Under the pieces are notes generated by a model. That model was not told the DNA's origin. It did not search any database and saw only the letters and a list, made by a program, of their open reading frames with translations. This document shows, one piece after another, positions 1 to 32,000 of a stretch of DNA of 32,000 nucleotides. The translations under genes and the position numbers were made by a program. Positions within the stretch are counted from its first letter, which is position 1. Every line of letters starts with the position of its first letter. The stretch comes from Sutcliffiella rhizosphaerae (GTDB taxonomy: Bacteria > Bacillota > Bacilli > Bacillales > Bacillaceae_I): NCBI RefSeq assembly GCF_917563925.1, contig NZ_CAKJTJ010000009.1:77118-109117 (forward strand), written 5' to 3'.

Positions 1-2
1 GA

Positions 3-911
3 TTAAGGATAAACAGCCGTTAAAAAACTTTCATACTTTTTGTCTTCCCCTCTGACAATTTGAAGATACTTTTTTTGAAGCATGCTCGTAATCGGACCGC
101 TATTTCCGTTTCCTATTTGTCTTTTGTCAATAGCACTAACCGGTAACACCTCGACAGCGGTGCCAGTCATAAACACTTCCTCAGCAAAATAAATCTCAGA
201 TTTAGGTATACTTCTGACTTTTACATTGTGGCCATTCACCTGCTTTGCAATCTGCATAATAGTGTTTCTTGTGATTCCTTCCAAAATACTGTCTGAAAGT
301 GGTGGTGTAATGATATCTCCTTGTTTCACAATAAATATATTGTTCGTGCTTGCTTCGCTTATATTTCCTTCCCTTGTTACAAAAATAGCTTCATCTTGCC
401 CTTGTGCAACAGCTTGCGAATAGGCGAGTGCAGAATTCAAGTAGCCGGCTATGCTCTTCACAGTAGGCGGAATCGTACTATTATCAATTCGTAACCATGA
501 AGAAATCATTGCATTCACTGTCGGCTTTTCTACATATCCAACCTCTTCTATAAATATGGTCAAGCCATACTCTGTTTTATAAAGGTTTGGACGTAACGAC
601 GGTAGGTTTATGAATGCTATAGGACGAATATAAATATCTCTTTTTACATTATTTTTCTTCATCAATTCTACTGTTATTTCACAAAGTTCCTTCACCGTAT
701 AAGGGATAGTAATAAAGAGTACTTTGCATGAATTAAGTAGCCGTTGAAAGTGATCTTCTAGCCGGAAAAGATAAAGGTTTTGGTCCTCTTGATTCCAATA
801 TCCGCGAATTCCTTCCAAAGCTCCAAGTCCATAATTGAATGTCTTATTCTTCACGCTGATGACGGCATCGGTAATGGGAATAAAACGACCATCGAAATAT
901 GCGTATTCCAT
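3..911 (-). CDS. ilvE: Branched-chain amino acid aminotransferase (class IV, IlvE-type, about 300 aa form)
   Basis: Complete 302-aa ORF. It aligns along its length by eye with E. coli IlvE motifs (FEGIRGY, YIRP, SSW.R...IP..K, GITR, EVF.TGTA.E..PV, GPIT). The SD AGGGGG lies upstream of the ATG at 911. Confidence 0.85.
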   Translation of the reverse strand: MEYAYFDGRFIPITDAVISVKNKTFNYGLGALEGIRGYWNQEDQNLYLFRLEDHFQRLLNSCKVLFITIPYTVKELCEITVELMKKNNVKRDIYIRPIAFINLPSLRPNLYKTEYGLTIFIEEVGYVEKPTVNAMISSWLRIDNSTIPPTVKSIAGYLNSALAYSQAVAQGQDEAIFVTREGNISEASTNNIFIVKQGDIITPPLSDSILEGITRNTIMQIAKQVNGHNVKVRSIPKSEIYFAEEVFMTGTAVEVLPVSAIDKRQIGNGNSGPITSMLQKKYLQIVRGEDKKYESFLTAVYP

Positions 912-1237
912 TTTCAGCCCCCTGATTTTTTGGTTTATATAATATAAATATATTTTTTATTTAACGGATAAAATAACTTTATTCTATAAAAAAATCAGGT
1001 TGTAATACTTTATAGCAAAAAATTCAGAATAGTTTTACTTTAATTTCTTTTCAGTATGGGATTATGCCTATTATATCAAGGGGTATGGAAGTTTTCTGCT
1101 TATTGAAAAAGGTTTCACTCCCTTGAATTAAGGGAAATACTTTGTTAGCTTAAATACTCGTAACCGTTATGAAAGCATGTTTGGCGCCAAAACTGCTGAA
1201 AAATGACCCCATTGCTTACGGGAAATACAGGAGTTGA

Positions 1238-2746
1238 ATGTTTTTGGAAACTGGAGTTTTTATTTCAATAGGATTATATTTTATAGCCATGTTGGCTATC
1301 GGTTTTTATGCATATAAAAAATCTACTGACGATATATCTGGTTATATGCTTGGAGGACGAAAATTAGGTCCAGGTGTCACAGCCCTCTCTGCAGGAGCAT
1401 CCGATATGAGCGGATGGATGATGATGGGCTTACCTGGTGCCATGTACGTTTCAGGTGTTTCGAGTGTTTGGATTGCAGTCGGATTAACGATAGGTGCTTA
1501 TTTAAACTACATTATCTTAGCACCAAGATTAAGGGTCTATACCGAGACAGCGAACGATTCCATTACGATACCAGACTTTTTTGAAAACCGATTCTTTGAT
1601 GAATCACGAATATTAAGATTTGTGTCTGCGATAGTAATTATCATCTTTTTTACTTTATATACTTCCGCTGGGATGGTTTCTGGTGGAACACTTTTCGATA
1701 GTGCTTTTGGTGTCGACTATACATTAGGTCTATTTCTAGTGGCCGGTGTCACCATTGCCTACACATTATTTGGAGGATTCCTAGGTGCTAGCTTAACAGA
1801 CTTTGTACAAGGAACTATTATGCTCCTTGCTCTCGTCATTGTCCCACTTGTAGCACTAACAGACCTTGGTGGACCAGCAGTCGTTCTAAATGAAGTAAGA
1901 GCTCTTGATCCATCCTATCTAGATTTATTCAAGGGAACGACCGTACTTGGTATTATCTCACTTCTCGCATGGGGACTTGGCTATTTCGGACAGCCGCATA
2001 TCATTGTCCGCTTTATGGCAATCAGATCCATTCGTGACCTTAAAACAGCTCGCCGCATCGGTATCAGTTGGATGGCTGTAACGATTATTGGTGCAATGTC
2101 TACAGGTTTTGTAGGAATCGCTTATGTCAGCTTAACGGATTTGAGTCTAGTAGATCCAGAGACGGTCTTTATCGTCTTTTCCCAGTTACTGTTTAACCCA
2201 CTTGTGGCCGGCTTCTTACTTGCTGCCATTTTAGCGGCCATCATGAGTACCGTATCTTCACAGCTGCTTGTAACATCCAGTGCGTTGACAGAAGACTTTT
2301 ACAAAACCTTTTTACGCCGTCAAGCTTCTGATAAAGAGCTTGTAACGGTAGGGCGCATTTGTGTCTTACTCGTTTCGATTGTAGCTATTTTGCTATCTCT
2401 TACTCCAAGTGATACGATTTTGAATCTTGTTGGTAATGCTTGGGCAGGATTTGGTTCTGCATTCGGTCCAGTCATCGTACTAAGCTTATATTGGAAACGT
2501 ATGAATCAGTGGGGAGCGTTAGCTGGAATGCTTGTTGGAACTCTCACTGTTCTAATATGGATTTATGGACCGTTCACTATTGGTGGAGAGCGTCTAACAG
2601 ATGTTTTATATGAAATGATACCTGGATTCTTCTTAAGTACTCTTGCAATCATTATCGTTAGTCTCCTTACTAATACTTCTGATAAAAAAGTTCAAGATGG
2701 CTTTTCTGAAATGGAAGAAGTATTGGCTAACGAACAAAATAAATAA
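1238..2746 (+). CDS. putP: Sodium:proline symporter (SSS family)
   Basis: 502-aa polytopic membrane ORF. The N-terminus (GYMLGGRKLGPGVTALSAGASDMSGWMMMGLPG) is typical of PutP/OpuE. The SD AGGAG lies 6 nt upstream of the ATG. Confidence 0.9.
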   Translation: MFLETGVFISIGLYFIAMLAIGFYAYKKSTDDISGYMLGGRKLGPGVTALSAGASDMSGWMMMGLPGAMYVSGVSSVWIAVGLTIGAYLNYIILAPRLRVYTETANDSITIPDFFENRFFDESRILRFVSAIVIIIFFTLYTSAGMVSGGTLFDSAFGVDYTLGLFLVAGVTIAYTLFGGFLGASLTDFVQGTIMLLALVIVPLVALTDLGGPAVVLNEVRALDPSYLDLFKGTTVLGIISLLAWGLGYFGQPHIIVRFMAIRSIRDLKTARRIGISWMAVTIIGAMSTGFVGIAYVSLTDLSLVDPETVFIVFSQLLFNPLVAGFLLAAILAAIMSTVSSQLLVTSSALTEDFYKTFLRRQASDKELVTVGRICVLLVSIVAILLSLTPSDTILNLVGNAWAGFGSAFGPVIVLSLYWKRMNQWGALAGMLVGTLTVLIWIYGPFTIGGERLTDVLYEMIPGFFLSTLAIIIVSLLTNTSDKKVQDGFSEMEEVLANEQNK

Positions 2747-2750
2747 ACAA

Positions 2751-2786
2751 AAAAGGCCCAGCCACGTGCTTGGCCTTTTTTATTAG
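2751..2786 (+). terminator. Rho-independent terminator after putP
   Basis: Imperfect GC-rich hairpin AAGGCCCAGC..GCTTGGCCTT followed by a T-run, starting 5 nt after the putP stop. Confidence 0.7.
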
Positions 2787-3113
2787 AATAGCTTTTTGAA
2801 AAGTTGATTTCGATTTTTTCTCTAGAAGCCTTGTGCTGCAAGATGTTAAGAATTTCTTAATCAAACGTTTGTTTGAAAAAACCTATTGTAGAATAGAGGT
2901 TTGTGTCGATTCTTGTTGATATTAGTCGCGTTTGTGAATTATACCACTACACCTTTTTTAAAAGTTAATTTCTCAAAAAAACTTATCAACCTTATAGCAA
3001 TAAGGATTAGCCATTACTATTAATCGGACGTTCGTTTGAAAATTACTATCTTAAAAAATCATAGATCTGTTACTAATTCACGTGCTGCAGTTTGGAATAT
3101 TGGATTTCACTTC

Positions 3114-3281
3114 ACCTTTCGAAGCATCCGTAAAACCATTCGTGTTCTTTTGGAAAACTTTGATGGTGTTCTGCAAACCTTTCAAGGTGTTTCACGAACC
3201 TTTGATTGTCTTTCGCAAACCTTTGAAGGTATCACTCGTACCTTTGATGCTAACTCGCTAACCTTTCGAGGTCCACGCGTG
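3114..3281. repeat. Tandem array A: 8 units of exactly 21 bp
   Basis: Cores (acctttc, accattc, aactttg, acctttc, acctttg x3, acctttc) start at 3114, 3135, 3156, 3177, 3198, 3219, 3240 and 3261. Plus-strand consensus is AACCTTTGA/CCTTTCGA. On the minus strand it reads CMTCRAAAGGTT. A degenerate unit (tttggaatat) lies at 3093. Confidence 0.9.
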
Positions 3282-3365
3282 ATCTCCATCACATGGGCTC
3301 ACTATGTTCTCGAAAATAGCCCTATTAAAAAAAGCCCTCACTTCAAAAGTGACGGCTTTTTCATT

Positions 3366-4013
3366 TTATTTACTATCTACTAATAATAGGACTTCCGGTT
3401 TATTTGCGTTATTTACGACAAATATACTATATACTGTGTTTTTATCAAATTTCTTCCGAGGTAAGTCTAGAATTTTTTTCCCATCCGTTGTGGTGATCTC
3501 CAAAGCATATTTGCCAGGCTTAAGTTGCTGATATACGGTAATATCTTTGAATGCTACTCCTGTAAATAGTTTGTTCTCTTTTTTGATACGTACATCGACT
3601 TTTGGTGCATCTGGTGAAAGATGTCCCAATCGGACTAGTGTTTTTCCTTTTGGCGCTTTTGTCGTATCTTCCACAGCAATTAATTCTAAGGAGTTCAGCT
3701 TATTAACAGCAGCTAACGTGTAAAATTTCCCGCCATCGAGCGATAGCTCTCTTGAAATAATTGCCTTGTCCTTAGTACCCGCCGGAAAAATCTCCAATTT
3801 ATGTGCACCAGATGCAATTGGGAGGTATTTCGTTGCATCTTTAAATTTAGCCCCACTTACAACTGCTTTATTGTCTATATAAACATCGACAGCTTGTGCA
3901 TCGGGTGAAGCATGCAAAATTCGAACTTTCGCTTCTTGTGGAGCAGCATAGGCATTATTCAGACAACTAAATAAAAATAGGAAAACCAAACTTACACTAA
4001 CTAATTTTTTCAT
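3366..4013 (-). CDS. Secreted DUF4397 domain protein with two internal repeats
   Basis: 215-aa ORF with an N-terminal signal peptide (MKKLVSVSLVFLFLFSCLNNAYA). It has two copies of the (V/L)R(I/L)xHxSPDAPxVDV... module typical of DUF4397. The SD AAGGAG precedes the ATG. Confidence 0.75.
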   Translation of the reverse strand: MKKLVSVSLVFLFLFSCLNNAYAAPQEAKVRILHASPDAQAVDVYIDNKAVVSGAKFKDATKYLPIASGAHKLEIFPAGTKDKAIISRELSLDGGKFYTLAAVNKLNSLELIAVEDTTKAPKGKTLVRLGHLSPDAPKVDVRIKKENKLFTGVAFKDITVYQQLKPGKYALEITTTDGKKILDLPRKKFDKNTVYSIFVVNNANKPEVLLLVDSK

Positions 4014-4084
4014 GTTTTTTCTCCTTAACTATGTAAAGTTTCTATTCATAGTTAGTATGAAAAAAAAGAAGTATTTTTATGTAT

Positions 4085-4126
4085 ATAAAAAGCTGACATT
4101 AGCACTTAGGCAAATGTCAGCTTTTT
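4085..4126 (-). terminator. Rho-independent terminator after pruA
   Basis: Perfect 10-bp stem agctgacatt (4091-4100) / aatgtcagct (4113-4122). On the minus-strand RNA it is followed by UUUUAUAUA. It begins a few nt after the stop at 4132-4134. Confidence 0.8.
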
Positions 4127-4131
4127 TACTA

Positions 4132-5679
4132 TTATAAAGTTTCAGAAGTTGTTTTTGCTTGTAAGTGAAGTAGTAGGTAATCTGGTCCACCAGCTTTAGA
4201 GTCTGTACCAGACATGTTGAATCCACCAAATGGTTGGTATCCAACGATTGCACCTGTACAACCACGGTTGAAGTATAAGTTACCAACGTGGAAGTCTTCA
4301 CGAGCTTGCTCAATTTTGTCGCGGTTATTAGTGATTACCGCTCCAGTTAAGCCGTACTCTGTGTTGTTAGCAATTTCAAGCGCATGATCGAAGTCTTTTG
4401 CTTTTGCAAATGCTACAACTGGTCCGAAGATTTCTTCTTTCATTAGGCGAGCTTCTGGATCTACGTCTGCAACGATAGTTGGCTGTACGAAGAATCCTTT
4501 GGAGTTGTCCCCTTCTCCACCTGCTGCAATGCGTCCTTCTTCTTTACCGATGCCTACGTATTTCATTACTTTGTCAAACGCAGCTTGGTCGATAACAGGA
4601 CCCATGTAGTTGGATGGATCTGTTGGATCACCAACTGTTAGTTCTTTTGTTAACTCTACTGCACGGTTAAGAACTTGGTCATACACATCTTCCACAATTA
4701 CTGCACGAGAGCATGCAGAACATTTCTGACCAGAGAATCCGAATGCAGATTTTACGATAGATTGAGCTGCTAATTCAAGATCTCCCTCGCTATCTACCAC
4801 AATCGTATCTTTACCACCCATTTCAGCGATTACACGCTTTAACCAAATTTGGCCTGGGTTGACTTTGGAAGCACGCTCATAGATGCGAGTTCCTACATCA
4901 CGAGAACCTGTGAAGGAAATAAAACGAGTACGTGGGTGGTCTACTAAGTAGTCCCCAACCTCAGCTCCGCTTCCTGGTACGAAGTTAAGTACTCCAGTAG
5001 GTAAGCCTGCTTCTTCCATTACTTCTACAAATTTAGCTGCAACTACAGGTGTAGTGGATGCAGGTTTTAATAGTACAGTGTTTCCAGATACAATCGCCGC
5101 AACAGTAGTTCCAGCCATTATTGCAAATGGGAAGTTCCATGGAGAGATGATAACACCTACACCAAGTGGGATATAGTTATAACGGTTATATTCGCCTGGA
5201 CGGCTTTCCACAGGCATTCCGTCTTTTAGTTTTAACATTTGACGTGCATAGTACTCTAGAAAATCAATTGCTTCTGCAGTATCTGCATCTGCCTCATTCC
5301 AAGGCTTCCCTGCTTCTTTCGTTAAAAGTGCAGAGAATTCGTCCTTACGACGACGAATGATAGCTGCCGCACGGAACAAAATGTCTGCTCTTACTTCAGG
5401 CTTCACTTTGCGCCACGTTTTGAACGTTTCATCAGCAACTTGCATTGCTTTCTCCGCTAAGTCACGATCTGCCTTTGATACACGACCAATAACCTCTTCT
5501 TTATTTGCAGGGTTTACGGAAACGATTTTTGATTCAGTCGTAACACGCTCTCCACCGATAACTAAGTCGTAATCTTGTCCTAAATAAGAATTCACTAGCT
5601 TCAAGCCTTCAAGATAAGCTTGTTTATTTTCCTCGTTAGTGAAATCAGTAAATGGTTCATGTTTGTAAGGTAATACCAT
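4132..5679 (-). CDS. pruA: 1-pyrroline-5-carboxylate (L-glutamate gamma-semialdehyde) dehydrogenase, RocA/PutC type
   Basis: Near-colinear with B. subtilis RocA as I recall it (HEPFTDF.., [49 protein letters not shown]). The track ORF starts at 5721, but the ATG at 5679 ([10 protein letters not shown]) has the SD AAGGAGGG and gives the expected 515 aa. Confidence 0.92.
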
Positions 5680-5724
5680 TACATTAGCCCTCCTTTGCAT
5701 TCTACAAGCGCTTGCATACATTTC

Positions 5725-5753
5725 TCATTCTACCTTATCATTACTAGTCTTTC
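5725..5753 (-). promoter_or_regulatory. SigmaA-type promoter for pruA
   Basis: On the minus strand: TTGAAA (5753-5748), a 17-nt spacer, then TAGAAT (5730-5725), about 45 nt upstream of the start codon. I found no sigma54 -24/-12 element (TGGCAC-N5-TTGCA). Confidence 0.6.
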
Positions 5754-5916
5754 AAATATTGTTTATTTAATATAGAAAGAAAAATTGCTGGCTATAGACA
5801 GGATAGGACAAACACAAAATTGTGCTAATTATCCGACATTTAATCAAAGGTTATATGTATGCTTTAGAGCATATGATTTTGCCAAAGAAGTTCGAAAGCA
5901 GGTATATGTTTTGGAC

Positions 5917-6063
5917 GAAAATAGTGATAAAGCTAGGCAAAATATCTAAAAATGTTGTGAAAATATCTAAAAACGTTGTGTATTTATCGATAAATGCTGT
6001 GAAAATATCGATAAGTCTCGGGAATATATCAATAAACACCCTGAACATTTCGATACCATCTAA
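5917..6063. repeat. Tandem array B: 7 units of exactly 21 bp, plus-strand consensus GAAAATATCGAWAA+N7
   Basis: Units start at 5917, 5938, 5959, 5980, 6001, 6022 and 6043 (for example caaaatatctaaaaatgttgt and gaaaatatctaaaaacgttgt). The 14-nt core is essentially the same as array E read on the opposite strand. Confidence 0.9.
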
Positions 6064-6096
6064 ATTTATGGTATTTTCCTTTCATTGGAGCACACC

Positions 6097-6132
6097 AAAA
6101 AGCCTACTATTCAAGAAAATAGTAAGCTTTTT
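6097..6132 (-). terminator. Rho-independent terminator after the camS/yerH-like gene
   Basis: Stem agcctactatt / aatagtaagct with one G-U pair on the minus RNA, followed on the minus strand by UUUUUGG. It abuts the stop at 6136-6138. Confidence 0.7.
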
Positions 6133-6135
6133 ACT

Positions 6136-7296
6136 CTAATAAATATGCACAAACGGTTTTTCAGCACCGGCATCTCGTACGACCAGGGCTTCCTGACCAC
6201 TGATGGAAGAGATGGATACTTGTAGATTGATATAGTTAGGGAAATGCTCTAGCAATAGTCCTGTTACATATTGAGTGAAGCCGATAAGCTCCGCCTTACC
6301 GTTGAATTCCATATTCACTTCAATAGCTAGCTGTTGGAGCTCGCCGTCTTGATAGTACCCTTTTCCGACTACACCCGTATGGTTAGGGAAGTAGTCATCA
6401 ATATCAAGCTTAAAGTTTTCGAAACGAACGGCATCCTCTCTATATAGCTCGGTTGTTTGACGATTTGGGAAAAGACGGTACTCTTCCTTCACTTCATCCC
6501 ATCTTCCAATTGTGCCATCGCCTCCCCCAACAGTAGCTTGAGCAATAAAGTTTCCAGGCACGATGGAATTGGCAGGGCTTTGTTTGTATAGACCGATAAT
6601 AACTGGAACATTGGCAAGGCCTTCCATGTTACGAATACGCTTCAAGACTTCCTCAGCAATTCTCTTACCTTCTTGCTCTATTTGTTCATCTGGAATAGTA
6701 TACTCCCTTGGGAAACCACCTTCATTTGCTGTGAGATTATAATAATGGACAGAGTTAAGGGCGATACCTATCGCTATTCCGCCAAGTTCTACTTGATCTT
6801 CGCCGCGGCGGATCAGGTAATTTTGCTCTTGAATATGAGCAAGAATAATTGGGCTGTTTTCATTTGTTTCTTCAGTGTCTTCTCCTTCAACCAATGGCGG
6901 ATTCAATCCTTGGCTGTCCTCATCACTTGGATCCACTCTATTTAGCCATGAACGGACAACATCTCGTTTGATGTATTGCCCTTCCTGATATAAATAGTTC
7001 TCAGAAGGGAATACATCTTGTGCCATTCGCATCAGGCCGGTTTCGAGTTCTTCCACATCCACCCTACTGCTTAAGCGCGGAGCGATTTGACCACGGGTTT
7101 CTCCTGGCTTATAGGGAAGAATGGTTTGATAATAATCATCTGATATTTTATATCTTGGGACAATGGCTTGTTCCATATTTTCTTGTTGCGCTGGATCTTG
7201 CACCACTTCTTCCTGTCTTTCAAATCCTGGCACACATCCAGTGGCAAAGAGGGAAACAACAAGGAGCAACGATAAAAACCTTTTCACTTCCAACAC
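6136..7296 (-). CDS. camS: CamS-family sex-pheromone/lipoprotein (YerH-like)
   Basis: The lipobox LFATGC follows a signal peptide. The gene sits immediately downstream of ligA, as yerH does in B. subtilis. The track start is GTG at 7296. The GTG at 7287 (MKRFLSLLL) is better spaced from the SD AAGAGGTG and may be the true start. Confidence 0.75.
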   Translation of the reverse strand: MLEVKRFLSLLLVVSLFATGCVPGFERQEEVVQDPAQQENMEQAIVPRYKISDDYYQTILPYKPGETRGQIAPRLSSRVDVEELETGLMRMAQDVFPSENYLYQEGQYIKRDVVRSWLNRVDPSDEDSQGLNPPLVEGEDTEETNENSPIILAHIQEQNYLIRRGEDQVELGGIAIGIALNSVHYYNLTANEGGFPREYTIPDEQIEQEGKRIAEEVLKRIRNMEGLANVPVIIGLYKQSPANSIVPGNFIAQATVGGGDGTIGRWDEVKEEYRLFPNRQTTELYREDAVRFENFKLDIDDYFPNHTGVVGKGYYQDGELQQLAIEVNMEFNGKAELIGFTQYVTGLLLEHFPNYINLQVSISSISGQEALVVRDAGAEKPFVHIY

Positions 7297-7299
7297 CTC

Positions 7300-9321
<2,022 letters not shown>

Positions 9322-11586
9322 CTATCCTTGAACTTTCGTTACAGGTGCAAATTTTGCCAATAGCCGTTTAATACCGGTCGGACTTGGAAAAGCGATATCA
9401 AGTTCCTTACTGTCGCCTTCCCCTTTTACACTTACCACTGTTCCGATGCCCCATTTTTTATGTTCCGCTTTGTCACCGACCATCCAATCCAAACTTTCTC
9501 CGCCTGTGGACTTTAACGGACGTGTAGGTGTAGATGCTCGACGTGGGTTTGCAGGCGCAGCTGCAGCTCTTCCTCCACCAAACGGGGTGGACGTTTGCGT
9601 TCTGTTGCCAAATGGAGTTGGGCGGGATTCCGTAATAACTAGACTTTCTATGAGCTCTTCTGGTATTTCTTTTATAAATCGGGATGGGGGATTGATATTG
9701 GTTCGACCAAATAATGTCCGCAGCTGCGCATTTGTAAGGAAGAGTTCTTCTTCTGCACGGGTAATTCCTACATAGGCTAGGCGGCGCTCCTCTTCCATTT
9801 CCGCTTCTTCAAATAAGGAGCGGCTGTGCGGGAAGACACCCTCCTCCATACCAATTAAAAATACTACCGGAAACTCCAATCCTTTCGCCGCGTGAAGTGT
9901 CATTAAAATGACCCCTTCCTGCTGGGCGGCATCCTCTTCATCTAATTTGTCTATATCTGCCACAAGGGCTAGATCTGTTAAAAATGCCACAAGACTTTTG
10001 TCATCGTATTTTTCTTCAAAATTTTTCGTAACAGATAGGAATTCATCAATATTCTCTAGTCTGCTTTGTGATTCAATGGTTTTGTCCGCCTTCAGCATGT
10101 CACGGTAACCAGATTTTTCGAGTACTTCCTCCACAAGTTCAGTGACCGATATATATTCCTGCATTTGTACATAATTCTCAATTAAGGAACGGAACTCCTT
10201 CAACTGAGAAGTCGCTCGTCCACTGACACCAATGAGGTCCACTTCTGCAAGAGCCTGAAAAATAGATATGTCATGCTCTGTTGCATAATTTGCAATTTTA
10301 TCAACAGTCGTCGCTCCAATTCCTCGCTTTGGAACATTAACAATACGCTGCAGACTAATATCATCGTCCGGATTAGCTATTAAGCGTAGATATGCCAGGA
10401 TATCTTTAATTTCTTTACGGTCATAGAACTTTGTCCCGCCTACAATCGTGTAATTGATATTGGACATGAGGAGCATTTCCTCCATTACCCGCGATTGAGC
10501 GTTTGTCCGATAAAGAATGGCAAAATCACCTAGAGTTCGTTTAGGATTCTTTTGCATTAGTTCTCGCATTTTTCCAACAACAAATTGCCCTTCCGATTTC
10601 TCAGAATCGGCTTGATAGTGGACAATTTTTTGCCCTTCATCGTTTTGTGTCCATAGGTTCTTCTTTTTTCGGCTAATATTGTTATCAATCACACGGTTTG
10701 CCGCTTCAAGTATGCGTTTAGTGGAGCGATAGTTCTGCTCAAGTAATACAACCTCTGCTTTTGGATAATCTTTTTCAAAAGAAAGGATGTTGGCAATATC
10801 CGCCCCACGCCAGCGATAGATGGATTGATCGGAGTCCCCTACTACACATAGATTTTGCAAGCGATCTGCAAGTAAATTTACGAGCGTATACTGCGCACGG
10901 TTCGTATCCTGATATTCATCAACATGAATATACTGAAATTTACGTTGATAGTACTCAAGCACTTCAGGCACCCTTTTGAACAGATGGATGGTAGACATAA
11001 TCAAATCATCAAAATCCAGAGCCTGATTTTTCTTCAGCCTTTTTTGATACTCTGTGTAGACCTCGCTCACTTGCTGTTCATAAGGTCCCAGTGGCTGCTT
11101 CGCATATTGCTCTGGGTTGAATAGCTCGTTTTTCGCTGAGCTAATCGTCCCTAAGATTGTTCTTGGTTCAAATTTTTTCGGGTCAATATTGCGGTCTTTT
11201 AAAATACTTTTTATAACCGAAAGCTGATCGGTACTGTCTAGTATCGTAAAATTGCGATTGAAACCAATGCGATCAATATCTCTTCTAAGAATCCTAACGC
11301 ACATGGAGTGGAAAGTAGATATCCAAATATCTTCCGCAGCTGGGCCAAGTATAGTTTCCACACGATCTTTCATTTCACGTGCTGCCTTATTCGTAAAGGT
11401 AATCGCTAAGATATTCCAAGGCGCTATTTGTTTTTCCGCCATTAAATAAGCAATCCGGTGCGTTAACACCTTCGTTTTGCCACTTCCCGCTCCAGCCATG
11501 ATCAATAATGGTCCATCCGTTTTCTTTACTGCTTCCTGTTGCATTGGGTTTAAGCCCTCAAGCAGCCTTTGACTTAAATATTGCAT
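9322..11586 (-). CDS. pcrA: ATP-dependent DNA helicase PcrA (UvrD/Rep superfamily 1)
   Basis: The N-terminus ([37 protein letters not shown]) is nearly identical to B. subtilis PcrA as I recall it. Walker A, DEYQDT and the remaining SF1 motifs are present. Confidence 0.95.
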
Positions 11587-11642
11587 GATTTCACCGTCCT
11601 AACAAACATATGTTCTTATCTTCTATCATACTAAACTTTCGC

Positions 11643-12344
11643 TTAGTTGTCTTTTCTATTTTTAACAGCAGTCACTGTTTTAAGGGCCTCAGGTAAGTTA
11701 TCATACACGACATTCCCCACGACAATGGTATCAGCATAAGCAGCCATTTCTTTGGCACGTTCAGCGGTTGTAATTCCACCACCGTAAAATAGCCGTGTCT
11801 TTTCGAGCGTTTGCTTCGTCGCTTGAACCATTTCTGGGTCGCCATACCTACCACTATATTCTAAGTAAAAGACCGGTAGATTAAACATTCTCTCTGCCAA
11901 TCTTGCATATGCAATCACATCTTCTTTCGAGAGGTTCGTGTTCGCCTCTGTCAGTTTAGCCGCTTTGCAATCCTCGTTCAAGATGCAATAGCCTTCTGCC
12001 ACAATTTCCTCCCAGTTCATAATATCTCCGAATTCTTTTAGGGCTTCTATATGCAGATCGACTACCCAGTCAGTCTTACGGCTGTTCAAGACACTTGGGA
12101 TAAAATAAAAATCAAATCCAGGTGTGACAGATTCAATATTAGAAACTTCCAATGCACAAGGCAAGGAGTATCTGCGCACCCTGCTCATCAAGCTCAGCAC
12201 ATTATCTAATGTAACGCCGTCTGTCCCGCCAACAAGTATAGCATCTGTCCCAGACTCGCACACCAGCTCCAAATCTTCGTCCGAAATTTCCTTATTTGGA
12301 TCCAATTTAAAAACGTGCTGCCACTCGCCTACTTCCATTAACAC
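11643..12344 (-). CDS. pcrB: Heptaprenylglyceryl phosphate synthase
   Basis: [24 protein letters not shown] and FYLEYSG motifs match PcrB, and the gene lies upstream of pcrA. GTG start at 12344; an alternative ATG lies two codons in. Confidence 0.9.
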
Positions 12345-12610
12345 TGCAAACTTCCCCCATTCTATTTTACCATTCCTCTATTATAGCAAAATCGGCTAGA
12401 ATACGAAAAAGAGAAAGGAAGAATGTTTGCTGGAAGTTAGGACCTTTTTTGGGATGAGGAGGTGCGGGATGAAGAGTAAGAGATTTTGGCTGGGGGCAGG
12501 GTTGCGGTGGAAACTAATCGTGCATGTGAGGCCGTGGGGGGAGAAAGTTGTGACACGAGTATTCAATAGGCTACACGTTGTGGCGGGTGAAGGTTGTTGG
12601 AATTTGTAGA

Positions 12611-12672
12611 TTCGTCAATATCTTGTCGGGACCGTCGATATTCCATGCGTTTTCGTCGATATTATGGTGGGA
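12611..12672. repeat. Tandem array C: 3 units of 21, 20 and 21 bp
   Basis: Units are ttcgtcaatatcttgtcggga, ccgtcgatattccatgcgtt and ttcgtcgatattatggtggga. On the minus strand the core reads RATATCGACGAA, which is related to the cores of arrays B and E. Confidence 0.65.
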
Positions 12673-12888
12673 CTCCGTTTCTAAACTCCACTTTCCTCCT
12701 TTTTTTACCTGAAACAGCATGTGACCCCCATTTTTTGAAAAGGAACACGAAGCATTTATCCACCTGGACCTCCCCGACCAGTTTTAAGCCCTCATTCAAT
12801 GGGTATTTAGTTCTATATATCATGGTTTTTCTCTAAAGTTGCATAAACAAGGTTTTCGAGAATATGCTTTGATGAGGAGGTGTCCAGA

Positions 12889-13047
12889 ATGCCTGTATGG
12901 CTCTGGTTTCTAATTGGTTTTGCCATTTTGCTAGCTTTTGGTGCTATAGTTGATTATTTTGGAAAAAGAAAAAGAAGTGTTGATCCAAGTGCAGTGCATA
13001 AAGACGTCGACCAAATGAGGTCTAAGCATGAATCCAATTACCGATAA
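12889..13047 (+). CDS. Small (52 aa) single-pass membrane protein, hypothetical
   Basis: Not in the ORF track, which appears to list only ORFs of 60 aa or more. The SD GAGGAGGTG lies 6 nt before the ATG. Translation: MPVWLWFLIGFAILLAFGAIVDYFGKRKRSVDPSAVHKDVDQMRSKHESNYR. It has one TM helix, then a basic tail, and is followed directly by a strong terminator. Confidence 0.6.
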   Translation: MPVWLWFLIGFAILLAFGAIVDYFGKRKRSVDPSAVHKDVDQMRSKHESNYR

Positions 13048-13052
13048 ATATG

Positions 13053-13095
13053 AAGAAGGTGGGTCACAGAATATGTGTTACCCACCTTCTTTTTA
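13053..13095. terminator. Terminator hairpin between the convergent small CDS (+) and the yerC-like gene (-)
   Basis: Perfect 12-bp stem aagaaggtgggt (13053-13064) / acccaccttctt (13080-13091), with a T-run on the plus side and a weaker U-rich tract on the minus side. Confidence 0.8.
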
Positions 13096-13112
13096 TATGC
13101 ACTTTCGCAAAA

Positions 13113-13424
13113 TTATAATTCCTTCGCCTTTTTCTCTTCTGCAACACGCTCTAGTGCCATTTCGTACGCATCATTTCCATAATTTAGGCAACGCTTTACG
13201 CGCGAGATGGTTGCTGTGCTTGCTCCTGTTTCTGTTTCGATTTTATGATAGGTAAACCCTTCGCGAAGCATTCTTGCTACTTCTAAGCGCTGTGCAAGCG
13301 ATTGAATTTCATTGATGGTACAGAGGTCATCAAAAAATCGATAGCATTCTTCGATATCTTTTAGTGAGAGGACAGATTCAAAAAGTTGATCCAGTTCTTT
13401 TCCTCGTAATTTGTTGATTTGCAT
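13113..13424 (-). CDS. yerC: YerC/YecD-family TrpR-like DNA-binding protein
   Basis: 103-aa ORF with the characteristic motif (RLEVARML..G.TY..I...TGASTATISRVKR). Its syntenic position is between the yerB-like gene and pcrB. The SD AAAGGAG lies 8 nt upstream. Confidence 0.8.
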   Translation of the reverse strand: MQINKLRGKELDQLFESVLSLKDIEECYRFFDDLCTINEIQSLAQRLEVARMLREGFTYHKIETETGASTATISRVKRCLNYGNDAYEMALERVAEEKKAKEL

Positions 13425-13450
13425 AGTGTATTCTCCTTTTTTTAGTAGGA

Positions 13451-14467
13451 CTAGTAAGATACAATATTCAGATTAGGAACGACTTGAATCCAGGTTTTCC
13501 CTGGAGCTAATGGTACTTGCTGCCCGTTTGCAAAAGGAAGGATTTTACCTTCCGCCATTTTCCATTCCAGGTCGTAGCGTATCCCTTTTTGGATGAGCAC
13601 CGCTTGACCGCCACTTTCAATATCTATAAATCTTCTTCCCTGTTTATCTAAAACAGTATGTTCTGTTTCCACGATTAAGATGTTAGCCGCAGATATCTCT
13701 TCCAATGTATCTAGGTCAGTCAGTTTTTCTCCTGCACTATACCTTACGTAATGATCATTTGTATGATTATATTTATATTCAACATGTGTCGTTTGTCTGG
13801 ATGAGTATTCTATTTTCACATAGTCAGTAGTGGTGCCATTTAAGTCGTTTGTCTCCTCTTCTTTCAAAAATAAAAGTGGAGGGACGGTTGCTTCAAGTGA
13901 GTAGTTTAGCATGGTAGCACCTTTTTCTATATTCTCTGAGGTAATATAGGAATTATGTGGTGCTTTGCGGAAACTCGCTCGGTTGAAAAGAGTTCCATCG
14001 TAAGATAAGCCATTGATTCCGTCTACTTCGCCTGCTTCTATTTTTTCTTTGGCAGCAGGACTCCACCCATGAAAGACATAAAGGGCATTATATCCTTTTG
14101 TTAAATCGACAAAGTAGTCCCTTGCACTTCTAACTGGGCCGACTGTGTCTGGTAATTCGCTATGGAAAATGGCAAGAAATCTCGTGATGTCTCCTTCTGC
14201 AAGGATTTCATAAACAATATCTGCTTTGTGTAGCCCAGATTGAGGTCTTGCTTTTTCGTCATTGTTGACCATAACAGCAAATGGTCTAGTATCTTTTTTT
14301 ATTTCTGTTATTTCCCCAGATAGTGGTGCACGTTCTACTTGTGCAACATTTTCGGTGACCTCATCTCGTTGGTCTCCTTGTGAGGGTTCATTCCGTGAAT
14401 CGTCTGACTGACAACCTACTAGCATGATCGCCAGTGCGACCATAACTAACAATTTCTTATTACCCAT
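13451..14467 (-). CDS. yerB: DUF3048-family lipoprotein (YerB-like)
   Basis: Signal peptide with lipobox (AIMLVGCQ). Size and position match B. subtilis yerB. The family call rests on synteny plus general similarity and was not searched. Confidence 0.65.
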   Translation of the reverse strand: MGNKKLLVMVALAIMLVGCQSDDSRNEPSQGDQRDEVTENVAQVERAPLSGEITEIKKDTRPFAVMVNNDEKARPQSGLHKADIVYEILAEGDITRFLAIFHSELPDTVGPVRSARDYFVDLTKGYNALYVFHGWSPAAKEKIEAGEVDGINGLSYDGTLFNRASFRKAPHNSYITSENIEKGATMLNYSLEATVPPLLFLKEEETNDLNGTTTDYVKIEYSSRQTTHVEYKYNHTNDHYVRYSAGEKLTDLDTLEEISAANILIVETEHTVLDKQGRRFIDIESGGQAVLIQKGIRYDLEWKMAEGKILPFANGQQVPLAPGKTWIQVVPNLNIVSY

Positions 14468-14513
14468 CCTTTAACACACACAACCTTTAGTAAGTTTCAT
14501 TTACTTTTATATT

Positions 14514-16259
14514 TTAACGCATTATTGACGGAAAGAGTACCGTTTTATTCATAACATCGTAGATTCCCCTTGGGGTTATTCTTATATAAGGTAGATGTGT
14601 GGATGATAAAAACAGTAAAGTATAGACTGGATCTCCAAATGGGTACCCTCTATCAAAAAGATGTTGCCGCAGCTCTGATTCTTGGTTCATCAGTTCTTCC
14701 ATTTTACAATTTGACATTCCACCTGCAAGCGGTAATGGAATTTCACTGACGACTCCCCCATTCTCAACGAGCACCATGCCTCCTCCTATTTCTTTCATGC
14801 GTTGGAAGGCCTGTAGCATTGATTGCTTATCTTTGCCGATAAGTACGATGTCTCCTGTATTGGAATAAGAGCTTGCGAATCCTTCTACATGAGTTCCAAA
14901 TCCTTTAAGGATGGTGTTGACCCTCCATCTTCCGGCCCTGTCCACTAACATTAAGAATGATTCATCATGGTCTGTCGATAATCGGTCCATCGCTACATCT
15001 ACAGTAACAGTATATGGTTTGATAATAACTTCGTTGACCATTTCCATTCCAAGTGCCATAGAAAATTGAAGGTCATCTATCGATAGCTCCCATTCAAGCT
15101 TCAATGACCCAAGACCAAGTGCAGACCAATCCTGTTCAGAGAAAGCTTCTTCCTGAACCGCCCCATCCTTTGTCACCCATCTTCCTTTGGAGAGGACAGA
15201 CACTGGTGTCGGTTTTTCCTTTGCTTCAAGGAAATTGATATTGGCAATTCTTCCAGGTGCTATGCTGCCATGATATTTTTCCATGTAGAAGTGGGTAGCA
15301 ACATTTAAGGTTGCCATCCTGTATGCTTCTACAAGTGGTACCCCTTTATCAAGAGCTATTGCAATTGCACGGTCGATAACACCGTTCTCATAAAAACTTG
15401 GGGTGGAGCCATCTGTATTAAAAAAGGTTTGGTCATAGTAATATACGCCCGATGCCTCTAGTTCTTCTAGTATAAGAGGTAAGTCCGGCCTTATGGATGA
15501 ATAGCGAAGAGAAGCATGATACCCTTGGGAAATGCGCTTTATCACATCTGCCCCATTCATCGCCTCATGGTCACTGCTAATTCCAAGCAGCTGCATTTTG
15601 GTCAGTGTTTTTTCCGATGCACCAGGAAAATGCCCTTCAACTGGTTTTTTTCTTGCATTTGCCTCTTGGACCCAATGGAGGATAAAATCATCACCGTCCA
15701 ATAATTTCGGCCAGCTTGTCAATTCTCCCCCTTGCATTACAAGTGGATGGTTTAACCAACTTTTTAGATTCCTTGTAGAAAACACTTCTTCATCATTTCG
15801 GATTTCTGTTTGCCCATCAAATCGGCACCACCAATACATCGTAGCTACTGTCTCGTTCATTTTTTCAATAAAAGAAAACGCTTTCTTTTTTGTCATTTGC
15901 AAAGTAAGCATTAAATTATCATTAACGAATGTTGTTGTTCCCGTTTTCGATGCATATTGTGCAAAAGAAAGGGGATTATAAAGTTGAAATGGATGAACAT
16001 GCGGCTCTATGTAGCCTGGCACCAGGTAGTATGATTGGCAATCAACTATCTCCGTACCTTTCGTATCGGAAGGAAATTGGTCTCCTACATAAATGATCCG
16101 GTCTTCGTAGATCCAAATGTTTGCCTTAAGCCATATTTTCATCTGTACGTTTAAGTAGGTAGCATTCGTAAGAACGATGGTCGGTGTAACAGAACCATCT
16201 ATAACAGCAATCTGTTCCCGGATTTTTTTACTTTTCCATCTATATGATTGTTCATGCAT
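14514..16259 (-). CDS. yerA: Adenine deaminase-related amidohydrolase (YerA-like)
   Basis: About 580 aa with an amidohydrolase metal-binding signature (EPHVHP). It sits next to purD, as yerA does in B. subtilis. The track start is GTG at 16268. The ATG at 16259 (MHEQS) is better placed relative to GGTGA. Confidence 0.75.
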   Translation of the reverse strand: MHEQSYRWKSKKIREQIAVIDGSVTPTIVLTNATYLNVQMKIWLKANIWIYEDRIIYVGDQFPSDTKGTEIVDCQSYYLVPGYIEPHVHPFQLYNPLSFAQYASKTGTTTFVNDNLMLTLQMTKKKAFSFIEKMNETVATMYWWCRFDGQTEIRNDEEVFSTRNLKSWLNHPLVMQGGELTSWPKLLDGDDFILHWVQEANARKKPVEGHFPGASEKTLTKMQLLGISSDHEAMNGADVIKRISQGYHASLRYSSIRPDLPLILEELEASGVYYYDQTFFNTDGSTPSFYENGVIDRAIAIALDKGVPLVEAYRMATLNVATHFYMEKYHGSIAPGRIANINFLEAKEKPTPVSVLSKGRWVTKDGAVQEEAFSEQDWSALGLGSLKLEWELSIDDLQFSMALGMEMVNEVIIKPYTVTVDVAMDRLSTDHDESFLMLVDRAGRWRVNTILKGFGTHVEGFASSYSNTGDIVLIGKDKQSMLQAFQRMKEIGGGMVLVENGGVVSEIPLPLAGGMSNCKMEELMNQESELRQHLFDRGYPFGDPVYTLLFLSSTHLPYIRITPRGIYDVMNKTVLFPSIMR

Positions 16260-16417
16260 GCTCTTCACCCATTCTTATCAGGTTATTTCAGGTTAATCGT
16301 AAATATTATCGTGATATAACCTCTTTTTACCATGTTACCATATCAAAGTTATCGATGCATTACAGAACTGATAATTATGTGAAAATTTTATTAATTTACA
16401 TTAATGGAGGGTACACA

Positions 16418-16735
16418 ATGAAAATACGACCTAATATTGGCCTTATCAACGCACTTATCCGAATAACAGCAGGCTTTGCCACACTTGCCTGGATAACGAG
16501 CAAAATGGTTAGGCGCCCCCATCGCGATTCCTATAAAGTGGTCGCATTGCTGGCAGGGATGAAAATTGCTGAAGGCCTGTTGCGTTATTGTCCACTTACA
16601 GCTGGGTTTGAGAGATTGCAGGATTACCGCAATGAACATAATGATGCAAACAATCATTACGATTTTAATTTTGATGATTTTGAAACAGACGGGGATGCTG
16701 AAGGTGAAGGTACGGAATCCTATAATCCTAGCTAA
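16418..16735 (+). CDS. YgaP-like/DUF2892 small membrane protein with an acidic C-terminal tail
   Basis: The SD GGAGGG lies 7 nt before the ATG at 16418, whereas the track ORF begins far upstream at 16244. The protein has a hydrophobic hairpin and a GLLRYCPL motif typical of DUF2892. The tail is rich in D, E and N. Confidence 0.55.
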   Translation: MKIRPNIGLINALIRITAGFATLAWITSKMVRRPHRDSYKVVALLAGMKIAEGLLRYCPLTAGFERLQDYRNEHNDANNHYDFNFDDFETDGDAEGEGTESYNPS

Positions 16736-16760
16736 GAATGGCGCTAGATCATTAAAAAAA

Positions 16761-16792
16761 CCTTTGGGAGAGTCCTTCCCAAAGGCTTTTCT
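16761..16792 (+). terminator. Rho-independent terminator after the DUF2892 gene
   Basis: Stem cctttggga (16761-16769) / tcccaaagg (16777-16785) followed by CTTTTCT. Confidence 0.7.
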
Positions 16793-16818
16793 ACTATATT
16801 CAAAAAGGAGGCACTCAA

Positions 16819-18217
<1,399 letters not shown>

Positions 18218-18224
18218 TTATTTT

Positions 18225-18470
18225 TGTTACCGTGATTCGGACAAATTTAACTGGGATTTGGACAAACCGGTTGGTGTGTCGGACATTTATACTGGGATTT
18301 CGTTAGCGGTATAGGTTTCGGACATTTATCCCAGGAATTCAAATATATCTGCATGTATTTTGGTCATACCTTGGGGATTCGGGCTTATTTCCAAGTAATT
18401 CAGACATTCACCATGAATTTCGGACATATCGGCAACTTTTTCGGACATAGCTCCATGAATTTCGGACAAA
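18225..18470. repeat. Tandem array D: about 12 units, 21-bp period, inside the purH|purD gap
   Basis: 8-nt cores (ttcggaca and variants) start at 18236, 18257, 18278, 18299, 18317, 18338, 18359, 18378, 18399, 18419, 18440 and 18461. Spacings are 21, 21, 21, 18, 21, 21, 19, 21, 20, 21, 21. On the minus (pur-sense) strand the core reads ATGTCCGAAA. Confidence 0.9.
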
Positions 18471-18516
18471 CTGACTTCATCTGTCTGTCTCTACCTCAAG
18501 ACCGCCCCGCCCCATA

Positions 18517-20046
18517 TCAATGTTTAAAATGTCTCATACCAGTAAACACCATTGTGATGCCATATTCATCTGCTTTTTTGATGGAATCCTCATCTTTAAT
18601 AGAACCACCAGGCTGGATGATTGCTGTCACGCCAGCTTTTGCAGCAGCTTCCACCGTATCATTCATTGGGAAGAATGCGTCAGATCCAAGGGCAGAGCCT
18701 ATTCCTTTATCGCCAGCTTGCTCAATCGCAATTTTTGCTGCACCGACACGATTCATTTGACCAGCGCCGACTCCTACTGTTTGACCGTCTTTTGCAAGAA
18801 CAATTGCATTGGACTTCACATGCTTCACCACTTTCCAAGCAAGCTTCAAGTCTGCCCATTCTTTTTCGGTCGGTTCTCGTTTTGTTGGAATGGTTACTTC
18901 CGCTTGCTCTAGGCCAGCCTGGTCCTCATCCTGCACTAACAGACCGCCTCGAACAGAGACAATGCGTGATGTTTTTGCGTTTTCTCCTCCCATATCAACA
19001 ACTAAGAGGCGAAGGTTTTTCTTTTGCTTTAAGACTGTTAATGCCTCTTCCGTAAAGGCAGGGGCAATGATGATTTCTAAAAATAATTCATGTAATAATT
19101 CAGCTGTTTCCTTGTCCACTTCTGTGTTAAAAGCGATGATTCCCCCAAAGATGGAGATGGGATCTGCTTCATACGCTCGGCGGTATGCCTCCACCACACT
19201 TGCCCCAGTTCCAACTCCACATGGGTTCATATGCTTTACTGCTACAGCAGCAGGATCTTTAAACTCTTTTACAATCTGAAGAGCTGTATCTGCATCATTG
19301 ATATTGTTGTATGAAAGCTCTTTGCCGTGAAGCTGTTCAGCAGATGCGATGGAAAAATCAGATGTTACAGCTGTTTGGTAAAATGCCGCCTGCTGGTGTG
19401 GATTTTCTCCATAACGTAATCCTTGCTTTTTCTCAAACGTAACAGTAAATGACTCGGGGTGCTTTTCTTCCACCGCTTCAGTTAAGTAGTTTGAAATCAT
19501 TGCGTCATATGCTGCAGTGTGGCGAAATACCTTTGCTGCTAAGCGACGACGAGTTGCGACTGCTACCTTTCCGCTTTCTTTTAGCTCAGAAACAACATCT
19601 TCATAATCGGCAGGATCCACTAGTACAGTTACATCTTTATGGTTTTTTGCTGCTGCACGAAGCATCGTTGGACCACCGATATCAATATTTTCAATGGCAT
19701 CTTCAAAGGTTGAGTCAGCTTTAGAGATGGTTTCTTTAAATGGATAGAGGTTTACTACCACTAAGTCAATAGGTGTTATCCCATGTTCACTTAACTGAGC
19801 TTGGTGGCTTTCATTGTCACGCATCGCTAGTAACCCACCGTGAATCATTGGATGCAACGTCTTTACGCGACCGTCTAAAATTTCAGGAAAGGTTGTAACA
19901 TCAGAAATTCCGATAACCTGCACTCCGCTCTCCTGTAAAACCTTTTTCGTTCCGCCAGTAGAAATGACTTCTACACCTAATTCAACCAATTGCTTTACAA
20001 ATGGGACAATGCCCTCTTTATTAGAAACGCTTACTATTGCTCTCAT
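18517..20046 (-). CDS. purH: Bifunctional AICAR transformylase / IMP cyclohydrolase
   Basis: 509 aa with an MGS-like N-terminus (ALVSVSNK-type, STGGT). The start overlaps the purN stop (ATGA). Confidence 0.95.
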
Positions 20047-20633
20047 TTTATGACTGCCTCTCCTTTGTTTGCAAAAATTTGTTGTAAGGTTTTCGGGTAA
20101 AATGTATGCTCTGTTTTGTGAATTTTCTTTTCTAGTGATTCTTTCGTTTCGTCAGGATCTACTGTTATTGCTTCCTGAGCAATAATCGGACCTGTATCCA
20201 TGCCCTCGTCCACAAAATGAATCGTTACCCCTGTCAATTTCACTCCATAAGACAATGCCTGTCCCACTGCGTCAAGTCCTGGAAAAGCAGGTAATAAAGA
20301 TGGATGTATGTTGACGATTCTCCCTTTATACGCATCCAGCAAAGTTGGACCTATTAATCTCATATAACCAGCGAGGATGATAAACTCTACCTCGTAACTC
20401 TTTAACTCACTCAGAATATGTTTTTCAAATTCTTGTTTACTTGAATAGCTTTTTGGTGCAAAGGTGAAATACGGTATATCTAAGGATGTAGCACGTTCCA
20501 CTACAAATGCACCAGGCTTATCACATACGAGTAAAGCAGGAGTGGCATCAAGCAATTCATTCCGGCAAGCATCCACTAACGCCTGAAAGTTAGAGCCACT
20601 TCCTGAAGCAAAGATGGCTATTCTTGTTGTCAT
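20043..20633 (-). CDS. purN: Phosphoribosylglycinamide formyltransferase
   Basis: 196 aa with [20 protein letters not shown] and the catalytic D of the formyltransferase fold. It overlaps both purM and purH. Confidence 0.95.
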
Positions 20634-21661
20634 CTCATTTCTCCTCCACCAAAGGTGATCCCCTCACCCTCTTTTACACGTCCGATAAGATAAGCTTTCT
20701 CACCGTTACTCTCTAAAATTTTTACCACATCTTGCAAAATTTCTTCGTTGATTGCTAAGACCATTCCAATTCCCATGTTGAAAATATTGAACATTTCTTT
20801 GCGTTCTAGCTCTCCAAACTCTTGAAGTAAATCAAAGATTGGCGGCATTGGCCAAGTACCGTAATCTATTTCTGCTTGTAGTCCTTCTGGTAGCATGCGG
20901 GGGATATTTTCAATGAAACCTCCACCCGTCACGTGTGCCATTCCGTTTATCGTATGTTTTTTCAAAACCTCTAAGATAGGTTTTACATAAATTTTCGTTG
21001 GTGTAAGAAGTGCTTCACCAAGTGTACTTGCTAATCCAGGATATTTTTTATTTAAATCCAAATTGGCGACAATTTTTCGTACAAGGGAGTATCCATTGCT
21101 GTGAATTCCGCTTGAGCTAAGACCGATTAGGACATTTCCTGCTTGGATGTTAGCTCCTGTAATAAGGCGCTCTTTCTCCACTACCCCAACGGTAAACCCA
21201 GCTAGATCATATTCGCTTTCGTCATACATACCAGGCATTTCCGCTGTTTCGCCACCTATCAAAGCACAGCCTGCTTGTTCGCAACCTTCTGCAATTCCTT
21301 TTACTATGTTTTCGATTCGTTCTGGGACAGCTTTTCCGCACGCAATGTAATCGAGAAAATAAAGTGGTTCAGCTCCTTGAACAACCACATCGTTGACACA
21401 CATCGCAACTGCATCCATCCCAATAGTGTGGTGCTTATCGAGTTGGAATGCTAGCATCAGCTTTGTTCCCACACCATCTGTTCCAGATACGAGAACTGGA
21501 TTTTTCACATTTACTGCCGAAAGATCAAACAAGCCTCCGAAGCCACCAAGTCCACCCATTACTTCTGGTCTCATCGTTTTTGCCACATGTTTTTTCATAC
21601 GGTCTACTGCCTCATACCCAGCTTCTATATCTACACCTGCTTGCTTGTATGCATTTGCCAT
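20630..21661 (-). CDS. purM: Phosphoribosylformylglycinamidine cyclo-ligase (AIR synthetase)
   Basis: The sequence [19 protein letters not shown] matches the PurM N-terminus. The track ORF starts at a TTG at 21676 that lies inside the SD GGGAGGG, so the ATG at 21661 is the likely start (343 aa). Confidence 0.95.
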
Positions 21662-21679
21662 ATGTGTCCCTCCCAATAG

Positions 21680-21716
21680 AAAAGCGACGAATATATAAAT
21701 CCCCGCCGCTTTTTTT
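21680..21716 (-). other. Terminator-like hairpin between array E and the purM SD
   Basis: The minus-strand RNA reads AAAAGCGGCG, a 14-nt loop, CGUCGCUUUU (one G-U pair), then CUAUU. It ends about 6 nt before the purM SD. The plus-strand version carries a T7 run. Confidence 0.35.
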
Positions 21717-21752
21717 GTTTGTGATTTTCTTTCTAGGTTTATTAATGATGTT

Positions 21753-21920
21753 GAATGACCGTTTGCTTATATTCGGGTCCTTTTCGATGGGCAGACCCGC
21801 CTTTTCGATATTTTCGTGCGGGTTTTTGATATTTTGGACACGTTTTTGGATATTTTCGTATCGCTTTTAGATATTTTATGGACCTTTTTCGATATATTCA
21901 TCCGCTATTTCGATATTTTC
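21753..21920. repeat. Tandem array E: 8 units of exactly 21 bp inside the purF|purM gap
   Basis: Cores (tttgctta, ttcgatgg, ttcgatat, tttgatat, ttggatat, ttagatat, ttcgatat, ttcgatat) start at 21762, 21783, 21804, 21825, 21846, 21867, 21888 and 21909. On the minus (pur-sense) strand the unit is GAAAATATCGAAAA+N7. Confidence 0.92.
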
Positions 21921-21977
21921 AAAAATCCCGGCTTATTTCTTTTCTGTTGTCAATGAGCAATTATCACCCAATAGCCC

Positions 21978-23390
21978 CTAGCACTTCTCATGTGGAAGCA
22001 CCGTATCCGGGAAAATCTCGGTAGGGTACTTTCCTGTGAAGCATGCCATGCATTGCCCGCGCGATTCGCCATCAAATGGACGGTTAATCGCGTCGACCAT
22101 CCCAAATGGACTTAGAAATTCCAACGTATCAGCGCCGATTATCTCACGCATTTCCTCCAAGGAATGGGAAGAAGCAATCAATTCCTCGTGTGTCGAGGTA
22201 TCTATCCCGTAAAAACATGGATTCTTAATAGGTGGTGAGCTTATTCGCACATGCACTTCCGTTGCACCTGCTTCGCGAAGCATGCGGACAATTCGTTTGC
22301 TCGTTGTGCCACGAACAATTGAATCATCCACCATGACTACACGCTTTCCTTCTACCACCCCACGGACAGGAGAGAGCTTCATTTTCACTCCTTGCTCCCG
22401 TAACGATTGGGAAGGCTGGATGAAAGTCCGGCCAACATATCTATTTTTAATTAGGCCAAGCTCATATGGAATTCCGGAAAACTCGGCATAGCCGATGGCT
22501 GCGGAAATACTGGAATCCGGCACACCTGTTACGATATCTGCGTCAATCGGTGACTCAATTGCAAGTTGTTTTCCGAGACTTTTCCTAGCTGTATGGACAT
22601 TGATTCCATCGATATTGCTATCCGGACGGGAAAAATAAATATATTCCATGCTGCACATTGCGCGCTGGGTGTGCATCGTAAACCGCTCTGAATGTAGACC
22701 CCCATTGTCTATTATCAATAGCTCCCCAGGTTCAATATCACGGATAAATTCGGCTCCTACTATATCAAAAGCGCATGTTTCTGATGCTACAACATATGCG
22801 TCATTCAGCTTGCCAAGTGATAGTGGACGTAAGCCGTTTGGGTCCAGTGCTACCATCATTTCTGTCTCTGTCATGATTAAGAAGGCATAGGCTCCCTTTA
22901 ACATAGAAAGGGCGTTTTTCACGCGATCCTTCAACAAGGTATAGCCGCTTCTTTTAATAAGGTGTGCTAAAACTTCTGTATCTGAAGTTGTTTGCAGAAT
23001 GCTCCCCATTGACTCCAGTTGATGCTTTAGGGCATTCGCGTTTACTAGATTACCGTTATGAGCAAGTGCAAGACTACCCGTTTGCGAGTGGAACAAAAGT
23101 GGCTGGACGTTTTCATAGCCACCGCCTCCTGCTGTCGCATAGCGAACATGACCTATTGCCGCTTTACCAGGTAAATCATTCAGCCTGCCATTAGCAAATA
23201 CCTCGTTTACAAGGCCTTCCCCTTTAACTGCGACAAGCTTTTCACCATCTGTTGCCACGATGCCTGCGCCCTCTTGGCCACGGTGCTGTAAACTGTGCAA
23301 GCCATAATAGGTGATTTGAGGAGCTTCAGAATGGCCCCATATTCCAAACACTCCACACTCTTCGTTTAAGCCTTTTAGTTCAGCAAGCAT
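21978..23390 (-). CDS. purF: Amidophosphoribosyltransferase (glutamine PRPP amidotransferase), Fe-S type with propeptide
   Basis: [20 protein letters not shown] is an 11-residue propeptide before the catalytic Cys, as in B. subtilis PurF. C-terminal cluster cysteines are present ([10 protein letters not shown]). Confidence 0.95.
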
Positions 23391-25597
23391 GGAATTGCTC
23401 CTTTCCAGGCGTTGCGAAGGTCCTCTACAGACATGTGCAAAACAGCCTGGCTTGATTCAGTTTCCACATGAAGTGTATTTGTGGATGTGACATTTCCTAT
23501 TAATTTCGCATCTGTTACTTTTTTCTCAAACGCTTCTTGATTTTCGGGACGGACCGACACGATAAAGCGTGATTGGGTTTCACTGAATAACGCTGTAGTC
23601 ATCTCGCCTTCTAGCGTTATGGTTGCCCCTAGGCCGCTTGCTCCCATCGCACTTTCTGCTAGTGCCACTCCTATTCCACCTTCAGATACATCATGAGCCG
23701 ATGCTACTAAACCTGTTTGGATGGCTGATAATAGTTGTTCTTGTCGTTTAGCTTCAATATCTAAATCAATAGCTGGTGCTTTTCCGAAGATTTTGCCAGC
23801 TGTTAGTTTTTGTAGCTCACTGCCACCAAATTCCTCAGCCGTTTCTCCAATGACATAAATGAAGTCACCTTCTTGCTTAAATTCTTGAGTCGTTACGTGA
23901 GATAGGTCATCAATCAAACCAACCATACCAACAACAGGAGTAGGATAAACCGCAACTCCATTCGTTTCATTATATAAAGAGACATTTCCGCCGATAACTG
24001 GGGATTCCAGCTTGCGGCAAGCTTCACTCATGCCATCAGTCGCTTTTTCAATTTGCCAAAAGATCTCTGGCTTTTCTGGATTTCCAAAGTTTAAGCAGTC
24101 TGTGATTGCAAGTGGCTTTGCACCTGAACAGACAACATTACGTGCGGCTTCAGCTACAGCGATTTTTCCACCAACCTCTGGATCTAAATAAAGGTAACGG
24201 GAATTGCAGTCCGTTGTCATCGCAAGTGCTTTTTCTGTTCCGCGAATTCTAACTACGGCAGCGTCAGAGCCTGGTACTACTACTGTATTGGTACGTACCT
24301 GGTAGTCATACTGATCATACACCCATTCTTTGCTTGCAATAGTTGGTTGTTGGAGTAAAGCAAGTAAAGTTTCTTCATAGTTCGTTACTTCCGGAACTGC
24401 CACATCCATCTCTTGGAATTGACTGTAATATAAAGGTTCAGCAGACGGCTTATGATAGACAGGTGCCTCTTCTGCAAGAGCATCTACCGGTACATCTGCA
24501 ATAATGTCTCCTTTATGAAGTAAACGAAGCTTTTTATCGTCTGTCACTTTTCCGATTGCTACTGCTTCTAGGCCGTATTTTGCAACTATTTCATGTGCTT
24601 CATGCTCACGGCCTTTCTCTACAACGATAAGCATGCGTTCTTGGGATTCAGAAAGCATCATTTCATAACCTGTCATGCCTGTTTCACGTTGCGGTACTAA
24701 GTCTAGATTCATTTCGATTCCAGAGCCCGCTTTTGAGGCCATTTCTGCAGAGGAGCTTGTTAACCCTGCAGCTCCCATGTCCTGGATTCCCACAAGTCCG
24801 TCCCATTTCACAATTTCCAAACATGCTTCTAATAAAAGCTTTTCCATGAATGGATCGCCAACTTGAACAGCTGGGCGTTTTTCTTCTGATGCTTCAGATA
24901 GTTCTTCAGATGCAAAGGTAGCGCCATGAATACCGTCACGTCCTGTTTTTGCCCCAACATACATGACCGTATTTCCGACACCTTTCGCTTGCCCTTTTTT
25001 AATATCTTCATGGTTGATTAGACCAACACACATCGCATTTACTAAAGGATTACCATCATAGGCAGGATCGAACTGGATTTCGCCACCAACTGTTGGGATT
25101 CCCACACAGTTACCGTAGCCTGCAATTCCTGCCACTACTTCTTCAAACAAATATTTGACACGCGGAGAGGTTAATTCTCCAAAGCGCAAAGAGTTTAATA
25201 GTGCAATGGGACGTGCTCCCATGGAAAAGACATCACGGATGATTCCGCCGACACCTGTAGCTGCACCTTGATATGGCTCAATGGCAGACGGGTGGTTATG
25301 GCTTTCGATTTTGAACACGACCGCCTGATTATCACCGATGTCTACGATTCCTGCTCCTTCTCCTGGACCTTGCAATACTTTAGGTCCATCTGTAGGGAAT
25401 TTTCGTAAAACAGGCTTTGAGTTTTTATAGCTGCAGTGTTCCGACCACATAACAGAAAATAATCCAGTTTCCGTGTAGTTTGGCAGGCGTCCAAGAATTT
25501 TTTCTACCATTAAAAACTCTTCATCACTAAGACCCATTTCGCGGTAAATGCCATCCGCTTTAATCATCTCTGGATTTGGCTCAAGAAGTAACGACAT
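23375..25597 (-). CDS. purL: Phosphoribosylformylglycinamidine synthase subunit II
   Basis: The track ORF starts at 25651. The ATG at 25597 ([13 protein letters not shown]) follows the SD GGAGGG and gives about 740 aa, as in Bacillus PurL. It overlaps the purQ stop. Confidence 0.95.
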
Positions 25598-26267
25598 ATG
25601 ATTCCCTCCAATTACGAACGATAGATTGAAAGAGTTTAAGGCCATCCGCACTTCCTAAAAGGCTTGAAACGGCTCTTTCAGGGTGTGGCATCATGCCTAG
25701 GACATTTCCTTTTTCATTTACAATCCCAGCAATATCATGTAGACTACCATTTGGATTATCACCATTATAGGAAAACGCAATTTGCCCATTGCGTACTAAT
25801 TCCCCTAAAGTTTTCTCATCACAATAGTAATTTCCTTCCCCATGTGCGATGGGGATGGTGATAATCTCTTCTTTTTCATAGGCTGACGTAAACATAGTCT
25901 TGTTGTTGACCACTTTTAGTTCCACAGGACGGCACATAAATTTTAAGTTCTTGTTTCTTCTCATTGCCCCTGGAAGAAGACCCGACTCTAACAAAATTTG
26001 AAATCCGTTACATACCCCAAGAATAGGCTTCCCCGCTTCAGCCGCTCTTTTCACCTCAAGCATGACATTGGAAAAACGTGCGATTGCGCCAGATCTTAGG
26101 TAATCCCCATAAGAAAATCCACCAGGTAGTAATATTCCGTCGTACTCCTCTAGGTTTGTTGCATCATGCCACACATACTCGACTTCTTCCCCAAGTTCGT
26201 CTTTGATGGCCTGAAACATGTCTACATCACAGTTGGAGCCCGGAAACACGATGACTGCAAATTTCAC
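25581..26267 (-). CDS. purQ: Phosphoribosylformylglycinamidine synthase subunit I (glutaminase)
   Basis: 228-aa class I glutamine amidotransferase ([25 protein letters not shown]). Confidence 0.95.
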
Positions 26268-26518
26268 GACCCAACAACCTCCTCCACCTCATAACGGAAG
26301 TCTTCAATGACAGTGTTTGCAAGTAAACGCTCACACATTTCTTTTACAAGGACATCAAGATCGCGGTCTGTCTTTGCGATTGTCAGTTCTAAGTATTTAC
26401 CGATGCGCACTTCTTCCACTTCTTGATAAGAAAGACTATGAAGTGAATTTTTCACCGCTGTCCCCTGTGGATCTAGTACACTTTCTCTTAATGTTACAAA
26501 TACCTTCACTTTATACAT
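26264..26518 (-). CDS. purS: Phosphoribosylformylglycinamidine synthase subunit PurS
   Basis: [19 protein letters not shown]...[12 protein letters not shown] is nearly identical in pattern to the 84-aa B. subtilis PurS. The track ORF (98 aa, start 26560) is over-extended. Confidence 0.93.
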
Positions 26519-27236
26519 GCTGCTCTCCTCCAATACGCTCCAGTATTTTTTCATATGCATCTGTCAAACTTCCTAGATTGCGACGGAAAACATCCTTATC
26601 CAGTTTTTCGTTAGTCGCTATATCCCATAGGCGGCAAGTATCTGGTGACACTTCGTCTGCCAGGATGATTTTGCCTTCATTTGTCTTTCCAAACTCCAGT
26701 TTAAAATCTACTAAACGCAAATCTTTACTTGCAAAAAACTTCGATAATATTGCATTGACCTTACGTGCCACATGCTTCAACATATCCACTTCAGCAGGTG
26801 TAGCAAGCTTTAGGATTTCAATATGATCTTCGGTAATGAGTGGATCCCCAAGGCTATCATCCTTGTAATAGAATTCCACCACTGGTTCTTGTATAGGGAT
26901 GCCTTCCTCGATACCAAGTCGCTTTGCCATGCTTCCTGCAGTGATGTTTCGAACGACCACTTCAAGAGGAATGATATCAACTTTTCTAACAATCTGTTCT
27001 GTTTCTGACTTTCGCTCTAAAAAATGATTTTCTACACCAGCTTCATGAAGCATAGAGAATAATAAACTAGTAATCTCATTATTCAAACGGCCCTTGCCGG
27101 TAATATCTGCTTTCTTTTCACCGTTAAAGGCAGTTGCGGAGTTTTTGTACTCTATCCAGACGACATCCTCATCTGTTGTCGTATATACTAGTTTTGCCTT
27201 GCCTTCGTAAAGTAAAGCCGTCTTCTCAACAGTCAT
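26511..27236 (-). CDS. purC: Phosphoribosylaminoimidazole-succinocarboxamide (SAICAR) synthase
   Basis: LLYEGKAK..., GKGRLNNEI and SPDTCRLWD motifs are present. The ATG at 27236 follows the SD GAGGAGG and gives 241 aa. The track start is 27254. Confidence 0.95.
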   Translation of the reverse strand: MTVEKTALLYEGKAKLVYTTTDEDVVWIEYKNSATAFNGEKKADITGKGRLNNEITSLLFSMLHEAGVENHFLERKSETEQIVRKVDIIPLEVVVRNITAGSMAKRLGIEEGIPIQEPVVEFYYKDDSLGDPLITEDHIEILKLATPAEVDMLKHVARKVNAILSKFFASKDLRLVDFKLEFGKTNEGKIILADEVSPDTCRLWDIATNEKLDKDVFRRNLGSLTDAYEKILERIGGEQHV

Positions 27237-27311
27237 GAAAATCCTCCTCTGCATTCATGCATGGGCAGATGCCGGTAATCAACTAAGATTACCGACAAAG
27301 CCAAGTTTTTC

Positions 27312-28604
27312 TTATAGTCCTAAGCGATCAAAAATCGTATCAACATGCTGCAAGTGATAATTGTAATCGAAGCAATCTGCAATTTGGGCTTCAGTCATGC
27401 GGGAGGTAATTTTCTCTTCCCCTTCCACCAATTGACGGAAAGGTACTTGTTTTTCCCATGCTTCCATTGCTTTTGGTTGAACCGTATCGTATGCTTCTTC
27501 GCGGGATAGACCTGTATCAATAAGTGCTAACAAAACACGTTGAGAGTAAATAAGCCCTAACGTACGGTCCATATTGCGCTTCATGTTTTCCGGGAACACC
27601 GTCAAGTTTTTAATGATGTTACCAAAACGGTTTAACATATAGTTCAACGCAATCGTGCTATCCGGTAAGATGATTCGCTCAGCTGACGAGTGGGAGATAT
27701 CACGTTCATGCCACAGTGGTACATTTTCGTAAGCAGTCATCATGTATCCTCTGATCACGCGCGCAAGTCCCGTCATATTTTCAGAACCAATTGGATTACG
27801 CTTATGTGGCATGGCGGATGAGCCTTTTTGTCCTTTTGCAAAAAATTCCTCAACCTCACGCGTTTCACTCTTTTGTAATCCACGTACTTCCACTGCAAAT
27901 TTTTCAATGGACGTTGCAATAAGTGCTAGGGTGCTTAAGTAATGTGCATGACGGTCACGCTGCAATGTTTGAGTGGAAATCGGTGCATGCTTGATGCCAA
28001 GTTTTTCACACACATATTCTTCTACGAATGGATTGATGTTTGCGTAAGTTCCAACCGCTCCGGAAATTTTTCCGTATTCTATACCTTCTGCCGCTTGCTT
28101 GAAGCGCTCTAGGTTACGTTTCATCTCTTCATACCATAATGCAAGCTTTAGCCCAAATGTTGTTGGCTCAGCGTGCACACCATGTGTACGACCCATCATG
28201 ACAGTGTATTTATGCTCTTGCGCTTTTTCTTTTAAAATAGAGATAAATCGCTCTAAATCAGCTAGTATTATTTCATTTGCTTGCTTCAACTGATAGGAAA
28301 GTGCCGTATCTACTACATCTGTGGAAGTTAAGCCATAGTGTACCCACTTTTTCTCCTCGCCTAGCGTTTCTGAAACTGCTCTTGTAAAAGCAACAACATC
28401 ATGGCGAGTTTCCTCTTCTATTTCCTTAATACGATTGATATCAAAGGAAGCCTTTTCTCTCAGAACCTTCACGTCTTCTTTTGGAATGTCACCAAGCTCA
28501 GCCCATGCCTCACATGCAAGTATTTCTACTTCCAGCCATGCTTGAAAACGGTTCTCTTCCGTCCAAATTGCACCCATTTCGGGTCTTGTATAACGTTCAA
28601 TCAT
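27312..28604 (-). CDS. purB: Adenylosuccinate lyase
   Basis: 430 aa with [11 protein letters not shown] and the fumarate-lyase signature [10 protein letters not shown]. The start overlaps the purK stop. Confidence 0.95.
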
Positions 28605-29755
28605 GTCAAAATCCTCCGATCATCTTTCTGCCATATCTGCCATGAAGCCTCTTGCTCCAAAGCCTGTTCTATTGTATCAGCTAAAATATTAATATGTCCC
28701 ATCTTGCGTTTTTCTTTTTTCTCCGCTTTCCCATATAAGTGAAGCTTCGCATTTTCATAGTTCGGGATTTTTTCGATAGCTGTATCTACATGCTCTCCTA
28801 ATAGATTAACCATAACCACTGGCTTCCATAAGGATGTTTTTCCAAGCGGGAAGCCCGTTATTGCTCGGACGTGCTGCTCAAACTGTGACGTTTCACAAGC
28901 ATCGATCGTATAATGACCGGAATTGTGAGGGCGTGGAGCAAGTTCATTAATATATATCGTTCCATCCTCCATCACGAACATTTCGACTGCTAGTGTTCCG
29001 ATCAACTTTAGATGTTTAGCAAGCACTTGAGCGCTTTGAAGTGCCTTCTTCTCAAGCTTTTGGTCGATTAGCGCTGGAACAATTGTTTTATATAAAATAT
29101 TTTCTCTATGTTCATTTTCCCCAACTGGGAACGTGGTCATTTCACCTGTAGTTCCCCTTGCTACTACTACGGATATTTCCTTTGTAAAAGGGATCCACTT
29201 TTCAAGCACACATTCACCGTTTTGAAGCAGTTGTGCTGCTCGTTCTATATCCTTTTCTCCCCTTAGTACAACCTGTCCTTTTCCATCATACCCAAAACGA
29301 CAAGTTTTAAGGACGCTTGGAAATCCAAGTTCTTCAATTCCCTCTATTAGCTGTGTGGAAGAGGTAACTTCTTTATAAGGTGCAACCGGCAAGCCAGCAG
29401 CTTCTATCGCCTTTTTTTCGGTGATACGGTGCTGGGTTGTTTTTAACACTGCACTTCCTTGTGGGAGATATGCGTGCTTTTCCAACCAAGTCAGAGCATC
29501 GTAATCAATGTTTTCAAATTCATAGGTGATGACATCCGAAAGCTCTGCAAGTTTCTTGATTGCGCTCAAATCGTTAAAGGGAGCAGTGATTTCAACGTCC
29601 GCTAACTGTCCACATGGCGAATTCGGTGTCGGGTCAAGAACTGCAATTTTATACCCCATCGCTTTTGCTGGGATTGCCATCATTCTACCAAGTTGTCCCC
29701 CGCCAATTATGCCGATGGTTGCTGGTGGTACGATGTGTTTAAACAAGCTGTTCAC
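28601..29755 (-). CDS. purK: 5-(carboxyamino)imidazole ribonucleotide synthase
   Basis: 384-aa ATP-grasp protein ([13 protein letters not shown]). It overlaps the purE 3' end. Confidence 0.93.
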
Positions 29756-30227
29756 TACTTTCTATTACTTGTTGTTCTATCTGTTTTCTTCTTGTCTCAA
29801 GACGTTCTGCTGTTTTTTCATCAAAAGCACTAATGATTTGCGCCGCAAGAAGTCCCGCGTTTGTTGCACCAGCTTTCCCTATTGCAACAGTTGCAACAGG
29901 AACACCACCTGGCATTTGAACAATCGAAAGCAAGGAATCGAGACCGTTTAAGCTTTTGGATTGAACAGGGACCCCTATCACAGGCAAAGTCGTCTTTGCC
30001 GCTACCATTCCTGGTAAATGTGCGGCACCACCAGCGCCTGCAATAATAACTTTCAAGCCTTTTTCACGTGCTTGTTCTGCATAGGTAAACATCAAATCTG
30101 GCGTGCGGTGTGCGGACACCACTTGCTTTTCGTACGGTATATGTAGCTCATCAAGCATGTCACAAGCATATTTCATCGTTTCCCAATCGGATGTACTTCC
30201 CATGATTACGCCAACTAATGCGTTCAT
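29739..30227 (-). CDS. purE: 5-(carboxyamino)imidazole ribonucleotide mutase
   Basis: [15 protein letters not shown] and [10 protein letters not shown] motifs are present. The ATG at 30227 lies 8 nt after the SD AAAGGAG and gives 162 aa. The track's GTG at 30236 overlaps the 3' end of the SD region and is too close to it to be the start. Confidence 0.95.
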
Positions 30228-30330
30228 ATGTTCCACTCCTTTGGTTTCATTTCCTTTTACACAGTTCAGGATTTCGCTGAAAAAATACCTCGAACCACTT
30301 ATCTATTTCCTAAGATCCATTTTTTATCTC

Positions 30331-30397
30331 AAAACAGAAAAGCCCAGCATAGACGCCATCCCTTTAATAAAGAGGGAAAGCAGTCCACCTGGGCTTT
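30331..30397 (-). terminator. Riboswitch expression-platform terminator in the purE leader
   Basis: The minus RNA reads AAAGCCCAG...CUGGGCUUU (arms at 30389-30397 and 30338-30347), followed by UCUGUUUU. It lies between the aptamer and the purE SD. Confidence 0.75.
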
Positions 30398-30452
30398 CAT
30401 CGCATAGAAAACAGACACATCGCCATGAAAAACATAGATAGTGCAAACTTCC

Positions 30453-30522
30453 CCTCATAGTCCGATCCATTTAAGGTGGTCAGGTAGAGACTTATGGGCC
30501 ATATTCCCAAAATTATATGAGG
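30453..30522 (-). promoter_or_regulatory. Purine riboswitch aptamer, guanine class (C at the discriminator, GACUAUG)
   Basis: The minus RNA is CCUCAUAUAAUUUUGGGAAUAUGGCCCAUAAGUCUCUACCUGACCACCUUAAAUGGAUCGGACUAUGAGG. It matches the G-box consensus (P1 CUCAUA/UAUGAG, UAUAAU, GGAUAUGG-like L2, CUACC, UAAAU L3) and closely resembles the B. subtilis purE leader as I recall it. Confidence 0.88.
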
Positions 30523-30550
30523 TTTCGTTATTTCATTGTTATCTACGTCT

Positions 30551-30579
30551 ATTTTATCGTCAAAATCCTTGGATGTCAA
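30551..30579 (-). promoter_or_regulatory. SigmaA promoter of the pur operon
   Basis: On the minus strand: TTGACA (30579-30574), a 17-nt spacer, then TAAAAT (30556-30551), about 30 nt upstream of riboswitch P1. Confidence 0.75.
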
Positions 30580-30628
30580 CGAAAATCATGAACAATAATC
30601 TGTTATCTTTTGTTAATGTTCGGGTTTT
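30575..30628 (-). promoter_or_regulatory. Putative PurR operator (PurBox-like sites in inverted orientation)
   Basis: The minus strand reads AAAACCCGAACATTA (30628-30613), close to the PurBox consensus AWWWCCGAACWWT. Weaker inverted partners lie on the plus strand (GTCAACGAAAATCA at 30575-30588, overlapping the -35, and ATGAACAAT at 30588-30596). I did not check spacing against the B. subtilis operator. Confidence 0.5.
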
Positions 30629-30633
30629 AAATC

Positions 30634-30840
30634 TTATTTTTCCATTAATTTTCCTTCAAATACAATTTTTCTGCCAATTGGCTGTACTTCCTTGTGACCG
30701 TTCTTTACCGTTTCTTGAAAAATTGGCTCTTCCATTCTACGGGTTGGCGAATAACCTTCCTTCGCCATTCTGTTCAGACAGTCATTAATGGATTCATTAT
30801 CCATTACTTCGAACTTTCTTCTTTGTGGCGTTTTGCCCAT
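30634..30840 (-). CDS. yebG: NETI-motif protein (YebG-like)
   Basis: 68 aa. The sequence [28 protein letters not shown] matches the NETI-motif family (NESI here). The gene lies immediately upstream of the pur promoter, as yebG does in B. subtilis. Confidence 0.7.
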
Positions 30841-31379
30841 TCTTTGATTTTCCTTTCCTTGACAGCCTTCACCCAGAAACCGCCATGAATGGTTTTTGGT
30901 TCATATGCGATGATAAACGCTTTTGGGTCATATTCTTTAATGGCATGGTATAAGCTGACTTCATATTTTCGCGGGGTTAAAATCTGCATTGCCATACGAT
31001 CCCCTTCAAGACCATTCGCCTGCCAGTTCGTAACTCCGTATCCCTTCTCCCGCAATAGCTTTGGGAGGTCTTTATCATATTCTTTCGTAATCACATTTAC
31101 CGTTGTATATCCAAGTGCAAGTTTTTCCTCTATTTTCATACCGACGATGACACCGATTCCATATCCAAGAGCATATGCAGCTAAGTTTTGTATTTCATTT
31201 AAGTTATCAAGAACAAGCCCAAGACCTACCACATAGATAACTACTTCTACCATACTAATTCCAGCTGCGAGATAGCGCTGGCCTTTCAATGTCAAAATCA
31301 TTCTTATTGTAAAAAACGAGACATAGACTATATTGATGACAATGATGATAGCTACCATTATCAAACTGTTTTCAAGCAA
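30804..31379 (-). CDS. yebE: UPF0316/DUF2179 membrane protein (YebE-like)
   Basis: 191 aa with three N-terminal TM helices and a C-terminal DUF2179-like soluble domain. The TTG start lies 9 nt after the SD AAGGAGG. It overlaps the yebG start by 37 nt. Confidence 0.7.
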
Positions 31380-31572
31380 AATCCCCTGCCTCCTTGATGA
31401 GAAATCTAGTTACTAATTTTAATGGAAAATACTATCACCTGTAAATAGTACAATCAAATTAATTGGACCATAGTCCTAGAAGTGTTAGGATGGTATAGCT
31501 GGCGTTTTTAAAACAAATACTTATTTTATTAGGAAAGAAGTGATGTGACATTTTTAGAGGAGTGAATTTTAT

Positions 31573-32000
31573 ATGAAGAAAACAACCCCAGTATTTATTG
31601 TTTCTATTATTATTGCTACCTTATTCATCGGATGGGGAGTACTTCCGGTCAGTATGATCGGAGATGCGGCACTTGGCCCTGTTACAACCGATATACAAGG
31701 CTTTATTGTTGAAAAATTTGGCTGGTTTTATTTATTAACTGCAACTGGATTTTTACTTTTTTCCATTATCCTCATTTTCACAAAGTATGGAAATATAAAA
31801 CTAGGCAAGGACTCTGACGAACCAGATTACAACTATCTTACCTGGTTTGCGATGTTGTTCAGTGCCGGTATGGGTATCGGATTAGTATTTTGGGGTGCTT
31901 CAGAGCCAATTTATCATTTTTTCGCCCCACCTACTGGAGAGGGAGGAACAGCTGAAGCGGCCAGAGTAGCAATGCGCTATTCATTTTTCCATTGGGGACT
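31573..32000 (+). CDS. BCCT-family betaine/choline/carnitine transporter (OpuD-like), 3'-truncated by the window edge
   Basis: Not in the track because no stop occurs within the window. The SD AGAGGAG precedes the ATG at 31573. The translation MKKTTPVFIVSIIIATLF...FGWFYLL...LTWFAMLFSAGMGIGLVFWGASEPIYHF...RYSFFHWG carries the BCCT signature. Confidence 0.85.
   Translation, partial: MKKTTPVFIVSIIIATLFIGWGVLPVSMIGDAALGPVTTDIQGFIVEKFGWFYLLTATGFLLFSIILIFTKYGNIKLGKDSDEPDYNYLTWFAMLFSAGMGIGLVFWGASEPIYHFFAPPTGEGGTAEAARVAMRYSFFHWG

Follow-up and report, generated by a model that had tools for sequence, protein, structure and literature searches.

Tandem repeats of constant unit size have been described in Bacillus by Subirana and Messeguer (J Bacteriol 2020, 202:e00229-20; Int J Mol Sci 2021, 22:5373, PMC8161180). 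The units of these repeats measure 20-21 nt or 52 nt and are noncoding, and their sequence is species-specific. Several families are found per genome, and a short 'characteristic signal' is conserved in every unit; for the repeats of B. weihaiensis it is TCGCGG. The catalogue from 176 Bacillus genomes comprises 781 arrays with units of 20-21 nt and 1886 with units of 51-53 nt, and repeats of 40-41 nt were found to be related to the 20-21-nt class (PMC8161180). For B. horikoshii DSM 8719, Table S1 of the same work gives 5 arrays of 20 nt and 13 of 21 nt, that is 18 arrays of the 20-21-nt class, as well as 14 arrays of 52 nt.

We analysed a stretch of 32,000 nt from the chromosome of Sutcliffiella rhizosphaerae (the window), which extends from the pur operon through pcrB-pcrA-ligA-camS. 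Sutcliffiella comprises the former Bacillus horikoshii group, and the species of the window is sister to the S. horikoshii complex. The window contains four real arrays of 21-bp units (A, B, D, and E) and one doubtful array (C), all of them noncoding (Table 1). The 47.6-kb contig holds 4-5 arrays, and none was found in the approximately 11 kb flanking the window.

Table 1. Arrays of 21-bp units in the window
Feature	Position	Strand	Units	Core or motif
Array A	3114..3281	.	~8 units x 21 bp	AACCTTTSAAGGT (+), ATCAAAGGTT (-)
Array B	5917..6063	+	6-7 units x 21 bp	GAAAATATCGAWAA on + strand
Motif cluster C (yerC/pcrB spacer)	12611..12672	-	three copies, spacings 20 and 21	AATATCGACG-like (GTC[AG]ATAT)
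Array D	18225..18470	- (pur sense strand)	~12 partly degenerate units	ATGTCCGAAAT
Array E	21780..21926	- (pur sense strand)	7 units, each exactly 21 bp	GAAAATATCGAAAA

The program TRF called repeats of period 21 and period 42 at 3154-3266, 5917-6036, 18411-18468, and 21801-21919 and gave no call for C. The self-match at lag 21 was compared with the highest value reached at any lag from 10 to 30 in 2000 shuffles. It amounted to 0.60 in A (shuffle maximum 0.41), 0.65 in B (0.49), 0.43 in D (0.38), and 0.57 in E (0.45), whereas the value of 0.39 for C equals the shuffle mean of 0.39, so that C is not significant by itself. A, B, D, and E are therefore noncoding head-to-tail arrays of period 21 far beyond chance, and of the five arrays originally proposed these four stand. 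In E a core spacing of 21 occurs six times in succession; the spacings are 21, 21, 21, 21, and 42 in A and 21, 21, 42, and 21 in B. In D the spacings are 21, 21, 39, 82, 20, 21, and 21, two good blocks (approximately 18225-18330 and 18395-18470) lying on either side of a decayed middle. The information profile of the pooled B and E units displays, as had been predicted, a core of about 12-14 bp that is rich in AT and, after it, a remainder that varies and is richer in GC. The six reading frames are mostly closed by stop codons in the arrays, with 1-4 frames open per array, and the long arrays of the relatives L033, L017, and L016 have no open frame at all. Moreover, the variation between units is confined to one contiguous block of 7-9 bp and does not follow third codon positions.

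Every array of the window falls between ORFs of Pfam-supported genes. The intergenic placement stated in the original prediction is thus correct, but the label conceals that D, in the purH/purD gap, and E, in the purF/purM gap, are both situated within the pur operon. D takes up the purH/purD spacer, which measures 353 bp in the window versus 15-37 bp in most relatives; the purF/purM spacer with E measures 304 bp versus 15-49 bp in most measurable relatives. Array A lies in a convergent spacer between an SSF symporter gene (+) and a DUF4397 gene (-), 48 bp past the terminator of the latter. A gene caller had annotated this region as a 115-aa ORF, which is spurious and has no Pfam match. Array B is flanked by the camS terminator on one side and by the promoter of an aldehyde dehydrogenase gene on the other, and its core strand is antisense to the neighbouring genes. 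An array of PurR operators was considered for D and rejected: scanning the window for the PurBox AWWWCCGAACWWT with up to 2 mismatches yielded 22 matches versus 25.7 expected by chance, none of them within D. One PurBox-like match with 1 mismatch is located at 30615-30627, 5' of a purine riboswitch.

It had been proposed that all five arrays share a core. We judged the similarity of the core position weight matrices against column-permuted controls (500 for B and E). The similarity of B and E was reached by 0 of 500 controls, and that of E and C was marginally above chance (p ~0.012); for A or D paired with any other array the values of 0.07-0.39 are not above chance. B aligns with the minus strand of E with a score of 48, all other pairs scoring 25 or less. 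A core common to all five arrays is therefore unsupported. Since only B-E and E-C exceed chance, the window holds no single family but three at the least, namely A alone, D alone, and B/E, the latter possibly with C as a remnant.

For comparison we used 81 syntenic Bacillaceae loci (1.5 Mb). Among these, 38 regions were found at lag 21, 37 at lag 42, 10 at lag 63, and 20 at lag 52. Every other lag from 6 to 69 gave only 3-8 regions, so that no lags besides these four are enriched. All 37 of 37 lag-21 arrays in the syntenic loci are intergenic. Of 232 core-to-core distances 192 amount to 21, 23 to 20, and one to 22, and 19 of the 23 distances of 20 belong to the regular 21-21-20 pattern of L033. 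The cores of the window do not occur as arrays in the 80 other syntenic loci, and three families of the relatives, hor1-3, are confined to the horikoshii complex. The family hor1 is dispersed over at least four unlinked loci.

In the S. horikoshii complex the fourfold degenerate sites differ by 0.23-0.42 (JC mean 0.49). Nevertheless, 14 arrays of the complex (seven lineages at two loci each) agree in their consensus at 11 of 21 positions, and the positions at the edge of the consensus show 3-4 states. Under neutrality, roughly at least 19 changes would be expected at the 11 invariant sites. The invariance of 11/21 positions despite about 0.5 substitutions per neutral site supports selection on the array core of the S. 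horikoshii complex.

Taken together, the arrays of the window very probably belong to the 20-21-nt class of constant-unit, species-specific, noncoding tandem repeats of Bacillus and the Bacillaceae. The class is defined by at least four head-to-tail units of 20-21 nt; A, B, D, and E consist of 6-12 units with a spacing of 21, and C with its three motifs falls short. The arrays are noncoding, the sequence is lineage-specific with at least three families of equal unit length in the window, and each unit combines a short conserved signal with a variable rest, as seen in the information profiles and in the 11/21 invariant consensus positions. In addition, B. horikoshii DSM 8719 (locus L006) has arrays in the spacers that are occupied in the window, and the core of locus L041 contains TCGCGG, like the signal of B. 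weihaiensis. The view that the arrays match no named repeat family has to be given up, as the class was catalogued in Bacillus, including B. horikoshii, in 2020-2021 (PMC8161180); such a match had been named in the original prediction as a result that would refute it.

What could be the function of these arrays? We give about an even chance to the possibility that they are phased sites for a putative DNA-binding protein with the core as recognition site, which is also the hypothesis preferred by the describers of the class (PMC8161180). The conserved core, about 11-14 bp in each unit, looks like a selected protein-binding site. The strict spacing of 21 bp, or two helical turns, would align the sites on one face of the duplex, and 52 bp would correspond to five turns (21/2 = 10.5, 52/5 = 10.4, 62/6 = 10.3). 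This two-turn geometry, already put forward in the original prediction, fits the data, and the test of core conservation agrees with it. From these features we infer protein binding, its cooperativity, and a role of the arrays: protomers bound next to each other would polymerise, forming either a short nucleoprotein filament or a wrapped complex that spans approximately 100-170 bp. Placed just past gene ends, between transcription units, or in natural operon gaps, such complexes might act as local chromosome-structuring or insulating elements and not as promoters or operators. Through slippage or unequal recombination the arrays would gain or lose one or two units at a time, giving rise to the 42-bp super-period, with core and phase maintained by selection.

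The lineage-specific core sequence implies either a reader that co-evolves with the core or several paralogous readers, one per family. Because homology between units in the same spacers of the window and the horikoshii complex was not demonstrable in the comparison, we put forward the co-evolution as an interpretation only. Unrelated cores also coexist in one genome (A, D, and B/E; hor1-3), so that several readers or a protein reading DNA shape would be needed. As had been noted, no cognate binding protein or mobility gene is present in the window; the only HTH protein is a TrpR-like YerC homologue, which nothing ties to the arrays, and no candidate binding protein was predicted. Dyad symmetry is typical of dimeric binders. 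In the units it is significant only in A and marginal in hor1 and hence not a general feature.

A protein reader is not the only explanation to be considered. The arrays could be discrete elements composed of a short G-rich leader, the array, and a tail, which colonise permissive spacers after gene ends and are selfish or near-neutral. Slippage or unequal crossing-over would then expand and contract them, and core and unit length would reflect the needs of the mobilising or amplifying enzyme, not a host function. Comparing orthologous spacers of the relatives, we indeed found presence or absence of arrays and replacement of families at the same spacers. An element of about 190 bp is cleanly present or absent at purF/purM and camS/Aldedh, with L010, which is nested in the horikoshii clade, lacking it at both; depending on the lineage the same spacers are filled with different families or with an unrelated element, structured and about 130 nt long. 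Two loci have leader and last-unit features in common, super-periods such as those of 42 and 62 bp are what satellite dynamics typically produce, and turnover between strains has been reported for the 52-nt class (PMC8161180). Since some close relatives (L010) lack the arrays at these spacers without visible compensation, any role must be locally dispensable. However, no transposase, integrase, or other mobility gene adjoins any array in the loci inspected. Neutral turnover also leaves unexplained the restriction to 21/42/63 and 52 bp as well as the 11 core positions fixed over the same neutral divergence, although recognition by a mobilising enzyme instead of a host function could account for core conservation. 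All in all we consider selfish or near-neutral elements rather unlikely. A MITE-like nature was rejected, as no terminal inverted repeats frame the arrays and the complementarity of the flanks is no better than in composition-matched shuffles (mean z 0.02). A further possibility is that an integrated plasmid or phage left the arrays behind as iterons or partition centromeres, or that they act as chromosomal decoys for replicons of this kind. The architecture is similar: in R6K, P1, F, and pSK41, iterons of 19-22 bp or tandem centromere repeats likewise combine a conserved core with a short variable spacer, in direct repeats about two turns apart. This explanation is very improbable and already largely refuted, since the window contains no rep, par, or integrase genes (for a centromere of the parC/sopC type, no parA/parB, parM/parR, or tubZ/tubR), and no similarity was found among 72,556 plasmids and 50,697 phages. 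Furthermore, the arrays lie in housekeeping spacers whose synteny is conserved across the genus, and dozens of arrays per genome have been reported (PMC8161180).

The arrays could also act at the level of RNA, an alternative discussed by Subirana and Messeguer (PMC8161180): transcribed either within operon mRNAs or from promoters of their own, they would be repeat ncRNAs serving as sponges for proteins or Hfq or as antisense partners. D and E must be cotranscribed with the pur operon because they are placed inside it, the A-rich sense strand of E is predicted to lack structure, which would suit a platform for single-strand binding, and the 52-nt repeats of B. coagulans are present in RNA-seq data (PMC8161180, PMC8625621). 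Nevertheless, B and E belong to one family but are oriented oppositely to transcription, the same applies to hor1 at two loci in relatives, and array A as well as the array of the metagenomic locus L093 lie past terminators in convergent spacers; this argues for a function at the DNA level and not at the RNA level. Nor is there a stable fold (RNA folding z-scores -0.81, +1.54, -1.40, and +0.16), and Rfam gave no match over the arrays at the gathering threshold or at E<=1, so that a structured ncRNA family was rejected. Units of exactly 21 and 52 nt, both whole numbers of DNA helical turns, are likewise not explained by RNA, and we regard this alternative as improbable. Finally, a sequence repeated every two turns would sum small bends in phase, and the resulting curved DNA could be selected for supercoiling or topology with no sequence-specific reader. 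In a wedge model, 7 of 16 arrays exceeded at least 95% of the column-permuted controls in curvature, the ratio of end-to-end to contour length being 0.51 for E and 0.21-0.62 for L081 (background mean 0.95), and the A-tracts in the B/E and hor1 units are about 10.5 bp apart. The other 9 arrays, including A, D, L016, L064, and hor2, were no more curved than the controls. As the predicted curvature is strong in part of the arrays but missing in the rest, and as an invariant 11-bp core is not needed for curvature alone, we think this explanation even less probable than an RNA function.

Among known systems, plasmid iterons (R6K, P1, F, pPS10; 19-22 bp, spacing about 22 bp) share the direct repeats about two turns apart and the core with a short variable linker, an arrangement implying that protomers bind head to tail along one DNA face. 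Iterons, however, occur in small numbers on each replicon, flanking a rep gene and an origin, whereas the arrays described here have neither rep gene nor origin, are many per chromosome with several unrelated cores, and lie in a housekeeping context. CRISPR was rejected, because the 21-mers are contiguous, the 'spacer' part is 7-9 bp long in two or three alternating versions, and cas genes are lacking. The dispersed repeats STAR, BOX (boxB), MIRU, and REP/BIME resemble the arrays in their intergenic or intra-operon dispersal, mostly past the 3' ends of genes, and in a copy number that varies between strains or species. The STAR element of S. aureus has a 14-bp GC-rich core and spacers of about 40 bp, pneumococcal boxB measures 45 bp and lies between boxA and boxC, mycobacterial MIRU measure 46-101 bp with overlapping small ORFs, and REP of E. 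coli is palindromic; the functions of all of these are unclear or modest. Neither a strict 21-bp phase nor a lineage-specific core is known from any of them.

The Bacillus 52-nt repeats follow the same logic. They have in common with the arrays the constant length, variable sequence, conserved sub-motif, and intergenic position and differ by a unit of five helical turns. No 52-nt repeats are present in the window, but they are situated in the yerC/pcrB spacer of the S. horikoshii-complex relatives L002, L003, L007, L009, and L010. With the Bacillus 20-21-nt repeats the arrays share the fixed unit, the noncoding and species-specific character, the multiple families, the conserved signal in each unit, the related 40-42-nt repeats, and the occurrence in the B. 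horikoshii group. There is no essential difference; the window contributes a new species and new unit sequences. Beyond the papers of Subirana and Messeguer, our analysis adds the location within the pur operon, the position approximately 45-100 bp past gene ends, the reuse of particular spacers in more than one genus, and a comparison with the neutral rate, which shows that the core is constrained.

The original prediction had described five tandem arrays with a 21-bp period and one core common to all of them. For A, B, D, and E the period could be confirmed: TRF called period-21 arrays at all four (the period-42 versions scoring higher), and the lag-21 self-match amounted to 0.60, 0.65, 0.43, and 0.57, respectively, in each case above the shuffle maximum (2000 shuffles, maximum over lags 10–30). 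C, in contrast, was not called by TRF, and its lag-21 self-match of 0.39 equals the shuffle mean. Barring skipped degenerate units, A, B, and E keep a core-to-core distance of precisely 21, and this exact phase bears out the argument from a geometry of two helical turns; the spacings in D are 21,21,39,82,20,21,21. The common core could not be upheld. When PWMs were compared with column-permuted controls, only the pairs B–E (0/500) and E–C (0.012) were similar, and A and D are families apart from B/E.

As predicted, all arrays of the window are situated between genes, and in each of them stop codons interrupt most of the six frames. For D and E, however, "intergenic" is not the whole description: they take up the purH|purD and the purF|purM gap, respectively, both inside the pur operon, and these gaps measure 353 and 304 bp versus mostly 15–49 bp in the measurable relatives. 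The operon was identified from Pfam scans and a purine riboswitch in a sequence with about 41% GC and most genes on the minus strand. The PurBox-like site and the riboswitch in the pur leader would fit dual control by PurR and riboswitch; the pur operon of B. subtilis is controlled by PurR plus a riboswitch. Just downstream of purD an Rfam match to His_leader (E = 0.025) stayed below the gathering score of 49 with its 34.6 bits and probably arose by chance or from a terminator-like structure. A GC-rich hairpin followed by UUUUC immediately precedes the purM ribosome-binding site and is kept in all Sutcliffiella loci, arrays present or not. In the window and in the S. horikoshii complex the arrays are inserted upstream of this hairpin, in two further loci (L013 and L016) downstream. 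The hairpin looks like an internal attenuator, a terminator, or a processing/stabiliser element of the pur operon.

Arrays, neighboring features, and repeat units in the window and in compared loci (L numbers)
Feature	Locus	Positions	Strand	Unit or remark
Array A	window	3114-3281		
Array B	window	5917-6063		B/E unit GAAAATATCGAWAA
Motif cluster C	window	12611-12672		
Array D	window	18225-18470		
Array E	window	21780-21926		B/E unit
purE...purF (purF)	window	21978-23390		Pfam
purM	window	20630-21676		Pfam
purN	window			between purM and purH in gene listing
purH	window	18517-20046		Pfam
purD	window	16898-18166		Pfam
Adenine deaminase, yerB, TrpR-like yerC, pcrB, pcrA, ligA, camS	window			after pur operon
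Aldehyde dehydrogenase, DUF4397 gene, SSF symporter	window			after camS
Purine riboswitch aptamer	window	30438-30540	-	pur operon leader, 80 bits
PurBox-like site	window	30615-30627	-	AAACCCGAACATT; 1 mismatch; upstream of riboswitch
His_leader match	window	16752-16877	-	
Hairpin at purM	window	21680-21713	-	GCGGCGGGG...CGTCGC-TTTTC
52-aa ORF	window	12889-13045	+	MPVWLWFLIGFAILLAFGAIVDYFGKRKRS...; own terminator 13048-13096
115-aa call over A	window (L082)	3036-3383 (7529-7876)	+	
hor1, hor2, hor3 units	S. horikoshii complex			GAAAAAGTYACAATAAC, TTTGGCACGAACTC, TTATGACGGGATT
21-bp unit	L012/L014/L015 (S. tianshenii, S. halmapala 445, Bacillus sp. CSS-39)			GGATCGATTATG
21-bp unit	S. halmapala DSM 8723			TGTGAGAACCT
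21-bp unit	S. deserti			GTTAGATGAAAT
21-bp unit	Nanhaiella			TTTGGATAGTAAA; >16 units
21-bp unit	Ureibacillus			ATTTCGTGCG
21-bp unit	Neobacillus			GTTCTATCAGCGAAT
21-bp unit	Cytobacillus firmus			TTGGCCGWTAA
21-bp unit	Lysinibacillus (one)			TCGCGGGT
Array upstream of pcrB	L033 (Alkalicoccobacillus porphyridii)	8556-9720		TCTTGGTAA...; ~1.2 kb, >50 units, non-coding
GTYACAAT arrays (examples)	L137; L109; L152	779-1290; 749-1069; 236-998		metagenomic
~130-nt element	L002-L005, L009, L010	e.g. L003 ~3895-4030		purH|purD spacer; kin copies in camS|Aldedh of L013, L016
Solitary hor1-like core	L002, L003, L004, L007, L009	e.g. L002 ~18449-18469		ACTTTATTGCTACTTTTTTAC
52-bp arrays	L002; L003; L007; L009; L010	8920-9493; 9267-9500; 1-520; 9323-9507; 9211-9443		yerC|pcrB spacer
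52-bp arrays	L024, L026, L030, L031, L037, L051, L060, L075, L080			

Coding heptad repeats (21 bp being seven codons) were rejected because stops occur in most frames, the variation falls into a contiguous block, and long arrays exist that lack an open frame. A chimeric translation of the arrays gave no match among 5.8 billion proteins. In public annotation array A figures as a 115-aa protein that has xTFxGxx repeats of heptad type but lacks a Pfam match; this ORF is spurious and was created by the 21-bp repeat. Open frames of this kind also span B, C, part of D, and part of E, and annotation of the arrays yields spurious ORFs, as for A. A separate 52-aa ORF, antisense to its neighbors, probably encodes a genuine small membrane protein, since the S. 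horikoshii-complex loci have a similar peptide in the same position.

The claim that the repeats are of an undescribed type falls, as they match an already described family. In 176 Bacillus genomes, Subirana and Messeguer found most tandem repeats to be of constant unit size, with 781 arrays of 20–21 nt and 1886 of 51–53 nt (PMC8161180). The sequences of these repeats are variable and species-specific, several families occur per genome, every unit contains short "characteristic signals," and the 40–41-nt repeats are kin to the 20–21-nt class (PMC8161180). For B. horikoshii DSM 8719, Table S1 of that study gives 41 tandem repeats, with 5 of 20 nt, 13 of 21 nt, 4 of 39–42 nt, and 14 of 52 nt listed (PMC8161180; column assignment verified against the 52-nt entry). 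In our set this genome (L006) carries arrays in the purF|purM, purH|purD, camS|Aldedh, and Aldedh|DUF4397 spacers. It is secure that the window arrays belong to the 20–21-nt constant-size class, to which they add new members and a new Sutcliffiella species. This class was catalogued in 2020–2021 and is little known. Array position, gain and loss, reuse of spacers, dispersal, constraint on the core, and the relation between lineages are additions to the accessible part of its published description.

For comparison, 80 syntenic Bacillaceae loci were obtained by a PcrB scan of species-representative genomes. The nearest loci by PcrB (82–90% identical) are all Sutcliffiella, and in gene trees the window is the sister of the S. 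horikoshii species complex, with 80–81% nucleotide identity. The sole other contig with the window's proteins, Logan ERR7039798, matches the window at 100% identity, hence there is no unit-number variation between them. In a scan of 81 loci (~1.5 Mb), four lags stood out by their number of regions with strong self-match (lag 21, 38 regions; lag 42, 37; lag 63, 10; lag 52, 20), compared with 3–8 regions for each of the other lags from 6 to 69. The lag-21 arrays were intergenic in 37/37, and over 41 arrays the core spacing was 21 in 192 cases, 20 in 23 (19 from a 62-bp pattern), and 22 in one. The array cores are lineage-specific. The A. porphyridii array is a strictly regular 21-21-20 super-repeat of 62 bp with three unit types, and begins directly behind a terminator and a short run rich in G. 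The lag-52 signal is the second class of Subirana and Messeguer; an example unit consists of AAAAGTCTAATAGAACGGTTCTATACGCCCGAAC and a variable part, with the palindrome TAGAAC-G-GTTCTA, and 52-bp arrays are absent from the window. A metagenome scan for three GTYACAAT motifs at 21-bp period returned 120 matches, mostly unrelated 21-bp repeats and many apparently coding, among which the hor1 family was found in L093 and L154 only. The unrelated near-perfect GTYACAAT arrays (among L084–L203) include coding-heptad-like ones and AT-rich non-coding satellites of at least 25 units. The metagenome matches show that 21-bp tandem repeats are common far outside Bacillaceae. When viral sequences were scanned with the B/E core, 25 matches were returned, all of them single.

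Counted from the stop codon or terminator of the preceding gene, the arrays begin after ~45–100 bp, and ~100–190 bp separate their end from the next gene. Since they occupy co-directional, intra-operon, and convergent spacers (the latter in A and in the metagenomic locus L093), they are not promoter elements. In S. horikoshii ADH2-198 (L010), which is nested inside the S. horikoshii complex, an element of ~190 bp is missing with clean boundaries at purF|purM and camS|Aldedh; at Aldedh|DUF4397 the element is missing in L008 and L010. The same spacers are repeatedly occupied in different lineages, either by different array families or by a GC-rich element of ~130 nt. This latter element has pairing ends CCCTGTT...AACAGGG and conserved blocks GAGACCCC, GAGGAGGCTC, and GCCCCGCGGAAAGCG; it had no Rfam match at the gathering threshold, resembles a dispersed repeat with structure or a MITE, and is unrelated to the 21-bp arrays. 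Members of the same array family are oppositely oriented relative to transcription: hor1 lies on the sense strand at purF|purM and on the antisense strand at camS|Aldedh. Two metagenomic contigs of S. horikoshii-like sequence also carry hor1, with positions downstream of dtd and of a further gene. A single, conserved hor1-like core, 3–4 mismatches from the array consensus, is located on the promoter-proximal side of the Aldedh|DUF4397 spacer, ~70 bp ahead of the DUF4397 gene. L008 and L010, lacking an array in that spacer, have the shortened form AATTGCTACTTTTTTACAT. The solitary core may be chance, or a lone site for the putative protein reading the arrays.

At the 4-fold degenerate sites of five flanking genes the members of the S. 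horikoshii complex differ by 0.23–0.42, with a JC mean of 0.49 substitutions per site. The array consensus is identical at 11 of 21 positions in 14 arrays of this complex (seven lineages at two loci each), and the unit-edge positions of the same arrays show 3–4 states. As the total tree length far exceeds 1 substitution per site, we infer that ~19 or more changes would be expected at the 11 core sites under neutrality. The 11 invariant sites thus are strong evidence for selection on the core, even granting slower mutation at A/T sites. Between the window and the complex, unit similarity gave p = 0.36 for B/E versus hor1 (not significant) and p = 0.03 for D versus hor3, and homology of the units at the same spacers is not demonstrable; neutral sites are near saturation here (0.56–0.59 raw difference). 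As the unit similarity is not significant, descent with turnover in place and independent colonisation both fit.

We see an even chance that the arrays serve the phased, cooperative binding of a putative protein on one helix face, with complexes of ~100–170 bp between transcription units. The core of ~11–14 bp in each unit would be the recognition site, and the 21-bp phase would allow protomers to bind cooperatively on one face. Recognition at the DNA level is favored by the selected asymmetric core, the exact two-turn phase, the indifference to orientation, the location outside promoters, and the lack of RNA structure. Dyad symmetry of the core is not general, being significant only in A (AACCTT-TG-AAGGTT) and marginal in hor1. 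Several cores per genome and their lineage specificity imply several or co-evolving readers, and this need is the weakest link of the binding explanation. The authors who described the class proposed either a protein that polymerises on DNA and needs a constant repeat size (nucleoid stabilisation) or the transcription of small RNAs (PMC8161180). Their follow-up paper shows only that the 52-nt repeats of B. coagulans are transcribed (PMC8625621), and later functional work on the class was not found in our literature search. A function at the RNA level is quite unlikely in our view: the folding z-scores (E sense -0.81, D sense +1.54, B -1.40 and +0.16 on its two strands) indicate arrays without stable RNA structure, and Rfam yielded nothing over the arrays even at E<=1. 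Scans for sigma-70 promoters and terminators stayed at or below shuffle expectation, with one weak 9/12 promoter-like match overlapping B, one overlapping E, and no terminator in any array.

The main rival, which we hold to be rather improbable, is a selfish minisatellite whose own machinery for amplification or mobilisation would constrain its core and length. The pattern of gain and loss and the hot-spot spacers fit such an element, but neither a mobility gene nor a terminal structure was found. Terminal inverted repeats framing the arrays were not detected; the left flanks tend to be rich in G and the right ones in C, and leader–tail pairing was no better than in composition-matched shuffles. 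Pure DNA curvature is very unlikely. In a wedge model, 7/16 arrays were curved at <=0.05 versus column-permuted controls, with strong predicted curvature in E, L081, L072, L041, and some others and none in A, D, hor2, L016, and L064; curvature as a universal array property was rejected on this count. Plasmid-type iterons or centromeres have scarcely any chance of being the explanation; a BLAST search of array B versus plasmids and phages gave no match. The PurBox was rejected as the identity of D, its matches being at chance level. The array cores recall the Spo0A box, SpoIIID, sigma-54 and sigma-D promoters, CtsR, and WalR, as well as omega heptads, TnsB sites of Tn7, Noc/ParB sites, and the DnaA box, which we take to be partial likenesses of short AT-rich sequences.

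The class is among the few bacterial non-coding DNA elements in which unit length, not sequence, is conserved across genera. This points to a physical ruler, e.g. the helical repeat or protein polymerisation; 21 bp correspond to two helical turns, the 52 bp of the sister class to five, and the 62-bp triple to six. A concrete handle is given by the 11-position core, kept against ~0.5 neutral substitutions per site, and by the exact phase. Together with the location in the well-studied pur operon, where effects on expression are measurable, the conserved core offers a direct experimental entry. Tentatively, and with more doubt than belief, the protein-binding explanation may be extended to arrays as landing pads of a putative family of fast-evolving, sequence-specific chromosome-organising proteins of Bacillaceae. 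The core would be the code and the 21- or 52-bp phase would give a cooperative filament, insulating transcription units or structuring the origin-proximal chromosome, and a co-evolving reader would give each lineage its "satellite code," in the manner of satellite-binding proteins.

Follow-up and report, generated by a model that had tools for sequence, protein, structure and literature searches.

The closest described counterparts of the repeat array analysed here are iterons, such as those of R6K, pPS10, F, P1 incA, the lambda origin and SPP1 oriL. These are tandem direct repeats of ~17-22 bp, each combining a conserved core with a spacer free to vary, with a period of ~20-23 bp (approximately two helical turns), four to more than ten copies, and a sequence specific to each replicon. 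A similar spacing characterises the operators of LytTR-type regulators, such as AgrA, ComE, PlnC and YpdB, which are imperfect direct repeats of 9-10 bp, 11-13 bp apart and 21 bp from centre to centre, occurring in twos or threes just upstream of a -35 element. Direct repeats are also bound head-to-tail by MerR-like winged-helix proteins of the BldC and Xis type. The protomers of BldC, an actinomycete protein, sit one turn (9-10 bp) apart; its optimised site is the direct repeat (AATTCGGACA)n, and its sites vary in repeat number (PMC5859096). In Bacillus, the targets of RemA at the eps and tapA promoters are poorly conserved, repetitive AT-rich direct repeats that are periodically protected and thought to wrap an octameric ring, and the RemA dimer resembles a LytTR domain (PMC8481266). 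Finally, dispersed intergenic repeats, such as REP/BIME, the STAR elements of Staphylococcus aureus and MITEs, are species-specific, occupy several permissive intergenic sites, are patchily distributed, and evolve in concert within a genome.

Array D, which fills most of the purH-purD spacer of Sutcliffiella rhizosphaerae, shares features with these systems. It is an old tandem array that does not code for protein, and it either arose in or was inserted into a junction at which the pur operon accommodates additional DNA. It is the longest of the arrays within the window, by which we mean the whole 32,000-nucleotide stretch of DNA that was analysed, as had been proposed from the sequence alone (Table 1).

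Table 1. Coordinates of the arrays in the window and of the parts of the purH-purD spacer.
Feature	Position	Strand	Description
Array D	18225..18470	(-)	12 head-to-tail units of 19-21 bp; core plus ~11 nt unconstrained spacer
purH-proximal block, units 1-3	18409..18470	(-)	Best preserved; only part scored by Tandem Repeats Finder
Decayed middle, units 4-7	18327..18408	(-)	Cores TGTCTGAA, AGCCCGAA, TGACCAAA, TATTTGAA; one 19-bp unit
purD-proximal block, units 8-12	18225..18326	(-)	Cores TGTCCGAA, (TAA-CGAA), TGTCCGAC, TGTCCAAA, TGTCCGAA
Unique G-rich leader, purH stop to first unit	18471..18516	(-)	
Unique spacer, last unit to purD	18167..18224	(-)	purD Shine-Dalgarno AGGAGG at 18174-18179
Weak sigma-A-like match	18217..18244	(-)	TTGTCC-16-AATAAT, 9/12; sole pur-sense match in the gap
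Array E, purF|purM gap	21794..21921	(-)	6 units of 21 bp, core GAAAATATCGAAAA
Array B, camS|aldehyde dehydrogenase gap	5917..6062	(+)	6 units of 21 bp, core GAAAATATCGATAAA
Array A	3150..3275	(+)	6 units of 21 bp, core AACCTTTGAAGGT; between two convergent terminators

According to the ORF table, purH stops at 18517 and purD begins at 18166, leaving a gap of 350 bp. The conserved core reads TGTCCGAA on the pur-sense (minus) strand, equivalent to TTCGGACA on the plus strand. This gap contains five exact copies of TTCGGACA and the rest of the 32 kb a single one, against 0.9 expected over the whole window, and six copies were reached in none of 100 dinucleotide-preserving shuffles. Allowing up to one mismatch, the gap holds eight cores (at 18236, 18257, 18278, 18317, 18399, 18419, 18440 and 18461), compared with 0.27 expected and a maximum of four in 5000 simulations under a first-order Markov null. 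The decayed cores at 18298, 18338, 18359 and 18378 bring the total to 12 units with a mean period of 20.5 bp, and autocorrelation peaks at lags of 21, 40-42, 60-61 and 81 (z 3.9-4.3). Hence the array is real, as the original prediction had it: the seven near-exact cores first noted were recovered, an eighth (ttcagaca) was added, and the middle units are indeed decayed, with deletions of 1-2 bp. Decay is severe in four of the 12 units, and Tandem Repeats Finder scored only the best three (18411-18468), meaning that most of the array has decayed beyond standard detection. The 90% identity of units 1 and 3 points to a probable recent duplication of two units (42 bp), and units 11 and 12 are 76% identical. 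The leader starts with GGGGCGGGGCGGT, which can be aligned to the equivalent site in L248, the closest relative that bears an array, and it contains a small hairpin predicted to pair with the first unit. At the other end, the sigma-A-like match draws its -35 part from the last core and its -10 part from unique flank.

Conservation between units is concentrated in the core. Pairwise identity is 0.68 in the core and 0.37, near random, in the spacer, a contrast somewhat inflated by anchoring the alignment of units on the core. Only approximately eight columns are truly repeated, and these are contiguous (TGTCCGAA in the pur sense; contiguity p = 0.004), while unit length holds at 19-21 bp despite the randomised spacers. 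The uniform decay along the unit expected of a neutral minisatellite is therefore not seen in this core-anchored alignment; rather, the combination of a contiguous conserved core, random spacers and a maintained unit length is the pattern to be expected of sites under selection. Gene conversion among units could nevertheless keep the cores alike, and scramble the spacers, without selection. Because 42-bp higher-order units confound the test for heterogeneity within arrays, the analysis relied on the between-species and contiguity tests alone. The distribution of A/T versus G/C along the array also shows a strong periodic component at 10-10.25 bp (p < 0.001).

With 12 direct repeats at a mean spacing of 20.5 bp, array D is comparable to iterons in its architecture, copy number and individual sequence. 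It differs in lying within a housekeeping operon, where its neighbours are purH, purD and other housekeeping genes, and the window contains no initiator, DnaA-box, AT-rich unwinding context or mobile-element genes. Searches of PLSDB and INPHARED found nothing similar to the array. Phage contigs do contain arrays of 20-23 bp period with cores like those of D or of E and B, one E/B-like set lying inside a replisome-organiser-like ORF that adjoins a DnaC-like loader. The D core, as a repeat spaced at 19-23 bp, gave at least 120 matches in viral contigs against 57 for a single composition-matched control, although this count was inflated by one prophage family and by 10-bp-spaced triplets beside integrase genes; the enrichment was set aside as weak evidence.

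The spacing of the LytTR family is likewise reproduced by the D unit of an ~8-10 nt core and ~11 nt spacer, but D has 12 units and no convincing promoter, rather than two or three repeats just before a -35 element, and no LytTR regulator gene was found in the 32-kb window. A literature search for the 8-mer led to BldC/Xis-type sites, in which an AT-rich tract is followed by 4 bp and then C, as in AATTTCGGACA, GATTCGGACA and GATTTGGACA on the plus strand of D. This likeness is a lead and not a test, and the D cores lie two turns (19-21 bp) apart rather than one, the ~10 bp A/T periodicity being present without a second core. That periodicity also resembles RemA targets, which differ in having 7-bp protections with 3-bp gaps and little specificity, whereas in D a specific, GC-containing core recurs every 21 bp, with no known RemA-type promoter downstream of the array. 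The E/B family, and another shared by loci L250 and L257, behave like dispersed intergenic repeats, whereas no second locus is known for D; all these arrays differ from such elements in being head-to-tail, in keeping strictly to a two-turn period and in lacking a palindromic hairpin. CRISPR arrays have repeats of 23-50 bp alternating with unique spacers of comparable length, together with cas genes or a leader. A CRISPR array was rejected, the whole D unit being 21 bp with a core of ~8-10 nt, and no cas genes being found in the window.

Kinship between arrays was assessed by a permutation test comparing unit profiles circularly on both strands, across 91 array pairs. The positive control, E-B, ranked first of the 91 (p < 1/300), whereas D-E (p = 0.30, rank 48) and D-B (p = 0.19, rank 27) were unremarkable. 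On the original prediction's own criterion this refutes the kinship of D with E, and the earlier view that D is of one family with E and B is not supported. Array E shares D's class of architecture but is of a different sequence family; array B belongs to E's family, in the opposite orientation relative to its flanking genes; and array A is of the same architectural class as D, with a third core. Array B is flanked by a terminator and a promoter and may go untranscribed altogether. Curvature as predicted from wedge angles ranks E and B among the highest 0.1-0.4% of the window, whereas D and A lie near its average, and intrinsic curvature was therefore rejected as a property common to the arrays.

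The pur operon of the window has three non-overlapping junctions, purB|purC (57 bp), purF|purM (301 bp) and purH|purD (350 bp), which match the break points reportedly separating purEKB, purCSQLF, purMNH and purD in B. subtilis. Array D therefore does occupy a natural break point, as was proposed, and such junctions are permissive, since in relatives the same gaps hold either unrelated 21-bp arrays or a GC-rich MITE-like element. At purH|purD, unrelated 21-bp arrays are found in Mesobacillus, Ureibacillus and two other Sutcliffiella, and S. horikoshii has the MITE-like element instead of an array. However, the description of D and E as lying in the operon's only two large gaps reverses cause and effect: of 45 related loci, 22 have a purH|purD gap of just ~12-30 bp, while the gap measures 31-33 bp in both Bacillus sp. 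THAF10 and S. halmapala, and 105 bp in S. deserti. Hence the two gaps are large because arrays lie in them. Nor is targeted insertion supported, as outside the genus arrays occur at roughly 3 of 45 purH|purD and 3 of 45 purF|purM junctions, near a background roughly estimated for these loci at ~4% per intergenic gap. A function tied to sub-operon boundaries is likewise not supported, as the sister family also occurs away from the operon, at camS|aldh, where it is oppositely oriented.

Array D itself is dispensable, as close relatives have a short gap or MITE-like element in its place. The nearest other PurD is 84% identical to that of S. rhizosphaerae. No conservation of D's sequence was found in other species, and the purH|purD arrays of L020, L035, L248 and L253 have cores other than D's. 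Those of the L248/L253 lineage are TATGAMGGGATT arrays, in which homology with D was undetectable (z = 0.2 and 1.3). As four-fold sites are saturated between the window and all relatives (identity 0.33-0.43), sequence neither supports nor counters orthology of D with these two arrays.

Array D nevertheless falls into a wider class. Among tandem arrays of 50 bp or more in the Bacillaceae loci, almost every one repeats at 20-21 or 42 bp although the cores are unrelated, and the class is defined by a 20-21 bp period, often with a 42-bp higher order. D is intergenic and non-coding, with this period, an array-specific core and a variable spacer; the other members are A, B and E of the window, and arrays at loci L001, L012, L013, L016, L018, L020, L031, L033, L034, L035, L044, L248-L254, L257 and L258. 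A literature search for a described or named class of such arrays found nothing. Between species, the orthologous purF|purM arrays of four species have invariant columns at 42 of 48 core and 16 of 36 spacer positions (p = 3.5e-5), and the purH|purD arrays of L248 and L253 are 0.91 identical in their cores and 0.78 in their spacers (p = 0.04). Within genomes, a genome-specific core can be common to two loci in opposite orientations, as in E and B of the window (z = 5.4) and in the L250 purF|purM and L257 camS|aldh arrays (z = 6.5), whereas comparisons of the same locus between genomes gave z near 0. This independence of orientation argues for a role of the DNA, and not the RNA.

The reading that we favour, to which we assign a probability of roughly 0.4, is that array D would be a phased row of same-face binding sites for a putative DNA-binding protein, grown by 21- and 42-bp slippage. 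Each unit comprises a conserved core of 8-10 nt (TGTCCGAA in the pur sense, AATTTCGGACA on the other strand) and a free spacer of ~11 nt, and since a core every 20.5 bp corresponds to two helix turns, all face the same side of the duplex. The array would then act at the DNA level, presenting a row of sites to a putative direct-repeat-binding protein, in the manner of plasmid and phage iterons, LytTR operators and BldC/Xis-type sites. It would gain or lose one or two units (21 or 42 bp) at a time, through slippage or unequal exchange, and might conceivably influence purD expression as a roadblock or as added untranslated spacer. We infer such binding in a window that encodes no candidate binding protein, and the four decayed units, the dispensability of the array, the lack of a second D-type array in the 32 kb and a predicted absence of curvature, unlike E and B, all count against it. 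Almost as likely, though itself tentative, is a functionless minisatellite, neutral or selfish, that began as a 21-bp duplication in a tolerant spacer, was extended by slippage or unequal exchange, and has since decayed as an inert spacer of the pur mRNA; the shared 21-bp period would then stem from founder arrays spread by segmental copying, with gene conversion keeping the cores alike. Like an ordinary variable-number repeat, D has head-to-tail copies, decayed units with small deletions, and recent 42-bp higher-order duplications visible at both ends. Its patchiness among close relatives, with 31-33 bp or a MITE-like element in the same gap, fits this history, as does Sutcliffiella sp. CP152003, in which a whole array and its short flanks have been copied to a second locus, and the failure to find a partner gene in the window. 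Arrays are also conserved no better than other intergenic DNA, which is 0.82-0.91 identical between L248 and L253; four-fold sites (0.54-0.63) therefore overstate neutral divergence, and were dropped as a neutral yardstick for selection on arrays. Yet a minisatellite does not account for non-uniform decay that leaves contiguous conserved cores, random spacers and a kept unit length, nor for core columns being invariant between species far more often than spacer columns. Slippage alone also does not predict that a 20-21 bp period should recur in unrelated arrays of many genera.

The remaining alternatives place the function elsewhere than in a dedicated row of DNA sites. One is an RNA-level element, an A/C-rich unstructured platform within the pur mRNA, at which a protein or small RNA might bind the repeated UGUCCGAA, or which might serve as a decay or Rho-entry spacer setting the PurD:PurH ratio. 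The array does lie inside an operon, in a gap without a terminator; its RNA is less structured than shuffled sequence (MFE z = +1.47); and the sense strand is rich in A in most arrays that separate co-directional genes. However, the E/B sister family occurs in both orientations relative to neighbouring genes, B being possibly untranscribed, while a 21-nt period has no known RNA-binding rationale, yet equals two turns of DNA. With D's sequence also unconserved in other species, this idea is unlikely. The conserved structured RNA raised as an alternative by the original prediction is equally not seen, as Rfam matched no family to the array (best E-value 4.1), the only match above the gathering threshold in the window being a purine riboswitch at 30438-30540. 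Binding by PurR, loading onto weak PurBox-like sites as a PRPP-sensitive roadblock or sink before purD, is suggested by the location in the pur operon and by the TCCGAA of the D core, which contains the CCGAA at the centre of the PurR operator, reportedly AWWWCCGAACWWT; by a rough estimate, a given 5-mer would fall within an 8-nt core by coincidence ~1% of the time. The window's own promoter has a PurBox (AAACCCGAACATT, 30615-30627) ~35 nt upstream of its TTGACA. PurBox identity was nonetheless rejected, as no D unit comes within two mismatches of AWWWCCGAACWWT inside 18167-18516 and matches across the window are at chance (22 observed, 25.7 expected). In addition, the D cores are all direct repeats, rather than an inverted pair with a 16-17 bp spacer, and other cores occupy the same junction in L020, L035, L248 and L253, making PurR loading very improbable. 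Similarly doubtful in the extreme is that D provides or boosts a promoter for purD. The gap has its single sigma-A-like match (9/12), and the purF|purM units of S. horikoshii tile into GTTACA-17-TACAAT three times, against 0.5 expected, but tiling the D unit gives a sequence that, on either strand, resembles a promoter less than 99% of shuffled units do, and a 6-kb scan around D gave four promoter-like matches where shuffles gave 12.6. A tandem-promoter geometry, with one octamer repeated every 21 bp doubling as -35 and -10, holds only for the S. horikoshii-type arrays, the only ones among 18 that score as promoter-like, and was rejected for D. The least credible alternative, with next to no chance of being right, is that the arrays are small peptide genes, encoding heptad repeats such as MKSVCPKFMELCPKKLPICPKFMVNV or MSEIHGAMSEKVADMSEIHG..., given that 21 bp is seven codons and ORFs of 22-47 codons cross parts of D. 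No reading frame survives units of 19-21 bp, as those of 19 and 20 bp shift the frame and stop codons occur in all three phases, and no Shine-Dalgarno is evident in the sequence before these ORFs. Those spanning arrays A and B matched no Pfam family, and those through the purF|purM arrays of relatives have no conserved start or end. Coding, including readthrough of the purF stop codon into the array, was rejected, as the frames are inconsistent between species.

Taken alone, array D is no more than a small curiosity of a housekeeping operon, and its value lies in the class to which it points. The Bacillaceae 21-bp arrays, D included, could constitute an undescribed system of genome-specific, two-turn site families with a trans-acting protein, although we think this rather unlikely. 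In such a system, arrays may be seeded at permissive intergenic sites, with the loci of a genome kept alike by co-evolution with the protein. One version would be a chromosomal iteron decoy, titrating the initiator or recombination-directionality protein of an invading phage or plasmid; this would be a natural, single-copy analogue of the PER resistance that cloned origins confer against dairy phages (PMC6356513). By analogy with RemA or LytTR proteins, another version may be a loading platform for a ring-forming nucleoid protein. For annotation, such arrays inflate operon spacers and yield spurious ORFs of 60-115 codons. If a protein does read them, they would represent a new regulator, nucleoid-organising or defence system in a well-studied bacterial family; if nothing does, they would be a clean case for understanding why bacterial minisatellites settle on a 21-bp unit.

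Array D, in the purH-purD spacer, belongs in decayed form to an architecture class, the intergenic arrays of Bacillaceae with a period of two helical turns. Five exact copies of its core TTCGGACA (plus strand) lie within the array, against 0.9 for the whole window in dinucleotide shuffles, and the eight cores with at most one mismatch compare with 0.27 expected and a maximum of four in 5000 simulations. The autocorrelation peaks at 21, 40-42, 60-61 and 81 bp, and Tandem Repeats Finder detects only the three best units. Therefore the original prediction's description of D holds, being correct in all checkable detail, including the decayed middle and small deletions. In the pur sense (minus strand), the unit reads (T/A)ATGTCCGAAAT followed by ~10 nt, with true conservation limited to positions 3-10 (TGTCCGAA). 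Pairwise identity between units is 0.68 in the core and a near-random 0.37 in the remainder, a contrast in which the core is somewhat favoured by the units having been cut at their cores for alignment; the conserved columns lie side by side (p = 0.004). A strong 10-10.25 bp harmonic marks the A/T-versus-G/C pattern (p < 0.001). Identity is 90% for units 1 and 3, 74% for units 8 and 10 and 76% for units 11 and 12, so each end grew recently, by one or two units.

The class emerged from running Tandem Repeats Finder on the window and all Bacillaceae loci retrieved, considering arrays of at least 50 bp. Nearly all repeated every 20-21 bp, in many cases with a higher order of 42 bp, and had unrelated cores; the loci sampled all come from around the pur region and, with some of the arrays being orthologues, about 20 are independent. 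The few Bacillaceae exceptions had periods of 25, 31, 34, 52, 121 and 157 bp, and loci from outside the family had others (7, 13, 14, 18 and 24 bp). Literature searches turned up no published account of such a 21-bp array class. Among the few arrays lacking this period is a 52-bp tandem repeat in the yerC-pcrB spacer of the S. horikoshii clade.

Arrays and associated features (window coordinates unless a comparison locus, L-number, is named)
Feature	Position	Description
Array A	3150-3275	core AACCTTTGAAGGT; 21-bp period
Array B, camS-aldh (aldehyde dehydrogenase) gap	5917-6062 (plus)	core GAAAATATCGATAAA; 21-bp period
Array D, purH-purD gap	18225-18470	12 units, head-to-tail, 19-21 bp each
Array E, purF-purM gap	21794-21921 (minus)	core GAAAATATCGAAAA; 21-bp period
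20-21-bp class		window A, B, D, E; L001, L012, L013, L016, L018, L020, L031 (two arrays), L033 (27 copies of 20 bp), L034, L035, L044 (three arrays), L248-L254, L257, L258 (25 copies)
Very long class member, Bacillus sp. THAF10	L258 8212-8737	25 units of 21 bp, 3' of camS
Very long class member, Siminovitchia sediminis	L033 7352-8007	27 units of 20 bp, 3' of purD
Sutcliffiella sp. CP152003, purF-purM array	L250 6330-6455	core AAAAGTCACAATAA
Sutcliffiella sp. CP152003, camS-aldh array	L257 8213-8338	core AAAAGTCACAATAA, opposite orientation
52-bp yerC-pcrB repeat	L256 869-1124; L001 11191-11382	~5 copies of TCTATACGCCCGAACGGTGGGAAAAACCCCATGAAAAGTCTAATAGAAGGGC
Array-spanning ORFs	3036-3383 (+); 5822-6139 (+); L249 6400-6591	63-115 codons
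purH-purD spacer	purH stop 18517, purD start 18166	350 bp
purH-purD gap, Bacillus sp. THAF10 (L252), S. halmapala (L254)		31-33 bp, without insert
purH-purD gap, S. deserti (L255)		105 bp, no array found
purH-purD gap, Bacillus sp. CHD6a (L001), S. horikoshii (L249), Sutcliffiella sp. (L250/L251)		216-250 bp, GC-rich MITE-like element
purH-purD gap, L248, L253		346-371 bp; 21-bp arrays with core TATGAMGGGATT, the two being clear orthologues
purH-purD junction, Mesobacillus maritimus (L020)		unrelated 21-bp array, core TTTGTAGAGTAAAC
purH-purD junction, Ureibacillus yapensis (L035)		unrelated 21-bp array, core AAATCGCAAATAGA
MITE-like element	L001 about 5834-5950; L249 9859-9945; L250 about 9825-9930	GCGGGAGGTAGCGGTAGACTTGAGACCCCACAGCGCAG...GGAAAGCGAAC
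Start of MITE-like element	L250 907-925, 16382-16400	purB-purC and pcrB-pcrA gaps
Purine riboswitch	30438-30540	ahead of pur operon
pur promoter region	30578-30627 (minus)	good PurBox AAACCCGAACATT, 1 mismatch
purM-upstream hairpin	about 21690-21730 (minus)	AGCGGCGGG-N(about 12)-TTCGTCGCTTTTC
Same hairpin, S. halmapala	L254 1216-1243	immediately 3' of purF stop, upstream of array
Prophage triplets (IMG/VR; L090, L119, L147, L153, others)	about 613-641	ATGTCCGAAA / TGTCCGAAA, three copies, 10-bp spacing
Phage iterons (IMG/VR)	L236 2919-3011; L241 9455-9547; L243 3955-4047	five 20-bp iterons, GGTTTTYGATATT, E/B-like core

The original prediction had also placed D in one family with E and B. When unit profiles were compared in all 21 registers on both strands, E and B were the most similar of 91 array pairs (p < 1/300), whereas D-E (p = 0.30, rank 48/91) and D-B (p = 0.19, rank 27/91) were at chance level, the very result that the prediction had named as refuting it. 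D has the architecture of E and B, not their sequence, and no second D-type array lies within the 32-kb window. A wedge model predicts that B (5917-6036) and E (21801-21919), which carry A-tracts about every 10 bp, are within the top 0.4% and 0.14% of the window for curvature respectively; A and D are predicted to be uncurved. Some arrays are spanned by ORFs, because one frame of the 21-bp unit is often free of stops. These ORFs have no Pfam match and are probably annotation artefacts; the one in S. horikoshii (L249) has been called as a gene in its public record.

Unit for unit, the purF-purM array is orthologous across four S. horikoshii-clade species, with 42/48 columns invariant in the core versus 16/36 in the spacer (p = 3.5e-5), and identities of 0.92 and 0.70 respectively. 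The L248 and L253 purH-purD arrays are similarly 0.91 identical in the core versus 0.78 in the spacer (p = 0.04); unusual constraint on the arrays as wholes is not claimed, as other intergenic DNA between these loci is 0.82-0.91 identical, with four-fold sites at only 0.54-0.63. Window arrays E and B, 16 kb apart, share one core in opposite orientations, as do the CP152003 pair, which are collinear unit by unit with common flanks of ~12 nt 5' and ~35 nt 3'. Cross-locus similarity within one genome is high (z = 5.4 for E-B, z = 6.5 for L250-L257), whereas the same locus compared between the window and other genomes gives z near 0. This combination of likeness within genomes and difference between them means that arrays are either copied between loci, or homogenised by conversion or a shared reader. 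The camS-aldh array is absent from S. horikoshii CP082918.

A Bacillus-type pur operon, purEKBCSQLFMNHD, runs along the minus strand of the window; its PurD is 100% identical to that of Sutcliffiella rhizosphaerae, with the next-closest at 84%. Ahead of the purine riboswitch, a PurBox lies ~35 nt upstream of a TTGACA -35 element, and hence the operon appears to be under dual control by PurR and riboswitch, as in B. subtilis. About 25 nt 5' of the purM start, the Sutcliffiella loci inspected (window, L001, L248-L250, L252 and L253) share a hairpin, with an identity of 0.93 across four species matching that of the array cores; it looks like an attenuator, processing site or stabiliser. The purH-purD gap is at most 30 bp in 22/45 related loci, and is large in the window because the array occupies it. 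This junction accepts various inserts because it is one of three at which pur genes do not overlap, bearing out the proposal of a permissive intercistronic site; targeted insertion of D, proposed alongside it, is not supported. One such insert, the MITE-like element of the S. horikoshii clade, has its start repeated in two other gaps of the same genome. No similarity between D and the L248/L253 arrays is detectable, and as four-fold sites are saturated between the window and every relative (identity 0.33-0.43), this comparison neither shows nor excludes a common origin.

D resembles known kinds of sequence, iteron-like or minisatellite arrays. We favour, at a probability of about 0.4, a DNA-level row of same-face sites for a putative direct-repeat-binding protein, which would have grown by 21/42-bp slippage; that D is a functionless minisatellite is nearly as probable. 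An RNA-level platform is unlikely: the orientation independence of E/B-type arrays points to DNA over RNA. A structured RNA is rejected: transcribed in the pur sense, the gap folds less well than its shuffled versions do (z = +1.47), and an Rfam search of the gap returned nothing below E = 4. Nor is the array a terminator. An internal promoter would be surprising, with the sole promoter-like match in the gap being weak (TTGTCC-16-AATAAT, 18244 to 18217) and the tiled unit scoring below 99% of shuffled units for promoter likeness, and an equally improbable PurBox-like sink must contend with D not being a PurBox array. Peptide genes are barely credible, as 19- and 20-bp units shift the frame, stops occur in every frame, and the repeat generates the short ORFs incidentally.

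Iterons and LytTR operators combine a ~10-nt core with a free ~11-nt spacer, repeated every two helical turns, and the layout of D is like theirs. A literature search with the D 8-mer found that the optimised site of BldC, (AATTCGGACA)n, which is bound head-to-tail (PMC5859096), is close to the plus-strand reading of D, although spaced at 10 bp rather than 21 bp. The D 8-mer also recurs at 10-bp spacing in prophage triplets immediately downstream of a tyrosine-integrase gene, which are likely to be Int or Xis sites of the arm type, while other phage contigs have 22-23 bp arrays with the D core. The GGTTTTYGATATT iterons lie within a replisome-organiser-like (DUF6291) ORF that precedes a gene for an IstB/DnaC-like ATPase (loader), and look like a phage replication origin. 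For RemA, a Bacillus protein that binds DNA on a ring, the sites are AT-rich, periodic and "poorly conserved, repetitive" (PMC8481266). These likenesses serve as leads to the kind of mechanism, not as evidence of membership; the window contains no gene for an initiator, a LytTR protein or a small winged-helix protein, and the D sequence was absent from the plasmid and phage records searched.

The interest of these observations rests not on D alone, but on the array class and its cross-locus concerted evolution, in which, as seen for E/B and CP152003 and not for D, the array core changes between species while staying alike across the loci of one genome.

What the first reader, a model, noticed from the sequence alone, without database searches (positions are those of the whole stretch)
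21753..21920. Array E sits inside the pur operon and inflates the purF|purM gap to about 316 bp
Eight perfect-phase 21-bp units lie between the purF stop (21978) and the purM start (21661). From memory of the B. subtilis operon, this is one of the naturally short intercistronic gaps separating the overlapping clusters purEKB / purCSQLF / purMNH / purD. The purB|purC gap here is only 75 nt. I see no sigmaA promoter in the insert, so purMNHD mRNA would have to read through it. That would place eight copies of GAAAAUAUCGAAAA, 21 nt apart, on the polycistronic RNA. Such an arrangement could act as a repeated RNA-protein binding platform, a processing or decay determinant, or a transcriptional roadblock site. 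In the DNA, the A4 tracts start at unit positions 2 and 11. Their spacing alternates 9 and 12 bp (mean 10.5), the classic phased A-tract layout that gives strong intrinsic curvature.
Basis: partly seen in the sequence, partly recalled or inferred. Interest (0 to 1): 0.65.

Follow-up and report, generated by a model that had tools for sequence, protein, structure and literature searches.

The report
Phased 21-bp repeat array inside pur operon
The repeat between purF and purM is real and is one copy of an apparently undescribed family of non-coding arrays, repeated exactly every 21 bp (two turns of the DNA helix), that fill intergenic gaps in Sutcliffiella and some related bacilli, evolve more slowly than neutral DNA, and probably act on DNA rather than as a regulator specific to the purine operon.

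Summary
**Observation: confirmed, with a correction.** The 316-bp purF|purM gap of this Sutcliffiella rhizosphaerae window holds six well-kept copies of GAAAATATCGAAAA (≤2 mismatches). They sit on the pur sense strand at exactly 21-bp spacing. Two further in-phase units are decayed, so the count is six good copies, not eight.

**It is not specific to the pur operon.**
- The window carries four more 21-bp arrays. Array B has the same core in the opposite orientation.
- Seven of nine Sutcliffiella-group genomes have a 21-bp array in this same gap. They show at least four different cores and lie on either side of a conserved hairpin.
- Gaps without an array measure 36–115 bp. Gaps with one measure 254–588 bp.

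**What the arrays are not.** They are not coding, not structured RNA, not in Rfam, not MITE-like, and have no match in plasmids or phages.

**Evidence for constraint.** Orthologous arrays in relatives diverge at about half the rate of four-fold degenerate sites, and cores vary less than spacers.

**Curvature.** Array E is predicted to be strongly curved, but only about a third of the family is.

**Best reading (about 0.4).** A DNA-level, same-face docking array for an unidentified protein, read through passively by pur transcription.

**Rivals.** A neutral minisatellite, or an RNA-level element. No description of these arrays was found in the literature searched.

The parts
21978..23390 (-). 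purF (amidophosphoribosyltransferase). The stop codon is at 21978-21980.
   Evidence: TIGR01134, 557 bits against a cut-off of 350
21802..21920 (-). Array E, well-kept part. Six copies of the core GAAAATATCGAAAA (0-2 mismatches) at exactly 21-bp spacing. They are separated by 7-8-bp GC-rich spacers that are all different.
21760..21801 (-). Array E, decayed part. Two in-phase but degenerate units: CTGCCCATCGAAAA and GAATATAAGCAAAC.
   Evidence: (register table)
21680..21713 (-). Conserved hairpin AAAGCGGCGGG..TTCGTCGCTTT just upstream of the purM ribosome-binding site. It has 12 pairs, three of them G·U, so it is stable only in the sense RNA. It is present in 8 Sutcliffiella-group genomes, either right after purF or right before purM.
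21668..21674 (-). purM ribosome-binding site GGGAGGG. The purM ATG is at 21661.
   Evidence: read from sequence
20630..21661 (-). purM (AIR synthetase), 100% identical to the Sutcliffiella rhizosphaerae protein
5918..6064 (+). Array B. It has the same core family (GAAAATATCGATAAA / ..TCTAAAA) and a 21-bp period. It lies between two minus-strand genes, so it is inverted relative to E with respect to local transcription.
3111..3278 (+). Array A, 21-bp period, core AACCTTTGAAGGT, between convergent genes. A gene caller placed a 115-aa ORF without any Pfam hit over it.
12620..12683 (-). Array C, three units with core AATATCGACG, in the yerC-like|pcrB gap. It is syntenic with larger arrays in relatives.
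18225..18472 (+). Array D in the purH|purD gap (350 bp here, 31-34 bp in THAF10, S. halmapala GCA_002019665.1, S. cohnii and B. tianshenii). Core (A)TTTCGGACA, mostly 21-bp spacing with some phase slips.

Best explanation
Array E is one member of a lineage-restricted family of non-coding direct-repeat arrays. The family occurs in the Sutcliffiella group, and I saw at least one example in Neobacillus.

**The defining trait is geometry, not sequence.** A 9-14-bp core is repeated every 21 bp, which is two helical turns, so all cores face the same side of the duplex. The 7-12-bp spacers between cores drift.

**Proposed mechanism.** I think the arrays act on double-stranded DNA as multi-site, same-face docking platforms for a cooperatively binding protein that has not been identified. 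This resembles iterons or centromere-like sites. In arrays with A-tract cores, such as E and B, intrinsic curvature would help.

**Why E sits in the pur operon.** The purF|purM spacer is a permissive, recurrently occupied intergenic site. RNA polymerase simply reads through E, and the conserved hairpin plus ribosome-binding site next to purM stay intact.

**Shown:** the geometry, the family, non-coding status, lack of RNA structure, turnover of cores between species, constraint on orthologous arrays in relatives, and the predicted curvature of E.

**Inferred:** protein binding, DNA-level action, and the absence of a pur-specific role.
For: **Strict period**
- In 208 kb of Sutcliffiella-group DNA, lag 21 gives 12 periodic regions, lag 42 gives 16 and lag 63 gives 8. 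Every other lag from 9 to 63 gives 3 or fewer.
- The period stays at 21 even where homologous cores differ by a 2-nt indel: THAF10 AGTGTCACAATAA against CHD6a AGTCACAATCA.

**Core/spacer pattern**
- Differences between units cluster in one contiguous spacer.

**Constraint in orthologous arrays**
- Three orthologous arrays in S. halmapala, B. haimaensis and B. tianshenii diverge by 0.11-0.14 per site. Four-fold sites of purF and purM diverge by 0.23-0.29 (Fisher p ≤ 4e-5 for each pair).
- Within one of these arrays, core columns vary in 7/54 cases against 24/72 for spacer columns (p = 0.012).

**Orientation does not matter**
- E and B share a core but are inverted relative to local transcription.
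- TATCGATCCAAAA occurs in both orientations at two loci of B. tianshenii.

**Not RNA-structured and not coding**
- Fold z-scores are -1.2 for the sense strand, -0.6 for the antisense strand and 0.0 for the whole gap.
- There are no Rfam hits.
- No frame is open across the S. halmapala and THAF10 arrays.

**Curvature**
- E, B and four other arrays are predicted to be strongly curved.

**Precedent for the geometry**
- LytTR regulators bind 9-bp direct repeats separated by 12 bp (PMC2766830).
- Centromere-like sites stbS, parC and tubC are helically phased direct-repeat arrays, some arranged in two sets (bioRxiv 10.1101/2022.04.29.490116). The paired six-unit arrays resemble this.
Against: - No binding protein has been identified, and no candidate gene sits next to the arrays.
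- Cores differ between arrays in one genome, and between species at one site. A single sequence-specific binder cannot explain them all.
- Several cores do look like variants of one motif (TATCGA / TTCGG / TGTCGC), but others do not (AACCTTTGAAGG, GTGAGAACC).
- The constraint was measured on arrays in relatives, not on E itself. No close orthologue of E was available.
- The curvature model uses wedge parameters recalled from memory.
- Only 6 of 14 arrays stand out as curved.
- The census covers only about 230 kb and is biased towards one syntenic region.
Confidence: 0.4

Rival explanations
1. Functionless or selfish minisatellite. The arrays arise and grow by replication slippage or unequal exchange in permissive intergenic DNA. 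Cores look conserved only because units with intact cores keep taking part in expansion or short-patch conversion. The array has no role for the cell or for the pur operon.
For: - Higher-order 42- and 63-bp repeats show growth by tandem duplication.
- Array edges are decayed.
- Cores are replaced between species at the same site. S. halmapala keeps remnants of an older array next to a young one.
- The same operon gaps in relatives also collect a second, unrelated ~130-bp interspersed element.
- No shared flanks and no associated gene were found.
- Cores at orthologous sites differ between species in every unit at once: ATTCAGCCAC against ATTCTGTCCAC.
Against: - Orthologous arrays diverge at half the four-fold-site rate, with unchanged unit number across three species.
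- Spacers are saturated while cores are intact, which neutral decay does not produce.
- A pure slippage process gives no reason for one exclusive period of 21 bp, nor for that period surviving core indels.
Confidence: 0.25
2. RNA-level cis element of the pur mRNA. Six to eight GAAAAUAUCGAAAA motifs on the polycistronic transcript recruit an RNA-binding protein or an RNase. This would set the purF:purM expression ratio or the transcript's stability.
For: - E lies inside the operon on the sense strand with no internal promoter, so it is certainly transcribed.
- It is A-rich and unstructured, which makes it accessible.
- Arrays occupy this junction in 7 of 9 relatives.
Against: - Cores at this junction are unrelated between species, for example GTGAGAACC, TTTTGGATCGATTAT and AGTGTCGCAATAA.
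- Arrays lie on either side of the conserved hairpin.
- The same core family occurs inverted relative to transcription, and between convergent or divergent genes.
- S. horikoshii, S. cohnii and Litchfieldia do without any array.
Confidence: 0.12
3. Intrinsic DNA curvature is itself the selected property. Any bend-producing unit repeated every two helical turns adds up in phase. This would explain a fixed period combined with arbitrary cores.
For: - E has an end-to-end/contour ratio of 0.51. B, the second CHD6a array, the Neobacillus array and one B. tianshenii array are also in the top ~1% of genomic windows.
- The period is conserved across different cores.
Against: Arrays A, D, both THAF10 arrays and both S. 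halmapala-type arrays are no more curved than arrays built from permuted units. They fall at the 28th-86th percentile. The model parameters were recalled from memory.
Confidence: 0.1
4. Binding sites of a LytTR-type response regulator, which binds 9-bp direct repeats separated by 12 bp.
For: The geometry (9-14-bp core, direct orientation, 21-bp centre-to-centre) is the hallmark of LytTR sites (PMC2766830).
Against: - The LytTR consensus [TA][AC][CA]GTTN[AG][TG] is absent from E: 0 hits at ≥8/9 against 2.3 expected.
- The consensus is not enriched in most other arrays.
- LytTR sites come in pairs upstream of promoters, not in arrays of 6-10 inside operons.
- No LytTR gene lies in the window.
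Confidence: 0.05
5. A small protein with heptad repeats (21 bp = 7 codons) is encoded on the plus strand. The candidate is the 46-aa ORF at 21816-21956, with a repeated (F/L)xDIF motif.
For: - One plus-strand frame is open across E. The equivalent frame is open across B.
- A gene caller called an ORF over array A.
Against: - The ORF has a GTG start without a ribosome-binding site.
- No frame is open across the S. halmapala or THAF10 arrays.
- Third-codon positions of the core are as invariant as the first two.
- There is no homologue among 5.8 billion proteins.
Confidence: 0.02

Closest known systems
STAR elements of Staphylococcus (interspersed intergenic direct repeats)
   Same: - Found in Bacillales.
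- Strictly intergenic.
- A short conserved core is repeated in direct orientation with locus-specific spacers.
- Loci are stable within lineages but differ between species.
- There are no transposase-like flanks.
- Function is unknown, but conservation has been argued to imply function (PMC3532100).
   Different: - STAR has one GC-rich 14-bp core genome-wide and spacers of at least 40 bp. It has no helical phasing.
- The arrays here have a strict 21-bp period, 7-12-bp spacers and array-specific, mostly AT-rich cores.
Plasmid iterons and centromere-like sites (parC, tubC, stbS)
   Same: - Arrays of 5-12 short direct repeats are phased with the helix, so a protein coats one face.
- They are sometimes arranged in two sets (bioRxiv 10.1101/2022.04.29.490116). 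The paired six-unit arrays in B. tianshenii and S. halmapala resemble this.
   Different: - The known sites lie next to their rep or par genes on plasmids, and each replicon has a single core.
- The arrays here are chromosomal and numerous (5 in 32 kb), have many cores, and have no neighbouring partner gene.
- E has no similarity to anything in the PLSDB plasmid or INPHARED phage collections.
LytTR-regulator operator geometry
   Same: Direct repeats of about 9-10 bp with 11-12-bp spacers, giving a 21-bp period (PMC2766830).
   Different: - The LytTR consensus sequence is not present in E.
- The copy number here is 6-10 instead of 2.
- The arrays are not positioned at promoters.
REP/BIME elements of enterobacteria
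   Same: They are abundant short repeats that settle in intercistronic gaps of operons and are transcribed as part of the mRNA (from my own knowledge).
   Different: - REPs are palindromic and form RNA hairpins.
- They are spread by RAYT transposases.
- They share one consensus.
- E is a direct repeat without structure.
Phased A-tract curved DNA (for example kinetoplast-type bends and curved upstream activating DNA)
   Same: In E and B, A4 tracts recur at a mean spacing of 10.5 bp, and the DNA is predicted to be strongly curved.
   Different: Most other members of the family lack A-tracts and lack predicted curvature.

Membership tests
Tandem/periodic repeat (is it real) | Repeat period significantly above chance at the stated coordinates | tested here: met
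   - TRF scores are 70 (period 21) and 123 (period 42).
- Lag-21 self-identity is 0.63-0.68, while every other lag except 42 stays at or below 0.47.
- The window has 27 core matches against 9.6 ± 2.9 expected.
STAR-like interspersed intergenic direct repeats | Conserved short core in direct orientation, with variable locus-specific spacers, located in intergenic regions | tested here: met
   All 15 arrays examined lie between genes.
STAR-like interspersed intergenic direct repeats | Core matches the STAR consensus T(G/A/T)TGTTG(G/T)GGCCC(C/A), with spacers of at least 40 bp | tested here: not met
   The cores are GAAAATATCGAAAA and others, and the spacers are 7-12 bp. The STAR consensus is taken from PMC3532100.
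Plasmid iterons / partition centromeres | Helically phased direct repeats | tested here: met
   The spacing is exactly 21 bp in E and in most other arrays.
Plasmid iterons / partition centromeres | Adjacent cognate rep or par gene, or location on a mobile replicon | tested here: not met
   - The neighbours of E are purF and purM.
- The neighbours of the CHD6a arrays are a peptidase, an MFS transporter, a GNAT and a NUDIX protein.
- There is no plasmid or phage match.
Plasmid iterons / partition centromeres | Bound cooperatively by a specific protein | not testable with these tools
   This needs EMSA, DAP-seq or ChIP.
LytTR operator | Two or more direct repeats with a 21-bp centre-to-centre distance | tested here: met
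   The defining geometry is taken from PMC2766830.
LytTR operator | Consensus [TA][AC][CA]GTTN[AG][TG] in each repeat (recalled from Nikolskaya & Galperin 2002) | tested here: not met
   E has 0 hits at ≥8/9 against 2.3 expected. There is no in-phase enrichment in most arrays.
CRISPR array | Repeats of about 23-50 bp with unique spacers of similar length, and cas genes or a leader | tested here: not met
   The core is 9-14 bp and the spacer 7-12 bp. No cas-like ORFs are among the window genes scanned. Only 10 of the window ORFs were scanned against a family library.
MITE / REP-type mobile element | Flanking sequences or terminal inverted repeats shared between copies at different loci | tested here: not met
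   An all-against-all BLAST of 220-bp flanks from 13 arrays finds only orthologous gene flanks.
Structured cis-regulatory RNA / known RNA family | Rfam match, or folding energy below that of shuffles | tested here: not met
   Rfam reports only the purine riboswitch at 30438-30540. Fold z-scores are -1.17, -0.64 and -0.01.
Protein-coding heptad repeat | An open frame across the arrays in all family members, plus homologues in protein databases | tested here: not met
Intrinsically curved DNA | Predicted curvature above that of genomic DNA and of permuted-unit controls | tested here: met
   E has a ratio of 0.512, in the top 0.3% of genomic windows and the top 2% of permuted-unit arrays. The test is inconclusive for the family as a whole, since only 6 of 14 arrays are curved.

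The most novel reading that the evidence does not exclude
Sutcliffiella and some other Bacillaceae carry a previously undescribed class of chromosomal 'two-turn arrays'. There may be hundreds of intergenic tracts in which an arbitrary 9-14-bp core is kept every 21 bp under purifying selection, while cores are replaced wholesale between loci and species.

Such behaviour would call for one of the following:
- a modular or nucleic-acid-guided binding system that can follow changing cores;
- a dedicated array-building mechanism that makes a repeat plus a new spacer, analogous to CRISPR adaptation or to repeated target-site duplication;
- a chromosome-structuring role that reads geometry instead of sequence.
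Probability: 0.2. Interest if true: 0.8.

Novelty: new variant of a known kind. Interest (0 to 1): 0.55.

Why it matters
If the arrays are functional, they would be a new kind of bacterial chromosomal element defined by helical geometry instead of by sequence. They are abundant (five in 32 kb here) and are tolerated even inside an essential biosynthetic operon.

They would offer a tractable system for three questions:
- how phased binding-site arrays are born, homogenised and replaced;
- what reads them;
- how operons cope with 150-500 bp of foreign, curved, protein-coated DNA between cistrons.

Even if they turn out to be selfish, the exclusive 21-bp period and the core/spacer pattern point to an unknown generating or maintaining mechanism.

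In practical terms, the arrays produce spurious ORF calls. They also explain the erratic intercistronic distances in Sutcliffiella pur operons.

Tried and rejected
- **Coding hypothesis.** One frame is open over E and B, but none over the S. halmapala or THAF10 arrays, and a search of 5.8 billion proteins gave no hit.
- **Known RNA families.** Rfam finds nothing in the gap. Folding is not better than shuffles. A long-range stem between the G-rich and C-rich flanks of a B. tianshenii locus is also no better than shuffles (z = +1.3).
- **Mobile element with flanks.** Rejected. Inverted-repeat searches gave only weak or compositional pairs.
- **Plasmid or phage origin.** No similarity. Viral scans with core patterns returned only perfect coding heptad repeats.
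- **Genome-wide pattern scan of GTDB representatives**. Most hits were chance matches in AT-rich genomes. True arrays appeared only in Bacillus sp. CHD6a and Neobacillus. S. rhizosphaerae itself was not returned, so it is apparently not in that collection.
- **Metagenome scan**. Dominated by near-perfect 21-bp tandem repeats, so it was uninformative.
- **PurR PurBox idea for array D** (TCCGAAAT). The matching array in CHD6a is not near purine genes.
- **Resemblances to other binding sites.** I considered Spo0A (TGTCGAA), DnaA-box, CtsR, SpoIIID, ArgR/AhrC and SinR motifs from memory. Each fits only some cores, so I dropped them as coincidences.
- **LytTR consensus.** Tested and not met.
- **Literature.** Nine searches found no description of these arrays.

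Full report
**Where the window comes from**

The window is from Sutcliffiella rhizosphaerae; its PurM is 100% identical to that species' protein. It is syntenic with the Bacillus subtilis purE…purD-yerABC-pcrB-pcrA-ligA-yerH region. The pur operon lies on the minus strand, behind a purine riboswitch at 30438-30540.

**The observation**

purF ends at 21978 and purM starts at 21661, so the gap is 316 bp.

- Tandem Repeats Finder reports periods of 21 and 42 at 21801-21919.
- On the sense (minus) strand, GAAAATATCGAAAA occurs six times with 0-2 mismatches, at 21802, 21823, 21844, 21865, 21886 and 21907. The spacing is exactly 21 bp each time.
- The 7-8-bp spacers between copies are all different.
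- Two further in-phase units towards purM are decayed.
- The window has 27 near-matches against 9.6 ± 2.9 in shuffles.
- Lags 21 and 42 are the only lags from 5 to 60 with raised self-identity anywhere in the window.

The observation therefore holds, but with six good copies instead of eight. A consensus scan finds no sigma-A-like promoter on the sense strand.

**E is not a pur-specific feature**

The window holds four more arrays with the same period.

| Array | Coordinates | Core | Location |
|---|---|---|---|
| A | 3111-3278 | AACCTTTGAAGGT | between convergent genes |
| B | 5918-6064 | GAAAATATCGATAAA | between two minus-strand genes |
| C | 12620-12683 | AATATCGACG | yerC-like\|pcrB gap |
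| D | 18225-18472 | TTTCGGACA | purH\|purD gap |

B has the same core as E but lies on the other strand relative to its flanking genes.

I fetched the same locus from eight Sutcliffiella-group genomes and one outgroup.

| Genome | purF\|purM gap (bp) | 21-bp array | Core | Position relative to the hairpin |
|---|---|---|---|---|
| Litchfieldia alkalitelluris (outgroup) | 36 | no | – | – |
| S. horikoshii | 92 | no | – | – |
| S. cohnii | 115 | no | – | – |
| Bacillus sp. CHD6a | 254 | yes | AAAGTYACAATMA | upstream |
| S. halmapala GCA_002019665.1 | 278 | yes | GTGAGAACC | downstream |
| S. rhizosphaerae (this window) | 316 | yes | GAAAATATCGAAAA | upstream |
| B. haimaensis | 420 | yes | TTTTGGATCGATTAT | downstream |
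| S. halmapala GCA_050107295.1 | 421 | yes | TTTTGGATCGATTAT | downstream |
| B. tianshenii | 423 | yes | TTTTGGATCGATTAT | downstream |
| Bacillus sp. THAF10 | 588 | yes | AGTGTCGCAATAA | upstream |

- Every long gap contains a 21-bp array, but the cores differ.
- S. halmapala GCA_002019665.1 keeps remnants of the GATCGAT-type array next to a young GTGAGAACC array.
- In 208 kb of DNA from this group, lag 21 yields 12 periodic regions, lag 42 yields 16 and lag 63 yields 8. Every other lag from 9 to 63 yields 3 or fewer.
- The THAF10 and CHD6a cores are homologous but differ by a 2-nt indel, yet both arrays keep the 21-bp period.

**What the arrays are not**

- **Not coding.** One frame happens to be open over E and B, but none is open over the S. 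halmapala and THAF10 arrays. The peptide has no relative among 5.8 billion proteins.
- **Not structured RNA.** Fold z-scores are -1.2, -0.6 and 0.0, and Rfam finds nothing.
- **Not MITE-like.** Flanks of non-syntenic arrays share nothing.
- **Not derived from plasmids or phages in the collections searched**.
- **E-type core outside this lineage.** A scan of 185,579 species genomes with a two-unit E/B pattern found genuine arrays only in Bacillus sp. CHD6a and in Neobacillus. CHD6a also has a TTCGGTCAA array that resembles array D.

**Evidence for constraint**

Within arrays, differences between units are concentrated in one contiguous spacer while cores stay intact. Spacers in E are effectively randomised.

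Three arrays are orthologous among S. halmapala GCA_050107295.1, B. haimaensis and B. tianshenii and have identical unit numbers.

- Pooled, they differ at 0.109, 0.143 and 0.135 of sites for the three species pairs.
- Four-fold degenerate sites of purF and purM differ at 0.228, 0.263 and 0.291 (Fisher p ≤ 4e-5 for each pair).
- In two of the three pairs the arrays are also more conserved than adjacent non-array intergenic DNA.
- In the purF|purM array of these species, core columns vary in 7/54 cases against 24/72 for spacer columns (p = 0.012).

These tests are on relatives' arrays, not on E itself, and the three pairs are not independent.

Cores at orthologous sites also differ between species in every unit at once. 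An example is ATTCAGCCAC in THAF10 against ATTCTGTCCAC in B. tianshenii. Two adjacent six-unit arrays in B. tianshenii and S. halmapala are unit-by-unit duplicates that differ by one G→T in every core. This is concerted change that simple purifying selection for one fixed binder does not explain.

**Curvature**

I used a wedge-model trajectory with Bolshoy-type parameters recalled from memory. The model behaved correctly on phased and unphased A6 controls.

- E is strongly curved. Its end-to-end/contour ratio is 0.51, against about 0.95 for genomic windows.
- That places E in the top 0.3% of genomic windows and the top 2% of arrays made from the same units with permuted internal order.
- B, the TTCGGTCAA array of CHD6a, the Neobacillus array and one B. 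tianshenii array are also curved.
- A, D, both THAF10 arrays and both S. halmapala-type arrays are not.

**The conserved hairpin**

The native content of the gap appears to be a conserved hairpin, AAAGCGGCGGG…TTCGTCGCTTT.

- It has 12 pairs, three of them G·U, so it folds only in the sense RNA.
- In the window, THAF10, CHD6a and S. horikoshii it sits 8-10 nt upstream of the purM ribosome-binding site.
- In both S. halmapala genomes, B. haimaensis and B. tianshenii it sits directly after purF.
- Arrays have entered on either side of it.

**Interpretation**

The strict two-turn period, direct orientation, indifference to strand, absence of RNA structure and moderate purifying selection fit best with a DNA-level, same-face, multi-site docking array.

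The geometry has known precedents:
- LytTR operators, with 9-bp repeats separated by 12 bp (PMC2766830);
- helically phased centromere-like arrays such as stbS, parC and tubC (bioRxiv 10.1101/2022.04.29.490116).

E does not contain the LytTR consensus. There is no neighbouring partner gene.

As a genomic phenomenon, the closest described analogue is the STAR element of Staphylococcus. It has a short conserved core, locus-specific spacers, an intergenic location and an unknown function (PMC3532100). STAR differs in having one GC-rich core, spacers of at least 40 bp and no helical phasing.

The main rival is a functionless minisatellite kept homogeneous by slippage or conversion. Several observations favour it:
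- the 42- and 63-bp higher-order repeats;
- the decayed array edges;
- the replacement of cores between species;
- the fact that the same operon gaps in relatives also collect an unrelated ~130-bp interspersed element.

That rival does not account for the exclusive period or for the reduced divergence.

The unrelated cores at the same junction, the inverted copy B, and relatives that lack any array all weaken it.

**Verdict**

This is a real and statistically solid array. Its significance is broader than the finding suggested, because it belongs to a family of phased arrays that I could not find described in the held library. It is also less pur-specific than the finding suggested. The function is unproven. 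I rate the DNA-platform reading at about 0.4.

Noticed in passing
window 21680-21713 (-); L002 9950-9985; L003 9944-9975; L004 9748-9775; L085-L088 ~9590-9625: A conserved 12-pair hairpin (AAAGCGGCGGG..TTCGTCGCTTT) with three G·U pairs, so it is stable only in the sense RNA. It lies between purF and purM in eight Sutcliffiella-group genomes. Its position is either right after the purF stop or 8-10 nt before the purM ribosome-binding site. It could be a leaky terminator, a processing site or a stabiliser.
   Followed up: partly
window 3111-3278, 5918-6064, 12620-12683, 18225-18472: Four further 21-bp-period arrays (A-D) lie in the same 32 kb. B shares E's core in the opposite orientation. D inflates the purH|purD gap to 350 bp, against 31-34 bp in four relatives.
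   Followed up: yes
L088 18911-19036 and 19100-19225; L085 19030-19155 and 19220-19345: Two adjacent six-unit arrays are unit-by-unit duplicates. They share the same alternation of ..CCAAAA.. and ..CCACTTTCC.. units and the same odd third unit. They differ by one G→T in every core (ATCGGTCC against ATCTGTCC). Both are more conserved between species than four-fold sites.
   Followed up: partly
L086 4115-4250 (reverse orientation), 4330-4440, 13200-13330; L085 4150-4280; L003 13155-13330; L238 11690-11810: A different ~130-bp interspersed element (…GAGACCCC…GAGGAGGCTC…CGCGGAAAG…) fills the purB|purC, purN|purH and purH|purD gaps of relatives and of Litchfieldia. There is no copy in the window and no Rfam hit.
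   Followed up: partly
L088 19230-19365; L002 9650-9725 and 19060-19125; window 12420-12600 (-): Several arrays are preceded by a G-rich stretch and followed by a very C-rich, G-poor stretch, in the direction of the downstream gene. In B. tianshenii the C-rich part is itself repetitive (CGCAGCACACCAC three times). One copy is a perfect 13-nt inverted match to a sequence 493 bp upstream. The RNA fold is not better than shuffles.
   Followed up: partly
window 21826-21854 (+) and 6004-6032 (-): At 21-bp spacing, the E/B core automatically creates a promoter-like TTGATA-17-GATATT pair. In E it points antisense to the pur operon. In B it points towards the downstream aldehyde dehydrogenase gene. 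The match is only 9 of 12 and is not above chance.
   Followed up: no
window 3036-3383 (+) = L117 7529-7876: A public gene call (115 aa, no Pfam hit) lies exactly over array A. It is probably a spurious ORF created by the stop-free repeat.
   Followed up: partly
L238 18540-20960: Litchfieldia alkalitelluris has a 2.4-kb stretch without any called gene between the yerC-like gene and pcrB. The Sutcliffiella genomes have their arrays at this position. No 21-bp periodicity is present there.
   Followed up: no
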